Source: a bacterium
GTDB taxonomy: Bacteria; Zhuqueibacterota; Zhuqueibacteria; Residuimicrobiales; Krinioviventaceae
Length of the DNA stretch: 64,000 nt
NCBI GenBank assembly: GCA_963693055.1
Contig: OY843751.1
Location: 800,001 to 864,000 of the forward strand
Reading direction: 5' to 3'
Part shown: positions 1-64,000 of the stretch, piece by piece
Layout of the letters: every line of letters begins with the position of its first letter
Numbering within the stretch: the stretch's first letter is position 1
Notes under the pieces: model-generated
Seen by the model: only the letters and a program-made list of their open reading frames with translations
Told to the model about the DNA's origin: nothing
The model's database searches: none
Program-made: the position numbers and the translations under genes

Positions 1-261
1 GATGAGGTTTTGGCCGCCGTCTCCGCGGGTAAGCGAAAGATAGGCTGAACGGTATTTTCTGTCTTTGGAGAGGTAGGCAAGCAGTCCGGTGTTTTCATCA
101 TCCGGGTGGGCGGCAAGATAGAGCACACTTGCCAGTACATTCAGCTTTTGCAGAGCGATTTGTAAATCCGCAGAAGTTTGGGTATGTACCGGCTCTACTT
201 TTGAATACAAGCCAGTGGATAATACCAGAACCAGCAAAATAGTTGATATAGATTTTTTCAT
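1..261 (-). CDS. PIG-L/LmbE family deacetylase, N-terminal part (runs off window; not in ORF track)
   Basis: Manual translation from ATG at 261: MKKSISTILLVLVLSTGLYS...VLYLAAHPDDENTGLLAYLS...YLSLTRGDGGQNLI. Has a signal peptide plus the HPDDE and TRGDGG motifs of PIG-L. Confidence 0.9.
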   Translation of the reverse strand, partial: MKKSISTILLVLVLSTGLYSKVEPVHTQTSADLQIALQKLNVLASVLYLAAHPDDENTGLLAYLSKDRKYRSAYLSLTRGDGGQNLI

Positions 262-483
262 ACGTTTTCTTTTCCGGAGAATAGATTACAATCCGTTTGA
301 TATTCAATGAATATTTATGATATATAATAAAATAATGGGAGTAATTATTTCAATAAAATGATAGTGTTGTTCAGGGAAAAAGTATATTAAAATCTCATCT
401 TTTTTTAATTCTGATTAAACGTTTTTCTTATATTGCAGTATCACTAGTAAACAATGAACAATAAAATTTAAGAGCCGGGGATT

Positions 484-1062
484 GTGGGAAAAAAGCAATA
501 CGCCGAGATTGAAACGGATATTCTTGTAAAAGCTCAAGCGGGTGATGTTGACGCGTTCAGGGTAGTATATGATTTTTATTTTGAACGGGTGAATCATGTT
601 GTCATGCGAATGATAGGAGAACACTGGCGTAAAGACGCGGTACAGGAAGTGTTTATTCGTGTATTCAAATCTCTGCACCAGTTTAATACGCAAAAAAAGT
701 TTTTTACCTGGTTGTATAAAATAACAATGAATGTCTGTTTTGATTATTTGAAAAAGAACCGGCACATCTCTAATAATGACACCCTGGAGTCAGAAAATTT
801 AGATGAGATAGCGTTTTGTTCAATTGGTAACCAGGTTTTTGATCAGGATGATGAATTGTTTGGAATAGTGAATGAATTGATGAAAAGGCTGGGACCCAAT
901 CAGAGAGCGGTATTTATGATGCGAGATATTGACGGATTTGAGATTAGTGAAATTTCTCAGATTATGAAATGCACAAAATCTACTGTACGCGCACAGCTTC
1001 ATTTTGCTCGTAAAGCTGTACGGAATTGGCTGCTTGAAGAATATCCCGAATATAAAAGGTGA
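484..1062 (+). CDS. ECF (sigma-70 group 4) RNA polymerase sigma factor
   Basis: Region 2 (DAVQEVFIRVFKSL, FFTWLYKITMN) and region 4 HTH (EISQIMKCTKSTVRAQLHFAR). Overlaps the next gene. Confidence 0.93.
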   Translation: MGKKQYAEIETDILVKAQAGDVDAFRVVYDFYFERVNHVVMRMIGEHWRKDAVQEVFIRVFKSLHQFNTQKKFFTWLYKITMNVCFDYLKKNRHISNNDTLESENLDEIAFCSIGNQVFDQDDELFGIVNELMKRLGPNQRAVFMMRDIDGFEISEISQIMKCTKSTVRAQLHFARKAVRNWLLEEYPEYKR

Positions 1063-1595
1063 TGAATATGGATTGTAATCATATAAAAGAAAAATTATAT
1101 CTCTTTGTCAGCAATGATCTGCCTAAAAGAGAGAACAAGATTGTTCAGCAACATTTGCGCATATGCGAGACATGTAGGTTGGAACTAAACGATATTAAAG
1201 ATACAATAACAGATATTGCTGCATTAGACAGACCGGTTGTCTTGGATGATGGAAAAGAACAGGTCTGGAACAACATGTTACCGGAACTTAATTTAGTTAA
1301 ATCCCCGGTAAAGAGACAATACAATCCATTTTTGATCATCCGGAAACGTGTACCGGTTTATGGCTGGCTTGCGGTAGCAATGTTGCTGCTCATCATTGCA
1401 ATCGTATCAGAACAGGGCAGAGAAGGGGATGATACAGCTTTACAAATACCAGCCCTAACGGAAAATGATGCTGTGCATGCTGAAAATGAGGTTACGGTAG
1501 TAAATTTTCAGACCAGTGATCCAAACATCCGGATTGTCTGGTTTTTTGACAGTGATTTTTCACTGGACGCGGAAGCATTGAAAACATTGAAATAA
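1059..1595 (+). CDS. Zinc-binding (ZAS/zf-HC2) transmembrane anti-sigma factor
   Basis: HLRICETC (HxxxCxxC), one TM helix (WLAVAMLLLIIAIV), coupled to the ECF sigma gene. Confidence 0.88.
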   Translation: MMNMDCNHIKEKLYLFVSNDLPKRENKIVQQHLRICETCRLELNDIKDTITDIAALDRPVVLDDGKEQVWNNMLPELNLVKSPVKRQYNPFLIIRKRVPVYGWLAVAMLLLIIAIVSEQGREGDDTALQIPALTENDAVHAENEVTVVNFQTSDPNIRIVWFFDSDFSLDAEALKTLK

Positions 1596-1616
1596 CGATT
1601 ATAAAGGAGCTCGATC

Positions 1617-2792
1617 ATGAGATTTAGACTAATTACAACGGTATTGCTGGTATTGTTGTCCGGTTGTGTGGTTTTAGCAGAAGGAACTGGACGATTAGTC
1701 GGTCAAATTACAAAGTTTGATAATGGTAAACCTGTACCTTTTGTGAATATCAATTTAATCGGGACCAGTTTTACTGTACAATCTGATGTGGATGGTAATT
1801 ACATGATTGAAAATATACCAGAAGGTAAGTACAATTGTGTAGCAAAAAGTGCTCTGCTTGGAGGCGGAACACATTTTCGGGTTGAAATTAAAAAGAATAA
1901 AACCAAAAATAAAAATGTTGTTTTAAATTTTCCAATAGATACAAATCCGGTCAAGGTTAAAGGAAAGGTAATTGACCACAAAACACAATTGGGACTCAAG
2001 GGCGCTAAAGTCATTATAGAGAATTCGGACCAGGGCGTTGTAACGGATGAGAACGGTTATTTTGAATTCCCGCCTGTGTTATCAAAAATATATACGTTCA
2101 AAATTGCGGCTGCCGGTTATGAAACTGAATTTGCAAATGATATCGTTCTGGGACCGGAAGCAATAAAGGAAATGGACTTTTATTTAAAACCGCAACCGGT
2201 CCTGATCAGCAATACTTTTGTATTGAAACATAAAACCATACACAATCTCTATCAAAATTTTGAAGTGCTAATGGATGAGGGAATGGTCTTTTCACGCCAA
2301 AGTGATTACCGTTTTACTGTAAAATGCACAAAAGAAAATATGAAAAAGATCGCTAAACTGGTAGAGCAATACGATGTACCCCTAAAACAAGTCTGGATCG
2401 AAGTTCGGCTGGTACTGGCATCTATGGAAAAAAAGGCGGGTAGCACGCTTCCGCAGGAACTCAAAGCGGTAGAAGAACAGTTCAAAACCTTGTTTCGTTA
2501 TCAGAATTACGAGATACTTGATGATGCCAAAGTTATGGTGGTTGAAGATAATGGTTGTTTTCTTACAATTGGGGGCGGTAAATTTGCGGTAAATGTTTCC
2601 AAAGTTGAAATACATAATGATATTATCAATTTGAACAATTTTACACTTGAACAAACCGGTAACGAAGCGAAAACAATTTTGTCAACTTTTGTAAACCTTA
2701 CAATAGGAGATACTGTGGTACTGGGCGCTTCCAATGTGGATAACAGTAAATACGCGCTTATTGTTACGGTTAATGCAAATGTGGTTAAATAA
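1617..2792 (+). CDS. Exported protein: two carboxypeptidase-regulatory-like domains plus secretin-N-like and reduced secretin-like C-terminal region
   Basis: Signal peptide; two G.I.D....P...V.I...G..TD.DG.F/Y repeats; C-terminal DVPLKQVWIEVRLV and STFVNLTIGDTVVLG resemble secretin motifs. Confidence 0.7.
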   Translation: MRFRLITTVLLVLLSGCVVLAEGTGRLVGQITKFDNGKPVPFVNINLIGTSFTVQSDVDGNYMIENIPEGKYNCVAKSALLGGGTHFRVEIKKNKTKNKNVVLNFPIDTNPVKVKGKVIDHKTQLGLKGAKVIIENSDQGVVTDENGYFEFPPVLSKIYTFKIAAAGYETEFANDIVLGPEAIKEMDFYLKPQPVLISNTFVLKHKTIHNLYQNFEVLMDEGMVFSRQSDYRFTVKCTKENMKKIAKLVEQYDVPLKQVWIEVRLVLASMEKKAGSTLPQELKAVEEQFKTLFRYQNYEILDDAKVMVVEDNGCFLTIGGGKFAVNVSKVEIHNDIINLNNFTLEQTGNEAKTILSTFVNLTIGDTVVLGASNVDNSKYALIVTVNANVVK

Positions 2793-2807
2793 TATCTATT
2801 CTTTATT

Positions 2808-2838
2808 TTACCCTCCGGTTATACCGGAGGGTAATTTC
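2808..2838 (+). terminator. Intrinsic terminator-like hairpin after the ECF operon
   Basis: TTACCCTCCGGT-tat-ACCGGAGGGTAA perfect 12-bp stem followed by TTT. Confidence 0.75.
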
Positions 2839-2924
2839 CATTCATTAAAATTTCAATCCTTACATTTTTCATTGATTTTCATCTGAAATTTATGTATTAA
2901 TCAATACACAGAAATAATATCAGT

Positions 2925-5351
2925 ATGAGGATGGATTTAATGGAAAATTTTGAAAAGCTGGGTGCGTTTTACCTGGGTAAAAATATGGGACTGGATCAGA
3001 AATTAAGCGATGAATTGTGCCTGCTGGATTCCAAAGACCTGACCACGCATGCCGTGTGTGTGGGCATGACTGGCAGCGGTAAAACCGGTCTTTGTGTGTC
3101 GCTTTTGGAAGAGGCGGCAATGGACAATATTCCTGCGCTGATCATTGATCCCAAAGGTGATATGACCAATCTGCTGCTCAATTTTCCGGATTTGTCTATG
3201 GAAGAGTTTCTACCCTGGATCAACGAGAGTGAAGCGAGCAAAAAGAATTTATCTCCCGAAGAATATGCCGCCAAACAGGCCGAACTGTGGAAAAACGGTC
3301 TGGCGCAGTGGGGCCAGTCCGGTGAGCGGATTCGAGCCATGAAAGAAAAGACCGAGTTTTCTATCTATACGCCGGGCAGTACAGCGGGACTGCCAGTATC
3401 CATACTCAGTTCTTTTGCCGCACCGGATGCGGCTATTCTGAATGATATGGATGCCTTTGGTGATCGAATAGAAGCAACTGTCAGCAGCTTGCTGGGATTG
3501 CTGGATATAGACGCAGACCCCATCCAGAGCAGGGAGCATATATTGCTTTCTACCATTCTGAAACATTTCTGGCAGCAGGGTAAAGACCTTGACCTGCCAA
3601 CACTGATCCTTTCTGTACAGAAACCACCTTTTAAACAGGTGGGTGTATTTGATATTGAACAGTTTTTCCCCGCGAATAACCGGTTCAAGCTGGCCATTAC
3701 CATGAACAATTTAATGGCCTCACCGGGATTTCAGAGCTGGCTTGAGGGAGAGGCGCTGAATATTGACCGGATGCTCTATAATCAGAACGGCAAGCCCCGT
3801 CACTCTATATTTTACATCGCCCATTTGTCAGATACGGAACGCATGTTTTTTGTGTCACTGCTGTTGAATCAGGTCTTGTCTTGGGTGCGCAGTCAGAATG
3901 GTACTTCAAGCCTGCGGGCGTTGCTCTATTTTGACGAGCTGTTTGGATATCTTCCGCCTGTTGGCAATCCTTCTTCCAAAAAGCCATTAATGACGTTGTT
4001 AAAGCAGGCGCGTGCCTTTGGACTGGGTGTGGTCATGGCAACCCAGAATCCTGTTGATCTGGATTATAAAGGCCTGTCGAACACCGGCTGCTGGTTTATT
4101 GGTAGACTGCAGACCGAGCGTGACCGCGAGCGTGTAATTGACGGATTACTTTCCACTGGTGGAGAAAAAGCGGGGTTCGATAAAAAAACTTTGAACACAA
4201 CCATTGCGGGACTGGACAAGCGCGTATTTCTACTGCACAATGTGCATGAAGATGCTCCCGTATTGTTTCATACCCGCTGGGCCATGTCATATTTATGTGG
4301 TCCGCTTACACGGCCGCAAATCCAAAAGCTGAAACAAGGCGCAGTAGCGGCAGCAACTCCTTCCGTATCGGTAAAAACAGCCGCCAAGGCAGAGAAATTA
4401 CCGGCTCCCCCAATGTTTGATCCGGATGTTACGGTCTTGTATGCACCTGTGCGTAAATCAGTTGCAGAGACTGAAAAAATAGAATATCGCCCCTGTTTAT
4501 GGGCGGGCGGTAGTGTGTCGTATTCCAGCAAGAAATATGGTATTGAGCACCAACAGACCCTGCGCAATGTATTCATGATACAGGATGAAATTGTACCGGT
4601 CAACTGGGAGCAGGCATATGTGCCGGATCTGGATGAAAATTATCTGCTGCGAGAACCGGATGTAAATGCAGGCTTTGCACCGGTACCCGCAAAAGCAAAG
4701 GATGGAAAACAATATGCTGCCTGGAAACGCGAGTTAACTGATCATCTTTATAAATTCAACAAGCTGGACCTGTTCAAGAGCCCTACTTTGGATATGGTAT
4801 CGTATCCCGGAGAGAGCGAGCGGGATTTCCGCATCCGGTTGTCACAGGTAGCGCGGGAGCAGCGGGATGAATGGACAGAGCAGCTTCGTGACAGTTATGC
4901 GAAGAAAATCGACAGTCTGGAGAAAAAGCTGGAACGGGCCAAAGATAAGGTTGCCCGTGAAGAACAGCAGGCCAGTCAGCAAAAACTGCAAACCGTAATT
5001 TCCATTGGCACAACGCTGCTGGGCGCGTTTATGGGACGTAAAAAAATCTCCAGCACCACCGTTAGTCGCGCGGGTACGGTTGCACGTCAGGCAGGACGGT
5101 CAATGAAGGAAAGTCAGGACATAAAGATGGCTGAAGAGATCGTACGTGAACTTGAACAGGATTTGCAGGACCTGCAAGACCAGTTCCAATCTGAACTGGA
5201 TGAACGCGAAGCGCAGCTTGATATGCTGAATGAAAAACTGGAAGCCGAAAGTATCAAGCCCTTTAAAAAAGACATCCTGGTGCAGTTGATGACCTTTGTC
5301 TGGGTGCCGTGCAGAATTACTCCTGCTGGGGATGCTGAATTATTGGTTTGA
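2925..5351 (+). CDS. HerA/FtsK-superfamily ATPase (DUF87/DUF853-like) with C-terminal coiled coil
   Basis: Walker A GMTGSGKT, IIDPKGD, Walker B LYFDE, KQARAFGLGVVMATQNP; E/Q/K-rich C-terminus. Confidence 0.85.
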   Translation: MRMDLMENFEKLGAFYLGKNMGLDQKLSDELCLLDSKDLTTHAVCVGMTGSGKTGLCVSLLEEAAMDNIPALIIDPKGDMTNLLLNFPDLSMEEFLPWINESEASKKNLSPEEYAAKQAELWKNGLAQWGQSGERIRAMKEKTEFSIYTPGSTAGLPVSILSSFAAPDAAILNDMDAFGDRIEATVSSLLGLLDIDADPIQSREHILLSTILKHFWQQGKDLDLPTLILSVQKPPFKQVGVFDIEQFFPANNRFKLAITMNNLMASPGFQSWLEGEALNIDRMLYNQNGKPRHSIFYIAHLSDTERMFFVSLLLNQVLSWVRSQNGTSSLRALLYFDELFGYLPPVGNPSSKKPLMTLLKQARAFGLGVVMATQNPVDLDYKGLSNTGCWFIGRLQTERDRERVIDGLLSTGGEKAGFDKKTLNTTIAGLDKRVFLLHNVHEDAPVLFHTRWAMSYLCGPLTRPQIQKLKQGAVAAATPSVSVKTAAKAEKLPAPPMFDPDVTVLYAPVRKSVAETEKIEYRPCLWAGGSVSYSSKKYGIEHQQTLRNVFMIQDEIVPVNWEQAYVPDLDENYLLREPDVNAGFAPVPAKAKDGKQYAAWKRELTDHLYKFNKLDLFKSPTLDMVSYPGESERDFRIRLSQVAREQRDEWTEQLRDSYAKKIDSLEKKLERAKDKVAREEQQASQQKLQTVISIGTTLLGAFMGRKKISSTTVSRAGTVARQAGRSMKESQDIKMAEEIVRELEQDLQDLQDQFQSELDEREAQLDMLNEKLEAESIKPFKKDILVQLMTFVWVPCRITPAGDAELLV

Positions 5352-5363
5352 GTTTTTAGATTT

Positions 5364-6470
5364 TTAGCTGTTGAGTTTTTCCAGGTATTGACGGGGAGAC
5401 ATGCCCGTAGACTCTTTGAACAGTCTGAAAAATGAAGAGCGAGAGTTGAATCCTGCCGCGCTGCTGACAGAGTCTATGGTCATTTCGTTAGGCAGGGATT
5501 GCAGCAGTTCCTTACTTTTTTCAACCCGATAATAATTTATGTAGGAGTGGAAATTGTCGTATCCCGACTTTTTAACGAGTAGAGTCAACCGGTATTTGGG
5601 TATACCGGAATACGCGGACAACTGGCTGATTGTGAGTTTAGGGTCAAGAAAAAGCTCTCGCGATTTCATAAATGCATCCAGGAATTGGATATCGTTACCT
5701 GATTTTGTTGGGGTTTCCGGATTTGTGTGCAATTCTATTTCCGATAGACCTTTGTGAAGAAACGCATGCAGGAATAAAAACAATGAAATAGCAAACATGA
5801 AAAATGAAGATGCTATAAAAACCACTCTGTTGTGTTGAGCTCCAAAAAGAGACAAGGCCTCAATAATACAGCTTGTAGCAATGATTACAATCACATATCG
5901 CATCCATACCAGGTGAGGAGATGTAGAAAAGGTAATCCTGTTAATGTGGAGCTTGAATTTTCTGTACAATAAAACGCTTTGATAGGCATAAACAATGGCT
6001 TGAATAAATGAAATGATGCGTGCGTTTACAAATAAATTCGAGTACCGGTTATAGGGGACCCATCCTGATTTTAGCAGATTGTCAAAAAAGGAATGGTTGG
6101 CTGAGGGATTTTGGTTTGGAAAAGCCGGGGTAATGAATACCGAAATGATAAGCAAAATAACCGGAATTGTAAAATGTAACCAATCCCGCGGCTGCATGTT
6201 TTTGTCCTTTTTTCCCAATTTGTAAAAATAGATCCATATCAGGGGAATGAAAATTACTTTGAATGTACCGGTGATATATAGTAACCACGAAAGATCAGTA
6301 TTAAAAGCAACCATTACCGGGACTGACAGGTAGACTGCCCGCAGTAATATATTGCTGCTGACATATTCAATTCCCTTTTGCGGATAAAATTGGCTGATCA
6401 AAAGCAGAGCAATCCCCAATGTAAAATGGATGATTGCGAGTGTAGAGAATACTATCGGTTGTATAGGCAT
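5364..6470 (-). CDS. AraC family transcriptional regulator with multi-TM N-terminal domain
   Basis: About 6-7 hydrophobic segments, then AraC double HTH (FHSYINYYRVEKSK...AGFNSRSSFFRLFKESTGMSP). Confidence 0.92.
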   Translation of the reverse strand: MPIQPIVFSTLAIIHFTLGIALLLISQFYPQKGIEYVSSNILLRAVYLSVPVMVAFNTDLSWLLYITGTFKVIFIPLIWIYFYKLGKKDKNMQPRDWLHFTIPVILLIISVFITPAFPNQNPSANHSFFDNLLKSGWVPYNRYSNLFVNARIISFIQAIVYAYQSVLLYRKFKLHINRITFSTSPHLVWMRYVIVIIATSCIIEALSLFGAQHNRVVFIASSFFMFAISLFLFLHAFLHKGLSEIELHTNPETPTKSGNDIQFLDAFMKSRELFLDPKLTISQLSAYSGIPKYRLTLLVKKSGYDNFHSYINYYRVEKSKELLQSLPNEMTIDSVSSAAGFNSRSSFFRLFKESTGMSPRQYLEKLNS

Positions 6471-6652
6471 TGGTAATTTTCAAATATAGAACAATTTACT
6501 AGCGTAATGTAATAACATTGTGGCAATAATTCAAGTATTTCCGAAAAGGTATAATGGGACATTTTTATCCCCAAAGAAGCTATTTGTCCCACTTTTACAA
6601 ACAGGTAGAATAACTTGATAATGACGGCATTTATTATACTGAATTTTCATGT

Positions 6653-6683
6653 TGTTGGGACTGGATTTTAGGGTGTTGGGACT
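6653..6683. promoter_or_regulatory. Candidate AraC-type operator: 10-bp direct repeat TGTTGGGACT at 21-bp period
   Basis: Identical TGTTGGGACT at 6653 and 6674 in the divergent intergenic region. Related TGGGACA/TGTCCCA inverted pair at 6555/6585. Confidence 0.55.
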
Positions 6684-6792
6684 TGAAAATCCTCTTAAAT
6701 ACAGTATTATTTTTTAATATGGCAATATTATTGACTAATATGTGCTAAACATGTATTCATAATGATATTGTACTAATTGACAGGAGATTCTT

Positions 6793-8829
6793 ATGCTGCT
6801 TGATAATTACGATTATTGCCTGAAAAAGGTGTTAAATGTTATTGTTGTGATATTTTATTTATTTCTGGGGACAGGTGTGTTTGCGCAAGAACTCACCATT
6901 GTGCAGAACTCGGGCAGTTTCAACTCTGGCCTGTGGCAGGTGACAAATAATGCCTCTGTCTCTTCTCAAATTGATTTAACACCAGCGGCCAGAACGCAAA
7001 AAGGAACGGCCTATTACAAACAGCGGGTTTACCTTGATAATGACCGCTCTTTTTCCGCATTTTTCCAGTTTGCATTGACAAATTCCAGTTCTTATTCGCC
7101 CCGCACACCGGGAGCAGATGGATTTTGTTTTGTGCTGCAAACCACGTCAAACACCGCTGGTAGTAGCGGACAAGGAATGGGATATGGCGGTGTTTCGCCT
7201 TCGGTGGCTGTCGAGTTTGATACCTATCAAAATACCTATCCTTCAGATCCTGATGAGGGAAACGTTGACGGCAAAACAGCTGATGGTGGGTACTATGGCC
7301 TGGGTTACAATCATGCCTCTATATTGCAAGGTGGATCTGTTACTAATCACCTGGATTATGAATATATTGATTTGAATAATGACGGAACGGTTGATTCCGA
7401 TAATCCTTTTCAGACCGGTATCTGGTCTGTATGGGTAGATTACAACGGTGTTAGCAATTTATTAGAGGTGCGTTATGTACAAAATTCCACAAGCCGGCCT
7501 GCTTCCGCAAACCTTTCTTATACAATTGATTTGTCTGGCGTTTTTTCGGAACGGGATGTGTTTGTAGGATTTTCTGCTGCTACAGGAAACGCCTGGTCAA
7601 AACACTCGATTACCAAATTCTTATTTGAAAATTCATATGCATCCTCCGGTTTGAGCAGCAGCAGTAGTTATAGTGCCGCTACACCTCCTGCTGCCCCGGA
7701 TGATCAGGAACTCTTTGTAACTTCTGGTGGCACTGTTAGCATTACCGCAGTAAGCAGCAGCGCGGGTGTAGATGAGTACCTTTGGTTTGACAGCAGTACC
7801 AGCGAGAACCCCATTGCTACCGGATCAGTGTATTCTACACCTGCATTGTCAGAAAATACAATATATTATGTAACAGCAGTGAATAACAGTACGGGCTTAC
7901 AAAGTACGTCTCGTGCGATAATTGATATAACTGTAAGCTCCAATCCAACGCCTAATGCGGCGCTGGACCCTTTCCCCGCAACCCATGCGACCGGGACAGA
8001 TCCCAACTCTACTCTGTCCTGGTCTGCTCCTACTGCCGGTGAAACGCCAACCGGGTACAAGTTATATTTGGGAACGGATGATCCTCCAACTAATTTGATA
8101 AATGGAATGGATTTGGGAAATGTAACTGAATATTCTTCTGCTACCTTGGGCGCATCTACATTGTATTATTGGCAAATTGTCCCCTATAATGATAATGGAG
8201 ATTGTACTACTGCACCGGTTTGGGATTTTACCACCAGTGATGCTTCGTTGCCTGTTGAGCTGTCCTTGTTTCAGGCAACAAGAAAGGGAAATACCGTAGA
8301 ACTTGTTTGGACCACCGAAAGTGAAATAGACAATGCAGGTTTTGAGTTGTGGCGCTCTGTTGATCAGGAACAATGGCAGCAGATTGCTTCATATAAAACA
8401 CATTGTGATCTTTTAGGCCAGGGATTCAGTTCGGTCAGCCAGCATTATAGCTTTGTGGATATGCAAGTGCCTGAAGGCGATGTGCGTTACAGACTGTTGG
8501 ATGTTGGTATTGACGGCAGCAAAGGGGAATGGCTCGAAACACAGGTCAGTCAGAGTGCTTTGCCAAAGCAATCTGTATTGTATAAAGCGTACCCCAACCC
8601 GTTTAATCCGCAAACAACGATTCGTTATGAACTTGCGGAAAAAACGAATGTTCAAATCCGGATTTTTAATGTAACCGGACAATGTGTTGCGTCTCTGGTT
8701 GATCAACAGTTGGATGCAGGGGCATATAGTATGGTATGGTCACCTCAAAATATGCCAAGCGGACTTTATTTTGTACACATGCAAACACAAGACTATCAAA
8801 CAACCAATCGGGTTTTATTTTTAAAATAA
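6793..8829 (+). CDS. Secreted legume(L-type)-lectin domain protein with Ig/FN3 domains and T9SS/FlgD-type CTD
   Basis: Signal peptide; GADGFCFV, SVAVEFDTY and VGFSAATG lectin motifs; LPVEL linker; YPNPFNP...SGLYFV CTD. Confidence 0.88.
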   Translation: MLLDNYDYCLKKVLNVIVVIFYLFLGTGVFAQELTIVQNSGSFNSGLWQVTNNASVSSQIDLTPAARTQKGTAYYKQRVYLDNDRSFSAFFQFALTNSSSYSPRTPGADGFCFVLQTTSNTAGSSGQGMGYGGVSPSVAVEFDTYQNTYPSDPDEGNVDGKTADGGYYGLGYNHASILQGGSVTNHLDYEYIDLNNDGTVDSDNPFQTGIWSVWVDYNGVSNLLEVRYVQNSTSRPASANLSYTIDLSGVFSERDVFVGFSAATGNAWSKHSITKFLFENSYASSGLSSSSSYSAATPPAAPDDQELFVTSGGTVSITAVSSSAGVDEYLWFDSSTSENPIATGSVYSTPALSENTIYYVTAVNNSTGLQSTSRAIIDITVSSNPTPNAALDPFPATHATGTDPNSTLSWSAPTAGETPTGYKLYLGTDDPPTNLINGMDLGNVTEYSSATLGASTLYYWQIVPYNDNGDCTTAPVWDFTTSDASLPVELSLFQATRKGNTVELVWTTESEIDNAGFELWRSVDQEQWQQIASYKTHCDLLGQGFSSVSQHYSFVDMQVPEGDVRYRLLDVGIDGSKGEWLETQVSQSALPKQSVLYKAYPNPFNPQTTIRYELAEKTNVQIRIFNVTGQCVASLVDQQLDAGAYSMVWSPQNMPSGLYFVHMQTQDYQTTNRVLFLK

Positions 8830-8860
8830 TAAATGTTTTTCTACCGGGATGGTGTAATCC

Positions 8861-8896
8861 AAAAAGGGAAATTCGATTGTTCGGATTTCCCTTTTT
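8861..8896. terminator. Bidirectional-type intrinsic terminator
   Basis: AAAAAGGGAAAT...ATTTCCCTTTTT stem followed by a T-rich tract. Confidence 0.75.
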
Positions 8897-9030
8897 GCTT
8901 TTTTAGCCACAGCTTATTACAGGCAGGTGCAATTAAATATATATCGTAAAAGTCCTGCTTTTTCATCACCTTGTCCTTGCGTCTTTAGTCCGAAATTTTT
9001 ATTTTTAAAAATATAAAAAAGGGAGAATAT

Positions 9031-9909
9031 ATGGAACGTATAGGATTTGTAGGCTTGGGCATTATGGGACTGCCCATGTGCAAGAACCTGCTCAAAGCCG
9101 GATACACCGTAACCGCATGGAATCGTACCGCATCCAAAATAGACGAGGCAGTAGCTGCGGGTGCCGTGGCTGGAGAATCGCCGACAGATGTTGCTGCAAA
9201 ATCAGATGTTATCATTACCATTGTTTCAGACACCCCGGATGTAGAGGCTGTTATTTTGGGCGAAAACGGGGTAATCAATGGAGCCAAACCGGGCAATGTG
9301 GTGATTGATATGAGCACCATATCACCGGCCGCCACTAGAGAAATGGCCCAGGCACTGAAAGATAAAAGCATTGATATGCTTGACGCTCCGGTAAGTGGTG
9401 GTGATACAGGCGCAATTGCCGGCACCTTGGCAATTATGGTCGGTGGAGATAAATCGGTTGTAGAACGCTGTATGCCGGTTTTTGAAGCTATGGGCAAGAG
9501 TATAACCCATGTTGGCATTAATGGTATGGGCCAGACCGTCAAGCTGTGCAATCAGATCTTGGTATCTGTAACTAATATGGCAGTATGCGAAGCGGTTACC
9601 TTTGCAAAACGGGCCGGACTCGATCCGCAGGTCATGATTGAAGCCGTCAAAAACGGTGCTGCGGGTTCATGGCAGCTCTCTAATCTGGGTCCTAAAATGG
9701 CTGATCGCGATTTTGCTCCGGGATTTATGATTGATTTGCAGCAAAAAGATCTGAGGCTGGCGCTGGAAGCAGCAAGAGATTCTCAAACCGCATTACCCGG
9801 ATTGGGATTGGTATACCAGTTATTTACCGGCTGCCAGGCAAACGGTCAGGGTAGTGAAGGTACCCAGGGTTTGATAAAAGCTATTGAAAGACTGGCTGGC
9901 GAAATGTAA
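9031..9909 (+). CDS. NAD(P)-dependent beta-hydroxyacid dehydrogenase (2-hydroxy-3-oxopropionate reductase/3-hydroxyisobutyrate DH family)
   Basis: GFVGLGIMG, DAPVSGG, catalytic K in VKLCNQ, KDL. Confidence 0.92.
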   Translation: MERIGFVGLGIMGLPMCKNLLKAGYTVTAWNRTASKIDEAVAAGAVAGESPTDVAAKSDVIITIVSDTPDVEAVILGENGVINGAKPGNVVIDMSTISPAATREMAQALKDKSIDMLDAPVSGGDTGAIAGTLAIMVGGDKSVVERCMPVFEAMGKSITHVGINGMGQTVKLCNQILVSVTNMAVCEAVTFAKRAGLDPQVMIEAVKNGAAGSWQLSNLGPKMADRDFAPGFMIDLQQKDLRLALEAARDSQTALPGLGLVYQLFTGCQANGQGSEGTQGLIKAIERLAGEM

Positions 9910-9941
9910 TTGTACATTCATGAGGGAAAGGCTTTTTTATT

Positions 9942-11075
9942 GTGCGTATTCACAAACTCGTAATCATGATTTTATTGTCGGCTTTTGTTTGGGTGTTTGG
10001 TGCAGAGCTCGAATTTCAGTTGACGGGGCGGGTCATTAACAGCGAAACACACGAAGCGGTTTTTTTTGTACAGGTGTTTCTTGCCAATACAACAATAGGT
10101 ACAACGACAGACAAAGATGGACGTTTTGAAATAAAGCGGGAGCATTTTTCTCCCGGTACATATCAACTGATTGTCCATCATGTGGCGTTTGAAATGCAGA
10201 CCATCGAGCTTGCGGTTTTCCAGAACACAAAGCAGGAAATGAATGTTGAGCTGGCCCCAAAAGTGTGGGAGGGTGAGCAAGTTGAAGTAACCGCTTCTGA
10301 TCCCCGCGAGTGGAAAAATCGTCTTGAACGTTTTCTGGATATTTTTATTGGCCAATCTGATAACGTGAAATATACAACATTGACGAATCCTGAAGTGTTG
10401 AATTTCTATATTGACTCTGAAACGAAAGAGATGGTCGCGCATACAGACAGTGTATTACATGTAGAAAATCTTGCATTGGGCTATGATCTTGAGATTGTAT
10501 TGCATGATTTTCGCTGTTCTGATTTTTCGCGAGAGTATCTTTTTTATCCGCGATTTATTGAAAAAGAACCTGCAAATGAAAAACAGAAAAAGAAATGGGT
10601 GGAAAATCGGGAAAAAGCCTGGTATGGATCGTACCGTCACTTTATGAGAACACTGGTTTTGACTGCCAGTTCTAAAGGTAAAAAACAGGCCAAACGGTTG
10701 GTGAAAAAATGGGAAATGCCTACCGAGTCTACATTCAATATTTTCGATCTTTATCAAAAAGATAAAAAGTTTATTGTGTACCCCGGTTTTATAGATGCCA
10801 GCAAAGATTTTCGACATACATATACCAACGCACCCGCCCCATTTGAAATAAACGAGTTAGAGAGCCAGTATTCGCTGGGTTTTAATGGTTGGTTGCAGGT
10901 ATTTTATAATTATGAGCGACTACCGGAAGCCAGTTATATACGTTTACTAGATGGGCTTAGTTTTACCCTGCTCGATACGCTGGGCAATGAAACCAGTCGT
11001 GCCAGTGTCATGAAAGGGGGACGTTGGCTTCGTGAGGGGATGGCAGAGCTTTTACCCAGAGATTACCTACCATGA
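9942..11075 (+). CDS. Exported carboxypeptidase-like regulatory domain protein
   Basis: Signal peptide, GRVIN...GTTTDKDGRFEI domain, C-terminal LLPRDY as in Bacteroidetes-type families. Confidence 0.75.
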   Translation: MRIHKLVIMILLSAFVWVFGAELEFQLTGRVINSETHEAVFFVQVFLANTTIGTTTDKDGRFEIKREHFSPGTYQLIVHHVAFEMQTIELAVFQNTKQEMNVELAPKVWEGEQVEVTASDPREWKNRLERFLDIFIGQSDNVKYTTLTNPEVLNFYIDSETKEMVAHTDSVLHVENLALGYDLEIVLHDFRCSDFSREYLFYPRFIEKEPANEKQKKKWVENREKAWYGSYRHFMRTLVLTASSKGKKQAKRLVKKWEMPTESTFNIFDLYQKDKKFIVYPGFIDASKDFRHTYTNAPAPFEINELESQYSLGFNGWLQVFYNYERLPEASYIRLLDGLSFTLLDTLGNETSRASVMKGGRWLREGMAELLPRDYLP

Positions 11076-11197
11076 TTGTAAGAAAAACGAAAAAATGTGT
11101 TAAAATTTGAACCGGTTCAGGAAAATACTTGACATTGTTGTCTGAAAAGTATAAACTATGATAATTAGTAATTGGGTAATTAAATAAAGGGTTAATT

Positions 11198-12526
11198 GTG
11201 GAAAAAACAAATCAAACCAGAAGAGAGTTTGTAAAAACTGCAGCAACCGGGGCTGCCGCTGCTGCCATGTTTTCAACCGTGCCTTCCAAGGTATTGGGCG
11301 CCAACGATAAACTGCGTGTTGCTGTTATGGGAACCCGCAGTCGTGGTCGTGCATTGTATACTGAATTTGCAAAATCTCCTCATACCGAGGTTGCATATGT
11401 ATGTGATGTAGATTCACGCGTTATTGAAAAATCTGTCAAAGATTTGGATGAAATGCAGGGCAAAAAACCAAAAGGTGTTGAAGATTTTCGTGAAGCATTG
11501 GACGATAAAGATGTAGATATTCTTGCCATTGCCGCGCCAGACCATTGGCATGCTCCTGCTGCTTTGTTGGGTATGAAGGCGGGAAAACATATTTATGTAG
11601 AAAAACCATGTGGTCATAATCCTCATGAAGGCGAATTGCTGGTTGCCGCGCAGAAAAAATACAACAAGGTTGTACAAATGGGTAATCAACAACGTTCATC
11701 CATCCAAACCATCCAGGCTCTGAAAGAGCTAAAAGAAGGAATTATCGGTCGTCCCTATTATGCCAAAGCATGGTACACAAGCAACCGTGGTCCTATTGGC
11801 AATGGCAAAATTGCTCCTGTTCCGGAATGGTTAAACTGGGAATTGTGGCAGGGACCCGCGCCACGTGTTCCGTATCGCGATAATGTTGTGCATTACAACT
11901 GGCATTGGTTCTGGCGTTGGGGTACTGGTGAGGCCTTGAATAATGGAACCCATGAAGTTGATGTTGCGCGTTGGGCGTTGGGTGTAGATTTTCCACTGAA
12001 AACCACCTCTTCTGGTGGACGTTTTCATTATGATGATGATTGGGAATTTTATGATACTCAGAACATCATGTACGAATTTGAAGGCGGCAAAGCCATCAAC
12101 TGGGAAGGCAGAAGCTGTAACGGTTTTAAATTTTTTGACCGTGGACGCGGTACCATTATCACTGCAACCGAAGGTACCCTGATTGTAGATCGTAATGGTC
12201 ACGAGTTTTATGACAAGAAACACAAACTTATCAAAGAATACAAAGATAGTGCTGAAAATAATACCATGGGCACCACCGGTCTGGGTGATCCCTTGAATGA
12301 ATTGCATGTTGGCAATTTTATTGATGCAATTAAAACCGGTGCAAAACAGAATTCACACATTGAAGAAGGTTTCAAGAGTGTTCTGCTTTGTCAGCTCGGT
12401 AATATTTCTCAAGAAATGGGACGTACCTTGTATACGGATCCACGGAATGGCCGCATTGTTGGTGATCCCGAAGCCATGACCATGTGGTCACGCGATTACG
12501 AACCCGGTTGGGAAATGCGCATCTGA
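11198..12526 (+). CDS. Tat-exported Gfo/Idh/MocA family oxidoreductase
   Basis: TRREFVK Tat motif, PDHWH, YVEKP, QMGNQQRS, WELWQGPAP. Confidence 0.93.
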   Translation: MEKTNQTRREFVKTAATGAAAAAMFSTVPSKVLGANDKLRVAVMGTRSRGRALYTEFAKSPHTEVAYVCDVDSRVIEKSVKDLDEMQGKKPKGVEDFREALDDKDVDILAIAAPDHWHAPAALLGMKAGKHIYVEKPCGHNPHEGELLVAAQKKYNKVVQMGNQQRSSIQTIQALKELKEGIIGRPYYAKAWYTSNRGPIGNGKIAPVPEWLNWELWQGPAPRVPYRDNVVHYNWHWFWRWGTGEALNNGTHEVDVARWALGVDFPLKTTSSGGRFHYDDDWEFYDTQNIMYEFEGGKAINWEGRSCNGFKFFDRGRGTIITATEGTLIVDRNGHEFYDKKHKLIKEYKDSAENNTMGTTGLGDPLNELHVGNFIDAIKTGAKQNSHIEEGFKSVLLCQLGNISQEMGRTLYTDPRNGRIVGDPEAMTMWSRDYEPGWEMRI

Positions 12527-12557
12527 TAGATCATAACAGATATTCAAGATTATTTTG

Positions 12558-12590
12558 GCCCCGGTGTGTTCACATATCGGGGCTTATTTG
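12558..12590 (+). terminator. Intrinsic terminator-like hairpin
   Basis: GCCCCGGTGTG-ttca-CATATCGGGGC followed by TTATTT. Confidence 0.65.
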
Positions 12591-12600
12591 TTAGTACGTT

Positions 12601-12628
12601 TTCAGTTGTCAGTGTTCAGTTTTCAGAA
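12601..12628. repeat. Degenerate 7-bp tandem repeat x4
   Basis: TTCAGTT GTCAGTG TTCAGTT TTCAGAA. Confidence 0.45.
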
Positions 12629-12764
12629 AATACGCTTTAGCTATTTTGGTAATAATTAACACAAAGAGAATCAATTGCGAAAAAAGGCATTTTCTGTTTT
12701 TATTTTGAGAAAATTTTTGTTAAACTCTATTTATTGAACTGGAATCTGATCAGTAAGGAGTAAC

Positions 12765-13052
12765 ATGGGGCTGTCATTTAAATCGGGAATTCTTTATCAA
12801 TTAAAACGGATCATCAGGCTGGTATTGGGTTTTATTTTTTTGATTTTGGGGATATTGGGATTGTTTTTACCCATTTTACAAGGGATTCTATTTCTCGTTA
12901 TTTCCGCGTTACTGCTTGCACCGGACGTACCTTTTATTCGTCGTCTTCTCAAAAAGCTACGAAGAAAATATCCCCGGGCTGTTCGTATAGCCGAATCCAT
13001 TAGCGGTACATTGGATAAAGAGGAAGATGACGAAGGCAATGCTGATAAATGA
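12765..13052 (+). CDS. Small membrane protein (PGPGW/DUF454-like)
   Basis: GFIFLILGILGLFLPILQGILFL hairpin motif; SD AAGGAG upstream. Confidence 0.75.
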   Translation: MGLSFKSGILYQLKRIIRLVLGFIFLILGILGLFLPILQGILFLVISALLLAPDVPFIRRLLKKLRRKYPRAVRIAESISGTLDKEEDDEGNADK

Positions 13053-13079
13053 ATTATTAAATTTATCAAGGGATCTGTT

Positions 13080-14084
13080 ATGAAAAAAATGTCAATACTA
13101 CTGTTTTTATTTTTGATTTCCTGTACTTTAACTGAAAAGTTCCCACGCCTCTCTGGCGAGTATCTGGGGCAAACACCACCCGGAAACACCGCGGAATTGT
13201 TTGCGCCGGGAATTGTATCTACGGGTATGTATACGCGTGATTTGAGCATGACACCGGACGGTAGTGAGATCTATTACAGTGTGATTCTGGGGCAATACAA
13301 ATACACCGCAATTATGGTAACCAAACAGGTGGATGGAATCTGGACAAAACCAGAAGTGACATCATTTTCAAATAATCCGAATTGGGTGGATATAGAGCAC
13401 AGTATCTCTGCTGATGGACAGCAATTCTTTTTCATGTCTAACCGGCCAGACAGCTCTGCCGGAGAGATAGAACCGGGTGATCCCGATATCTGGGTGATGG
13501 ACCGGCAGGGAGATGGTTGGAGCGATCCCCGAAATCTGGGTGCTCCTGTTAATAGTGAGGATGAAGAGTTTTTCCCGTCAGTTACTCAAGACGGTACTCT
13601 ATATTTTACCCGTCAGGGTAAAGGGAATCCTCTTGGCATTATTTATCGATCACGATTCATAGATGGCAAATATACAGAGCCCGAAGAATTACCCGAGCAG
13701 GTCAATTGCGGCCGAAATCGTTTCAACTCTTTTATTGCTAAAGATGAGAGTTATATCATAACCCCGGTAGCTGGCGCTGATGACAGTTACGGAGGCATTG
13801 ATTATTATATCACGTTTCGTAATGAAAATGATAACTGGAGCCAACCCTTGAATATGGGCCCCCAAGTCAATTCTGCGGACCGTAACGAATATTCGCCTTT
13901 TGTTTCTCCAGATGGTAAATATATGTTCTTTATGTCCGGAAGGGCCAATGCTTCTGCAGAGCCGGAAAAGCTGGATGCTGAGATTCTGCAATCAATTCAG
14001 AGCTCATCTGATAATGGGAATCCCAGTATATTTTGGATTTGTACAGATGTGATAGATTCTTTAAAAAATAAAGCAATTTTTTAA
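13080..14084 (+). CDS. Lipoprotein with PD40 (TolB-like) beta-propeller repeats
   Basis: Lipobox LISC; FAPGIVST; repeats SPDG..FF.S, W..P.NLG.PVNS. Confidence 0.85.
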   Translation: MKKMSILLFLFLISCTLTEKFPRLSGEYLGQTPPGNTAELFAPGIVSTGMYTRDLSMTPDGSEIYYSVILGQYKYTAIMVTKQVDGIWTKPEVTSFSNNPNWVDIEHSISADGQQFFFMSNRPDSSAGEIEPGDPDIWVMDRQGDGWSDPRNLGAPVNSEDEEFFPSVTQDGTLYFTRQGKGNPLGIIYRSRFIDGKYTEPEELPEQVNCGRNRFNSFIAKDESYIITPVAGADDSYGGIDYYITFRNENDNWSQPLNMGPQVNSADRNEYSPFVSPDGKYMFFMSGRANASAEPEKLDAEILQSIQSSSDNGNPSIFWICTDVIDSLKNKAIF

Positions 14085-14173
14085 TATTAGCGGATTGCCG
14101 CTTTACGGGGGATTTTCTTTTAATTATTAATTTATCGTTAAATTTTTGATGCGTACGTCAATATTTTATTTAT

Positions 14174-14189
14174 TGGCATTAACATTGCT
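14174..14189 (+). promoter_or_regulatory. Putative sigma54 (-24/-12) promoter
   Basis: TGGCATTAACATTGCT matches TGGCA-N6-TTGC with exact GG-N10-GC spacing, ~200 nt upstream of the hydrogenase-MCP gene. Confidence 0.6.
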
Positions 14190-14389
14190 CAATTAGAAGT
14201 GATATTAAAAATTTTTTTTGGGTTAGGGCGCAAGTGATTGAAATACAGTGGCTTAAGTTGATCATTGCATTGTGTGGTGCTTTATATTAGTAACATTATT
14301 TCCCTTGTAGATATATATATTTCCACAAAACAACAACTGATTATAAGTAATATTTTTGATTATCATAATATACGTTATAAGGAAGTGAA

Positions 14390-16549
14390 ATGAAAAGTCT
14401 TGCTGCTGTAATCGATGTAATTGCTGAAAAGTGTAAAAATTGCCATGCTTGCATTACCGCATGTCCGGTTAAATATTGTAATAATGCCAATGGAGACCAT
14501 GTACAGGTAAATCATGATATGTGCATTGGATGTGGATCCTGTATCAAGGCATGTACACATGGGGCACGTACTATTATTGATGATTTTGATCTGTTTATGA
14601 AAAATGTGCGAAACGAAAAAGTTGTTGCTATTGTTGCTCCTGCGGTTGCTCCCAATTTTCCTGACAAACATTTACATTTTAATGGCTGGCTAAAATCGTT
14701 GGGTGTTGATGCGATTTTTGATGTAAGCTTTGGGGCAGAGTTGACGGTAAAATCTTATCTTGAGCATATTAAAGTAAACCAGCCACAGGCAGTCATTGCT
14801 CAACCATGTCCCGCAATTGTTTCCTTTATAGAAATATACAAACCCGAGTTACTCAACGTGCTTGCACCGGCTGACAGCCCCATGATGCATACATTGAAAA
14901 TGATTAAGCAATTTTATCCTGAATATAAATTTCACAAAACCGTCATCATTTCACCGTGTGTTGCTAAAAAACGAGAGTTTGATGACTGTGGCATTGGTAA
15001 TTATAATGTTACTTTTGCAGCCATTGATGATTATATCAATCAGAATGGTATCCGCATTGAAAGTTATCCTGCGGTTGAATTTGATAATCCACCAGCAGAG
15101 CGAGCTGTTTTATTCTCCACACCAGGCGGGTTAATGCGAACTGTTGAACGCGAGTTTCCTGATGTAAACAATATTGCAAGAAAAATTGAAGGGCCAGAGA
15201 TCATTTATGATTATCTTGAACAATTACCCGAAATGATGCAGCGCAAAATGAATCCATTATTGATCGATTGCTTGAATTGTGAAGCGGGTTGTAATGGTGG
15301 TACCGGTACCCATAATCATGAAAAATCTTTTGACGAACTGGAATTTTGGGTAGAAAAGCGTAACAAAGAGATGCAGGAAAAATATGCACAAAAGGGATTG
15401 CTGGATAAAAACAGAGGTAAGAAACAGCTCGAAAAAGCTATAGACAGCCATTGGAAACCCGGTCTTTACGACAGAAAATATAATGACCGCTCTCAAAACA
15501 ATGAAGTGAAAAAGCCCAGTTCTCAAGAGTTGAAAGAAATTTACAAACAGATTAGTAAATTCAGCGAAGATGATATTTATAATTGTGGTGCTTGCGGTTA
15601 TGGCGATTGCGAGTCTATGGCAGTTGCACTTTATAATGGTTTAAATATGCCAGAGAACTGTTTACACCATCAGTTTGCAATCCACAAAGAATTCCATTCG
15701 CGGCTTGCATGCTCATCTACACAGCTTGAAGGAATGGCGCATTCGGTAACAAATCAGTGCTCATCTATCAAAGACCGAACAGATAATGTATCTACAAACA
15801 TTGATGATTTGCGGTTATTGTTGCACCGTATTCTTGAAAATTCGGAAGAAAACAAGAATGTAATTAACAATATATCTATCTCAACAGAAGAAATGAGTGC
15901 AACCATTCAGGATATCTCAGAGAACGCGGAAAAAACCCGCAGTATTACTCAACATGCTGTAGAGAATGTCCGCAATATTCACGAAAGGGCACGGGACCTG
16001 AATGAAGCAACTGCAGATATCCAATCTGTTATAAAATTGATTTTTGAGATTGCAGATCAAACCAAACTATTGGCAATTAATGCAACCATTGAGGCTGCCA
16101 GAGCAGGTGAGGCCGGCAAAGGTTTTGGTGTTGTAGCAAACGAAGTCAAGCATCTGGCAGACCAAACCAATGACGCCACACGGACCATTCGGGAAAAAGT
16201 GGCAAGAATCTCACGTTCCGCTAATGAAACACTGGGTGAAGTGGGAAATATTAATGAGATCATTGAAAATATTAATGACATGATTACTTCCATTGCAACG
16301 GGTGTTGACCAGCAATCTCATACAACGAAGAACATGTCTGTGGATATAATGAAATTTTCTCAAAGAATAGAAGAAATTAGTAATCATCTCACAAATTCTT
16401 CAGAAAAAGCGAGTTCGGTCAGTCAAGATGTATTTCAGGTGAACCAGGTGGTTGGAAATGTAGACTTGTCTGCATCTGAGCTCAAAGTAAATTCAGACCA
16501 GCTATCAAGTTTGTGTAATAAATTGTCGAATAATGGGAACGGACGCTAG
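14390..16549 (+). CDS. Soluble [FeFe]-hydrogenase-like sensory domain fused to methyl-accepting chemotaxis signalling domain
   Basis: 2x[4Fe-4S] ferredoxin (CKNCHACITACP, CIGCGSCIKAC); H-cluster motifs AQPCP, SPCVAKKRE, DCLNCEAGCNGG; FeS CGACGYGDC; MCP core QTKLLAINATIEAARAGEAGKGFGVVANEVK. No TM segment. Confidence 0.9.
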   Translation: MKSLAAVIDVIAEKCKNCHACITACPVKYCNNANGDHVQVNHDMCIGCGSCIKACTHGARTIIDDFDLFMKNVRNEKVVAIVAPAVAPNFPDKHLHFNGWLKSLGVDAIFDVSFGAELTVKSYLEHIKVNQPQAVIAQPCPAIVSFIEIYKPELLNVLAPADSPMMHTLKMIKQFYPEYKFHKTVIISPCVAKKREFDDCGIGNYNVTFAAIDDYINQNGIRIESYPAVEFDNPPAERAVLFSTPGGLMRTVEREFPDVNNIARKIEGPEIIYDYLEQLPEMMQRKMNPLLIDCLNCEAGCNGGTGTHNHEKSFDELEFWVEKRNKEMQEKYAQKGLLDKNRGKKQLEKAIDSHWKPGLYDRKYNDRSQNNEVKKPSSQELKEIYKQISKFSEDDIYNCGACGYGDCESMAVALYNGLNMPENCLHHQFAIHKEFHSRLACSSTQLEGMAHSVTNQCSSIKDRTDNVSTNIDDLRLLLHRILENSEENKNVINNISISTEEMSATIQDISENAEKTRSITQHAVENVRNIHERARDLNEATADIQSVIKLIFEIADQTKLLAINATIEAARAGEAGKGFGVVANEVKHLADQTNDATRTIREKVARISRSANETLGEVGNINEIIENINDMITSIATGVDQQSHTTKNMSVDIMKFSQRIEEISNHLTNSSEKASSVSQDVFQVNQVVGNVDLSASELKVNSDQLSSLCNKLSNNGNGR

Positions 16550-17901
16550 TTCAAACTACCCGGCATAAGTCGTTCCATTTTAGAGTAAAGTTGGCGCCGG
16601 GTAATGCCTAAAAGCTCGGCAGCCTTTGTTTTGTTGCTTTCAGCTCTTGCAAGGGCCCGCTGGATCATGCGTATTTCCATTTCGTCCAAAGTCATTAGAT
16701 CATCATCGCTGGTTTGCAGGTCAATAGGCATTTCAGCTTCGCCTCGTATATATGGGGGTAAATCCTGAACGGATATAGAACTTCCGCCAGCCATTATTAA
16801 AGCTCTTTCAATTACATTTTCCAATTCACGCACATTTCCCGGCCAGGCAAACTCTATCAAGAGTTTAATGGCTTTTGGATCAATCTTTTGCGGATCAACC
16901 TGCTGAAGAGTCATAAAATGTTCAATCAGTTCAGGCACATCTGTTTTTCTATCCCGGAGTGGGGGAATTACGATTGGAAAAACATTGATCCGATAATAAA
17001 GGTCTTCACGGAATGATTTTTCTTTGACCATCTCTTCCAAATTACGATTGGTAGCGGCAATAGTGCGTGCATGGATTTTTATTGACTGGGTTCCACCTAC
17101 ACGAATTACTTCTTTGGCTTGCAATGCTCGCAAAAGTTTAACCTGGGTTGCGGGAGTCATGTCTCCAATTTCATCTAAAAAGATGGTGCCATTACCGGCA
17201 ACCTCAAACAGTCCGGGTTTTTGCTTGTCTGCTCCTGTGAATGCACCTTTTTCATATCCAAACAATTCACTTTCCAGTAATGTTTCAGGCAATGCACTGC
17301 AATTGACAGCAATAAATTGATTGTCTTTGCGGGGGCTGCAGTGATGGATGGCATGCGCAACCAGTTCTTTACCGGTGCCGCTTTCTCCACGGACCAGTAC
17401 CGTAGCATCGCTTTGAGCTACTTTTTCTACCAGTTGGTAAACCTGCTGCATGGCCCCGCTTTTCCCGACCATATTGTCAAGCGAATATTTGTTTACAAGC
17501 TTCTTTTTTAGAGTTTTGTTTTCCTGCTTTAAATCGTGTTTGTCGAGTATATGTTTAACCTTGTGACGTAATTCATCAATCTCGAAAGGTTTAATAACAT
17601 AATCATATGCACCGTTTTTCATGGCATCAACTGCGGTTTTGGCATCGGCATAGGCTGTCATTAACAGGACTTCGGTTTCAGGAAATGAGGATTTTACTTT
17701 TTCGAGCAGATCCAGTCCACTCATGCCCGGCATTTTTATATCAGAGAGGATGACGTCAAAAGTATCCACATCCAATGCCGCAATGGCAGCTTCACCACTG
17801 TTGGCTGTAGTGACTGAAAGACCAATATTTTCAAAAGCGGTTTTGAGCACAATACACATTTTACGTTCATCATCCACTATTAATATTTTTCCATTACTCA
17901 T
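16546..17901 (-). CDS. NtrC-family sigma54-dependent response regulator (REC-AAA+-Fis HTH)
   Basis: ILIVDDE, SDIKMP, GESGTGKE, GAFTGA, WPGNVREL, HTH. ATG 17901 preferred over TTG 17913 because of the SD position. Confidence 0.95.
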   Translation of the reverse strand: MSNGKILIVDDERKMCIVLKTAFENIGLSVTTANSGEAAIAALDVDTFDVILSDIKMPGMSGLDLLEKVKSSFPETEVLLMTAYADAKTAVDAMKNGAYDYVIKPFEIDELRHKVKHILDKHDLKQENKTLKKKLVNKYSLDNMVGKSGAMQQVYQLVEKVAQSDATVLVRGESGTGKELVAHAIHHCSPRKDNQFIAVNCSALPETLLESELFGYEKGAFTGADKQKPGLFEVAGNGTIFLDEIGDMTPATQVKLLRALQAKEVIRVGGTQSIKIHARTIAATNRNLEEMVKEKSFREDLYYRINVFPIVIPPLRDRKTDVPELIEHFMTLQQVDPQKIDPKAIKLLIEFAWPGNVRELENVIERALIMAGGSSISVQDLPPYIRGEAEMPIDLQTSDDDLMTLDEMEIRMIQRALARAESNKTKAAELLGITRRQLYSKMERLMPGSLN

Positions 17902-17915
17902 AAAATCCCTCAAAT

Positions 17916-19262
17916 TTAATGTGCCGGTAATGTAAATGTTATTGTTGCACCTTTGTCCTGATTGTTAGCAGCAGTAATCTTGCCGCCGTGTTTTTCAATA
18001 ATTGTTTTGCTTACGGCTAGCCCTAAACCAGTACCACGGGTTTTTGTTGTAAAGAATGGATTGAAAATTTCTTCCGGTTCAACCTGAATACCTTCTCCAT
18101 TGTCAATAACACTGATGCGTGCATATGTCATACCTCGATTATTTTCACGACTGACATTGATTTGGATATCGGCTGATTCTTCTTTGACTGCCTGACGTGC
18201 ATTGATCAATAGATTTAATAAAACCCTGTAGATGGTATCTCTGTCGCAGTCGGAAATAATTTCGTCTTGTTCCATATTGACTGTTAGGTGTACCTGCTCA
18301 AATTGTTCTGCGTTAAAAGACGTAACAGCATCCTGAACAATGCTTGAAATATTGTGTTGGGCTATTGTTAGTTTGGGTTCTCGAGCAAATGATAAAAAGT
18401 CGTTTACCAACCGGTTCAAACGCGCAATTTCTTCGGTTATAAAATCAAACATTTCATTCGGTTTTTCGGGGTCCTGATAGGTTTCCTTGATGACATCGCT
18501 GGTGCTTTTTATGATGCCAAGCGGATTGCGGATCTCGTGCGCTACGGTTGCTGCCATTTGACCCATCGCAGCCAATCGCTGCGATTGCTGCAATTCGGCC
18601 TCGGTTTTTACCAGCATGCGTGTGGCCCAGGTAACAAAAAATACAATGAGGCCCAGTACTAAAAGACTGATCAGACTGCCCAGGTACATACCCCGTTTAA
18701 AAAATTGTATCGTATTAAAAGAGCGGGCATTGGCTTCCATAACCAAAATTACAGGGTTTGCATAGGTGTCGTAAAGCATTGCATAAGCATTTTTAAAATA
18801 ATTGCCTTCCAGCAGATGCATTTGTGAAGTTGCAATTTCATCGATCTCTATTTTTTTCAAAGCCAGGCTGTCTTCTGTCAGGTACCCACGGCTTATCATT
18901 TCCAGTTCGGGCCTTGCATCTACCAGCACATTCAGTCTGACATTTATCATATAAACCGCTTCAAGAGAGTTTTGTCTGCGGAGCATATCCAGATTTCTGC
19001 GTAAATAGGGATATGCAGAAGTGTTGTAAATGTCGACCAAATTGGGTTCAATAACGCGGATAGCCATTTGGGCTGTGGAGCGGAGCCTGGCATCCAGTTC
19101 CTGTTCTAAAAACTCCCCAATCTGATGGATGAACCAGTATGCGCCCATGTTAAATGCAGCCAGAGAAAAAAAAGTAACACCAATAACAGAGATGATTGTT
19201 AATCTTCTGCGTGTGATCAACTGTTTGGGATTTTGAGGTTTTTTGATTTTTGTCCTGTTCAT
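17916..19262 (-). CDS. Membrane sensor histidine kinase (NtrB-like)
   Basis: Two TM helices, H-box AHEIRNPL, N-box NLLINA, DNGEG, GTGLGL. Confidence 0.95.
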   Translation of the reverse strand: MNRTKIKKPQNPKQLITRRRLTIISVIGVTFFSLAAFNMGAYWFIHQIGEFLEQELDARLRSTAQMAIRVIEPNLVDIYNTSAYPYLRRNLDMLRRQNSLEAVYMINVRLNVLVDARPELEMISRGYLTEDSLALKKIEIDEIATSQMHLLEGNYFKNAYAMLYDTYANPVILVMEANARSFNTIQFFKRGMYLGSLISLLVLGLIVFFVTWATRMLVKTEAELQQSQRLAAMGQMAATVAHEIRNPLGIIKSTSDVIKETYQDPEKPNEMFDFITEEIARLNRLVNDFLSFAREPKLTIAQHNISSIVQDAVTSFNAEQFEQVHLTVNMEQDEIISDCDRDTIYRVLLNLLINARQAVKEESADIQINVSRENNRGMTYARISVIDNGEGIQVEPEEIFNPFFTTKTRGTGLGLAVSKTIIEKHGGKITAANNQDKGATITFTLPAH

Positions 19263-19273
19263 TGCTTATTTGA

Positions 19274-19771
19274 TCAGGTTTCGTCATTTTCGTTGAAAAG
19301 CCGTTCCCATTCTTCCAGTTCTTTGGGACCTATGTTTACATTGTATTTTTTTTCATATTCCCGGCTGTTTGCCTCTTTATTCATTCTTTGATAAAGTAAT
19401 TCTACACTCCAAACTGTACAACCCATGGACTGTACAATTCGCGCAAGAGAATTGTCTGATGTAACAACCGTAAGGTCTCGTTTGTTTTCAGCTTTTTCAA
19501 CAAGTTTAATAATCATAGGATCCGCTTTTAGCGGTGCTTTAGAGAAGGCAACATGTATGCCACGAGGGCGATGGAGTTTGGTAATGCCTTTGATATCCTG
19601 CCCATCAAAGACAATACTGATCCTTATACTCTTGTTTCCCCTATAAGCTATGACTTGCTGAACAAGCTCTTCGCGGGCTTTCCACAGGTGTTTTTCGTTA
19701 TTTAAATAGGCTGGATTCTGGCGGAAAATAAAGTTATAGCCATCAATGATGATGTGCTGCTGAAGTTTCAT
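19274..19771 (-). CDS. NYN domain (YacP/Rae1-like) ribonuclease
   Basis: IIDGYN, VFDG, ADPMI, VVTSD acidic motifs. Confidence 0.85.
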   Translation of the reverse strand: MKLQQHIIIDGYNFIFRQNPAYLNNEKHLWKAREELVQQVIAYRGNKSIRISIVFDGQDIKGITKLHRPRGIHVAFSKAPLKADPMIIKLVEKAENKRDLTVVTSDNSLARIVQSMGCTVWSVELLYQRMNKEANSREYEKKYNVNIGPKELEEWERLFNENDET

Positions 19772-20793
19772 CGTAAATTTGTTTTAGAATTTTTAGTATC
19801 CATTACTGCTTTAAATACCATATCTGAAGTGATGGATTGCATACACTCCATTTTGGGACAAAGATCACGATGACAGCGGCTGCAATCAATTTGGTGAAAG
19901 ACCAGACGATGTCCCTTGTTGGGGCTGTACGGGAACCATATTTCGGGTTCACCCGGCCCGAAAATACCTACAGTAGGTGTGCCAACAGCGGGAGCAAGGT
20001 GCATGGGACCACAATCATTCGATACAAAAACATTTATATGATACAGAATTGCAGCGAGTTTTCTAAGTGAAAGTACCTCTGGTGCAATGGCGTCGTAACG
20101 GTAGTTTTTAATAACAGATTGAACCAGATGATGTTCTCCGGGACCCATTGTGAACAATATTTGAGCATCAGCTTCGGCAGTCAGGCGGGTTGCTAATTCA
20201 CTGAATCGTTCAGGTGACCATCGTTTAGCGGGCCAGGTTGCGCCAGCGTGTATACCAATAATTTTTTTATCCAGATCAAAGCCTTTTTGTTCCAGATATT
20301 TTGCTGCCCACTCTTTCTCATCAGGATGAACAATAATATAAGGATCAACTGGTTCGTGAGGCTTGATATCGAGCGGTGAAAGATAACGCAGGTGAAAATC
20401 AACCGCAGTGCGGGTTTTACCATCATCTTTGATCTTGTGATTGTAAAAGTGCTTTCTGCCTCTAAAGTTACCACCTATGCGTATTTTAGCCCCGGATAAC
20501 CAGGTTAAATAGGCCGAACGTGGATTACCAAACAGATCAATCGCAATATCATATTTTTGTGTTAACAGTTTCACCATCACCCGGTTTTGCGAACCCTTGT
20601 CACTGCGTTTAAAGGATAACAGTCTGTAAATATGTGGGTGGTGCCTCAATAGTGAAATGTAGGGTTCTTCTGCAAGATAAGTGATAGATGCCTGGGGATA
20701 GGTGCGTTTTAATTCATGCAATAAAGGGGTGGTTAAAATAATATCACCCATAAACCGTAATCGTGAGATAAGAATATTATTAACTGTTTCCAA
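19768..20793 (-). CDS. GT9 family (LPS heptosyltransferase-like) glycosyltransferase
   Basis: RFMGDIILTTP, AKRW, SNDCGPMHLA, IFGP. Confidence 0.92.
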   Translation of the reverse strand: METVNNILISRLRFMGDIILTTPLLHELKRTYPQASITYLAEEPYISLLRHHPHIYRLLSFKRSDKGSQNRVMVKLLTQKYDIAIDLFGNPRSAYLTWLSGAKIRIGGNFRGRKHFYNHKIKDDGKTRTAVDFHLRYLSPLDIKPHEPVDPYIIVHPDEKEWAAKYLEQKGFDLDKKIIGIHAGATWPAKRWSPERFSELATRLTAEADAQILFTMGPGEHHLVQSVIKNYRYDAIAPEVLSLRKLAAILYHINVFVSNDCGPMHLAPAVGTPTVGIFGPGEPEIWFPYSPNKGHRLVFHQIDCSRCHRDLCPKMECMQSITSDMVFKAVMDTKNSKTNLR

Positions 20794-20860
20794 TCGGCCC
20801 TCGTTTTGTATTGATTAGAATAGTAATAAAACTTGATCTATAAATCAAGAAAATTTTCGA

Positions 20861-21718
20861 TTATGTTAAAGAAAAGAGAGAGTAATTTGGTGATTTGACA
20901 CCTTTAATTGTTACAGGGTATCGAATAACTTGCTGATCTGTTAATTTTTGCAATGTTTGCTCAACTGCGAGCGTGTTCCATCTAAATAAGCGTATAATGG
21001 ATTTTGCATCTGAGACGAGTACGGTTTCAAAGTATTTTTTTAGTATCTGAAAATAGGCGTCTTGAATTGAGAGAGTAGAGATGGATTCAAATATCTCTTC
21101 AAATCTGTTGTTGAACAAGTCCCATAAGAATGTAAAGGGATCATAAAACTCGCCTATTTTTAAAACAAACATTTTCATTTGCAATTCAGTCATGGCTTTG
21201 TCAAAATCTGAACGTCGGTCAGGGTTTGATAATCTACTGGCGATTTTTAGATCAGAGGTGATCATGGGATGGTTTTCCATAAGGGCGTCCATAATTGCTT
21301 TGGCGTTTGCAGACAATCTTCCGGCCATATATTCCGCAATATAGGCATTGGGATCGTCAGAATAGCCTTTGGTTTTGTAAAACCAGGGTAGGTATTCAAG
21401 CGAGATCATGGCGGGACGATTTTTCAGCGCCTTTCCATAATAAATTTGTTTTCTGGCTGGTAATACATCCTTGGCCGTCCAAACCAGACCAATAGTGGGA
21501 TCGTGCTGAACATGGTGTGGATATTCCGGATCTCTTGCTCCACATGCCGCATGCCACAAGCAGGGCAGTTCTGATTTGTTAGATTTGAATGCAAAACAAA
21601 ATCCAACCTTGTTGACAAAGTCAAGCGCATTGTCTGTATCGGTTATGCGGAGTTCGGGAGTACGATGGTAAATGGCATCCCGTTTTTCTTCTATATATTC
21701 AATGGTGAATTCGGTCAT
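20861..21718 (-). CDS. AlkZ/YcaQ-related winged-helix protein (putative DNA glycosylase-like)
   Basis: ALDFVNKVGFCF, LPCLW, WTAKDVLP, YYGK, FDKAMTELQMKM pattern of the AlkZ-related family; 4-bp overlap with mutY. Confidence 0.6.
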   Translation of the reverse strand: MTEFTIEYIEEKRDAIYHRTPELRITDTDNALDFVNKVGFCFAFKSNKSELPCLWHAACGARDPEYPHHVQHDPTIGLVWTAKDVLPARKQIYYGKALKNRPAMISLEYLPWFYKTKGYSDDPNAYIAEYMAGRLSANAKAIMDALMENHPMITSDLKIASRLSNPDRRSDFDKAMTELQMKMFVLKIGEFYDPFTFLWDLFNNRFEEIFESISTLSIQDAYFQILKKYFETVLVSDAKSIIRLFRWNTLAVEQTLQKLTDQQVIRYPVTIKGVKSPNYSLFSLT

Positions 21719-22791
21719 GATTGTCTTTTCAGCATTTTGTCCAGTATTTTGCGGTTTGCACGGGGGAATGCAAAATCGTCAATTGTATCCAGAGTTACCC
21801 ATTTCCAATCCGCGCAACCAATGGTTTTTGGGGTACCCGAGAGATATTTGCAATTAAATACCTGCATTGTTATGGAAAAATGGGTATAGGCGTGTTTAAC
21901 CGTATCGAACAATTCATCAACTTGAACATCAATATCCAATTCTTCTTTAATCTCGCGTGCAGCCGCCTGTTCCGGGGATTCATTGTCTTCTACCTTACCA
22001 CCGGGAAACTCCCAGAGCCCACCCAGCAGCCCTTTGTCCGGACGTTTTGCGATCAGGATTTTATCGTCATGGTAAATAATTCCAGCGGCAATCAGATGGT
22101 GCGGCAGAGCTTTTGATGGCGGCTTTACCGGATATTGTTCCATATCCCCATGTTTGTTGGCAGCGCAATACTTGTTTATGGGGCATAACATGCATTTGGG
22201 AGATTTGGGACGGCAAACCATTGCGCCCAATTCCATGATGGCCTGATTATAATCCCCGGGTCGATTCTCGGATAAATGCTGCTGAGCCAGGGTTTCCATC
22301 TCTTTTTTGCCAGTGTGGGATTTGGGATCAGTTGTAATTCGATACAATCTGCACAATACTCGGTTTACATTACCATCTACAACCGCCAACTGTTGATTAA
22401 AAGCAATGCTGAGAATAGCCGCAGCGGTGTAAGGACCAATTCCGCTCAAGCTGCGCACAGAATCTGCCTCGTTTGGGAAAATGCCATTGTGATCATTTAC
22501 AATCTGTTTCGCGGCTTTGTGCAGATTGCGTGCACGGGCATAGTAGCCCAATCCTTCCCAGAGTTTGAGGACCTGGTCCTGATTGGCACCTGCCAGATCA
22601 AATACTTTTGGGAATGCATCAATAAAACGCAGGTAATAGGGAACAACGGTTTTGACCTGTGTCTGCTGCAGCATGATTTCGGATACCCATATGGCATAGG
22701 GATCACTGGTTTGCCGCCAGGGTAGGTCACGGAATTCATTGTCGTACCACTCGAGTAAAGCGGTTTGGATATGGGGGATATGAGCAGTCAT
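21715..22791 (-). CDS. mutY: A/G-specific adenine glycosylase with intact C-terminal Nudix (MutT) box
   Basis: RDLPWR, SEIMLQQT, WEGLGYY, HhH GIGPYTA, VDGNV, FCL CRPKSPKCMLCPINKYC, GGKVEDNESPEQAAAREIKEELDI. Confidence 0.96.
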   Translation of the reverse strand: MTAHIPHIQTALLEWYDNEFRDLPWRQTSDPYAIWVSEIMLQQTQVKTVVPYYLRFIDAFPKVFDLAGANQDQVLKLWEGLGYYARARNLHKAAKQIVNDHNGIFPNEADSVRSLSGIGPYTAAAILSIAFNQQLAVVDGNVNRVLCRLYRITTDPKSHTGKKEMETLAQQHLSENRPGDYNQAIMELGAMVCRPKSPKCMLCPINKYCAANKHGDMEQYPVKPPSKALPHHLIAAGIIYHDDKILIAKRPDKGLLGGLWEFPGGKVEDNESPEQAAAREIKEELDIDVQVDELFDTVKHAYTHFSITMQVFNCKYLSGTPKTIGCADWKWVTLDTIDDFAFPRANRKILDKMLKRQS

Positions 22792-22994
22792 ATGTTTTTA
22801 TAATTTAGCATAATACATTGATTAACGAAATTTTAAGTATTAAAAAATAGGATTAATTGAAAAGAAAACTAGTATTAATTCAAAGAAACATAGCAACTTG
22901 ATATTTATACTTAAAGTAAGGCTATTAATTTTTTGAAAGATTTTAAATGATTGTTTCATCTAGTCTTGAAAAAGTAAATAGTATATGAAAAAGA

Positions 22995-23318
22995 TTACTC
23001 AATTATCCATTTGCGTTGTTTGTTAATCTCCTCTTTTTCGCGGAATGCTGCCTCCAGATCAATGTCGTAACGGTTGGCTATGGAAAAGAGATAGATCAGA
23101 ATGTCAGCCAGTTCGTGCGAGATATCACCAAAATTGGAACGGGTATCTATTTTTAGTCCTTCAGATTTTCGAACAGCCTTGAACAGCTCCCCAATCTCTT
23201 CTCCTAATAGCAGACATTTATCCCTTGCTGACTGGTCAATGAATCCCCGCTCGATCTCGAGCTGGTTAACATATTCCTGTAAATCTTCCAGTGTAGGGTT
23301 TTCTATTAAATTTGGCAT
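22995..23318 (-). CDS. MazG-like nucleotide pyrophosphohydrolase
   Basis: LGEEIGELFKAVRK...ELADILIYL...KEEIN. Start ATG 23318 likely (ORF track extends to 23342). Confidence 0.88.
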   Translation of the reverse strand: MPNLIENPTLEDLQEYVNQLEIERGFIDQSARDKCLLLGEEIGELFKAVRKSEGLKIDTRSNFGDISHELADILIYLFSIANRYDIDLEAAFREKEEINKQRKWIIE

Positions 23319-23441
23319 GAGTATTTTCCTGAAAAATAACAAGTGAATTGTTTGGTATAGAATAAATTGATTTTTTGGGGTAAATACAACAAGAATGTAG
23401 TGTGAATTTAATTTATTAGATTGTTTTTAATTTGGAAACTT

Positions 23442-23511
23442 AAAAAACCCCTCAAAGCCTTGGGTCTTTGAGGGGCGTTGATAAAACCCGGCACCTGCCA
23501 TGCGCCGGGTT
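23442..23511 (-). terminator. Two tandem hairpins downstream of the activase gene; distal one is an intrinsic terminator
   Basis: CCCCTCAAAG/CTTTGAGGGG stem with A6 tract (U-tract on - strand); second stem AACCCGGC/GCCGGGTT. Confidence 0.75.
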
Positions 23512-23514
23512 GTT

Positions 23515-24273
23515 TTAAACTTCACTCCTGGCCTCCTGCGCCAGGAGCGAAGCGCCTAATGCACCGGCAAACTGAGGAAGGTCCGGTACTATTATTTCTC
23601 GATGTAATAATTTTTCCAACAATACCCGAATACATGGATTTTTAGCAACACCCCCTTCAAAGACTATGGGGCCATCTCCGCCAATCCGGTTTATCATGCT
23701 GACTGCCCGTTTGGCTACGGATTTGTGCAGCGCCCATGCAATATCATTCCGTTCATGTCCTTTGGATATCAGAGAGATCACTTCAGATTCTGCAAATACA
23801 GTGCACATACTGTTAATTTGAATCTCGGTTTGAGATTCCAGGGCGTGATCACCAAATTCCTGAATGTTGAATCCCAGGGTAGATGCCATAATCTCTAAAA
23901 ATTTGCCGGTTCCTGCGGCACAACGGTCATTCATTTCAAATTTTTTGACCTTGCCATTATCAAACAAAGAGATAACTTTACAGTCTTGGCCGCCAATATC
24001 CAGAATTAAAGAAGCTGTGGGGAATAGGGCTTTGGCACCCTGGGCATGAGCTTTAATTTCAGTAACTGTGGGGCTGTCATACTCGATCTCCACAAGATTA
24101 CGTCCATAGCCAGTAGCTAAAAGTCTGTCATACCCTAGACCATCCAATAATTGTTTGGTCTGGTTAAGAGGATCGTAACCCGTGTCTGCATGACGATATT
24201 CAAGTATATTGCTATTTTCAGTCACAACAACTTTGATTGTTCTTGAGCCGATATCAATTCCGGCGCACTTCAT
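23515..24273 (-). CDS. ASKHA-type [4Fe-4S] ATPase activator (HgdC/BcrAD family; DCCP reductase)
   Basis: GIDIGSRTIK, TGYGR, LDIGGQDCK, MNDRCAAGTGKF, CTVFAESE. Confidence 0.93.
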   Translation of the reverse strand: MKCAGIDIGSRTIKVVVTENSNILEYRHADTGYDPLNQTKQLLDGLGYDRLLATGYGRNLVEIEYDSPTVTEIKAHAQGAKALFPTASLILDIGGQDCKVISLFDNGKVKKFEMNDRCAAGTGKFLEIMASTLGFNIQEFGDHALESQTEIQINSMCTVFAESEVISLISKGHERNDIAWALHKSVAKRAVSMINRIGGDGPIVFEGGVAKNPCIRVLLEKLLHREIIVPDLPQFAGALGASLLAQEARSEV

Positions 24274-24288
24274 ACTGCCAACTCCTGC

Positions 24289-25566
24289 TTATCTCAACTG
24301 CTCTACAAATGCTTCTACGCGGGTTTTCAGCTGCCCCACATCTTCCATGCTGTAATCGGTTTCCACGCGAAGCACGGGAACACCGGCATCTTCAAGTTTA
24401 TTTTCTACTGGAATGGATTCCATAATATAAGGCTGGCAGAACTGTAATCCGTAATGGATTACTCCATCTGCGTTATAGGCTTTGACCATCTCTTGAATGT
24501 GCTGTGTACGCTCGGAATTAGGAGTGAATATGGCGCAATCTACTTTGAAATAACGATCAATGATGGCATCCATCAATTCATCCAAAGAATTGCCTGTAGC
24601 ATCGGTAAGGTTACGTGTGCCGCGCTCACCTACGCATGATTCTTCACCAACAATCACAGCACCAGAGGATTCAACAATCCATGGGAACTTCCAGTTGGGT
24701 ACTGCCATGGGACAACCAGAGATAAGAATGCGCGGTGTATTTTCCGGGAAAACGCCTTCTTTGTTGGCAATGCGTTCGGTTAATTCGTCACAGATTTTGT
24801 TTACAGAAGCGGTAAAACGTTCGGGATTGTCATAAAAGAATACCTGGTTTGCCAGCAGGGCATCGAGACCGGAAATAGGAGCGGGGCTCGCTTTTCTCAA
24901 TGCGGAAAGCCGATGTATGGCACCACGTTTTTCGTTTACAATTTGAATACCTTTTTTCAGGGATTCCAGTGTTACCTCGTGACCGGTCAGTTCCTGAAGT
25001 GCTTGCATAAAACGATAATATTCGGATTTTAACAGCATACGCCCCTGCTCGGATTTAACCTGGGGGATGTCCATTACATACAGATTATCTACAAGGGTAT
25101 CCAGTGTTTCATAGGCTTTTTTCTTGCCATCGCAGGTATTTTCACCTACAATCATATCTGCGCTTTCCAGATACGGGCACACTTTGCCCAGTTTGAACCC
25201 AAAAGAGGATTTGATCAGCGAACAGGTATTGCGGGGCAGATATTGTTCAACACTTTCTGTGGCAAAATCAGCCCCGGAACATAATCCTACTAGCGAGGCG
25301 TTTGCAGCCAGTACAAGTTCTTCCGGAACAAAAACACAATACGAGCCAACAATTTTGCGACCCTGGTCTTTTTCATCCAGTAATTCTTTGATACGCAGGC
25401 CATGCACTTCGCTCATAACAAAATCGAAATATTGCATGCCTTGTGGACGGTTTTTCTGCGAAAGGTAAATATCCCCATAACCTTGGCCCAGTACTTCAAG
25501 CAGTGCATCGTGGGCACCCAGATCCAGTCCGAGATCGGACCACATTTGCTGATAATTTTCAGACAT
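24289..25566 (-). CDS. Double-cubane-cluster-containing protein (2-hydroxyacyl-CoA dehydratase-like family)
   Basis: YCVFVPEE, GLCSG, LPRNTCSLIKS, CPY, TCDGKKK, EESCVG, DCAIFTPN, LQFCQPY, ETDYS; adjacent activase. ATG 25566 fits SD GGAGG. Confidence 0.85.
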   Translation of the reverse strand: MSENYQQMWSDLGLDLGAHDALLEVLGQGYGDIYLSQKNRPQGMQYFDFVMSEVHGLRIKELLDEKDQGRKIVGSYCVFVPEELVLAANASLVGLCSGADFATESVEQYLPRNTCSLIKSSFGFKLGKVCPYLESADMIVGENTCDGKKKAYETLDTLVDNLYVMDIPQVKSEQGRMLLKSEYYRFMQALQELTGHEVTLESLKKGIQIVNEKRGAIHRLSALRKASPAPISGLDALLANQVFFYDNPERFTASVNKICDELTERIANKEGVFPENTPRILISGCPMAVPNWKFPWIVESSGAVIVGEESCVGERGTRNLTDATGNSLDELMDAIIDRYFKVDCAIFTPNSERTQHIQEMVKAYNADGVIHYGLQFCQPYIMESIPVENKLEDAGVPVLRVETDYSMEDVGQLKTRVEAFVEQLR

Positions 25567-25981
25567 GTTCATCCTCCAAATGATGTTGTTCGCTTACATC
25601 CCCACGCGAACACCTTTAATTGGAAAGACAAACGCACAGGAACGTTACGAAAATAAACTGAGAAAAGAGCTGACCAGCCCTTTGATCGGTTGTCAATTAC
25701 ATTGATAAAAAAGTAATTTCATAACGCTTTCCGTTTTCAGAACGTTGTTGAATGAATTACAGGAAAATTTATGTCAGGATTCTCTTTTTTTTACAATTAA
25801 TGCATTTTTTGTACAATATGCAAGTGGAATGTGCTGACTTGCTTTGCAATTTATATTAAATGTATGTTAACAATTGTAAAATGTTCCATGTTGGATGTTA
25901 TTGTCGTGGAAATTTTTGTTACTTTTCAAGTCAGCGTAACTTATCGTTTCAAGTGGATAAGGGGATAGGGTTTCGTTCTAC

Positions 25982-26018
25982 AAAAAAACCTCCCAAAGCT
26001 AACTGCTATGGGAGGTTT
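25982..26018 (-). terminator. Intrinsic terminator after the GHMP kinase operon
   Basis: AAACCTCCCA/TGGGAGGTTT stem with A7 tract. Confidence 0.75.
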
Positions 26019-26064
26019 AAAATCTCATCATCTTTATAATTCTATATATCCTAATTCAGACAGG

Positions 26065-27057
26065 CTAGATCTGCGGTTTAATGACCACGGCGCCAATTTT
26101 TGAGAGCTCCTGTTTCAGTTTTTCAAACATCTGCGGTCCGTCATAGGTACCTACAATGGCGCCGCCGCTACCAGAGAATTTGGCGCTGGCACCAACGGAG
26201 CGGGCATGTTCTACCATTTCCAGATTCATACGTGAGATGGGGAAAATCTCTTTACGTTTGTCAAAATTCTGGTTCATGATTTTGCCCAGCTTGTCCGGTT
26301 CATGGTTAATCAGGCAATCGCGTGCCTGTTCTGCCATTTCCGCAAAATACTTCATGGCATCAATTACTTTTTGATCACCGGCCATAAAACGTCCGCGCAG
26401 GTTGCCATGCGCAATACCCGAGATTTCAGCCAGATCGCTGATATAAGCCAGATAGATAGGCGGTAGTACATTGGGATCAATGTTTTCATAATTGCCATAC
26501 CCCTGACTGTCTATCAGTTTTTTATCAAAATCCATATATACCAGGTTTTCGTATACCTGCACCACCCGGTCCTGCAGACCTGCAGAGATTTGCAGCTCGT
26601 CTGTTTCTACACTGAGAATTAGATTAGGGATTTGCGGTTTGGGCACTTCAATGCCGTAAAATGTCATTAATGCGCGTATAGTTGCGGTTACAATTGCACT
26701 TGACCCGGCAAGTCCCACCTGTACAGGTATGTTGGAATTATAACGAACGGTGAAATTCTTGTCTGCCAGAACAATACCTTTGCTCTTGCAGTACTCGAAA
26801 AACTTTTTAGCCGCTGCTTTGATGAGGCGAATACCACCGTAATAACCATGACGTTGTACGTCTTTGACCAGGTGTTCCAGATTTTCAAAATATGAATGGT
26901 CCCGCTGGTTCGGGATGATCTCTATGTCCGGTGTCTCATACAGGGTTACTTCGGCGAAAAAATCTTTAAATGTTACAGACAGGGTCTTGCCAAAGTATCC
27001 GTCAGAAGGATTCCCCGCAAGTCCTGCACGTGTGTATGCTTTTGTTCTTACTATCAT
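26065..27057 (-). CDS. GHMP kinase, glucuronokinase-like
   Basis: RAGLAGNPSDGYFG, GYYGGIRL, IPVQVGLAGSSA, AGLQDRVVQVY, KFSGSGGA. ATG 27057 has SD GAGAGGA. Confidence 0.85.
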   Translation of the reverse strand: MIVRTKAYTRAGLAGNPSDGYFGKTLSVTFKDFFAEVTLYETPDIEIIPNQRDHSYFENLEHLVKDVQRHGYYGGIRLIKAAAKKFFEYCKSKGIVLADKNFTVRYNSNIPVQVGLAGSSAIVTATIRALMTFYGIEVPKPQIPNLILSVETDELQISAGLQDRVVQVYENLVYMDFDKKLIDSQGYGNYENIDPNVLPPIYLAYISDLAEISGIAHGNLRGRFMAGDQKVIDAMKYFAEMAEQARDCLINHEPDKLGKIMNQNFDKRKEIFPISRMNLEMVEHARSVGASAKFSGSGGAIVGTYDGPQMFEKLKQELSKIGAVVIKPQI

Positions 27058-27077
27058 ATGTTCCTCTCTAATTTTTA

Positions 27078-27923
27078 TTAGAGTTTGGATTGTATCCAAT
27101 CCCACAATATATCGAGATTTTGCTTCTTTTCTACTTCGTTAAACAATTCATGATTTGAAATCGGACAAATATACTGCTTTTTATCCTCAGTTCCAAATAA
27201 AGAAAACATTTTTGTGGCGTCATCAATGTTGATGATATTATCATTTTCGCCCAACATTAATAATATAGGAATATTTACCTGATTTGCGTTTTTATGCACA
27301 TCCTCAATTACCTCCAGCATGGATAAAAAGAACGAAACGCTTGCCATGTCATGAACCAGTTCGTCTTTTTTGTACTTTTCTACTTCATTGCGGTCATGCG
27401 AGAGATCGTCAGGATTGATTCCGTTGGGCATGGTAAAAGAGGGAGCAATGTGGTTCAACATTTTTGCAAGTGCGTGCTTCCATGCCGGTACCGGTACTTT
27501 GATTCCAAAAGCCGGAGATGAAAACACAACACCATTTAAGAGATTGTCCGGATATTGTAATAAAAAATCCATTGCAATGAGCCCACCCAGGCTATGTCCC
27601 AACAGGATTGGAGGTTTGTCGTTCCATTTATCCCTTATAAAGCCGCACATGGTTTTCATGTCTCTGGCATAATTATGGAAATGTTTTACATGACCCCGTT
27701 TACCCCCTGATTTTCCATGGCCCTGGTGGTCAAGCGCATACACTGCCATGCCTTTGGGTAACACCAGATCCAGAATGTTGCGGTACCGTCCGGAATGCTC
27801 ACCAATACCATGCGCAATAATGAGGTTACCAATGTGCTCTGTTTCAGGCAGCCAGTATTGATAAAAGATATTAATGCCGTCCTGATTGACAAATTCCCCG
27901 GTCGTATGATTTGTTGTTTTCAT
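27078..27923 (-). CDS. Alpha/beta hydrolase (monoacylglycerol lipase/lysophospholipase family)
   Basis: HGIGEHSGRY, DHQGHGKS, GHSLGG nucleophile, HELFNE. Confidence 0.92.
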   Translation of the reverse strand: MKTTNHTTGEFVNQDGINIFYQYWLPETEHIGNLIIAHGIGEHSGRYRNILDLVLPKGMAVYALDHQGHGKSGGKRGHVKHFHNYARDMKTMCGFIRDKWNDKPPILLGHSLGGLIAMDFLLQYPDNLLNGVVFSSPAFGIKVPVPAWKHALAKMLNHIAPSFTMPNGINPDDLSHDRNEVEKYKKDELVHDMASVSFFLSMLEVIEDVHKNANQVNIPILLMLGENDNIINIDDATKMFSLFGTEDKKQYICPISNHELFNEVEKKQNLDILWDWIQSKL

Positions 27924-28624
27924 GCTTTTTCGCTTATATTGTAGGGTAATGATTTGATAATTGTGATTTTACTGGGAGTCACCTCTGCCTGGTATACCAG
28001 AATTTCAACGCCATGATTTTTGGCCATGGCTAGTGTTTCAGCATACAGGGGATCAATATCTGCCGCAGGTTCAAAGCTGTCAGTATCATTGCGCTGCACC
28101 AGATAAAACATCACCGCGCGGTGGCCCAGATCAACCATGTCCATTAACTCTTTGAGGTGTTTGGTTCCGCGAGAAGTAACCGCATCGGGGAACAGGGCAA
28201 GGTTGTCTCTTGCCAGGGTTACGTTTTTAACCTCAACATAACATTTTTCTTCATCGCAGGTCAGCAGAATATCAATCCGGCTGTTTTTACCGTATGCTAC
28301 CTCTCTTTTAAATTCGGTATAGCCGGTTAGTTCAGGGATTTGTCCATCCACAATGGCATCGTAGACAATTTTGTTGGGGTAATGTGTATTTATACCCACC
28401 CAGGTATCGTTTATTTCAATCATTTCCCAGGTATATTTATGTTTGCGTTTGGGATTATCGCTTAGTGATACTTTAACTTTACTTCCGGGGGTTTTGCAGG
28501 AGAGCATACTACCGGAATTTGCACAAAAGGCGGTTATGTTTTCTCCGTTTTCCAGTTTTATGTCAGCTAAAAAGCGTTTGTATCGTTGTATTAATGTACC
28601 TGTGTATAATTCGGGTAAATCCAT
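27920..28624 (-). CDS. sfsA: DNA/RNA nuclease SfsA
   Basis: RYKRFLAD, NSGSM, SRIDILL, YVEVKNVT, FPDAVTSRGTKHL. Confidence 0.95.
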   Translation of the reverse strand: MDLPELYTGTLIQRYKRFLADIKLENGENITAFCANSGSMLSCKTPGSKVKVSLSDNPKRKHKYTWEMIEINDTWVGINTHYPNKIVYDAIVDGQIPELTGYTEFKREVAYGKNSRIDILLTCDEEKCYVEVKNVTLARDNLALFPDAVTSRGTKHLKELMDMVDLGHRAVMFYLVQRNDTDSFEPAADIDPLYAETLAMAKNHGVEILVYQAEVTPSKITIIKSLPYNISEKA

Positions 28625-28627
28625 ATA

Positions 28628-29185
28628 TTATTGTACCTCGTTGAACCAGGCGATCTCTTTTAGATCATGCCTTTTCTTTGTTCTGATATTATCAGATTCC
28701 GGATACCCTACCGCAAACATGGCAACCGGTCTGTATTTTGCGGGAAGTTTTAAAGCTTTTTTTACACCCTTGGCGCTGAACCAGCCAATCCAGCAGGCAC
28801 CAAGATCCAGTGCATGGGCCTGTAATACAAAATGCTCACCGGCTATGCCAGAGTCTATCAGGTAATAATTCAATCCGGTAATTTGTTTGCCAATGCGGTT
28901 GGTCAGAACATCCAGTTTGGCGAGCTGCACAACCAGAATCGGGGCTTTTTCGGCCCAGCGTGTTGCGGCAAAAACGCCTGTAAACGCGTGTTTGGTTAGA
29001 TGTGCTTTTGTTTCGGGATCGTCAATAATTATAAAGCGAGAAGGCTGCGAGTTTTCAGCCGAGGGCGCCAAACGTGCAGCCTCTGCGCATTGCAGCAAAA
29101 GCTCTCGTTCGATGGGCTTGTCGGTAAAGCGGCGCACGCTTTGCCTTTTTTGAAACAGGTCCATCATGGATTGAGAAAAATGCAT
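28628..29185 (-). CDS. Nitroreductase family protein
   Basis: RQSVRRF, APSAENSQP, LGACWIG, VGYP. Confidence 0.92.
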   Translation of the reverse strand: MHFSQSMMDLFQKRQSVRRFTDKPIERELLLQCAEAARLAPSAENSQPSRFIIIDDPETKAHLTKHAFTGVFAATRWAEKAPILVVQLAKLDVLTNRIGKQITGLNYYLIDSGIAGEHFVLQAHALDLGACWIGWFSAKGVKKALKLPAKYRPVAMFAVGYPESDNIRTKKRHDLKEIAWFNEVQ

Positions 29186-29197
29186 TTATACTTCCGT

Positions 29198-30547
29198 TTA
29201 ATGAATATTCAAGAGTTCAGAAACCGTAACCAGTTCGTAGCCGCGGGTTTGCAGGCTGTCTATCAGGGCAGGCAGCATGTGGTGTACCTGATTGTCTTTG
29301 CGCTGGGTATCCAGGTGCATTAATATAATACCGCCATTTAAACCGGATTCTTTGTCGTTATTGAAATTGAGAATTTTATCAAGCACCTGTTCCGGGGTTT
29401 TGTAGATAGAAGAGGTCGAGTCTGTGACCCAGTCGTGTGTGTCAAGGTTTTCTCCGCGACCAACAGTCCAGCCAATCTGCCGGTATCCTAATTCAGATGC
29501 CCATCTGCGAATTTCCAGATTATGCTCTCCGTAAGGAGCGCGCCAGAAACCTGTCATCTTTTCGCCGGTGATTTTATGAAAAAGGTCGGTCGTTTTTACA
29601 AGTTCTTCCTGAACTGTTTTGCGATCAACTCCTTTGGTTGTGATTTGCTGGCGATTATCGGTAAAGGTTGTCAAATGTGGGTGGCTCCAGGTGTGGTTGG
29701 CTATTTCGTGCCCGTCTTTTACCATTCGCTTGACCAATTCGGGATAATGCTTTAAATACGTACCGGTAAGAAATATGGTGCATTTCAGGTTCTTGTCCTG
29801 CAAGTAATTCAGAATTTCTTCCGAAGCCCCATTACCTGCGCCGCCATCAAAGGTTAATGCTATTTTGGGAATGTTTCTGCTACCGCGGGTAAAGTCCCGA
29901 GCCAGATAGTCAAGACGGGGAGGGCCGTAAAAGGTCACCATTTTCTGCAAGACCATGGCATTGCCATGCGAGTCTAGCCCTTGCACAATAATCTCGTTTG
30001 AACCGTAATCAAGTTTAATATTTTCAAAAATGAATTTATTGTTTTCCGGCAGAGTTACAGAACTGATCTTGCCGTTTACTTTGAGGCTGATGATTATGCT
30101 GTCAGCAGCTTCGCCTGCAATATCAACAGTGCTGGTGAGCACCATGGCATCGGGAGCTTGTAATACTCCGGATTCTACAGCGGGCAGCATTCCTGTGGAA
30201 ATTAAACTTTTTTGCTGTTCCGTACGGAGCAGCTTGATCTCTTGTGATAAATTATGAATTGACAGGTATAAAACGATAAAAATTGATAAAATAACAAGAT
30301 TGAAAATTAGTTTTACAGGACGAAAATGGATATGTGGAAAGAGTGATGTTCTGCGCTCGGATGCTGTTTTGGGTTTTATTTTAATCAGCGCAAGAAAGGC
30401 ATGAAACAATGCGGTTGAAAAGCATTTCAGGCTGCAAAAAGTGCGGCCCAGGAATTCAAACTGACATTCACTGCAAACATAATTGTCGCAATGATGGCAT
30501 TTTTTGCGTGTCTTTCTGTCCGGATGGTTTTTGCAATAATGGTCCAT
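29198..30547 (-). CDS. Membrane-anchored CE4/NodB polysaccharide deacetylase with N-terminal B-box-like Cys/His finger
   Basis: CKNHP...CHHCDNYVCSEC...FCSLKC; TM helix; LTFDGG, NHTWSHP, RAPYG, DTHDW, LMH. Confidence 0.85.
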   Translation of the reverse strand: MDHYCKNHPDRKTRKKCHHCDNYVCSECQFEFLGRTFCSLKCFSTALFHAFLALIKIKPKTASERRTSLFPHIHFRPVKLIFNLVILSIFIVLYLSIHNLSQEIKLLRTEQQKSLISTGMLPAVESGVLQAPDAMVLTSTVDIAGEAADSIIISLKVNGKISSVTLPENNKFIFENIKLDYGSNEIIVQGLDSHGNAMVLQKMVTFYGPPRLDYLARDFTRGSRNIPKIALTFDGGAGNGASEEILNYLQDKNLKCTIFLTGTYLKHYPELVKRMVKDGHEIANHTWSHPHLTTFTDNRQQITTKGVDRKTVQEELVKTTDLFHKITGEKMTGFWRAPYGEHNLEIRRWASELGYRQIGWTVGRGENLDTHDWVTDSTSSIYKTPEQVLDKILNFNNDKESGLNGGIILMHLDTQRKDNQVHHMLPALIDSLQTRGYELVTVSELLNIH

Positions 30548-30718
30548 AACTCAAGGTATCCTGTTATCATTGTTGAAAAAAATAGCGAAATTTTTTGCAA
30601 GAAAAAAGTCCTTTTTTTGGTTTAGAATATATACAGGAAAAGAGCAGTCAATGCAAAATAAATGATTTGAAAAGTGCCAGAATATCCATATAATAAAAGA
30701 ATTATTTTGAGGCAAACT

Positions 30719-31567
30719 ATGAAACAAAAGGTTCGTAAAGCCGCCTGGAGCGGTCAGTTTTATCCTGCTCCCCCTGCTGTATTAGAATCTATGATTCAGG
30801 GCTTTCTGGACAAGGTGACCGTTCAAGATAATGAATTAAAACCCATAGGTATAATTGCCCCGCACGCGGGATACGCATATTCCGGGCAAACGGCAGCAGC
30901 AGCCTTTGCTTATCTTCAAGATCAAGAGTATGATACTGTAATTGTTATCGCCCCTAGTCATGCCGAACTGATTGTCGGCGTATCTGTTTTTGATGGCGAC
31001 AGTTATTCAACTCCTTTTGGAAGTATTCCGGTGAATACAACGCTCGCAAGAGAAATTTGCAAGCATAGCAACCGGTTAAACTATACGTCAATTGGGCATA
31101 GTAAATACACAAAGCGGCCCGAGCATGCATTAGAAGTACAATTGCCGTTTTTGCAGTATTTTTTAAAAGATACGTTTTCCATTGTGCCCATTGTTTTCCA
31201 TGATTATGAATGGCAACTGTGCAGCGAACTTGGAACGGCAATCGCAGAATCGATTTCAGATGTGCATAAAGTACTTTTGGTTGCAAGTACTGATCTGTAT
31301 CATGGTTATTCTTATGACGAATGTAAAAGAGTGGACAATATGACGGTTCATGCAATTGAGGACTTTGATCCACAGTCTTTTATTCAGGGAATACATGATG
31401 ATATTTATCAGGCTTGTGGATCTGGCCCTGTTGCAGCTGTTCAGGTGGCAGCAAAAGCTATGGGGGCCAATAGTGTCAGATTAATTGATCAGACTACTTC
31501 AGCGGATCAGACAGGTATAAGAGGTGATTGGACTGTTGGATACGTTTCGGCATTGATTACCGAATAG
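30719..31567 (+). CDS. amrB: AmmeMemoRadiSam system protein B (MEMO1 family)
   Basis: GQFYP, PHAGYAYSG, APSH, EHALEVQLPFLQ, ASTDLYH, ACGSGP, VGY. ATG 30719 preferred over GTG 30674. Confidence 0.9.
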   Translation: MKQKVRKAAWSGQFYPAPPAVLESMIQGFLDKVTVQDNELKPIGIIAPHAGYAYSGQTAAAAFAYLQDQEYDTVIVIAPSHAELIVGVSVFDGDSYSTPFGSIPVNTTLAREICKHSNRLNYTSIGHSKYTKRPEHALEVQLPFLQYFLKDTFSIVPIVFHDYEWQLCSELGTAIAESISDVHKVLLVASTDLYHGYSYDECKRVDNMTVHAIEDFDPQSFIQGIHDDIYQACGSGPVAAVQVAAKAMGANSVRLIDQTTSADQTGIRGDWTVGYVSALITE

Positions 31568-31574
31568 GAGAAAC

Positions 31575-32462
31575 ATGGCAGAAGAAAAAATTGCAATTAT
31601 TGGAACAGGAAGAGTAGGTACAGCGTTAACCAAAGCCCTGTATGAAACAGGCTTTAATATATCTGTAGTATATGATCATGATTTTGAAAAGGCGAATGAA
31701 TGTGCAGGATTATGTGAAAACAGACCACAAGTGGTGCCGTTTGAGCAGTTTCCTGATGATTTGAGCTTGATATTTTTTACCGTTATGGATGATAAACTTG
31801 CCGGGCTCATCAAAGAGGTTGCTACTAAAATCAAAGTTTCCGATCAAACAATTGTAACCCATTGTTCAGGAGCGTACAGTTCTCAATTGCTTGAACCCTT
31901 TGCTGACCATACATCTCATTTAGCATCAATACATCCGGTGCAGAGTTTTCCCGGTACTCAGGATGATTGGAAACGCCTGTTTGGTATCTATTTTGGCCTC
32001 GAAGGTGAAGAAGCGGCATTAACTCGATTGAAAAAAATTGCAAATATTTTGCAAAGTCGTTTTGTTGTGATACCCACCGAGAAAAAGGTGCTTTACCATC
32101 TGGGTTGTGTAATGGCTTCAAACTATCTTGTATCTCTGATCTCCGGCGCTTTGGATGTAATGGACAATGTTGGTTTTACACCTGAAGATGCGTTCAAGAT
32201 CATTCAACCACTGGTATCGAACACATTTGAAAATATAAAGCGGGATGGCCCTTCAAAAGCGGCTACCGGCCCCATTCCTCGTGGAGATATTGGAACTGTT
32301 AAACAGCATGTCCAAAATTTAGAGCAATTTCAACCTGAAATGTTGGAGATCTATACAGCTCTGGGTAAACAGCTGGTAAAAACAGTTTATGATTTGCCAA
32401 ACAGCGACAAAGCGACGCTGGATTCTATTAATGCATACCTGGATGATAGTAAAAAGAAATGA
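31575..32462 (+). CDS. Rossmann-like/DUF2520 domain oxidoreductase (PanG-like)
   Basis: IIGTGRVG, HCSGA, HPVQSF, YH...MASNY, TGPIPRGD. Confidence 0.88.
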   Translation: MAEEKIAIIGTGRVGTALTKALYETGFNISVVYDHDFEKANECAGLCENRPQVVPFEQFPDDLSLIFFTVMDDKLAGLIKEVATKIKVSDQTIVTHCSGAYSSQLLEPFADHTSHLASIHPVQSFPGTQDDWKRLFGIYFGLEGEEAALTRLKKIANILQSRFVVIPTEKKVLYHLGCVMASNYLVSLISGALDVMDNVGFTPEDAFKIIQPLVSNTFENIKRDGPSKAATGPIPRGDIGTVKQHVQNLEQFQPEMLEIYTALGKQLVKTVYDLPNSDKATLDSINAYLDDSKKK

Positions 32463-33319
32463 GTTTTTGTTTAGAATTTAAGAATGTTTTTTTTCAATAC
32501 ACCGGCATAGGTGGATCCGATCGAAACATATTGCATGATATCTCTTTGAGCATTGAAAAGCCCGAATGTATTGCATTGGTTGGCCCAAGCGGTTCAGGAA
32601 AAACTACCCTGGTGCAGCATTTTACGGGTCTTTTAAAGCCAGTAAGGGGTAGTATTAATTTTAACGGACGCAATATATGGGAAAAACCACATCAGTTTAC
32701 GGCATTGCGTCAAAAAATCGGATTGGTCTTTCAATTCCCTGAATCACAATTGTTTGAGGAAACGGTTTTTAAAGATATTGCTTTTGGTCCTGAAAAGCTG
32801 GGCGTGCCTAAAGATGAAATCTCTGAACGCATCCACTCGGCAATGAAAGCTGTGGGCCTGTCTTTTGATGATTTTGCAGAAAGATCGCCATTCAAACTGA
32901 GTGAGGGAGAAAAGCGTCGAGTTGCTATTGCCGGTATTCTGGCTATGCAGCCCGAGATGGTTGTTATGGACGAGCCAACTGCAGGGCTGGATCCGCGAGG
33001 CGTGCGTCAGATTATTTCTATCATTGATTCACTTGTTGACTCTGGAATTGCTGTTGTATTAATTACACACAACATGGAGCTTGTTGCAAGGCTTGCCCAG
33101 AGGGTTATTGTGTTGAGAGATGGAGTAATCGTTTGGGATAATAGTCCAAAGTTATTGTTTGATAATGCCGATATACTGGCACAAACTCACCTGGAAGTAC
33201 CTGATACTGTTAAATTGTTAAAAAATCACCAGAGCCTGCTGAATATTGATATCAATTCCCCACCACTTGAAATCCTGCTGTCGGATTATGTCAAAACTTT
33301 TAAAAATATTTACTCCTGA
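32459..33319 (+). CDS. ECF transporter ATPase (EcfA2/CbiO-like)
   Basis: GPSGSGKTT, VFQFPESQLFEETV, PFKLSEGEKRRVAIAG, DEPTAGLD. Confidence 0.9.
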   Translation: MSFCLEFKNVFFQYTGIGGSDRNILHDISLSIEKPECIALVGPSGSGKTTLVQHFTGLLKPVRGSINFNGRNIWEKPHQFTALRQKIGLVFQFPESQLFEETVFKDIAFGPEKLGVPKDEISERIHSAMKAVGLSFDDFAERSPFKLSEGEKRRVAIAGILAMQPEMVVMDEPTAGLDPRGVRQIISIIDSLVDSGIAVVLITHNMELVARLAQRVIVLRDGVIVWDNSPKLLFDNADILAQTHLEVPDTVKLLKNHQSLLNIDINSPPLEILLSDYVKTFKNIYS

Positions 33320-33324
33320 AAGAG

Positions 33325-33361
33325 TGTTCAGGCATAATACAGACTGTTCAGTTGTTAAACA
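33325..33361. promoter_or_regulatory. Tandem TGT-N11-ACA elements (candidate bEBP enhancer)
   Basis: TGTTCAggcatAATACA (33325) and TGTTCAgttgtTAAACA (33345), 20 bp apart, ~150 bp upstream of the sigma54 box. Confidence 0.5.
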
Positions 33362-33390
33362 TATGTTGATGATTATGATTAAAAAACCTT

Positions 33391-33408
33391 AATTACGAAA
33401 AAGTAATT
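33391..33408. promoter_or_regulatory. Palindrome AATTAC-N6-GTAATT (copy 1)
   Basis: AATTACgaaaaaGTAATT; the same motif recurs twice at 35302-35338. Confidence 0.55.
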
Positions 33409-33490
33409 GAGGCATCGTTAATGACTATAAATACATAACTTATGTTTGAATGGTTTGTTGTTTTTTAAAGGGTTATGAGGTGAGGATTTG

Positions 33491-33506
33491 TGGCAAACTA
33501 TTTGCA
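33491..33506 (+). promoter_or_regulatory. Putative sigma54 (-24/-12) promoter
   Basis: TGGCAAACTATTTGCA with exact GG-N10-GC spacing, just upstream of SD GGAGGTG (33534) and ATG 33552. Confidence 0.72.
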
Positions 33507-33551
33507 CATGAACCATAGATGACTATGGAAAATGGAGGTGATTTACAGAAC

Positions 33552-34640
33552 ATGAATAACATCGGAGAGATTGAAGTATACAACCTGACAGATGTGGATT
33601 TTGATCATTTGGATACCATGTCAGTATCCACGCATGGATTGACAGGATTTGAGATGTATTATCCCAAAGTCAGCAAGAATCCTGAAATTAAAAAGATCTA
33701 CGAGTTGATCAAAAAAGTTGCCAAGAGTAATGCATCTGTTTTAATTCAAGGCGAAACCGGTACCGGTAAAGAATTAATAGCCGGTTCCATACAGGCGCAA
33801 AGCCTGCGTGCTAATAAACCTTTTGTCACTGTCAACTGTGCAGCATTGCATGAGAATTTGTTAGAGAGTGAATTGTTTGGTCACGAAAAAGGTGCTTTCA
33901 CCGGTGCTATTTCATCGCATTCCGGCAAGTTTGAGCAAGCAGATGGTGGAACACTTTTTCTGGACGAAATAGGAGATATGCATCCGTCAACACAAGCCAA
34001 GATCCTTAGGGTTTTGCAAGAGCAGACTTTTAATCGTATTGGCAGCAGTAAAATGATCAAGGTGGATGTTCGTATTATTGCGGCTACCAACAAGGACTTG
34101 TGGCAGGATATTGAAGACGGAAAATTCAGAGCTGATCTTTATTATCGTTTAAATGTTGTGCCCATGTATATACCCGCATTGCGTGAAAGACGTGAAGATA
34201 TACCCATGCTTGCGGAATATTTTAGACATAAATTTTCAAATGAAATCAAGAAAAATGTAGGACCTTTTACCGCAGAAGCTATTGATATTCTAAGAGAGCA
34301 TAGTTGGACCGGTAATATCAGAGAATTGCGCAATATTTTAGAACGCGCAGCCCTTGTTGTGCCTGAAGGAAGAGCAATTACTGCAGAGATATTGGGCATG
34401 TCTGGTAAAGATTATTTTGGTTCAGGTGGTATTGAACGCAGACAAGCAGAACGTACCGGTACCAATTTTAAATCGCTGAATCTGGAAGAAATAGAAAAAG
34501 AAGCTATTATTGTTGCGCTGCAACGTACCAGATGGGTACAAAAAGAGGCTGCAGCAATGTTGGGTATTTCACCCAGAGCTTTAAATTATAAAATTTCTCA
34601 ACACAATATAACACATCACGGATGGAGAAAACACAGCTAA
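33552..34640 (+). CDS. Sigma54-interacting activator (AAA+ and Fis HTH) lacking an N-terminal sensory domain
   Basis: GETGTGKE, GAFTGA, LFLDEIG, FRADLYYRL, WTGNIREL, HTH LGISPRALNYK. Only ~40 aa precede the AAA+ core (ORF track start 33519). Confidence 0.93.
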   Translation: MNNIGEIEVYNLTDVDFDHLDTMSVSTHGLTGFEMYYPKVSKNPEIKKIYELIKKVAKSNASVLIQGETGTGKELIAGSIQAQSLRANKPFVTVNCAALHENLLESELFGHEKGAFTGAISSHSGKFEQADGGTLFLDEIGDMHPSTQAKILRVLQEQTFNRIGSSKMIKVDVRIIAATNKDLWQDIEDGKFRADLYYRLNVVPMYIPALRERREDIPMLAEYFRHKFSNEIKKNVGPFTAEAIDILREHSWTGNIRELRNILERAALVVPEGRAITAEILGMSGKDYFGSGGIERRQAERTGTNFKSLNLEEIEKEAIIVALQRTRWVQKEAAAMLGISPRALNYKISQHNITHHGWRKHS

Positions 34641-34673
34641 CGGAAGAAACGGATACGAGAAAATTGAAATTTT

Positions 34674-35288
34674 ATGATCACTAGAAAAAATTTTTTTGTT
34701 ATATATAAACTCATCATTACAATTATATGCTCTTTGGCCTTAATCTCCCCGGTATTGAGTCAGAGTGTTTCTCTGACTGTATCCTGGAACCAAAATTCAG
34801 AAGACGATATTTTCGGTTACAAGGTTTACTGGGGGACGCGTCATCAACAGTATGACCATCACAAATGGGTGTCTGAGAATAATACCACACTCGAAGATTT
34901 GAGAAGTGGATTGCGTTACTATGTTGTGGTAACGGCAGTCGATTACTGGGGTAATGAAAGTGCCTTTTCAGATGAAGTTTCTCAAATCGCCGGTAGTACC
35001 GAGGTGCCCGCGTATCTTGTCTTGGAGACCAATTATCCCAATCCATTCAATCATGATACTGCAATCGAGTTTTCTATTCCCGAGCGGACGAATGTTAATA
35101 TTCATATTTTCAACCGAATTGGGCAATTGGTAAAAGATATGCGAATTGGGCCTTTGGACAGCGGCAGACATGTACGATTTTGGGACGGGTTGGATGACCA
35201 GGGAAACAGGGTATCGTCAGGAATTTATTATTATCAATTACGATCAGGATCGGAATCGATAACAAAAAAAATGTCTCTGGTGCGATAA
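34674..35288 (+). CDS. Small secreted protein: one FN3 domain plus FlgD-Ig/T9SS-type CTD
   Basis: Signal peptide; W.QNSEDDIFGYKVYWG...TAVDYWGNES; NYPNPFN...WDGLD...SSGIYYY. Confidence 0.85.
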   Translation: MITRKNFFVIYKLIITIICSLALISPVLSQSVSLTVSWNQNSEDDIFGYKVYWGTRHQQYDHHKWVSENNTTLEDLRSGLRYYVVVTAVDYWGNESAFSDEVSQIAGSTEVPAYLVLETNYPNPFNHDTAIEFSIPERTNVNIHIFNRIGQLVKDMRIGPLDSGRHVRFWDGLDDQGNRVSSGIYYYQLRSGSESITKKMSLVR

Positions 35289-35301
35289 TGGGAAATGCAG
35301 C

Positions 35302-35338
35302 GATTACGCAGGCGTAATTAAATTACTTTTTTGTAATT
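35302..35338. promoter_or_regulatory. Tandem ATTAC-N6-GTAAT palindromes (copies 2 and 3)
   Basis: gATTACgcaggcGTAATt and AATTACttttttGTAATT, 19 bp apart, ~100 bp upstream of the 1242-aa gene. Confidence 0.55.
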
Positions 35339-35436
35339 AGGTGTTGCAGTGTTTCCGCAAATCCTGAAAAATTTACTACTTTTTTTACATGTTTTCTGGA
35401 TTTTTTTCCAATACTTGGTAATGAGATGAGGTTTTT

Positions 35437-38400
35437 ATGTATATATATATGGGGTATTTCAAGGCTTTATGTTTTGCGGTCCTGCTTTTCATTAGCCCAC
35501 TTTTGGCAATTGACCTGCAATTGAACTGGTACGAAAATACAGAACCTGATCTGGCTGGGTATACCATTTACTTTGGCAACCACAGCCGATTGTACGATCA
35601 AAAGGTTTCTACAGGCCTGGTAAGCAGTTACGTATTGAAGGACCTTGAAGAAAAGGTAGAGTATTATTTTGCAATAACAGCCTTTGATACTGCCGGTAAC
35701 GAGAGCGCTTATTCTGCAGAATCTATGTGTATATTAAATGACACAACCCCCCTCAAGATCGATTCAATAAACGTATTGAGCCTGAATGATTTAGAAGTCG
35801 TTTTTAATAAAAAAATTACTGCGCAAACCGCTCAGCAAATAGAGAATTATTTCATAACGCCGGATATTGATATTCAAAAAGCTGTACTCCAGACCGATGC
35901 GAAAAGTGTTCGACTGGTTACTGGTGAGCATGCTTTTGAGACCACATATCAACTGTCTGTTGATAATATTTCTGACATTGCGCTTCCTGCCAATACATTG
36001 TCTGAAACACAATTTAATTATATGGTTGACGCTCAGCAAATTGATCATATACCGCCGGTTGTTGCATCTGTTGAGCCATTGACAAACAATTCAATACTTG
36101 TCTATTTTGATGAACCTATTAACGCAAACCTGGATAGTACTCAATTTTCTACAAGTCCTGATATTGCGGTGCTGTCATTTGAACAAATATCAGCCAATGT
36201 TATTAAATTGCAGACGGCTCCACATCAACAGAACGTGGTTTATACATTAAATGTGAAAAATGTTTCCGATAATTCAGTGAATGTAAACACCATCCCCGAT
36301 GACAGTCGCTGCAGTTATTCCATTATAGCTGAATCTACAAATGCCCCCATAGTTGAACTGTGGGATGTGCCTGAAAAAGATCATGTGCAGTTGATGTTTA
36401 ATTCTGCTCCTGGAATCTTGGATGAAAACGATTTTGTGATTCCCGGAATAACGATCCATAATGTTTCCCTGGATTCAAGCGGCAGAATGTTGAATCTGTT
36501 TACATCCAATCACAAGGTTGGAGAGATATATAAACTTGAATATATGGGCAATTCTCAATCTATTGTAGAGCCATTTACAATGCACTATGAATATACTACC
36601 CCTGACACTCTGGCGCCTGTTTTACAAAAGATACGATTTTTGAATGATTCGGAAATCTGTTTACATTTTTCCGGCTCGCTTGAAGAAAGCGGTGCACTGG
36701 ATATTCAGAATTATGTTATTGATAATGGTATTAGTGTTTTGAATGCCGAGTTGTCTTTTTACAAGAACATTGTAACGCTTGAAACCACCCCCCATACGGT
36801 GAATTCAGATTATTCAATACAGCTGTACGGAATTGTAGATAATACATACCGTCATAACCGGATTGATTCAACCCGAATTTTTAATTATACTTTTTCAGAT
36901 ACAAAATATCCCCGTATTACAAAGATCGTCCAGATCGATTCGGTAATGATTGATGTTTATTTTAATGATCGACTTGATCCGGTAACTGCACAAGCTAAAT
37001 CTAATTACAGTTATGACGATACAGAGATGCAAATATATGCAGTTCAGCTAAGTAATGATGGTACTATTGTTCGTCTTGAGACGTTGCCACATAAAGAAGG
37101 TAAAATTTATTCGCTGCAAACACAAAATATCTTGTTTTTTGATAACAGCATAATTCCAGCCGGGTACAAGAGTGTTTATCGTTATGAATTTTTTGACAAA
37201 GATGTTACAGGACCGGTAATCCGTACCATTCGCGCCAAAGATGAAGAAAATCTCTATGTGCTGTTTAGTGAAGCCTTGGATAAAACCTCGGCGCAGGATG
37301 TAAGGAATTATGCTATATCCGATGGCATTCAAGTGTTGAGTGCAGCACTGAATGCAGAAAGAGATTTAGTGCATCTGGAGACCAGCTCGCATGACAAAAA
37401 ACAAAACTATACGCTTCAAGTTGAGAACATTTGTGATTCAAGCATGACCATGAATGTTTGTCCCGATGAGCATTCTTTTATTTATTCCATCGATCTTCCC
37501 GATGAACAGCCACCCTACATTAAACAAATTAAGGTGCTAGCATCGGATAAAATTGTAGTATTGTTTAATGAACCGGTAGCAGGTGCGAATGTAACTCAAG
37601 CCAGAAATTACTATATCGATCATGATATAGATGTAACGGATGTCAGTACCTCTTTATTGTCCAATCGTGTTGAGCTTACCACAACATTGATGGAACCCAA
37701 AGTTTATCAATTATATGTAAACAATATTGCAGACAGGTTCGGAAATATTCCAGAGGGTAACCCTTACTTTTATTTCAGTTATAGTGGAATGTCTACCAGT
37801 TTACAGGTTACGAATGTAGAACCTTTAACATCAAGCGAGTTGCTTGTAACATTTTCTCATGATCTGGAATCCTCAAGTGCTGCAAATGTTAACAATTATG
37901 CTATTGATCAGGGTATTCAAATTTTATCCGCCCGAATGGATGAAAATGAAAATCAGGTTGTTTTAACAACGAGCGATCATGTTTTAGAGGCTGAATATTT
38001 GTTGACAGTAGAGAATGTAACGTCAAAACAGGGCAAACGTACAGCGGATAAAGATTACACCCGCTTTCAGTATTATTTTTGTTCCGGTTATTCCGGCAAG
38101 CTTGCAATTCTATCAGTATCTTTGATGACGCCTGAACAGATTGAATTAAAATTTGATCAAAAAGTTAATTGGCAATCTGCTGAAAATATTGCCAATTATA
38201 AAATTGAGCCATTTGTAGAACTCGAGACGGTTACCCTTGCTGATGATGATCAAACGGTTATACTGTCAAGTAATCAGCATTTTCAGGCAATACCATATAC
38301 TCTCAGGGTTTCAGATGTAGTGCCTGTTGATGATTCTATTGAAACGAGTGATAGCTATTATGGTGTTTACCATTATCTTTCACTGCTGGATGTATTGTTG

Positions 38401-39165
38401 CCGGATAATTCAGAGATTGACGTTGAATATGTTCAGGTGGGCAAACCCTATTATACTGATCGTGATTATGTTCTAACAGCAGTCCCCGAAGCACTTGAAG
38501 GCTCAAGAATGATCAAAACTCCGAACGATGACAAGAGTAACGAGGCCCCTGATTATTTACCCATGTCGCTCACTCAAAATGCTGTGATTTATATAGCATA
38601 CGATTCCCGTGTTGAATCAGTACCGCAATGGCTGAATGAAAAGTTTAAAAAAACATCTTTGCCCCTGGGTGTAACGGACCAGGTAGAAAAGCTGGATATC
38701 TGGAGAGGATATTTCAAGTCCGGTGAATTGACACTGGGGGGAAATTCCGCTGAAGGGGCTATCAATGCCAAGAGCATGTACGTAGTATTTGTAGCTGAAC
38801 CCACTCAGGAAGTGGTTGAAGATATATTAAAAGGGGATGATACTGATGGGAACGGTGAAATACCCGAAACATTTGTGCTGTATCAAAATTATCCCAATCC
38901 ATTTAATCCGTCTACAAAAATCCGTTTTGATCTAAACGCAGACCAGTACATAACTTTGCAGGTATTTAATGTATTGGGGCGTAAAGTGAAAACTTTGTAT
39001 GATGCATATGCACCTGCCGGATATTATGAATTAGAATGGCAGGGTGAAAATGAAGCGGATAACAAGGTTGCTGCAGGATTATATTTTTACAGGTTTGAGA
39101 TGCGTACACCAAATGGACAATCAGGTGTACAAACTCTTGTCAAGAAAATGTTGCTTATCCGATAG
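35437..39165 (+). CDS. Large secreted surface protein: FN3, ~9 Ig-like (SbsA/Big_5-type) repeats, unknown domain, FlgD-Ig/T9SS-type CTD
   Basis: Repeats of P.I..V......L.V.F.E.LD..SA...NY.I...V.L.T..H....Y.L.V.NI.D; QNYPNPFNPST CTD. Confidence 0.88.
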   Translation: MYIYMGYFKALCFAVLLFISPLLAIDLQLNWYENTEPDLAGYTIYFGNHSRLYDQKVSTGLVSSYVLKDLEEKVEYYFAITAFDTAGNESAYSAESMCILNDTTPLKIDSINVLSLNDLEVVFNKKITAQTAQQIENYFITPDIDIQKAVLQTDAKSVRLVTGEHAFETTYQLSVDNISDIALPANTLSETQFNYMVDAQQIDHIPPVVASVEPLTNNSILVYFDEPINANLDSTQFSTSPDIAVLSFEQISANVIKLQTAPHQQNVVYTLNVKNVSDNSVNVNTIPDDSRCSYSIIAESTNAPIVELWDVPEKDHVQLMFNSAPGILDENDFVIPGITIHNVSLDSSGRMLNLFTSNHKVGEIYKLEYMGNSQSIVEPFTMHYEYTTPDTLAPVLQKIRFLNDSEICLHFSGSLEESGALDIQNYVIDNGISVLNAELSFYKNIVTLETTPHTVNSDYSIQLYGIVDNTYRHNRIDSTRIFNYTFSDTKYPRITKIVQIDSVMIDVYFNDRLDPVTAQAKSNYSYDDTEMQIYAVQLSNDGTIVRLETLPHKEGKIYSLQTQNILFFDNSIIPAGYKSVYRYEFFDKDVTGPVIRTIRAKDEENLYVLFSEALDKTSAQDVRNYAISDGIQVLSAALNAERDLVHLETSSHDKKQNYTLQVENICDSSMTMNVCPDEHSFIYSIDLPDEQPPYIKQIKVLASDKIVVLFNEPVAGANVTQARNYYIDHDIDVTDVSTSLLSNRVELTTTLMEPKVYQLYVNNIADRFGNIPEGNPYFYFSYSGMSTSLQVTNVEPLTSSELLVTFSHDLESSSAANVNNYAIDQGIQILSARMDENENQVVLTTSDHVLEAEYLLTVENVTSKQGKRTADKDYTRFQYYFCSGYSGKLAILSVSLMTPEQIELKFDQKVNWQSAENIANYKIEPFVELETVTLADDDQTVILSSNQHFQAIPYTLRVSDVVPVDDSIETSDSYYGVYHYLSLLDVLLPDNSEIDVEYVQVGKPYYTDRDYVLTAVPEALEGSRMIKTPNDDKSNEAPDYLPMSLTQNAVIYIAYDSRVESVPQWLNEKFKKTSLPLGVTDQVEKLDIWRGYFKSGELTLGGNSAEGAINAKSMYVVFVAEPTQEVVEDILKGDDTDGNGEIPETFVLYQNYPNPFNPSTKIRFDLNADQYITLQVFNVLGRKVKTLYDAYAPAGYYELEWQGENEADNKVAAGLYFYRFEMRTPNGQSGVQTLVKKMLLIR

Positions 39166-39321
39166 TGGTTTTGGGGGAATTGATTTTCTCAGTTTTACCA
39201 ATAACTGTAAATCAGTCAAGGTTAATGAATTTGGTTGATTAAATTGCTTTGATTGCCTATATTTATATTCTAAACTCTGGAGAATATAGTTATTTTTAAA
39301 GCAATCCTCAAATATTCAAGT

Positions 39322-41247
39322 TTGATTCTTGTTATTCCAATGTGGCTTGGGGCTTTTGAATCTGTTCGTGAAATCCAAAATCAAATGTCAGATTTTGTTC
39401 GTCCTGATGAATTTGGTTCGTACCAAAAATCAACTTTTACGGAATCTGATTCGACCCAGGAAAAGGTTGAATTCAGTTTGTTTGGAGAGCAGTTTTTTGA
39501 TCGCATTCTTTCTCAAAATACGATTGCAACAGGTGGCGTAATTACCCCCGAGTACCCATTGGGCCCTGGAGATATTTTAAATATCTATCTGGGTGACAAA
39601 GCTCAACAGGAATTCAAGGTACAGGTCAGTGTTGATGGTAAAGTATATATACCTACTGTTGGTGTGTTTGATGTTTATGGGCAGACGGTAAAAGATTTTC
39701 ACATCAGCCTGGACGAGCGTTTGAAGCGGCTTTACAATAATTATATTGTTGATGTAATGCTATTGGCGCCAAAGCAGGTTCGGATCAGTGTGGTTGGTGA
39801 GGTTAGGTCTCCGGGGAATTATACACTGAATGCATTGAATACAGCACTGGATGCAATCTTGAATGCCGGTGGTCCCACAGAATTGGGATCATTACGAAAT
39901 ATTCAACTGTTCCGTAACGACAGTTTGCTGGCATATATTGATTTGTATGAATACTTGTTGGAACAAAAAAGTCCACCCAATATATATATGCAAAACGGAG
40001 ATCGGTTGTTTGTACCCGTCCGTAAAGCAGTAGTCCAGGTATCCGGTGAGGTATATCGGGAAAAAATTTATGAGCTTAACGCTCAAGACCCAGAATCGAT
40101 TGATCAAATGATAGAGTTAGCTGGTGGCGCAACTGACATGGCTCTCGTCGATCGTATTGAACTGAGCCGAATGGGTTTAAATGGGGAACGAAAAATTTAT
40201 TATTTTGATAACAGCAATCCCGATCAGAATAAAAATATCAATTGGCGTCTTGAAAATCATGACAGGATCCATGTCTACTCTGTAAAAGATAAATTTAAAC
40301 CGCATATTCTAACAATATTGGGCGAGATCAAAAACCCCGGAATATATGAATATGAAGAAAATATGCGGGTCAGTGGTCTGGTGATGAAAGCCGGAGGTGT
40401 CTTGCGCAGCAGTTACCTGCTAAAAGCCAGTCTTGCTAAAGTTGATCCCCAGATGCCTTATCATGTTCGTGAAGTGAATCTTGAAACTGTTTTAAATAAT
40501 CCTGGTTCTGATGAGAACTTTATACTTGAACCAGATGATCAGGTTTTTATTCGTAAAATTCCGGACTGGCAGGTTGGGCCTTTGGTTGAAATCAAAGGAG
40601 AGGTAATGTTCCCGGGTTTTTATCCAATCGTCAAAGGGTCAACCAGTTTAAGCGAGGTTGTTAAACAGGCCGGCGGTTTAAAGCATGAAGCCAATGTTAA
40701 TGACGCCACACTCACACGACCTAATGCGGTATCTGTTAAAGATAAAGAATTTTTGCGTTTGCAAAGTATGAGCAAGAGTGAAATGAGCAAGAACGAGTAC
40801 CAGTATTATGTTATGAAACAAAATGCCGCAGACGTGAATTCAATTGTGGTAGATTTTTACAAGTTGCTTGTTAAAGATGATACAAAAGAAGATGTAATAT
40901 TACAAGACGGCGATATTATTAATATACCCAAAGCACCCAAGGTGGTTACTGTAATTGGAAGGGTGGCGAAAAATGGGGGTATTGTCTATAAAGAGACAGC
41001 GGGTATAGAGTATTATATTGAACAGGCGGGCGGGTATACCTGGGATGCAGATGCAGGTGATACAAAGGTTATCAAAGTTTCTGGTGAAATTCTTGACAGT
41101 CATGATGTGCATCATTTTTCACCGGGAGACAGAATCTGGGTACCGCGTAAACCTGACAGGAATTACTGGGAAATTTTCAGAGATATTATGCTGGTAGCAG
41201 GGCAAGTTGCTACGGTTTATCTTGTAGTAAAACAGGCTACTGATTAA
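39322..41247 (+). CDS. Polysaccharide export protein with multiple SLBB domains (Wza/KpsD-like)
   Basis: YPLGPGDILNI Poly_export motif; repeated V.GEV..PG.Y / AGG SLBB domains; C-terminal helix. True start may be upstream. Confidence 0.9.
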   Translation: MILVIPMWLGAFESVREIQNQMSDFVRPDEFGSYQKSTFTESDSTQEKVEFSLFGEQFFDRILSQNTIATGGVITPEYPLGPGDILNIYLGDKAQQEFKVQVSVDGKVYIPTVGVFDVYGQTVKDFHISLDERLKRLYNNYIVDVMLLAPKQVRISVVGEVRSPGNYTLNALNTALDAILNAGGPTELGSLRNIQLFRNDSLLAYIDLYEYLLEQKSPPNIYMQNGDRLFVPVRKAVVQVSGEVYREKIYELNAQDPESIDQMIELAGGATDMALVDRIELSRMGLNGERKIYYFDNSNPDQNKNINWRLENHDRIHVYSVKDKFKPHILTILGEIKNPGIYEYEENMRVSGLVMKAGGVLRSSYLLKASLAKVDPQMPYHVREVNLETVLNNPGSDENFILEPDDQVFIRKIPDWQVGPLVEIKGEVMFPGFYPIVKGSTSLSEVVKQAGGLKHEANVNDATLTRPNAVSVKDKEFLRLQSMSKSEMSKNEYQYYVMKQNAADVNSIVVDFYKLLVKDDTKEDVILQDGDIINIPKAPKVVTVIGRVAKNGGIVYKETAGIEYYIEQAGGYTWDADAGDTKVIKVSGEILDSHDVHHFSPGDRIWVPRKPDRNYWEIFRDIMLVAGQVATVYLVVKQATD

Positions 41248-41262
41248 TTTTAGCGGAGACAA

Positions 41263-42513
41263 ATGAATAATCATTCAAATACCCAGGAAATACACATCCT
41301 GGACTATCTCAATGTTCTGGTAAATGCCCGATGGATTATTGCCCGCAATTTTGTAGTTGCTGCGCTTTTGAGTGTTGTGCTTACGCTGGTTCTCCCCAAA
41401 CAATATGTGGGCGAGACTACATTAATGCCACCCCCTGAAGCAGAAAAATATGGCATGGGAAGTATTCTCTCTGAAGTAACCATACCAAGCCTGAGTATGA
41501 ATTTTGGTCAGTCTTCCTCATCAGAGATCCTGATCGAAGTCCTTAAAAGTCGTTCTGTAAAGACCAGAGTGCTTGAACGGAAATTTAAGATTAAAGATAA
41601 AGATTTAGTACTGTATGAATATTTGGGATATTCTTCAGCGCAGAACGCGTTGAAAAAGATTACAAAAAAGAGCATGTTTGCAGTTTCCAAGCAGGGCATT
41701 ATTACTATTGCAGTGAAAATGAACACGGCACAGTTGGCTGCCGATGTGGCAAATGCATTTGTACAAGAGCTTGATCAGGTGAACCAGGAAAAGAGTGTTT
41801 CACGGGCCAAGAATTCAAGAATATATATAAAATCTCAGCTTAAAGAGACTAATGAAAAGCTGGAACAGGCAACGCGAAAGCTGGCAGAATTTCAGCAGGA
41901 AAACCGGGCTGTATCCCTGCAAGAGCAAACACACGCATCAATTCAGCAAGCGGGTGAACTCAAGGGACGGATTATTGCCAAAGAAGTCGAAATAGGGGTT
42001 ATGCTGCAAACCATGAAACCTGAAAATCCCCTGGTAACCCACGCGCAAAAAGAACTTGAAGAATTGAACCGCAGGTATCATGAATTGCAGTATGGCGATA
42101 CTTCGGTGAAAACAAACGAAAGCGAGTTTTATGTTCCCTTTACCGATGTCCCTCAGGTTGGGTTAAAGCTTGCAGAACTTGCCCGGGATGTTAAAGTACA
42201 GGAAACGGTTTGGCAGTTACTTAATCAACAATATTACCAGGCCAAGATTGAAGAGGCGCGAAACACTCCAACCGTGCAGGTTCTGGATGTGGCGGTTGCG
42301 CCTGTAAAACACTTTTGGCCAAGAAAGAAAACCTTTTTATTGGTGTTTGGAGCCGCCTCCATATTATTTACTATTCTTTGGGTATTTATTGTTCATTTTT
42401 ATATGATATTGATTCAAAATCCGGAAAAAAATGAACGGTTTATGAATATCCGGGCCCAACTGAATAGCGATTGGCATCTTTTTAAATCCCGCTTGACTCG
42501 CAAGAAATTTTGA
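41263..42513 (+). CDS. Polysaccharide co-polymerase (Wzz/GumC-like, no kinase domain)
   Basis: N- and C-terminal TM, LPKQY, coiled coil, VQVLDVAVAP..WP; no Walker A. Confidence 0.88.
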   Translation: MNNHSNTQEIHILDYLNVLVNARWIIARNFVVAALLSVVLTLVLPKQYVGETTLMPPPEAEKYGMGSILSEVTIPSLSMNFGQSSSSEILIEVLKSRSVKTRVLERKFKIKDKDLVLYEYLGYSSAQNALKKITKKSMFAVSKQGIITIAVKMNTAQLAADVANAFVQELDQVNQEKSVSRAKNSRIYIKSQLKETNEKLEQATRKLAEFQQENRAVSLQEQTHASIQQAGELKGRIIAKEVEIGVMLQTMKPENPLVTHAQKELEELNRRYHELQYGDTSVKTNESEFYVPFTDVPQVGLKLAELARDVKVQETVWQLLNQQYYQAKIEEARNTPTVQVLDVAVAPVKHFWPRKKTFLLVFGAASILFTILWVFIVHFYMILIQNPEKNERFMNIRAQLNSDWHLFKSRLTRKKF

Positions 42514-42535
42514 TCTGATTATTTCAGGAGTATTT

Positions 42536-43288
42536 ATGGAAAATTATATATCCGAATCTGCCACTATTGGTGAGAATTCAGAAATCGGACGTTTTACAGT
42601 TATTGCAGAAAATGTAAAAATAGGCAACAATTGTCGTATTGGACATAATGTTGTAATTCATCAGGATGCTGTCATTGGTGACAATGTTCGTATTGATGAT
42701 TGTACTGTGATTGGAAAACAACCTATGCGTTCTAAACGCAGTATTTTTAAAGATGAAACGACTTTGCCTCCTGTGAAAATTGGTAATGATTGTATGTTTG
42801 GTGCACAGGTTGTTATCTATGCCGGTTGTGAGATTGATAATAATGTTCTGGTTGCTGATGGGGCCGCGGTTCGAGAAGAAGTAACTGTGGGTGAATTTAC
42901 AATTATAGGCAGAAGTGCTACCATAGAAAATAAAACAACAATTGGTATAAAGTGTAAATTGGAGACCAATTGCTATATAACAGCATATTCCACTATTGAA
43001 GATTTTTGTTTTATCGCACCAGGTGTACATACAACCAATGATAATTTTTTAGGTCGCACAGAAGAACGGTTCAAACATTTCAAAGGTGTGACAATAAAGC
43101 GTGGTGGTCGTATTGGCGGACATGCTGTTATTTTGCCGGGCAGAGTGATTGGTGAAGATGCAGTGGTTGCTGCGGGTTCAGTTGTAACCCGTGATGTACC
43201 TGCGCGTCAAATTGTAATTGGGGCACCTGCCAAGTATTTACGTGATGTGCCGGAAGATCAGTTGTTGGAAAACCAGGGGTGGGAATAG
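42536..43288 (+). CDS. Hexapeptide-repeat N-acetyltransferase (WbpD/WlbB-like)
   Basis: Left-handed beta-helix IG repeats, FIAPGVHTTND, AGSVVTRDVP, GAPAK. Confidence 0.85.
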   Translation: MENYISESATIGENSEIGRFTVIAENVKIGNNCRIGHNVVIHQDAVIGDNVRIDDCTVIGKQPMRSKRSIFKDETTLPPVKIGNDCMFGAQVVIYAGCEIDNNVLVADGAAVREEVTVGEFTIIGRSATIENKTTIGIKCKLETNCYITAYSTIEDFCFIAPGVHTTNDNFLGRTEERFKHFKGVTIKRGGRIGGHAVILPGRVIGEDAVVAAGSVVTRDVPARQIVIGAPAKYLRDVPEDQLLENQGWE

Positions 43289-43300
43289 GAGAAGGAACTG

Positions 43301-44371
43301 TTGAAAGTATTAACCGTTGTGGGTGCAAGACCCCAGTTTATTAAAGCTGCACCGGTATCCCGGAATTTAAGAACACAGCATGAAGAGATTTTAGTCCATA
43401 CCGGACAACATTATGATGAAAACATGTCTCAGCTTTTTTTTGATGAGCTCAATATACCCAAGCCCGATGTGAATTTAGAGATAGGCTCAGGATTACACGC
43501 GGAACAAACCGGTAAAATGATGGTAGAGCTTGAAAAGCTAATTGTCAGTCATAAACCCAATTGTGTGATGGTATATGGAGATACCAATTCTACAATCGCT
43601 GGTTCACTTGCTGCAAGCAAGCTCAATGTACCTGTTGTTCATATTGAGGCGGGTTTGCGCAGTTTTAACAGGCACATGCCTGAAGAAATTAACCGGGTAT
43701 TGACAGATAAAATATCAGACTTGCTTTTTTGTCCTACAAAAGTTGCTGTTGAACATTTGGCAAAAGAAGGCGTTATCCAGGGTGTGTATCAGACAGGTGA
43801 TGTTATGTTTGATGCCGCTTTGTATTATGCAGAAATGGCAGAACATAAAGATTCTGTACTAGATGTTATAGGTGTGGAACCCGGAAAATATTTGCTGGCA
43901 ACCTGTCATCGTCCGCAAAATACGGATGATAAACAGACTTTGACAGGTATAGTGCAGGCCTTTTTAGAAACCGGCAAAACAATTGTTTTGCCTATACATC
44001 CCCGTACACGTGGATTTTTGCAAAAATATGATTTAATAAATGAAATTAATAATAGTGGTACAATAAAGCTGATTGATCCTGTGGGTTATCTTGAAATGAT
44101 TCAGCTTGAAAAAAATGCAGAGAAAATACTAACAGATTCCGGTGGTGTACAAAAAGAAGCGTATTTCTACAAAGTACCCTGTATTACCATGCGTCCTGAA
44201 ACCGAGTGGGTAGAAACCGTACAGGATGGCTGGAATGATCTTGTTGGTGCAGATAAGGGTAAAATACAAAATGCCATATCTTCATTTAATCCTGCATCTG
44301 AACAAAACAGCCACTATGGTGATGGCAATGCAAGTGAAATAATGGTTAATATATTAAATGAACATTTTTAA
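43301..44371 (+). CDS. wecB: Non-hydrolysing UDP-N-acetylglucosamine 2-epimerase (WecB/WbpI-like)
   Basis: VGARPQFIK, HTGQHYD, YGDTNST, HIEAGLRS, PEEINR, TDSGGVQKEA. Confidence 0.92.
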   Translation: MKVLTVVGARPQFIKAAPVSRNLRTQHEEILVHTGQHYDENMSQLFFDELNIPKPDVNLEIGSGLHAEQTGKMMVELEKLIVSHKPNCVMVYGDTNSTIAGSLAASKLNVPVVHIEAGLRSFNRHMPEEINRVLTDKISDLLFCPTKVAVEHLAKEGVIQGVYQTGDVMFDAALYYAEMAEHKDSVLDVIGVEPGKYLLATCHRPQNTDDKQTLTGIVQAFLETGKTIVLPIHPRTRGFLQKYDLINEINNSGTIKLIDPVGYLEMIQLEKNAEKILTDSGGVQKEAYFYKVPCITMRPETEWVETVQDGWNDLVGADKGKIQNAISSFNPASEQNSHYGDGNASEIMVNILNEHF

Positions 44372-46025
44372 AAAAATAATTTTCCTTCTTTTATGGGGGG
44401 GATTTTTATATTCTCAAACTGTTTTTGTTCCTTCTCAACACCGTGTTTATGACTTTATTGAACGTATGGAGACAAAGGGTCTCTTGCGAGGGTTTCACAA
44501 CGACACCCGCCCTTTATCCCGATTGGAAATTGCAAAGGGATTGAGAAAAGTTTATGAACACTCTGAGCAATTGGGTAAAAACGAGGCCAAAGAACTGGGG
44601 TATTATATCTCTCAATTCAGAGAAGAGTTGGGTGATCTGTTTAAGCCTCATGCAGAACGTTTGGACGTTATTACAAAACATAAATGGATTGATGGCTGGC
44701 TTCCGGACAAGGTTTATGCCAATGGAAGGAATTTATTTTCTTATTCAGATGATATAACGCGCATTAACATTGATCCCATATTGTCAGAAAAACGACTGTT
44801 TGCCAATGCAGATACTCTGCAATCAACAGAAAAAGTTTTTGAACAAACGAGCGGTTTTTTGATTTGGGGAACGCTTGGTGATCATGTAGGTTATTATACA
44901 GACGTACGTGATACGCGCGAATGGGGTACACGTAATTATCCCCTTTTTATTAATACAACTGCTTATGGTCTCGGATTTGTCTCCGGCGGCAATGGCGATA
45001 TCTATCATGATGAAACACGGGCCTACCTGGTCTATAATAAGAATTGGTTTCTATTACAGTTCGGCAAAGATGAAAACCAATGGGGACCGGGATATAGGGG
45101 GCAACTGGCATTGTCTGATGTTGCAACCAGTTATGATTTTATAAAACTCCAGTTCAATACGCGTCCCTTTAAACTCACGTCAATGTATGCGGTCTTGAAG
45201 CATTTTACTCCAGAATATTATTACGGCAATCATTTGGAAAAGTATATGGCCGCGCACAGGATAGAGTTTTCTCCATTATCCTGGATAAATGTAGGCATGC
45301 ATGAGATTATGATTTTCTCCGAAAGAAAGTTTGAGGCTGCTTATGTGAATCCCGTTATGTTTTTCAGGTCTGCCGAACATTACCTGGGGGACCGGGACAA
45401 TGCGGCAATGGGACTGGATATGGAGATGTTTGTACTTCCTCGGACCAAAATCTATGCTGAACTGTTTCTTGATGATGTCACTACAAGTAAGCTCGGCTCT
45501 TCTTTTTATGGCAACAAGTACGCTTACCTTGCCGGGATTTATCATGTAAATCCATTAGGGCTTGCCAATACGGATATAAGAATAGAATATTCAAGACTGC
45601 GTCCATTTGTCTATAGCCACAAGTCTGATATTAATACCTATAACCATTTCGTAACGGGTATGGGGCACTGGAGTGGTTCTAATTCTGATGTTGCTTATTT
45701 TGAAATGAATTTTAGACCTACAATTCGTACTCGGATTTCCGGTTTTGTTGAAAAAAGGCGACATGGTGGTAACTCTGAACAGGTAAATGCGGGAGGTGAT
45801 ATTTTTACGCCTCACGATCCCAGTGATTCTGTTTCAGCTCCATTTTTGGATGGTATTTTTGAAGAGTATTTACAATTTGGTATTCTCTATAGATATGAAT
45901 TGTTTTACAATTGTTATTTATCAACACAATACAGCTATGGCAAAGGGGACTCGGAGCTAAATCCAGATACAGATTTCCCAGGTAAGCGTTCTGAATTCTG
46001 GTTCCATTTTAGTTTGAATTATTGA
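44358..46025 (+). CDS. Capsule assembly Wzi-like outer-membrane beta-barrel
   Basis: Signal peptide, helical N-cap (RPLSRLEIA), GKDENQWGPG, LSD, AHRIE, DNAAMG; C-terminal aromatic FSLNY. Confidence 0.8.
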   Translation: MNIFKKIIFLLLWGGFLYSQTVFVPSQHRVYDFIERMETKGLLRGFHNDTRPLSRLEIAKGLRKVYEHSEQLGKNEAKELGYYISQFREELGDLFKPHAERLDVITKHKWIDGWLPDKVYANGRNLFSYSDDITRINIDPILSEKRLFANADTLQSTEKVFEQTSGFLIWGTLGDHVGYYTDVRDTREWGTRNYPLFINTTAYGLGFVSGGNGDIYHDETRAYLVYNKNWFLLQFGKDENQWGPGYRGQLALSDVATSYDFIKLQFNTRPFKLTSMYAVLKHFTPEYYYGNHLEKYMAAHRIEFSPLSWINVGMHEIMIFSERKFEAAYVNPVMFFRSAEHYLGDRDNAAMGLDMEMFVLPRTKIYAELFLDDVTTSKLGSSFYGNKYAYLAGIYHVNPLGLANTDIRIEYSRLRPFVYSHKSDINTYNHFVTGMGHWSGSNSDVAYFEMNFRPTIRTRISGFVEKRRHGGNSEQVNAGGDIFTPHDPSDSVSAPFLDGIFEEYLQFGILYRYELFYNCYLSTQYSYGKGDSELNPDTDFPGKRSEFWFHFSLNY

Positions 46026-46032
46026 GCAGTAT

Positions 46033-47463
46033 ATGGGTGAGAGAGACCGTATATTTAGAAATTTTATATTTCTGTTGATTGGCGGTATTATTGCCAGTCT
46101 GGTTGAATTTGCTATAGAAATTATGCTTGCACGGCGTCTATCTGACACCGGTTATGGGCACTGGTCATACGCCCAGTCCGTTTTTATTTATCTGATATTA
46201 ATTGTAGATATAGGGCTTGCAGTTTATGGCGCACGCGAGATAGCGCGTTGCAGGGAGCAAATCAATCGGTTTATAGCAAATATTGTTGTGGTGCGAACTT
46301 TGGTTGCTGTAATTTTATCTGCAGTGTTGTTTATTTATGTTTTAAGATTGGGGATTCCTGCACATTTAAAGACCCTTTATATGGGTGGCTTTTCCATACT
46401 TCTTGCACTGGCTTTTAACCCAGAATTTGTTTTCCAGGGGATTGAAAGAATGGTGGGGATTGCGCTGTGGCGCATTCTGAATTATGTATTCTTTTTTATT
46501 CTGGTACTATTGATTGTTCATAGGCCCGATGACCTGCAGAGGGTTTCATGGCTCCGTGGAATTTCATATATAGGTGCTGTGCTGATTTTGTGGTTGATCA
46601 TTGCAAAAATAACAGGTTTGCCGCGATTCGGTGATATTGCCGTGAATTCATGGCTCCCCATGTTAAAAGTATCTGTTTTTATTGCTGCGTCTACACTCAT
46701 TGTAAATGTTTATTTTACATTTGATACGTTGGTAATTGGCAAGTTTTTAGGTGCTCAGCAGGTTGGATGGTATTCAGCCGCATACAAGGTTGTTGGACAG
46801 TTTTTAGGTCTGGCCATTATGGTTCAGGTTGTTTTTGGCCCGGTTATTTCGCGCTGGCGTGATAATGCCTCAAAATTAGATTGGCTTACCTCTGCGCTAC
46901 AGGTAGTAATGCTTTACCTTGGTGGTTTGATTGCAGGGGGATTGTATTTTATCTCGGATGTTTTAATAATCCGGTTGTATGGACAAGAGTTTTTACAATC
47001 GGTTTTTATTTTCAAAGTGTTGTTGATTGTGATTTTTTTGTTCTTTTATCAGACAATTTATACTACTCTCTTGCTTTATAGCGGAAAAGAGAGATTGTAC
47101 CTGTGGAGCATGTCTGCCGGAGGTATGGTGAACCTGGTACTGAATCTGATAATTGTACCCATATGGGGTATGATTGGCGCATTGGCTGCTACACTTTTTA
47201 GCCATTTGGTAATTGCCGGGATCGCTTTTTTATTTTACCGATATCGGGTGCAAAAAGAGCTGCATCACATACATGTGTTAGGGATTTCGATGAAAATGAT
47301 TTTGTTTTTTGTGATGCTGGTAATAGTTTCTTTTATCAATAATGCTTATTTTGCTTGTATCCTGTTTTGTGCAGGTTTTACAATCTTGTATATATTAATG
47401 AATTTGAAAAAAATATCGACTGTTTTTAATGGACTGGTAACTAACGGAGAGCGCTTAATTTAA
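46033..47463 (+). CDS. Wzx-type flippase 1
   Basis: About 12-14 TM; LARRLS..GYG, DIGL, VGWYSAAY, GMIGA. Confidence 0.88.
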   Translation: MGERDRIFRNFIFLLIGGIIASLVEFAIEIMLARRLSDTGYGHWSYAQSVFIYLILIVDIGLAVYGAREIARCREQINRFIANIVVVRTLVAVILSAVLFIYVLRLGIPAHLKTLYMGGFSILLALAFNPEFVFQGIERMVGIALWRILNYVFFFILVLLIVHRPDDLQRVSWLRGISYIGAVLILWLIIAKITGLPRFGDIAVNSWLPMLKVSVFIAASTLIVNVYFTFDTLVIGKFLGAQQVGWYSAAYKVVGQFLGLAIMVQVVFGPVISRWRDNASKLDWLTSALQVVMLYLGGLIAGGLYFISDVLIIRLYGQEFLQSVFIFKVLLIVIFLFFYQTIYTTLLLYSGKERLYLWSMSAGGMVNLVLNLIIVPIWGMIGALAATLFSHLVIAGIAFLFYRYRVQKELHHIHVLGISMKMILFFVMLVIVSFINNAYFACILFCAGFTILYILMNLKKISTVFNGLVTNGERLI

Positions 47464-48968
47464 TGGCAAATTATGTAGGAAATAATAGTATGCTCAATCT
47501 TACCCGGGGTGGTTTGCTTGCTAAAAATACTATAATGAATATTGTTTTTCAGGGTGTGCCCCTATTGGTGGCATTGATTACTATCCCTGTTTTGATTAAG
47601 GGATTGGGTACCGATCGTTTTGGTGTGCTAAGTATTGCATGGATTGTAATGGGTTACTTCAGTCTGTTCGATTTTGGTATTGCCCGGGTATTGATCAAGA
47701 TGATTGGTGAAAAGCTTGCTGTAGAAAAGTATGATGAAATACCAGCCTTGTTTTGGACGGGATTTACGTTCTTGTCCATTTTGGGTATTGTTATGGCTGT
47801 GATTTTGATTTTTCTATCTCATGCACTGGTTTATCAGGTTTTTAAAATACCTCCTGATCTGTTGGGAGAATCGGTTATTGCGTTTTGGGCAATATCTGGC
47901 TGTATACCGGTTGTTATTACCACTGCCGCACTATGGGGAGTGATGGAGGCCAAGCAATCTTTTTTTAAAGTTAATATTGTACGTACACTAAATACATTGT
48001 TTACGCTATTATTGCCGGTTTTGGGATTACTATTTACAAACCATATTGGCTATATTATTATCATACTCACCATTGGCAGAATTGTTTTATGGTTTGTTTC
48101 TTTTTTTGTTGCATTGAATGTGTTGGATGTGTTAAAACGCGGATTTATCTTTTCCCGTGATCTTGTGAAACCCATTTTAAAATTGGGTGGCTGGATGTCT
48201 GTCAGCAATATTATCAGTCCATTAATGGTGTATTCAGACCGTTTTCTGATTGGAGCGTTGTTGTCTGTAACCGCAGTGACGTATTATGTTACGCCTTATG
48301 AAGTGGTTACAAAAATATTAATGGTAGCTATTGCTTTGAACCGGGTCTTGTTTCCCGCATTTTCCGCAAGTTATGATCTGGACAGAAACCGCGCGGCACG
48401 CATTTATGAATGGGGAAGAAAGTTGTTATGGGTTTTTATGTTCCCTATTATTTTGTTGATTGTTCTTTTTGCAAAAGAAGGATTGCAAATTTGGGTGGGG
48501 AACGACTTGGCCACTCAAAGTACATTGGTGATGCAATTATTGGCACTTGGTGTATTTCTGAATGCACCTGCACAGGTTTCGCTTAGCCTTATTCAGGCGG
48601 CAGGAAGGCCGGATATAACTGCCAAGCTTCATTTGATAGAAACCCCGTTATATTTCTTAATGTTTGTATTTATGGTAGACAAGATGGGTATTAATGGTGC
48701 GGCTTTGACGTGGTCTGCAAGGGTTTTGCTTGATTCTGTTTTAATGCATTATTTTGCCGGTAAATTGCTTGATATGAAACAAGTTAAATTTTTTATCGGT
48801 TTAGCCTTTGCTATGATTGTTTTTATAGCTGCTATGTTAATTCAATCTACATTGATGGTTAAATTGCTTTTTGTTGCTGTTATGGTTCCTGTTTTATTGC
48901 TATTTGTTTTTAAATGGTGGTTTGAAAAAGCTGAATTGAAACAGGTTTTGCAGTTCAGGAGAAATTGA
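47463..48968 (+). CDS. Wzx-type flippase 2
   Basis: LGTDRFG, FDFGI, DRFLIG, YYVTPY, MGINGAA. Confidence 0.9.
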   Translation: MANYVGNNSMLNLTRGGLLAKNTIMNIVFQGVPLLVALITIPVLIKGLGTDRFGVLSIAWIVMGYFSLFDFGIARVLIKMIGEKLAVEKYDEIPALFWTGFTFLSILGIVMAVILIFLSHALVYQVFKIPPDLLGESVIAFWAISGCIPVVITTAALWGVMEAKQSFFKVNIVRTLNTLFTLLLPVLGLLFTNHIGYIIIILTIGRIVLWFVSFFVALNVLDVLKRGFIFSRDLVKPILKLGGWMSVSNIISPLMVYSDRFLIGALLSVTAVTYYVTPYEVVTKILMVAIALNRVLFPAFSASYDLDRNRAARIYEWGRKLLWVFMFPIILLIVLFAKEGLQIWVGNDLATQSTLVMQLLALGVFLNAPAQVSLSLIQAAGRPDITAKLHLIETPLYFLMFVFMVDKMGINGAALTWSARVLLDSVLMHYFAGKLLDMKQVKFFIGLAFAMIVFIAAMLIQSTLMVKLLFVAVMVPVLLLFVFKWWFEKAELKQVLQFRRN

Positions 48969-48969
48969 G

Positions 48970-49686
48970 ATGCAAATTATTACAGTATATAATAATGAGT
49001 ATGTTTTGCATGGAGGATTAACGGCAAGTCATCCCAATATTCTGGAAAATGCAGCCATAACCCTGATCAATAACAGTCAGGGGAAATATTCTTCATTTAG
49101 TAAAGCTATTCAGGACAATTTGCATCTATTTTCGGATGAAATTTTGATCATTGCACATCAGGATGTGATTTTTTATAATGAAAAATGTTTTTTGAAAATT
49201 CCTGAATGGTGTCATTCAATTGATAACGACGGTTGTTTTTTTGCAGGCGTTGCCGGCAGGGTAGAAAGAGAAGGATATAAGGAAGGTGTGGGGATTGGAA
49301 ATATAATTTCAGGTGGTAGAGAAACCGGGTTTTTGACAATTAACACACCTCATAAGGTTAATACTTTTGATGAATGTGTCATGATTACGAATCTAAATAC
49401 CATCAAACGATTTGGATTATTTGAAAATCCTGTTATAAAGTGGCATTTATATGCTGTTGATGCTTGTACAATTTTGGCAAAGCATCATTTCTCTCCATAT
49501 GTATTCCCGGTTCAGGTAAATCATCTTTCTGCAGGTAACTGTGATTCGGATTATTTTCTCGCGGGACAATATTTATTAAAAAAACATCAGGTTAATGAAT
49601 TGTATACCACCAACGGCAAGCTTACTCGCACGTCTGTGGTAACACGTAATTTAAAATACAAAGCAAGAAAGATTTTGGGATTTTAA
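48970..49686 (+). CDS. GT2-like glycosyltransferase (Glyco_tranf_2_5-type)
   Basis: IAHQDV, AGVAG, TFDEC, WHLYAVD, HLSAG. Confidence 0.7.
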   Translation: MQIITVYNNEYVLHGGLTASHPNILENAAITLINNSQGKYSSFSKAIQDNLHLFSDEILIIAHQDVIFYNEKCFLKIPEWCHSIDNDGCFFAGVAGRVEREGYKEGVGIGNIISGGRETGFLTINTPHKVNTFDECVMITNLNTIKRFGLFENPVIKWHLYAVDACTILAKHHFSPYVFPVQVNHLSAGNCDSDYFLAGQYLLKKHQVNELYTTNGKLTRTSVVTRNLKYKARKILGF

Positions 49687-49692
49687 TAAAGA

Positions 49693-50976
49693 ATGAACAA
49701 GGTGAATGACTTACAATTTTCATTAAAAGGCTCTAGCTTTATTGTTCCAATGCTGGCATTGGCCTTGTTTGCGTTTATCCCGATTGATGTACAGATCTAT
49801 ATAATTCTGACGCTTTTTTTTTATATTATTTTATGGGGATTGTCTTTTGAACAGTCTGAGAAATTCAAATTGATTGTTTTTGCAGGTTTTACATTACGGA
49901 TTATTTTGATATTTGTGGATGAATATTTGGGGTCCGTGTTGCAGGAACAATCTGACCAGATTCTGTATAACATGGAAGCCAATATTATTCTGGATAACAT
50001 AAAAAACAATTCCCCCTTGTTTTATAACGTGTTTCCCGGTTTTGGAGTGAAAAGTTACAGCTTTATAATGAGTATGATTTATAAAGTGTTTGGTCCTGTT
50101 CCCATTTTGCCAAGGCTGCTGAATGTGTTTTTAAACGTATGGTCTGGAATTTTATTGTATAAAATTTCACGGGAATTATTTGAAAAATCAAAAATTGCAT
50201 TGCTGTCAATGACTCTCTTTATGTTCTGGCCTTCAAACTGGGCCTTTACATCTTATGCGTTACGTGACAGTATGATCATTTTTCTTTCATTTTTATTAAT
50301 TGTATCTTTTATTGATATTGTTAAAAATAAACCCAATTTTCACAATGTTTTGATGTTTGTTTTGATTTATACTGCAAGCACATTGCTCAGAAATCAAAAT
50401 TCCTATCTTTATATTGTCATGTTTTTATTCTATGGGATGTATTTGTTCTTTAAATCAAAAGTGGTAAAGTTTTACAAGCTATTGTTACTTTTGGGGATTT
50501 TGCTGCTATTACTGGTTGTATATCTGAAATTCAAATTGTATATTGACTTGGTTTTGGCGTATCCTTTTGTTGCGCAGCCATTGAGGGTTGAGGGTGGATC
50601 AGCCTATCTTGTTAATGTTGAAATGAACAATTACTGGGATGTATTCAAGTACTCTCCGATAAGATTTTTCTATTTCACTTTTGGTCCATTTTTGTGGAAT
50701 GTTCGTACTATTTTTCAATTGTTTTCAGCGCTTGAAAGTGTAGCGCTTTTTGTGGTATTTTTAGGTTTTATTCAATACTTTAGAAAATATAAAGTAGCCA
50801 AAAATGAAAATTTACAGATGTTTATTGTGATTTTTTGTCTGGTTGGATTAATGGCAAACGCAATTGTAGATTCAAATTTTGGTACAGCAATACGGCATCG
50901 TTTAAATTATACAAGTTTCTTTTTTGTCTTTTTTAGTGTGTATATACAAAATTTCAAAATTCGTTGGATATCTTGA
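49693..50976 (+). CDS. Multi-TM GT-C fold protein (candidate Wzy polymerase or ligase/transferase)
   Basis: About 10-11 TM; loop SDQILY, LRDS, C-terminal NFGTAIRHR; sits among glycosyltransferases. Confidence 0.65.
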   Translation: MNKVNDLQFSLKGSSFIVPMLALALFAFIPIDVQIYIILTLFFYIILWGLSFEQSEKFKLIVFAGFTLRIILIFVDEYLGSVLQEQSDQILYNMEANIILDNIKNNSPLFYNVFPGFGVKSYSFIMSMIYKVFGPVPILPRLLNVFLNVWSGILLYKISRELFEKSKIALLSMTLFMFWPSNWAFTSYALRDSMIIFLSFLLIVSFIDIVKNKPNFHNVLMFVLIYTASTLLRNQNSYLYIVMFLFYGMYLFFKSKVVKFYKLLLLLGILLLLLVVYLKFKLYIDLVLAYPFVAQPLRVEGGSAYLVNVEMNNYWDVFKYSPIRFFYFTFGPFLWNVRTIFQLFSALESVALFVVFLGFIQYFRKYKVAKNENLQMFIVIFCLVGLMANAIVDSNFGTAIRHRLNYTSFFFVFFSVYIQNFKIRWIS

Positions 50977-51902
50977 TGCTCACATCTTTTATTATTGTTA
51001 CATGGAATACACGTGATTTAACGTTATGTTGTATTCAGTCCATTTATGAACAGGAATCAAATGCATTTGAAATTCTGGTTGTGGATAATAATTCTCAGGA
51101 TGATACTTGTGAGCAGATAGAACAAAAATATCCTGATGTGCATTTGATCAGGAATGATGAAAACCAGGGTTATGCTAAAGCAAATAACCAGGGGGTTATT
51201 GCTGCCAAAGGTGATTTGATAATTTTGATGAACAGTGATACGGAATTGTTGACAAAAGATACAATTGGTAAAGTGATTTCATTTTTTGATATGAATATAA
51301 ATGCAGGCATAGCGGGTGCATGTCTTTTATATCCTGATGGGAAGGTGCAAGCTTGTGGCAGACGTTTTGTCACTGTCTTTACCTTGATCAAGGACCAGCT
51401 GCTGTTTCAGGATTCACCCTTGTTTAAAAAATCAAGCATGTCTGATACAATTCAATCTGTTGATTATGTGGATGGAGCTTTTCTCGCTATACGAAAAAAG
51501 GTCGTAGAGCGGATAGGATTATTGAATGAGAATTATTTCATGTACGCTGAAGATATGGAGTGGTGTGCAGCAGCTCACGATGCAGGATGGGGAGTATATG
51601 TTATTCCGGGAATTAAGGTATTGCATGTACATGCTGCAAGCTCTAAAAAATCGTTCAGGAAAATATTGATCCTGAATGCAATTAATCAATCCAGATTTTT
51701 GTACAAAAGATATAATATGTTTAATGCGATTTGTGGTTATATTGTATTAATCGTAGGTATGTTTCTGAGAATACCCGTTAATTTTGCAAGACGGAATGGT
51801 TTAACAACTGCTTATGCCCAAGCAGTTGTTAAATGTTTACAATTGATTCCTGTATTTACCAAACTTGTTACCGGAGAGCTGGATGAAACGCGTTGCATTT
51901 AA
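50976..51902 (+). CDS. GT2 family glycosyltransferase (WbbL-like)
   Basis: IIVTWN, VVDNNSQD, NQGYAKANNQG, MNSD, YFMYAEDMEWC; TGATG coupling at 50974-50978. Confidence 0.92.
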   Translation: MLTSFIIVTWNTRDLTLCCIQSIYEQESNAFEILVVDNNSQDDTCEQIEQKYPDVHLIRNDENQGYAKANNQGVIAAKGDLIILMNSDTELLTKDTIGKVISFFDMNINAGIAGACLLYPDGKVQACGRRFVTVFTLIKDQLLFQDSPLFKKSSMSDTIQSVDYVDGAFLAIRKKVVERIGLLNENYFMYAEDMEWCAAAHDAGWGVYVIPGIKVLHVHAASSKKSFRKILILNAINQSRFLYKRYNMFNAICGYIVLIVGMFLRIPVNFARRNGLTTAYAQAVVKCLQLIPVFTKLVTGELDETRCI

Positions 51903-53013
51903 TGCCCTGGTTATGGGACCCAATATAGGCGGCCTGGGAGTTTATATGCAGGAGATTATGAACTCGTTGTTACAGGAAAAGCACAACTTTGAGCCGGTAG
52001 TATATCTACCGGAAACCTGGTGTAAGAGTCATCCGGAATATTTAGAGCATCCTTTTGTGAAATGTATTTCAATTCGGGCGGATAATCCCATATTACGAAT
52101 TTTAATTGATCCATTTTTCTGGCCCAATCAGTTGAGAAAAGATTCTATTGATTTATTTTTTTCACCCATGTCTTATTTTCCGTTGGGTACCAATGTGCCC
52201 GGTATTGTTACCATTCATGATCTGCGCAGTTTTAATTGTCCCGAGTATTATCCATTTTTACGATATCACTATCTTCAATGGATCATTCGTCGGTCAGCTC
52301 GGAATGCTAAGCGTATAATTTCTGTTTCTCAATATACTCGTGATGATATTGTCAAATATTTAAAAGTAGATAGTTCGAATATAAATGTCATTCATGAGGG
52401 TATACATGCCGAACCCTGGCAAATAAAGAGTACAGATGACGAATATAATACTTATAAGAAAAAGTACGGCTTGGAAAAACCTTTTATTTTATCTTTAGGC
52501 CACCTGGAACCCAGAAAGAATTACATCCGTTTAATTGAAGCGTTTTCAATATTGAAAAAAGAGTTTTCAATTGAGCATGATTTGGTTATTGTGGGTCAGG
52601 AAAACTGGTTTTTTAAAGAAATTTATGCCAAAGTAGTTGAATTAAATTTGAATAATTCTGTACATTTTACTAACTTTGTTGCACAAAAAGATATCGCACC
52701 TTTGTATCAATTGGCGGATGTTTTTGTGACTGTTTCAACTTTTGAGGGATTTGGTTTTACGCCGCTGGAGAGTATGGCTGCGGGAACTCCTGTGGTTGTA
52801 TCAAATTGTTCCTCTTTGCCGGAAATCGTAGGGGATGCTGCAATATTATGCGATCCATATAATGTTAAGGATATTGCAAGTTCCATAAACAAATTGCTTT
52901 CAGATGAATCGCTTAAATCAAAATACATAGCAAAAGGTTTGGAACATATCAAGCAATATCCCTGGAATAAATGTGTCAATGAAACAATGAAAGTAATCGA
53001 GGAACATGTCTGA
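51883..53013 (+). CDS. GT4 family glycosyltransferase
   Basis: TIHDL, LEPRKN, EGFGFTPLESMAAG, SLPEIVG. Confidence 0.92.
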   Translation: MKRVAFNALVMGPNIGGLGVYMQEIMNSLLQEKHNFEPVVYLPETWCKSHPEYLEHPFVKCISIRADNPILRILIDPFFWPNQLRKDSIDLFFSPMSYFPLGTNVPGIVTIHDLRSFNCPEYYPFLRYHYLQWIIRRSARNAKRIISVSQYTRDDIVKYLKVDSSNINVIHEGIHAEPWQIKSTDDEYNTYKKKYGLEKPFILSLGHLEPRKNYIRLIEAFSILKKEFSIEHDLVIVGQENWFFKEIYAKVVELNLNNSVHFTNFVAQKDIAPLYQLADVFVTVSTFEGFGFTPLESMAAGTPVVVSNCSSLPEIVGDAAILCDPYNVKDIASSINKLLSDESLKSKYIAKGLEHIKQYPWNKCVNETMKVIEEHV

Positions 53014-54211
53014 ACAGAGTGGGAAAATTAAAGTCATTGTTGTATTGTCCCGTATAATTATTGGGGGGCCAGCGAATTTTGTTGAATTGTATGCAACACA
53101 TTTGCCCAAAGATACTTATAAAGTATTACTTGTTGGTGGGTGTGTTGAAGAAGGCGAACTGAATAAAGCGCAATTGTTGAAAGAAAAAGGTATTCAAGTT
53201 CACCTTATAGATATTATGAAAAGAGAGTTGTCCTTTTTTTATGATATTAAATCTGTCTATAAATTATATAAATTTATCAAAAAAGAAAAACCCCATATTG
53301 TATCAACACATACAGCAAAAGCCGGTGCCGTAGGCAGGATCGCTGCCAGATGTGCCAATGTACCGGTTGTTTTACATACTTTTCATGGTCATACATTTGA
53401 AAATTATTTTTCACCTGCCAAAACAGAGTTTTACAAAATTGTTGAACGTGTGTTGGGCTTTTTTTCAACAAAGATCATTTCTATCAGTCCGCTTCAACGT
53501 TATGATTTGGTCAAAAAATTTAAAATTGCGTCTATGGATAAAGTTGTTACTATTCCAATTGCAATTGATTCCAGCCGTTTTTTAAACCTTGAAAGAAATA
53601 ACGAGTTTAGGGACGAGTTGAAAATTCCCAAAGATGATTTTGTTATTGGAATGGTAGCCAGAATTGTACCCATAAAAAATCACAAATTGATTATTGATGT
53701 TTTAAAAGAACTGCACAACAGGGGAGTAAAAGCGCACCTACTTGTTGTTGGTGATGGTGAACAAGAATATAAAACCTTTATTGAACAATATGTTGATGAA
53801 AAGAATTTGAAACCATTTGTACATTTTACAGGGTGGGTGTTAAATGTAGAAAAAGTATACTCTGCCCTGGATGTGCTGGCATTGACTTCGTTAAATGAAG
53901 GAACACCTGTCAGCATTATTGAAGCAATGGCTGCATCCGTCCCCGTTGTTGCAACTGATGTAGGGGGTGTGAATGACTTGCTGCATGATAATAAAAATGG
54001 ATTACTCTGCAAAAGTAATGATCCTTTAGATATGGTTGAGAAAATGTTGCAAGTTAAAGAAGATATTGGATTTAGGAATGAAATTTGCAAAAATGGCAGG
54101 GAATTTGTTAAAGAACACTATAATCACATTACGGTTATCAAACGTGTGGACCAATTTCAACGTGAATTATTGCAAAAGTTTTATGAAAAGAATCCAAAAT
54201 TTAAATGTTAA
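53006..54211 (+). CDS. GT4 family glycosyltransferase
   Basis: IGGPA, HTAKAG, HTFHGH, SLNEGTPVSIIEAMA, TDVGG. Confidence 0.92.
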   Translation: MSEQSGKIKVIVVLSRIIIGGPANFVELYATHLPKDTYKVLLVGGCVEEGELNKAQLLKEKGIQVHLIDIMKRELSFFYDIKSVYKLYKFIKKEKPHIVSTHTAKAGAVGRIAARCANVPVVLHTFHGHTFENYFSPAKTEFYKIVERVLGFFSTKIISISPLQRYDLVKKFKIASMDKVVTIPIAIDSSRFLNLERNNEFRDELKIPKDDFVIGMVARIVPIKNHKLIIDVLKELHNRGVKAHLLVVGDGEQEYKTFIEQYVDEKNLKPFVHFTGWVLNVEKVYSALDVLALTSLNEGTPVSIIEAMAASVPVVATDVGGVNDLLHDNKNGLLCKSNDPLDMVEKMLQVKEDIGFRNEICKNGREFVKEHYNHITVIKRVDQFQRELLQKFYEKNPKFKC

Positions 54212-57200
54212 TTACAAGAAATATGAATTCAATTTATTTGTATTTTTATTTATTGTCGTTTTCTGGTATCCTGCCTCATTAGTGTTTGGAAACAGTATCG
54301 TTTCTGTACTTGAACAAACACCGCAATATACCATATTAGAGTGGACCGTTCCGCAAATTGAATTTAAGACGGTGCAAACGGAAAAGGGCGAGTTTGTTGT
54401 GCCGGCTTACGATGATCTGGCAGAATCCAGAGTACCCGGATTTCCCATTTTGCCTGTAAATAATCTCTTGTTGGAAAATTTGGATACTCAACGCATAACC
54501 GTTCTGGATACGGTCTATTCAGATAAATCTACCCATACCATTTGCCCTGCACCTTTATATCAGTATCCTGATTATGACTCTCAACCTTTTATTTCTTATA
54601 AAATGGGACCCGTTTATCAAAAAGCTGCTTTTTATCCCGCATCTTTTATATCGATTTCTCATGCCTGGCAGCGAGACAATTTATTGACCCGTTTTGCAAT
54701 AAATCCGGTTTTGTATAACCCTGTACAAAACCAGATACGTGTTTTGAGATATATCAAGATCAGGATTAATGCGGCTGTTGAATTAGATTTAAAAAATCAT
54801 ACAATCCGGTCTAAATCGGGTAATGCCAAACTTGCCAGATCTAATTCCGTGCAGGTGTCTGCTAATGATTCATGGTGGGAACCCTATAATAGTGATGAGT
54901 TGATAAAGATCGAAACGCCAACCGCTGGTATGTATAAAATTACGGGTCAGAATCTGCGTGACCAGGGTGTTCAGTTGTCAATGATCGATCCAAGCACTAT
55001 TAAGATGTTGAATAATGGAATTGAACAGCCTTGCCAGGTTTTAGATGGTGGAGACGGGGAATTTAATGAAAATGATTTGTTGGTTTTTTATGCGAACAGA
55101 TTGAGTGGAATTACCGATTTTTATCACTCCTGGGCTGTCAGCAATGTGTACTGGCTGGTTTGGGGTGGTAATGCCGGATTAAGATATTCAACACTGGCTA
55201 ATGATAATGATCCCGGTTTGTCAAATAATTATTTTTTATCTACTATTCATATTGAAAAAGACCTGGAATACTATCATGGCGATACCAATGAAGCCATACA
55301 GGAAACCAACATTACAGATGGTGAGGGCTGGGTTTGGACACGGGCATTATATCATAATTCCAGACAAACAATAGAGTTTGATTTACCGGGACTGTTCTCT
55401 GGTACCACCCTAAATGATTCTCTGAAAATTCGATTAAGGTTCAGAGGAATGACCATTGATTCGGCAGCAAACGATCATCATCTATTATTATCAGTCAACA
55501 ATAATAGTATGGGTGAGGGGTATTTTAATAACCGCCAGGAGTGGTTACCACAATTTTCAGTTCCTGTATCAAACCTGCTGGAATCTGGTAATCAATTATT
55601 AATAGAATCTGTTGCAACCAATGCCGAAATATCACAGGTATATTTTGACTGGCTTGAGGTTGATTATCCCCGTGCCTTGCAGGTTGAAAATGGTCAGATC
55701 TTGATCGATTCATTAGATACTGTTGAACATGCTCTGCAGATCAGTGGTTTACAGTCTGATTCTGTTTTTGTTTTTAATCTACAGGAACAAACAGAACTGG
55801 TGAATAAAAGTGTTCCAACGGGCAGGTTGTTAAATATTAAAGTACAGTCAGCCGCTATTGGTGATGGAAATTACAGCCGGTTCTTGATTGAAAATGAATT
55901 GATATATGAAGGTACTCGTGGAATTGGTATGGTGGTTATGAACCAGCATACCGGTAATGTAGAGTTGAAGCGGACTTTTGATACATGGGGCTCGTCAGCA
56001 GACGCAGACAGCCTGGTTGCAGTAGTAAGCAGAATTGCTGATGGCCGTATTGTATTATGCGCAATCAAAGATGAGGGCTCAAATCAACTTGGTGAAGAGC
56101 AGTATAATGCATTGGAAACACTTGGCAGCAATCAGATCCAAAATTTGGCCACAAGGGGTTCATGGGCTTTGATCGGCAGCAAGGGAGCGGAGTCGGGTAC
56201 TGCAATAGAAATTTTGACCGCTTCGGGAGAAGGCCCTGCACACATTGATGATTATATCAATTTTTCTCAAGGAGATGGATTTATTTGTCGTTTTGGAGTA
56301 CCCCAAAACCAAACAGGCCCTTTTGTTGTATTTGATATTATGGGATTAAAACAACCGCTATTACAGAAATTTCAGCTTGGCGAATTGTCTCTTGTACAGA
56401 ATGGTGCGGATTATATTATTGTCACCCATCCCGATTTTATGGAAACCGCCAATCAATTGGCAGCTCATCGGCAGACGCAAAATGGTTTCAGGACTTTTGT
56501 TGCCAATGTGAATGATATTTATAATGAATTTAATTATGGAATTAAAGATCCTGTTGCTGTTAAGCGGTTCCTGGAACTTGCATATAACAACTGGCAAAAG
56601 CCTGCACCCGAATATGTGGTAATGTTGGGTGATGCCAGCTGGGACCCGTTAAAGAATTCAGGCAATGATAGTAAAATCGATTTTGTGCCGGTTTACGGAA
56701 ATCCTGTCAGTGATGTTTGGTATGTTTGCATGGATGGCGAGGATGATATTGTTCCGGATATGCATATCGGTCGCATTCCTGTTGAAACAGAGTCACAGGC
56801 ACAAAACTATCTTGACAAGATGATGGAATACGAATCTACTCAGCCGGCATCCTGGAAAAAGAACTTTTTGTTTATCAGTGGCGGATTTGATCAGTATGAA
56901 CAATTGGTGTTTGGTCAGCAGTCTCAGACATTGATCGATGATTTTGTTACGGGTCCCCCGATAGGTGGCAATGCTATACATATCGGTAAAGAATCTACCG
57001 GGCTGGCAGAGGGAGAACATCGTGATGATCTGTTGAAGGCATTTGACGATGGCATTGTCTGGGCTAATTTTATTGGCCATGCCGGCAGCAGTACCTGGGA
57101 CCTTATGTTTCATAATCCTGATATTGATTTGCTGAATAATGGCCCCAAGTATCCTTTTATTACAAGTATGACTTGCCATACCGGGCGCTTTGCTGAACCG

Positions 57201-59945
57201 AATCAGGATAGCTTTGGTGAATATTTTTTGAGGGTTGTAGACAAGGGTGCCGTTGCATTCTGGGGTACCGCGGGTTGGGGATATACGTATGAAGACTATA
57301 TGTTTCTGCGTCAAATGTATCCCATTATGCTGCAGAATTCTGTTCAAGAAATTGGGAAAGGCTTGAGCCAGGCAAGGGCCGGTCTTTGGAGTACGCTGGG
57401 TGAAGGGTTGCATGTTAGGAATATAATTCTGCAATATGTTTTACTTGGAGATCCCGCGCTGGATCTTGCACTACCTGATAAACCCGATCTGGCAATTGAT
57501 GCTTCTGATGTTCGTGTTTATCCTGCTGTGCCCAGTGAGGCAGATTCGCTGGCAGAGATTCATGTGACTGTAAACAATTACGGACTTTTACCGCAAGACA
57601 GTGTAACTGTATTGGTTACAGCAGAACTACAAAACGGAAATAATCATAAAGTGGAATATACCAGGAGACTGGCTCCTGTTTACCTTTCTGATTCTGTGAG
57701 TGTAGATTGGAAATTAAAAAATATGACCGGATTGGTCAATGTTACAGCATCGGCTGATCCCTATGAAATGATTGATGAAGACGATGAAACAAACAATACA
57801 GCATCTCAACCGGTAACGGTTATTTCGAATGTAATACGCCTGTTATATCCACAAAATCAGACCGTATGTTCCGGTGATGATATGGTCCTCAGTATTCGAA
57901 ATCCCCAGGTTTCAAGCTTGGAGAATTATATGTTCGAATTTCAGCTGGATACATCAGGTACGTTCAATAGTGGATATCTAAAAACCTATACTGCATCTCC
58001 CGGTATTTTGGCAACTGAATGGGTGGTTGGCGATCTGCCTCCTGGAATTTATTTCTGGCGATGCCGAAATACCAATGAAACCGCGGGGCCGGTTTGGATT
58101 GAAGGCAGCTTTTTAGCAACGAATTCTAATAACTTTGGTTGGGGACAATCTCAAACCAAACAATTCTCTGTCAACAATCTGGATGATGCGCAAATTGTTG
58201 ACGACAGTATTGAACTGTATCGCGATGTGCTTACACTGAACGTTGAATCTGCAGGTATTGTGGATGGGAATTATGCCAGGTTGCTGGTGAATTCAAACTC
58301 GGTATTGGAAACGTCACGTGGAATCAATCTGGTCGCCCTGAGTCCTCAAGATGGCAGTGTATTGTTTCAAAAGTGCTTTGATACTTATGCAGATGGCAAT
58401 GCTCCTGATTCAATGGCATTGGTAATTAGCGAGTTCGCTGATAGTACCTGGGTATTGGCCGCTATCAAAGATGAAGGTAGCAACCAGTTGAATGAGACAG
58501 CATATACCGCCCTTGAATCCATTGGTAGTCAATATTGCAGGGATTTGCAATACAGAGATTCATGGGCCATTATTGGCAAAAAGGGAGCTCCTGTTGGTTC
58601 CGTTTCTGAAGAAATAAAAAAATCCGGTGAAGGATTTGTTTCATTGTTAGAGAATATTGGAATCTATAAAATGAATGGAACGGTGTCAACTCCACTTGTA
58701 GGCCCCAGTACAAATTGGCAAAAATGCAATGTAAAGACAAATCTGCCAGAGCAGACATCTATATTGTTTAATGTTCTTGGTATTCAGACTAATGGTGAGC
58801 AAGACACTTTGATCCGCCAAACCAACGCCAAAGAAATTGATCTGGCCGGTATCAATGGGGAGGTATATCCTTTTATAAAAATAGTGGGAACATTGAAAAC
58901 AAATGATTTTCATGTTACTCCGGCAATTCGTCAATGGATAATTAGTTTTGAACCTTCACCTGACCTTGCTGTGTCTCAGGAAACATTCCATGTAGATAAT
59001 GACACGATACTGATTGGAAGTAACGTTGAAATGCAGGCTCAAATTTATAATCTTGGCAAAGGCTCTATTATTGGTGATACTCTGAAACTTGCATTTTTTC
59101 ATATTGATACAGAGGGAAACGAGAATTTAATTACCCAAAAGAATTACGCTCAATCTATATTCGCCGATAGTATTATAACTGTTTCTCATGCCTGGAATTC
59201 TGAAGGCCACGCGGGAACACATAAACTCAAGTTGTACATAGATCCGGATAATCAATTTGTTGAATTGGATAAAGCCAATAATATTGTGACCACATCTGTT
59301 TATGTTCTGGCAGATACCATTAAACCAGAAATAGCAGTAACGATAGATGGTAGAGAGATCATGTATGGAGATTGGGTGGCATCGCAGCCGACCATAATGG
59401 TTGATGTTACAGATAACCGTCAGAATACATCTGGTATTGCTGATACAAGCAGAGTAACCGTTTTCCTCAATGATCAACGAGTCAGTTATGCCAGTGGTCA
59501 GCTGCAGATGTTAGAAACTGATGGAACCAATACAGCCATCAAACTTGAATATGAACCGGAACTGGAAGACGGTGAACATTATTTAACAGTAATGACTTCT
59601 GATCCCAGTAATAATTCAAGTATCTATCAAACCAGTTTTAATGTGGTTAAAGAACTGGCAATACGCAAAGCAGTCAACTATCCTAATCCCTTTGAGGCCG
59701 AGACTCATTTTACTTTTGAATTATCACAACCAGCCAATGTGCGAGTCAAGATCTATACGGTTGCTGGTAGATTGATAAACGATTTGGATTATGGCTGGCA
59801 GGGAGCGGGTTACAATATGCTTCCCTGGGATGGTACGGATGCTGATGGAGATGTACCTGCAAATGGTGTATATATTTACAAGATTGTTGCCTCAGAAGGT
59901 GACGAAAATGCAGAGGCAATCAGTAAATGTATACTCATGAAATGA
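54183..59945 (+). CDS. C25 family (gingipain/PorU-like) cysteine peptidase with two ILEI domains, CARDB-like domains and FlgD-Ig/T9SS CTD
   Basis: Propeptide-like N-terminus; ADYIIVT, LGDAS, HIGRIP; catalytic NFIGHAG and MTCHTG; LLGDP; two RG...FDT...AIKDEGS...R.SWA.IG.KG domains; D..NN; NYPNPF...WDG.D. ATG 54183 gives a signal peptide. Confidence 0.88.
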   Translation: MKRIQNLNVNYKKYEFNLFVFLFIVVFWYPASLVFGNSIVSVLEQTPQYTILEWTVPQIEFKTVQTEKGEFVVPAYDDLAESRVPGFPILPVNNLLLENLDTQRITVLDTVYSDKSTHTICPAPLYQYPDYDSQPFISYKMGPVYQKAAFYPASFISISHAWQRDNLLTRFAINPVLYNPVQNQIRVLRYIKIRINAAVELDLKNHTIRSKSGNAKLARSNSVQVSANDSWWEPYNSDELIKIETPTAGMYKITGQNLRDQGVQLSMIDPSTIKMLNNGIEQPCQVLDGGDGEFNENDLLVFYANRLSGITDFYHSWAVSNVYWLVWGGNAGLRYSTLANDNDPGLSNNYFLSTIHIEKDLEYYHGDTNEAIQETNITDGEGWVWTRALYHNSRQTIEFDLPGLFSGTTLNDSLKIRLRFRGMTIDSAANDHHLLLSVNNNSMGEGYFNNRQEWLPQFSVPVSNLLESGNQLLIESVATNAEISQVYFDWLEVDYPRALQVENGQILIDSLDTVEHALQISGLQSDSVFVFNLQEQTELVNKSVPTGRLLNIKVQSAAIGDGNYSRFLIENELIYEGTRGIGMVVMNQHTGNVELKRTFDTWGSSADADSLVAVVSRIADGRIVLCAIKDEGSNQLGEEQYNALETLGSNQIQNLATRGSWALIGSKGAESGTAIEILTASGEGPAHIDDYINFSQGDGFICRFGVPQNQTGPFVVFDIMGLKQPLLQKFQLGELSLVQNGADYIIVTHPDFMETANQLAAHRQTQNGFRTFVANVNDIYNEFNYGIKDPVAVKRFLELAYNNWQKPAPEYVVMLGDASWDPLKNSGNDSKIDFVPVYGNPVSDVWYVCMDGEDDIVPDMHIGRIPVETESQAQNYLDKMMEYESTQPASWKKNFLFISGGFDQYEQLVFGQQSQTLIDDFVTGPPIGGNAIHIGKESTGLAEGEHRDDLLKAFDDGIVWANFIGHAGSSTWDLMFHNPDIDLLNNGPKYPFITSMTCHTGRFAEPNQDSFGEYFLRVVDKGAVAFWGTAGWGYTYEDYMFLRQMYPIMLQNSVQEIGKGLSQARAGLWSTLGEGLHVRNIILQYVLLGDPALDLALPDKPDLAIDASDVRVYPAVPSEADSLAEIHVTVNNYGLLPQDSVTVLVTAELQNGNNHKVEYTRRLAPVYLSDSVSVDWKLKNMTGLVNVTASADPYEMIDEDDETNNTASQPVTVISNVIRLLYPQNQTVCSGDDMVLSIRNPQVSSLENYMFEFQLDTSGTFNSGYLKTYTASPGILATEWVVGDLPPGIYFWRCRNTNETAGPVWIEGSFLATNSNNFGWGQSQTKQFSVNNLDDAQIVDDSIELYRDVLTLNVESAGIVDGNYARLLVNSNSVLETSRGINLVALSPQDGSVLFQKCFDTYADGNAPDSMALVISEFADSTWVLAAIKDEGSNQLNETAYTALESIGSQYCRDLQYRDSWAIIGKKGAPVGSVSEEIKKSGEGFVSLLENIGIYKMNGTVSTPLVGPSTNWQKCNVKTNLPEQTSILFNVLGIQTNGEQDTLIRQTNAKEIDLAGINGEVYPFIKIVGTLKTNDFHVTPAIRQWIISFEPSPDLAVSQETFHVDNDTILIGSNVEMQAQIYNLGKGSIIGDTLKLAFFHIDTEGNENLITQKNYAQSIFADSIITVSHAWNSEGHAGTHKLKLYIDPDNQFVELDKANNIVTTSVYVLADTIKPEIAVTIDGREIMYGDWVASQPTIMVDVTDNRQNTSGIADTSRVTVFLNDQRVSYASGQLQMLETDGTNTAIKLEYEPELEDGEHYLTVMTSDPSNNSSIYQTSFNVVKELAIRKAVNYPNPFEAETHFTFELSQPANVRVKIYTVAGRLINDLDYGWQGAGYNMLPWDGTDADGDVPANGVYIYKIVASEGDENAEAISKCILMK

Positions 59946-60027
59946 TTTCTCATGTTTTCACGTCTTTTTGTTCTATAAGATAATATTGGTTTTGAGATTA
60001 GCCTAAAAATATGTAAATTCTTGTTTT

Positions 60028-61275
60028 ATGTGCAGAGATTATAATAATATGTCTTTAATTGGTGTTTTTTCAAAAAGTTTTATTGCCGAGGGTATAGTTG
60101 TTTTTGTTGGATTCATTAACAGTATAATTATTACTCGTGCACTGGGTGTAGAAGGTAGAGGCCAGTACTCTTTGGCAATGACAATCATTACTATTTCCGC
60201 CCTGGTATTGGGAGATGGTCTTTGCCGTAATAATACTTTTCTTACCAGCAAAGATAAAAAGCTGGTTTCTCCACTTTTTGGCAATTTATTATTATACTTT
60301 TTTTTTCTGGCTATATTAATGGCTGCAGCAGGTGTTTGGGGACTCCCGATTTTTCATATCGCTGTACCGGGTTTGTCAAACAAGCTGATTTGGTTGTCTG
60401 TTGCGGTTGTTCCGTTTTATATTACTATCCGCAGTATGAATTCAATATTTTTGGGTTTACAGGATTATAATCGTTATAATTTTTTTCTGGCATTGCCGTT
60501 TATATTCTATCTGCTGATAAATATCTGTATATATTTTTTTGCTACAGTAACACCTGAACTGGTTTTGACTGGTTATAATGCTTCCATGATATTGGTATTT
60601 GTTTTGATCCTTTATCTTTTTATTGCAAAATATAAAGCATCAAAACCAGATACCGCATTATTAAAAAAGAGTTTAAATTATTCAACCAAAGCGGCTGTTT
60701 CTCATATTTCTTTGTTTTTGTTATTCCGGGTTGATATTATTCTGATTAATTTATTGATAGGAGTAAAGGGCGCAGGATTGTACTCTATATCTGTCATGAT
60801 AGCTGAGTTGATGCAAAAACTTGCCAATACATCTGGAAATGTGATTTTTCCCAAGTTAACCGGTGAGAATACAAAGCAAAAACAGCAGTTAACAATGCGG
60901 GTATTTGCATTTGTTATGATTGTCAGTGTTGTTGTGGCTGTATTTATTTTGCTTTGGGGTAACGAATTTATTGTTTTGTTGTTTAAAAAAGATTTTTCAG
61001 ATTCCGCTTTGCCTTTGTACTGGCTTCTGCCAGGTGCAGTTATTATGACTGGTGCCAAAGTTATAAAATTCTCGTTATGGGCACAGGGATTCCCCTGGAT
61101 AACCATAACTGCTCCGGTTTCTGCTTTGATTTTAAACATTACATTGAATCTGATACTCATTCCCCGTTTGGGTATTGTTGGTGCTGCAATTGCAACCAGT
61201 TGTTCGTTTATTGTTTATAGTATTATGATTGTGGGTTATTATTTTACCCGATTTTACCGGAAAGCTCTAGTATGA
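60028..61275 (+). CDS. Wzx-type flippase 3
   Basis: TRALGVEGRGQY, RVDIIL, GLYS, LIPRLGIVGAAIAT. Confidence 0.88.
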   Translation: MCRDYNNMSLIGVFSKSFIAEGIVVFVGFINSIIITRALGVEGRGQYSLAMTIITISALVLGDGLCRNNTFLTSKDKKLVSPLFGNLLLYFFFLAILMAAAGVWGLPIFHIAVPGLSNKLIWLSVAVVPFYITIRSMNSIFLGLQDYNRYNFFLALPFIFYLLINICIYFFATVTPELVLTGYNASMILVFVLILYLFIAKYKASKPDTALLKKSLNYSTKAAVSHISLFLLFRVDIILINLLIGVKGAGLYSISVMIAELMQKLANTSGNVIFPKLTGENTKQKQQLTMRVFAFVMIVSVVVAVFILLWGNEFIVLLFKKDFSDSALPLYWLLPGAVIMTGAKVIKFSLWAQGFPWITITAPVSALILNITLNLILIPRLGIVGAAIATSCSFIVYSIMIVGYYFTRFYRKALV

Positions 61276-62492
61276 GAATTTTATATATTACACAATACTT
61301 TCCCCCAGAGGTAGGAGCTACTCAAACCCGTGCTTTGGAAATGACAACCAATCTGGTAAAACAGGGACACCAGGTAACGGTATTGACTGAATTCCCAAAT
61401 CATCCCGTTGGCATTATTCCACCGGAATATAAAGGTAAATGGGTAACTGTTGAAAAGTGGCGGGGTATGGATGTGATCCGTACCTGGGTTTATGCACGTC
61501 AGGAAAAGAACTTTAAAACCCGTATGGGATTTTATCTTAGTTTTATGGCAACATCTGCAATTGCGGGTTCATACATGTTGCCCGAGTATGATATTGTGTA
61601 TACAACCTCACCACCTTTTTTTGTAGGCTTGACTGGTTATTGGTTGAGTCGGTTAAAAAATGCAAAGTTTATTTTTGAAGTGCGTGATCTTTGGCCAGAT
61701 TCCGCGGTACAGTTGGGTGAATTGACCAATCGTACTTTAATACGTTGGGCTGAAAAGTTGGAGACTTTATATTATAATAAAGCAGAACGTATTATAACGG
61801 TTACACAGGGGATTAAGAACAGTCTGACTGAACGAGGTTATGGAGAAAAAACCGAGCTGGTACTTAATGGTACCAATACCGATCTTTTTAAAAATATGGG
61901 ACCCGGAATGAAAAATAAACTGGGCCTTGAGAATAAATTTATTGTGTTATATGCGGGAATTATTGGTATAGCTCAGGGACTGGAACAAATTTGCGATGTT
62001 GCTGAACAATTGCAAGATCAACCGGATATTGCATTTGTTTTGATTGGTGAGGGACCTGTTAAGCATAAAATTGAAAAAATAAAACAGGAAAAATATCTAA
62101 AAAATCTTATATTAATGGATCAGGTCCCCAGAGACGATATACCGCTATATATTTCAATGGCAGATTGCTGCCTGGTTCCCCTGAAAAAGAATGATTTGTT
62201 TAAAGGCGCTTTGCCATCCAAGATGTTTGATTATATGGCATGTGAAAAACCGGTTATACTCAGTGTGGATGGTGAAGCACGGACAGTACTTGAACGCTCA
62301 GGAGCTGGTATATTTGTAGAGCCTGAGAATCGAAAGGATATGATCTCTGCCATCCTTTCTCTGAAATCCGGTTCTGTTGATGGAAAGTCAATGGGACTAT
62401 TGGGAAGAGTGTTTGTTGAAAAAGGGTATTCAAGAAAACAGCAGGCACTCGAGTTGTTGAGTATCCTTGAGAAAATCGTCCGAAATCAATAG
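61272..62492 (+). CDS. GT4 glycosyltransferase (WbuB-like)
   Basis: TQYFPPEVGA, FPNHP, TTSPP, EVRDLWP, YAGIIGIAQG, PSKMFDYMA. Confidence 0.92.
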   Translation: MRILYITQYFPPEVGATQTRALEMTTNLVKQGHQVTVLTEFPNHPVGIIPPEYKGKWVTVEKWRGMDVIRTWVYARQEKNFKTRMGFYLSFMATSAIAGSYMLPEYDIVYTTSPPFFVGLTGYWLSRLKNAKFIFEVRDLWPDSAVQLGELTNRTLIRWAEKLETLYYNKAERIITVTQGIKNSLTERGYGEKTELVLNGTNTDLFKNMGPGMKNKLGLENKFIVLYAGIIGIAQGLEQICDVAEQLQDQPDIAFVLIGEGPVKHKIEKIKQEKYLKNLILMDQVPRDDIPLYISMADCCLVPLKKNDLFKGALPSKMFDYMACEKPVILSVDGEARTVLERSGAGIFVEPENRKDMISAILSLKSGSVDGKSMGLLGRVFVEKGYSRKQQALELLSILEKIVRNQ

Positions 62493-62508
62493 GATCAGGA
62501 GATTTCAA

Positions 62509-63606
62509 ATGCGTTATTTTTTGTATGGTACAGTTGCTTTAGAAGCGTTTTTAATCGCACTTTTCATTGTGCCTATTATACGTAAATTGGCCATTTCATG
62601 GAATGTAGTAGATAAACCGGGTGAACGTAAAATTCATTATACCCCCAAAGCATTGATGGGTGGTGTTGGTATTTTTACCGCGTTTTATGTTACGGTTTTG
62701 GTAAATGTAATTGGTTTTTATCTTTTGTATCATACATCATTTGTTCAGTCACACTTGCAAACCATTGTGAGAGTTGCCCCTATGCTGGACCAGGTTGTAC
62801 CCAAACTTGTTGTAATACTGGGTGGCGGGGCTGTTATTCACATGTTGGGTATTTTGGATGATATCCTCAAAGAGAAATTGACCTATAAACCCAAATTTAT
62901 TGTACAGATTGTTGTAGCGCTTGTTGTTTCTCTGATGGGAGTGCGAACTCACTTTATGCCTGGTACTGCTTTGGATGTCTTTGTTACAACTATATGGATT
63001 GTGGGTGTTACAAACAGCTTTAATCTGCTGGATAATATGGATGGTTTGACAGCCGGAGTTTCGGTTATTGCGGCCTTGTTTTTATTTGTTATTGCTGTTT
63101 TGCAGGGACAGATATTTTTTGCCTTTATGCTTGCAGCGTTAATAGGTGCCTGTTTGGGATTTTTACCCTATAATTTTAATCCCGCAAAATTATTTATGGG
63201 TGACAGTGGAAGCCTGTTTTTAGGGTATATTTTTGCAACCTTGACGGTAACAGGCTCATATGTTGTACCTACAAGCCAGACCCATATACCTATCATGATC
63301 CCGATTCTGATACTTTCTATTCCGCTATATGATACTTTTTCGGTAATGTTTATAAGGTGGCGCGAAAAACGGCCGCTATTTCTGGGAGACAAGCGCCATT
63401 TCTCCCACCGATTGCATGCACTTGGCATGAGCCAACGTCAAGCGGTAACCTTTATTTATCTTGTTGGTTTATGTGTAGGTGGTGTTGCTACACTTTTACC
63501 GTATATCTCTTTAATCGGAAATGTTGTTGTTCTGGTTCAGATAATTATTATATATATAATAATAACCTTTTTAATAGTTATAGGAAAACAAAATCAAAAT
63601 TCTTGA
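62509..63606 (+). CDS. wecA: MraY/WecA family undecaprenyl-phosphate GlcNAc-1-P transferase
   Basis: RKIH, MGG, GILDD, NSFNLLDNMDGL, FMGDSGS, HFSHRL. ATG 62509 has SD AGGAG. Confidence 0.88.
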   Translation: MRYFLYGTVALEAFLIALFIVPIIRKLAISWNVVDKPGERKIHYTPKALMGGVGIFTAFYVTVLVNVIGFYLLYHTSFVQSHLQTIVRVAPMLDQVVPKLVVILGGGAVIHMLGILDDILKEKLTYKPKFIVQIVVALVVSLMGVRTHFMPGTALDVFVTTIWIVGVTNSFNLLDNMDGLTAGVSVIAALFLFVIAVLQGQIFFAFMLAALIGACLGFLPYNFNPAKLFMGDSGSLFLGYIFATLTVTGSYVVPTSQTHIPIMIPILILSIPLYDTFSVMFIRWREKRPLFLGDKRHFSHRLHALGMSQRQAVTFIYLVGLCVGGVATLLPYISLIGNVVVLVQIIIIYIIITFLIVIGKQNQNS

Positions 63607-63630
63607 TGTAATATTTCTCAGGAGGAAAAT

Positions 63631-64000
63631 TTGAGAGCGTTAATAACTGGCGGTGCAGGCTTTATTGGTTCGCACCTTGCAGAAAAATTGTTGGAGAGAG
63701 GGGACAGTGTTTGTGTTATAGATGATCTGTCTACAGGTCGATTGGAAAATGTTAACCATTTACGAGACAATCCGAATTTTAGCCTGGTAATAGAGACGAT
63801 TCTAAACGAAACGGTAATGGACCGCCTGGTAAGTGAATGCGATGTAATCTATCATTTGGCGGCAGCTGTGGGTGTAGAGCTGATTGTTAAAAGCCCGGTA
63901 GAAACAATCGAAAGAAATATTCTGGGTACAGATGTTGTACTCCGGTTATCAAATCGATATTTACGTAAAGTATTGATCACTTCTACTTCAGAGATATATG
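63631..64000 (+). CDS. NAD-dependent sugar-nucleotide epimerase/dehydratase (partial; not in ORF track)
   Basis: TTG start after SD GGAGG: MRALITGGAGFIGSHL...DDLSTG...YHLAAAVGV...TSTSEIY. Confidence 0.9.
   Translation, partial: MRALITGGAGFIGSHLAEKLLERGDSVCVIDDLSTGRLENVNHLRDNPNFSLVIETILNETVMDRLVSECDVIYHLAAAVGVELIVKSPVETIERNILGTDVVLRLSNRYLRKVLITSTSEIY

Follow-up and report, generated by a model that had tools for sequence, protein, structure and literature searches.

The window, a 64,000-nucleotide stretch of a contig from an uncultured KSB1-group bacterium, contains a glycan locus with a C25 cysteine peptidase, here called class A, that belongs to a PorU-like clade distinct from the housekeeping PorU and carries a PorU-type CTD. 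The best explanation, in which we have about even confidence, is that class A would be a second, glycan-specific PorU-like sortase, arranged as in exosortase/EPS loci, and that the locus makes a surface glycan of the Wzx/Wza/Wzi type; the sortase role is suggested by sequence, structural models and analogy. A preliminary description had proposed a self-contained locus combining T9SS and exosortase-type logic. The synteny, the PorU-like architecture and the T9SS parts of the genome support the combination, whereas self-containment is not supported, and no complete amine-sugar acceptor pathway was found. Searches of open-access literature yielded no description of this arrangement, which the preliminary description had not recognised as known outside Bacteroidota either.

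Layout and regulation of the locus

All 19 open reading frames examined in the window lie on the plus strand, in the co-oriented order first read. Domain calls on these 19 proteins come from Pfam and NCBIfam profile searches.

33491..33506, +, sigma54 -24/-12 promoter element (sequence site)
33519..34640, +, sigma54 enhancer-binding activator (AAA + HTH_8)
34674..35288, +, 204-aa FN3 protein with type A CTD, invariant candidate cargo (domain search)
35437..39165, +, 1242-aa protein with FN3, Big_5-like Ig repeats, accessory domain and type A CTD, optional candidate cargo
39322..41247, +, Wza-type polysaccharide export protein (Poly_export and SLBB)
41263..42513, +, Wzz/GNVR polysaccharide co-polymerase without kinase domain
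42536..43288, +, hexapeptide N-acetyltransferase (QdtC as top PDB match)
43301..44371, +, UDP-sugar 2-epimerase of the WbpI type (bit-score comparison)
44358..46025, +, Wzi-family outer-membrane protein (domain search)
46033..54211, +, variable glycan cassette: two Wzx, a 238-aa ORF, a GT-C-like membrane protein, a GT2 and two GT4
54183..59945, +, class A C25 peptidase (Pfam, NCBIfam, structure, CTD comparison)
60028..63606, +, Wzx, GT4 and WecA-like initiating transferase (Pfam/NCBIfam)
63631..64000, +, NAD-dependent epimerase/dehydratase, 5′ part only

The glycan genes stop just beyond the window and are followed by DUF92 and enolase genes. Pfam and NCBIfam agree with the first assignments of Wza, Wzz, Wzi, the acetyltransferase, the 2-epimerase and three flippases (Polysacc_synt in Pfam, which also counts one GT2 and three GT4 in the locus). 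A Glycos_transf_4 gene is indeed present where WecA had been said to follow, but its product is WecA-like only (TIGR02380, 101.7 bits against a cut-off of 326), and the 427-aa protein read as GT-C has no Pfam match but lies near PMT_2/GT39 proteins by ESM Atlas features (0.98-0.99). The 238-aa ORF has no match in Pfam or NCBIfam. The contents of the cassette differ among relatives. Given the intergenic gaps of 148, 156 and 82 bases that interrupt the gene run, a single transcript across the 30 kb is a proposal; the 148- and 156-base gaps form more stable folds than shuffled sequence does (z -2.1 and -2.8), and a scan of positions 33000-50000 for sigma70 promoters and terminators gave matches at shuffle level only.

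The sigma54 promoter and sensor-less activator were both recovered, and no receiver, GAF or PAS domain was matched in the activator by Pfam or NCBIfam. Its start is more likely at 33552, as 33519 would leave just 13 bases after the -12 element. Of 29 loci with 276 or more upstream bases each, 21 have a -24/-12-like site ahead of the orthologous activator; a thirtieth locus, with only 40 such bases, was left out. Close matches to the activator occur in 103 of the 133 phylum genomes, one per genome except in two. Sigma54 sites precede 4 of 148 CTD genes versus 16 of 2271 other genes (p 0.03), and on these numbers the idea that sigma54 controls a large set of CTD genes was rejected.

The class A peptidase and its lectin-like domains

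Class A is built of a propeptide, PorU-like N-terminal domains, ILEI-1, the catalytic domain, CARDB, ILEI-2, a second CARDB and a PorU-type CTD. Its C25 domain scores 286 bits against a Pfam cut-off of 23. The intact catalytic site described earlier is borne out by His966 and Cys998 (numbering from 54183), which align with PorU; all 57 class A domains compared retain the catalytic His and Cys. The reported 29-nt overlap with the upstream GT4 is true if translation begins with the ATG at 54183; the public gene call (1927 aa) is 7 codons longer, making 54183 a candidate start.

With NCBIfam, class A falls below the cut-offs of both PorU (NF033707, 374.7 bits against 420) and PorU2 (NF052324, 400.8 bits against 450), the latter being its best NCBIfam score; the gingipain-like cargo C25 of the same genome reaches only 118 and 49 bits, respectively. 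The missed cut-offs are consistent with a secreted protease that is bound to the glycan, serves nutrition or remodels the matrix, and shares its regulation with an ordinary capsule locus whose resemblance to exosortase loci is accidental; the C25 family includes degradative gingipains, and lectin domains are common on hydrolases. We find this very unlikely. The PorU-like N-terminal domains, the C-terminal Ig domain and the PorU-type CTD, which is nearest to PorU CTDs among the 214 CTDs compared, set class A apart from gingipain-type cargo, and in different families its gene keeps a fixed place at the end of the glycosyltransferase block. Class A also groups with two PorV-adjacent classes, B and C (94/93), in a careful, midpoint-rooted tree of 33 rows, which leaves out the gingipain-like cargo C25 and a Runella C25, both on long branches; support for class A itself is 100/100, and PorU stands apart (98/94). 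A 99-row C25 tree was made by a quick method. RgpB, Kgp, P. gingivalis PorU and Bacteroidota PorU2 lie outside both trees and were compared by PDB and NCBIfam searches only. A 981-residue model of class A (pLDDT 89) has PorU 6ZA2 as its best whole-model structural match. Taken alone, the catalytic domain finds its best superposition among gingipains (Z 40.8), a preference that may reflect a latent state of the PorU crystal, judging from the entry title.

The two ILEI domains resemble the POMGnT1 stem and FAM3 (ILEI) in fold and in an Arg-Asp-Arg triad, and differ from them in being fused twice into a bacterial cysteine peptidase. The ILEI-1 model matches the POMGnT1 stem lectin with Z 22 and rmsd 1.6-1.7. 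Equivalents of the sugar-binding residues Arg129/Asp179/Arg207 of that lectin (PMC9802357), placed by spacing onto the aligned ILEI motifs, are found in 77, 77 and 75 of 82 rows for ILEI-1 (4-5 rows gapped) and in 81, 79 and 80 of 81 rows for ILEI-2. Sugar binding is thus predicted from these three residues and the fold, the latter modelled for ILEI-1 only. No ILEI domain was seen in the C25 classes B and C or in the PorU proteins examined, nor in the class A members of G123, G133, G136 and G047, which likewise have no adjacent glycan genes; G046 is an exception, with intact ILEI yet no adjoining glycan gene.

Linkage, candidate cargo and partner genes

Searches recovered class A from 93 of the 133 phylum genomes, near-single-copy and with an inheritance that follows families; it was not found in the other 40 (E 1e-90), including all 24 of families f18-f24. 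The expected synteny with glycan genes is borne out in relatives: a glycan gene lies at most two genes from class A in 51 of 61 genomes examined (three of the ten remaining loci have no upstream DNA), and a WecA-like gene lies immediately upstream in 36. Glycan genes adjoin none of eight class C and neither of two true-PorU control loci, and the linkage is therefore not general to C25 genes. The order of activator, cargo and C25 is likewise conserved: the 87 genomes tabulated gave 24 cases with activator and class A on one contig, and in 22 of them the activator lies upstream on the same strand, at most 45 kb away. These counts overstate the number of events because kin are not independent. 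A Chlorobi-labelled homologue has GT9, Wzy-like, methyltransferase and GT4 genes as neighbours, and a metagenome scan yielded one locus.

In 29 of 30 loci the gene for the 204-aa FN3-CTD protein is the first one 3′ of the activator; the remaining locus has only 55 bases downstream. The 1242-aa-type gene is absent between the FN3-CTD gene and Wza in six loci. Near its C-terminus the 1242-aa protein weakly matches an accessory domain of GH2 (6HPD, E 3e-4), for which all ESM Atlas leads are sub-0.9; the protein matches Big_5 in Pfam, and a single-sequence model of its first part has a pLDDT of 35. A special CTD class for the two cargo proteins was ruled out by a genome-wide CTD comparison, in which both CTDs are ordinary. 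The view of these proteins as dedicated, co-regulated cargo is thus upheld in gene order and weakened in exclusivity, by the ordinary CTDs and by five genomes (G129, G130, G131, G134 and G137, 94-100% complete) that have the activator and one or both cargo genes with C25 matches to PorU only. The proposed S-layer or sheath would be formed by these proteins.

It is possible, although somewhat unlikely, that class A is a maturase that clips the CTDs or pro-segments of the FN3/Ig proteins for release or self-assembly in the glycan layer, with ILEI as a mere tether and no covalent link. Such a role would fit G136, where activator, FN3-CTD, Ig-CTD and an ILEI-less C25 gene follow in direct succession without glycan genes, as well as the gingipain-like superposition and the incomplete amine-sugar pathway (see below); P. 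gingivalis is described as ligating only a subset of its cleaved cargo (PMC11285876). However, the glycan linkage is at least as tight as the cargo linkage and is kept in G116 and G127, where the activator has relocated, and cargo persists in genomes without the enzyme.

The check for a housekeeping system elsewhere in the genome found T9SS translocon and attachment parts: SprA, PorV-family, PorZ and PorU genes are all present, all outside the window. They include two true PorU genes (875 and 881 bits with NF033707), two further pairs of PorU-like and PorV-like genes, and 22 PorV-family genes; none of 32 PorV-family matches falls in the window, and the locus is not self-contained in this respect. 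GldK, the sole ring or motor component searched, reaches at best 104 bits against a cut-off of 350, and the export machine is therefore only partly identified. True PorU is above its cut-off in 128 of 133 phylum genomes and could do all the anchoring.

The genome encodes about 212 CTD proteins. Together with the ordinary cargo CTDs and the near-single-copy, family-tracking inheritance of class A, this number is compatible with the locus glycan being the phylum's general A-LPS-equivalent anchor, with class A as an accessory acting on many of some 200 CTD proteins and the neighbouring CTD genes merely co-regulated. We consider this unlikely, as PorZ and true PorU are already present, class A was not found in the 40 genomes above, and the presence of Wza and Wzi suggests export by a capsule-type route and not ligation to lipid A-core. 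PorU cleavage is described as sequence-independent (PMC4804311), in line with such a general role.

For the linking sugar, the acetyltransferase (68-76% identical across families) is probably WbpD-like in role, and the 2-epimerase is closest to UDP-2,3-diacetamido-glucuronic acid 2-epimerase (390 bits, as against 342 and no more than 176 with entries named UDP-GlcNAc 2-epimerase or CapG). These two genes recall the Wbp/Vim pathway of P. gingivalis and of T. forsythia; in P. gingivalis, the acceptor is reported to require WbpA/B/D/E and VimA/VimE (PMC7468200). In contrast to that pathway, the locus has no VimA, and queries from other families' loci found no close match to WbpB-like or WbpE-like genes in this 100%-complete genome or its genus mate. 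VimA-like matches in the genome are weak and far from the locus, the VimA/VimE-like pair is distant, and a VimE-like gene lies inside only one searched locus (G085). Several other families' loci also encode a Gfo oxidoreductase, called WbpB-like by position and Pfam with no clear WbpB structure match, and a QdtB/WbpE-type aminotransferase. The WbpD-like and WbpI-like genes are present, but no complete amine-sugar acceptor pathway was found in the genome.

Proposed function and comparison with known systems

PorU is described as removing CTDs and attaching A-LPS delivered by PorZ (PMC8545088), both proteins retaining their own CTD (PMC11285876). CTD cleavage and transpeptidation are the proposed activities of class A, by sequence and analogy. 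In the sortase reading, sigma54 and the co-encoded activator would switch the locus on, and the FN3-CTD protein, the Ig-repeat-CTD protein and the enzyme would be exported via the SprA/PorV machinery encoded elsewhere. Class A would keep its PorU-type tail and remain at the surface, where the two ILEI domains may bind the locus glycan, the job of PorZ for A-LPS in Porphyromonas, and the His/Cys site would cut the cargo CTD and join the new C-terminus to a glycan amine. If the enzyme favours the two co-encoded proteins, co-expression or the FN3 domain common to both would account for this, rather than a special CTD.

Class A shares with P. gingivalis PorU (6ZA2) the C25 fold, the His/Cys dyad, the N-terminal domains, the Ig domain and the CTD type. 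It differs in length (about 1920 aa against 1156), in the two added ILEI and two CARDB domains, in forming a clade separate from KSB1 and Bacteroidota PorU, and in the position of its gene inside a glycan locus. The putative PorU2, which we take from the model names to be paired with PorV2 (NF052325), as seen here for classes B and C, is the best-scoring model, and class A is sister to these PorV-adjacent KSB1 classes; unlike them, it has no adjoining PorV-family gene.

Exosortase genes are reported in EPS loci under a sigma54 activator, and the PEP-CTERM/exosortase system (EpsH/XrtA) with PrsR resembles the present locus in its sorting enzyme, sigma54 activator, Wza and co-polymerase, and variable glycosyltransferases (PMC1569441). 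However, the enzymes are unrelated, one a secreted C25 peptidase and the other a membrane exosortase, and the signal here is a T9SS CTD; exosortase models matched none of the 19 locus proteins. The activator also differs from PrsR in having no receiver domain (TIGR02915, 320 bits against a cut-off of 503) and no large regulon.

What is known of T9SS anchoring chemistry comes from a few oral Bacteroidota, and PorU paralogues are many in uncultured FCB phyla; the locus bears on their role and on cargo attachment. It supplies a candidate enzyme, a glycan, a pair of substrates and a lectin module, all open to testing as purified components. We tentatively suggest, as a possibility, that several T9SS anchoring systems operate side by side in KSB1 and neighbouring FCB lineages, each combining a C25 sortase paralogue, a glycan locus and FN3-tagged cargo of its own, in which class A, with its built-in lectins, would select its glycan acceptor without PorZ and build a covalent protein-polysaccharide coat, a T9SS counterpart of exosortase/EPS systems. 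If true, an acceptor-selecting sortase would extend the T9SS model, offer a tractable parallel to exosortase/EPS systems and possibly provide a tool for protein-glycan ligation.

The locus and its conservation

The window belongs to a closed genome (G000) of 6.5 Mb, 39% GC and 100% completeness, and those relatives of its C25 peptidase gene that carry names are labelled candidate division KSB1. The gene list of the preliminary description held up, with 19 co-oriented genes in the order and with the domain content it gave, as did its sigma54 site, which is found again in 21 of 29 regions upstream of orthologous activators. The locus runs as follows (CTD, T9SS C-terminal domain):

33491-33506, sigma54 site
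33519-34640, sigma54 activator without a recognisable sensor
34674-35288, 204-aa FN3-CTD protein (candidate cargo)
35437-39165, 1242-aa FN3/Ig-repeat-CTD protein (candidate cargo)
then Wza, a kinase-less co-polymerase, an acetyltransferase, a 2-epimerase, Wzi, two flippases, a GT-C-like protein and three glycosyltransferases
54183-59945, + strand, 1920-aa C25 peptidase
then a third flippase, a GT4 and a WecA-like gene

The genes from Wza to C25 abut or overlap (spacing -38 to +22 bases); elsewhere in the locus there are gaps of 148, 156 and 82 bases, so the locus need not form a single transcript. The activator, 60-81% identical outside the genus, stands under its own sigma54 promoter and is therefore probably autoregulatory. 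Just 5' of the C25 gene (window 53006-54211), 36 of 61 relatives have a WecA-like gene that is absent in G000 and its genus mate, where the downstream copy alone is retained. Upstream of the locus, on the opposite strand, lies a gene for a polysaccharide deacetylase that has a membrane helix and, at its N-terminus, a segment rich in Cys and His (29198-30547, - strand). The next gene past the locus is, in the order, often a DUF92 protein whose N-terminal half is weakly cytidylyltransferase-like (4994-6514 of locus L001).

The C25 peptidase and its orthologues (class A) are matched in 93 of 133 genomes of the phylum (E 1e-90) and the activator in 103 (E 1e-115). Neither is matched at these thresholds in the 24 genomes of families f18-f24, and a looser search of five of these gave just weaker catalytic-domain or tail matches. 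The suggested linkage of C25 to glycan genes was borne out by a neighbourhood survey: of the 61 genomes whose class A flanks were fetched, 51 have a glycan gene no more than two genes away from class A, and three of the negatives are without upstream DNA. The ends of the locus are constant across relatives and its middle cassette is variable. Class A and the activator occur together in 87 tabulated genomes and share a contig in 24; in 22 of these the activator precedes class A on the same strand, at most 45 kb away. The gene directly after the activator codes for an FN3-CTD protein in 29 of 30 close loci, and 15 of 20 further genomes have a cargo-like gene after the activator; because kin are not independent, these synteny counts overstate the number of events. 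In G136, the activator, the two cargo genes and C25 follow one another directly and glycan genes are absent; in G116 and G127, C25 stays beside glycan genes and the activator is located elsewhere. Among the other C25 groups, glycan neighbours are present at class B and there are none at class C or true PorU loci. A homologue in a cluster labelled Thermochlorobacteriaceae also lies among glycan genes.

A PorU-like enzyme with lectin-like domains

The window C25 protein scores 374.7 bits with the PorU model (cut-off 420) and 400.8 bits with the PorU2 model (cut-off 450) and, as both scores are under the cut-offs, is filed under neither. In a 33-row tree, from which two long branches were omitted and which is rooted at the midpoint only, class A is one group (100/100) joined by classes B and C (94/93), apart from a group of KSB1 and Bacteroidota PorU (98/94). 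A 99-row quick tree agrees, with class A largely tracking families. The enzyme is proposed to act as PorU does, but class A is not a member of PorU.

All 57 of the class A domains compared have the His and the Cys. The structure modelled for residues 235-1215 of the window enzyme (pLDDT 89) has PorU 6ZA2 as its best whole-length match; taken by itself, the catalytic domain fits gingipains most closely (Z 40.8). We consider a degradative protease bound to the glycan very unlikely. The CTD of the window enzyme is closest to PorU CTDs among 214 CTDs. In P. gingivalis, PorU and PorZ retain their own CTD (excerpts of PMC11285876).

Class A also carries two predicted lectin-like domains, ILEI-1 and ILEI-2, of which none was found in classes B, C or PorU. 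Both resemble the stem of POMGnT1 (modelled for ILEI-1: Z 22, rmsd 1.6-1.7), which binds beta-linked GlcNAc via Arg129, Asp179 and Arg207 (excerpts of PMC9802357; two of the residues also appear in those of PMC9437275). By their spacing of 50 and 78 residues these three fall on the aligned ILEI motifs, with R579/D630/R658 and R1379/D1430/R1458 as equivalents in the window protein. The triad is kept in 77, 77 and 75 of 82 orthologue rows for ILEI-1, where 4-5 rows are gapped; for ILEI-2 the figures are 81, 79 and 80 of 81. Four class A members are without ILEI (G123, G133, G136 and G047) and all four lack a glycan gene up to two genes away, although G047 is on a 7-kb contig, and the assignment of G136 and G047 to class A comes from best match and not from a tree. 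G046, with intact ILEI and no adjoining glycan gene, is a counter-case. PorZ delivers glycan in P. gingivalis (excerpts of PMC8545088) and, by analogy, the class A enzyme may carry this glycan-bringing function itself.

Secretion machinery and related loci

The locus had been described as self-contained, which did not survive a check for separate housekeeping components: SprA, PorZ, true PorU and 22 PorV-family genes are all present outside the window. The T9SS of G000 is rich in attachment parts: those 22 PorV-family genes score over cut-off, and CTDs are found on about 212 proteins. Its ring and motor were not recognised in a search that covered GldK, which gave no match over the cut-off. 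T9SS genes were already suspected in other FCB phyla (excerpts of PMC11285876). The genome has six C25 genes, including two true PorU (875 and 881 bits vs a cut-off of 420), two PorU-like genes (classes B and C, the latter near SprA), each with a PorV-like gene after it, and one gingipain-like cargo protein. True PorU is over the cut-off in 128 of the 133 genomes. The G000 pair is a tandem duplication (G000:C1:6251525-6259890) with copies 91% identical, and tandem pairs also occur in other genomes.

The locus of class B, the second glycan-linked C25 class, with its PorV-like gene, is split in G000 between G000:C1:4294942-4307401 and G000:C1:2057027-2073143 (loci L004 and L206). Its front half (sigma54 response regulator, FN3 protein, CTD protein, Wza, co-polymerase, XrtA-type ATPase, kinase and flippase-like gene) lies 2.2 Mb from class B in G000, whereas in G003, G010, G029 and G040 homologues of the later genes of this half adjoin class B. 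One FN3 subtype (E 1e-4) is found in just three G000 proteins, namely both cargo proteins and the protein at the head of the class B locus (G000:C1:2059519-2060823), and may serve as a tag for recognition or assembly. A third EPS locus (G000:C1:4522130-4550112; Wzc-like, AsnB-like, PglC-like, DegT) has its own sigma54 site and is without a C25 gene. A broad sigma54 regulon of CTD genes was not borne out.

A possible glycan-specific sortase

We put at about even the chance that class A is a second, glycan-specific sortase. Gene order, residues, fold and phylogeny are observed; beyond them we infer that the enzyme would leave the cell through the T9SS that serves the other CTD proteins and stay at the surface by its PorU-type tail, that its ILEI domains would bind the locus glycan, and that it would join CTD-cleaved proteins, most plausibly the co-expressed FN3 proteins, to that glycan. 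Several results count against this reading. G129, G130, G131, G134 and G137 keep the activator and cargo with PorU as their sole C25 matches, and the cargo CTDs are ordinary. The latter would also fit a general accessory attachment enzyme, which we judge unlikely.

Transpeptidation requires an amine on the glycan, whose source in P. gingivalis is the Wbp/Vim pathway (excerpts of PMC7468200). The locus holds a QdtC-like acetyltransferase and a WbpI-type epimerase; loci of other families also have Gfo and QdtB/WbpE-type genes. Among 36 genomes from the order, close matches to these two genes are found in 18 and 25 respectively, but in neither G000 nor its genus mate. VimA/VimE-like genes are distant from the locus. 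A row at G000:C1:2754044-2758817, whose genes we take, partly by motif, to be flippase-like, sulfotransferase-like, VimA/FemAB-like acyltransferase and VimE-like deacetylase genes, might supply an amino-acylated acceptor sugar. A maturase that cleaves without ligation would need no such acceptor; we regard it as rather unlikely.

Exosortase/EPS loci have a like arrangement (excerpts of PMC1569441), but the class A locus is not a member of them. The arrangement described here was not found in searches of open-access literature, and PMC12618676 and PMC12419801, as excerpted, do not describe it. The analysis adds the division of C25 proteins into four classes, with controls, the conserved lectin triad, which goes missing together with glycan genes, and limits on cargo exclusivity for an enzyme that may be a second sortase.

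Follow-up and report, generated by a model that had tools for sequence, protein, structure and literature searches.

The window analyzed here, i.e., the whole stretch of 64,000 nucleotides, carries a gene encoding a cysteine peptidase of family C25 in which two ILEI domains are inserted, and this gene lies inside a run of polysaccharide genes. The parts are known singly, and what appears to be new is their combination in a polysaccharide cluster. We give roughly even chances to the reading in which the protein is a second T9SS sortase, dedicated to the cluster, the ILEI domains being predicted to bind the cluster polysaccharide and the cargo to be cut at its CTD and joined to this polymer.

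The peptidase gene consists of a single unbroken ORF (54183–59945, + strand) encoding 1920 aa, to which the database entry adds 7 codons at the 5′ end (1927 aa). Positions 54183–54211 overlap the upstream GT4 gene by 29 nt, at a place usually taken by a WecA-like gene in the relatives. The profile search of the ORF gave the Pfam layout Propeptide_C25, Peptidase_C25, two ILEI, two CARDB, and a FlgD_ig/CTD end, four of these families (Peptidase_C25, ILEI, CARDB, and FlgD_ig) having been named for such a search in an earlier note made from the sequence. A probable Sec signal peptide (54183–54290), read by eye from a basic start and a hydrophobic stretch, precedes the Propeptide_C25 domain (54294–54770, aa 38–196; 48 bits), which has the gingipain prodomain fold (5mun, Z 15.2). 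These are followed on the same strand by ILEI domain 1 (55830–56252, aa 550–690), the catalytic domain (56412–57467, aa 744–1095), a first CARDB/Ig domain (57483–57830, about aa 1101–1216; Pfam and 3idu, Z 13.8), ILEI domain 2 (58230–58652, aa 1350–1490), a second CARDB domain identified by Pfam (58956–59291, aa 1592–1703), and an Ig domain with a T9SS type A CTD (59307–59942), which has its YPNPF motif at nt 59679 and is PorU-like in having no linker of the cargo type. The AlphaFold models gave pLDDT values of 90 and 88 and pTM values of 0.66 and 0.83; since the model including both ILEI domains is the one with a pTM of 0.66, the domain arrangement is uncertain.

The two repeats of about 90 aa on either side of the C25 core described in the earlier note were found to be correctly placed as regards their cores (Pfam ILEI cores at 55917–56189 and 58317–58589), but the full domains measure about 140 aa each, and they are cassettes inserted in beta-domain slots rather than simple flanks. 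The motifs AIKDEGSNQL (aa 627 and 1427) and SWA.IG.KG (aa 660 and 1460), previously reported to be shared, are indeed present in both repeats of the ORF translation, and the repeats show 46% identity over 133 aa (E 7e-41). Their proposed identity as ILEI domains was confirmed by the PF15711 scores, which amounted to 89.2 and 89.5 bits vs. a cut-off of 27, and no other PF15711 matches were detected in the 6.5 Mb genome. The possibility that the repeats might be due to chance or might have decayed was ruled out by this identity, these scores, and the conservation of the sugar triad.

Among the solved structures, the POMGnT1 stem was the best non-peptidase match of the ILEI domain (E 7e-16, about 30% identity), and the AlphaFold model of ILEI1 fits this stem with a Z of 22.2 and an rmsd of 1.7 over 142 residues; these figures belong to copy 1, whose predicted secondary structure recurs in copy 2. 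The sugar contacts of POMGnT1 are described as Arg129, Asp179, and Arg207, and a worm domain having this triad is reported to bind GlcNAc and mannose, while no binding is reported in the case of a worm domain without two of the triad residues (PMC9802357). A phage domain keeps Arg129 and Asp179, both of which are named in PMC9437275. The three residues correspond to R579/D630/R658 (nt 55917, 56070, and 56154) and R1379/D1430/R1458 (nt 58317, 58470, and 58554), and the triad is complete in both copies, as mapped by hand on the alignment to POMGnT1 (spacing 50/28 in POMGnT1, 51/28 here). In the close homologues, five of the six positions are conserved in 58/58 sequences and R658 in 55/58, vs. 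a mean column conservation of 0.58–0.59 within the ILEI domains. In full-length distant relatives, where the first Arg is poorly aligned, the triad was complete in 10/17 proteins per slot in the two-ILEI forms and in 28/77 single-ILEI forms. All seven of the weak PorU2-type ILEI domains aligned are without the triad. The ILEI identity of both copies and their putative lectin activity are supported by the sequence, the triad, and the predicted fold.

The ILEI-C25-ILEI layout was present in 83 of the 105 proteins examined (two of the 83 being the window's own entries), and the sources, where a taxon was given, were mostly members of the candidate division KSB1. The existence of these homologues and of PF15711 across the phylum led us to reject the idea that the architecture is confined to one genome. 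PF15711 is present in 95 of the 145 phylum genomes, mostly in two copies per genome in families f1–f12 and one in f13–f17, and is absent from the 28 genomes of f18–f24; the ILEI-peptidase gene occurs as a rule in one copy across most of the class. In the set of more distant relatives (143 examined, 105 of them full-length), 77 of the full-length proteins carry one C-terminal ILEI copy, and two of ten single-ILEI clusters looked up bear a Bacteroidota label. The claim that canonical PorU lacks ILEI holds true of the two PorU proteins of this genome, but ILEI on C25 peptidases is a family trait.

In the family profile, the slot edges are joined directly in the relatives having no ILEI, which shows both ILEI domains to be cassette inserts in beta-domains. 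Slot 2 of one homologue (P0194, aa 1172–1291) is occupied by an F5/8 type C carbohydrate-binding domain where ILEI2 sits here, and three other loci have a slot-2 insert of ~280 aa. An insert of this kind, for which only a marginal beta-propeller-like match was obtained (best E 0.036), is a feature of an ILEI-less C25 subfamily (L183, L186, L188, and L208; ~1920 aa) encoded beside Bac_transf genes in polysaccharide clusters. In a first quick tree, the one- and zero-ILEI forms were nested inside the two-ILEI group, and in a second one, the two-ILEI group formed one side with a support of 67; the sole grouping starred in both trees is that of the zero-ILEI forms nested among the one-ILEI forms. 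The tree of ILEI domains did not split the N from the C copies cleanly. Two other proteins carry larger numbers of these domains: six in P0210, and five in P0234 along with a weak PI-PLC-X match.

The catalytic domain was assigned to family C25 by PF01364 (286 bits vs. a cut-off of 23). GH966 and C998 align with the gingipain/PorU dyad, which is invariant in 58/58 aligned homologues, and both codons (His at nt 57078, Cys at nt 57174) are as given in the earlier note, where the dyad was said to be intact. The model of this domain best matches the gingipains in its fold (RgpB, Z 41), and 679 model residues superpose on PorU at an rmsd of 8.4. The protein scored 374.9 bits on the PorU profile NF033707, which is below the cut-off of 420; the genome's own PorU genes scored 875 and 881 bits, and two of the homologues scanned narrowly exceeded the cut-off (428 and 433). 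Its best NCBIfam match is the PorU2 profile NF052324, with a score (401 bits) again below the cut-off of 450, which may be depressed by the insert within the modelled region. No PorV-family match adjoins the peptidase gene, the neighbors of which are GT4 and Wzx genes. That it might be the organism's PorU was rejected in view of the score below the cut-off, the two true PorU genes in the genome, and the class-wide occurrence of PorU. As it falls below the cut-offs of both PorU and PorU2, the peptidase was filed as a PorU2-like paralogue.

The CTD was recognized by the type A profile TIGR04183 (32.6 vs. 23 bits). The region consisting of the Ig domain and the linker-less CTD resembles that of PorU (E 1e-8), and among the approximately 229 CTD proteins of the genome, the top matches of this CTD are the two PorU. 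According to a crude pattern, the linker-less class comprises only four proteins of the genome, all of which are C25 peptidases. Since PorU and PorZ are described as retaining their CTDs (PMC10202324, PMC11285876), the linker-less CTD suggests that the peptidase is part of the machine rather than a cargo. Judging from its sequence, the protein is a KSB1-wide PorU2-like paralogue which coexists with PorU: the gingipain/PorU-like label given in the earlier note is right as to the C25 fold and the PorU-type ends, but not if taken to mean PorU itself.

Six full C25 genes were identified in the genome, namely two true PorU genes in tandem, two located by PorV-like genes, a gingipain-like one, and that of the present peptidase. 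The canonical PorU pair (L003; G000:C1:6251525-6259890) is nearly identical, and adjacent PorU pairs also occur in several other KSB1 genomes. Of the 87 class genomes, 83 have at least one canonical PorU gene. The genome also harbors a PorZ gene, an SprA match (662 bits), and 22 PorV-family matches above the cut-off. Canonical PorU acts in a complex with PorV, PorQ, and PorZ, and partner genes of the PorZ and PorV-family type are thus located away from the present peptidase gene. The GldM profile gave no match in the genome, though no control responded to it either, and GldK gave only partial hits below the cut-off; the T9SS motor may therefore be divergent or replaced. One of the C25 paralogues (L002; G000:C1:4295964-4307401) adjoins a PorV-family gene, and upstream of it are a GT4 gene, a PMT_2 protein gene, and what looks by eye like a nucleotide-sugar dehydrogenase gene.

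The earlier note was silent on the setting of the peptidase gene, which lies inside a same-strand run of polysaccharide genes extending from 39322 to beyond 64000. The upstream genes (39322–54211, + strand) encode a Wza-like export protein, Wzz, a hexapeptide acetyltransferase, a UDP-GlcNAc 2-epimerase, Wzi, two Wzx flippases, a 238-aa protein, a GT2 and two GT4 proteins, and a 427-aa membrane protein with no Pfam match, which is probably polymerase-like. Downstream (60028–64000, + strand) are the genes for Wzx, GT4, a WecA-like protein (PF00953), and an NAD-dependent epimerase running past the end of the window. In the relatives, the upstream WecA forms a group of its own, separate from the downstream WecA-like gene; in this genus, only the downstream one is present and the usual upstream WecA-like gene seems to have been lost. 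No plasmid match was found for the locus.

The neighbors of the peptidase gene were counted in the best 80 of 142 related genome loci, the count being confined to the 57 with 1.5 kb or more of upstream sequence; it is based on a six-frame reading within a radius of 8 kb, the profiles used to recognize the neighbors derive from the tested loci themselves, and the genomes, being kin, are not independent samples. Of the 43 two-ILEI loci, 42 have one or more polysaccharide genes within 8 kb and 41 have two or more, and a WecA-like gene was located directly upstream in 37. Such genes were also found near 6/7 one-ILEI loci and 4/4 truncated loci; in the zero-ILEI KSB1 loci, 1/3 had such a gene and none had two. 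The base rate in the genome was 16% of 1303 windows of 22 kb with at least one polysaccharide gene and 6.8% with at least two, and none of 20 canonical PorU loci (picked on long contigs from 83 genomes) had any. The alignment of the single-ILEI relatives led to 71 metagenome loci, 32 of which were countable: polysaccharide clusters surround 18 of the 20 strong-ILEI loci, with a WecG/TagA gene in 14 (two of the 20, L203 and L206, look KSB1-type), vs. none of the eight PorV2-adjacent or weak-ILEI loci. The ILEI-less C25 subfamily is also found in such clusters, beside a Bac_transf gene (4/4 loci), which means that this context does not need ILEI. In two loci where the triad has decayed (L061 and L063), the upstream genes are limited to two, one of them a DegT gene.

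The polysaccharide genes belong to a wider module headed by a sigma-54 activator gene (33519–34640, + strand), followed by genes for a small fn3 + CTD protein (34674–35288, +) and a 1242-aa fn3/Big_5 surface protein ending in a CTD (35437–39165, +), which are a candidate cargo and the main candidate cargo, respectively. The best Big_5-CTD match listed and the ILEI match fall on one contig in 17 of 63 genomes, and in every one of these the Big_5/fn3 CTD gene lies 12.7–39.9 kb upstream of the peptidase gene, both being on the same strand; the remaining 46 genomes have the two matches on different contigs and are therefore uninformative on linkage. In four of the five ILEI modules read, the order is ABC ATPase, sigma-54 activator, optional fn3-CTD, Big_5-CTD, Wza, Wzz, Wzi, Wzx/GTs, and peptidase, with WecA immediately 5′ of the peptidase in three of these four; the gene order of the fifth, which is GC-rich, is obscured by shadow frames. 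At one locus devoid of polysaccharide genes (L073), an ILEI-less peptidase is encoded directly 3′ of CTD genes. In ILEI-lacking KSB1 families (L146, L148, L152, and L153), a Big_5-CTD homologue of ~1780 aa is located directly 5′ of what look by eye like type IV pilus genes, which take the place of the polysaccharide genes.

A sigma-54-like site with 9/10 consensus bases (33491–33505) was observed just 5′ of the activator gene, the product of which has only ~50 aa ahead of its AAA domain. Similar sites precede 4/6 of the activator genes and 4/12 of the Big_5-CTD genes checked; none was found upstream of the peptidase gene, and only 1/58 homologues has one. A sigma-54 activator is also found in PEP-CTERM/exosortase systems. 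Elsewhere in the window, positions 14390–16549 encode a 719-aa protein which by eye combines an Fe-S/[FeFe]-hydrogenase-like domain with a methyl-accepting chemotaxis domain.

In Porphyromonas gingivalis, PorU is described as cleaving the CTD, forming a thioester, and passing the cargo on to a linking sugar, which is provided by PorZ and accepts the cargo through its amine (PMC10202324, PMC8545088, PMC7468200, PMC13086638); the part of A-LPS bound by PorZ is the polysaccharide (PMC8545088), and the linking sugars are reported to vary among species (PMC11969387). The fact that the present protein combines a PorU-like body with intact lectin inserts, a polysaccharide cluster, and a co-encoded CTD protein makes a dedicated sortase holding its own acceptor the simplest reading. 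The peptidase would be exported through Sec and T9SS and would retain its CTD. Both ILEI domains would bind sugars of the GlcNAc/Man type, and would thus play in cis the role played in trans by PorZ for PorU. The enzyme would then cleave secreted cargo, mainly the co-encoded fn3/Big_5-CTD protein, at its C-terminal signal, forming a thioester that would be resolved by an amine borne by the polysaccharide or by its linker. The earlier note had suggested that the two domains could select either the glycan acceptor or a glycosylated substrate; the context, with a Wzy-type cluster in 42/43 loci, favors the former. The acceptor amine is the weak link in the sortase reading: no DegT aminotransferase gene is present in this cluster, although several relatives' clusters have one, and the only matches to the VimA-like TIGR03019 in the genome are two weak ones outside the cluster. 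In addition, the genome's PorZ and two PorU proteins could handle all the sorting.

The same context and triad data also fit with a maturation protease tethered to the glycan, in which the ILEI domains would serve only to anchor the enzyme in the polysaccharide layer by non-covalent contacts, and, for example, CTD removal or trimming of the co-encoded surface protein would proceed by hydrolysis without any ligation to the glycan; we take this to be the leading alternative, though a rather unlikely one. It can do without an amine acceptor, and the search for one came up empty; PorU and PorZ are available for covalent anchoring, two lectin domains would suit avid retention at the surface, and the best catalytic fold match is a gingipain. 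Cwp84 of Clostridioides difficile provides an analogue. Against a tethered protease stands the resemblance of three of its parts (N-terminal region, last Ig domain, and linker-less CTD) to PorU rather than to cargo, as does the description of both PorU and the gingipains as transpeptidases (PMC7468200).

If the cluster glycan were placed on proteins, the ILEI domains might instead choose glycosylated T9SS cargo for cleavage or sorting. The POMGnT1 stem is described as binding glycans borne by its protein substrate (PMC9802357), and the Wzy_C (O-antigen-ligase-like) proteins encoded at 13 loci and the PMT_2-like membrane proteins encoded at 11 could be oligosaccharyltransferases; the Wza, Wzz, and Wzi genes in the module nevertheless point to an exported capsule-type polymer, which makes the selection of glycosylated cargo improbable. 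The C25 gingipains are general proteases, and synteny can outlast function among kin, so that the enzyme might also be a nutritional surface protease binding outside glycoproteins and occupying its place in the operon by historical accident. This we regard as very unlikely, since the cluster association recurs in a separate lineage with another neighbor (WecG, 14/20 loci) and is gone where the triad is lost, and the gene is mostly single-copy through most of the class.

Compared with the PorU of P. gingivalis (PDB 6za2), the peptidase shares the His-Cys dyad, the N-terminal domains, and the last Ig domain with its linker-less CTD, and SprA, PorZ, and PorV-family genes are present in the organism; unlike PorU, it is ~760 aa longer, with a propeptide and two copies each of the ILEI insert and the CARDB domain, scores below the cut-off, coexists with true PorU, and is encoded in a polysaccharide cluster, where none of the 20 KSB1 PorU genes were found. 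PorU2 (NF052324), the name of which as a putative sortase is that of the database only, has the same overall layout and an ILEI-like domain in slot 2, whereas in the PorU2-type loci, the ILEI match is weak and the triad missing, there is no N-terminal ILEI, and the neighbor is mostly PorV2 (NF052325). The catalytic fold (Z 38–41, rmsd 2.1–2.5) and the prodomain (Z 15) are those of the gingipains RgpB and Kgp, from which the protein differs in its PorU-type N-terminal domains and CTD junction, the identity being 20–22% and the alignment poor at the specificity pocket. The ILEI domains resemble the POMGnT1 stem and the FAM3 proteins (ILEI, PANDER; PDB 5ggj, 5lc2) in their Pfam match, predicted fold, and R/D/R triad; POMGnT1 has one copy fused to a glycosyltransferase, in contrast to the two copies inserted here in a bacterial cysteine peptidase. 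As described for PEP-CTERM/exosortase systems (PMC7468200), a sorting peptidase, sorted proteins, and exopolysaccharide genes are grouped together; unlike those systems, with their inner-membrane exosortase, the present one has a secreted C25 enzyme, and the co-encoded proteins end in T9SS CTDs, with no PEP-transmembrane tail.

In the databases, these proteins are named "C25 family cysteine peptidase". A search covering titles, abstract openings, and term counts returned no literature on ILEI-bearing C25 proteins or their polysaccharide-cluster setting. The main text of the KSB1 genome paper (PMC9012183) contains neither T9SS nor C25, and a bioRxiv preprint names ILEI once, in giant bacterial proteins. 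In the passages of PMC7468200 bearing on sortases beside exopolysaccharide genes, these are discussed for PEP-CTERM systems only. How the T9SS sortase chooses its glycan acceptor and which cargo is anchored or released are described as unresolved in PMC10202324.

The fact that the enzyme, the lectin, the glycan pathway, and the candidate cargo occur in one conserved module means that the acceptor question can be tested with small soluble domains, and the cultured single-ILEI relatives could probably also be used for this purpose. More broadly, and with distinctly less confidence than we place in the sortase reading itself, we suggest that KSB1 and related FCB bacteria may possess a second, self-contained T9SS anchoring pathway, in which a lectin sortase with swappable slots would tie a dedicated surface protein covalently, and without PorZ, to a capsule or exopolysaccharide of the Wzy type rather than to LPS; such a design would be convergent with that of the PEP-CTERM/exosortase systems. 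Glycoconjugate production could also benefit from a protein-to-polysaccharide ligase guided by a lectin. If this picture is true, T9SS anchoring would extend beyond LPS and beyond the Bacteroidota, and a role in bacteria would be found for a lectin fold that is chiefly associated with human POMGnT1 and FAM3.
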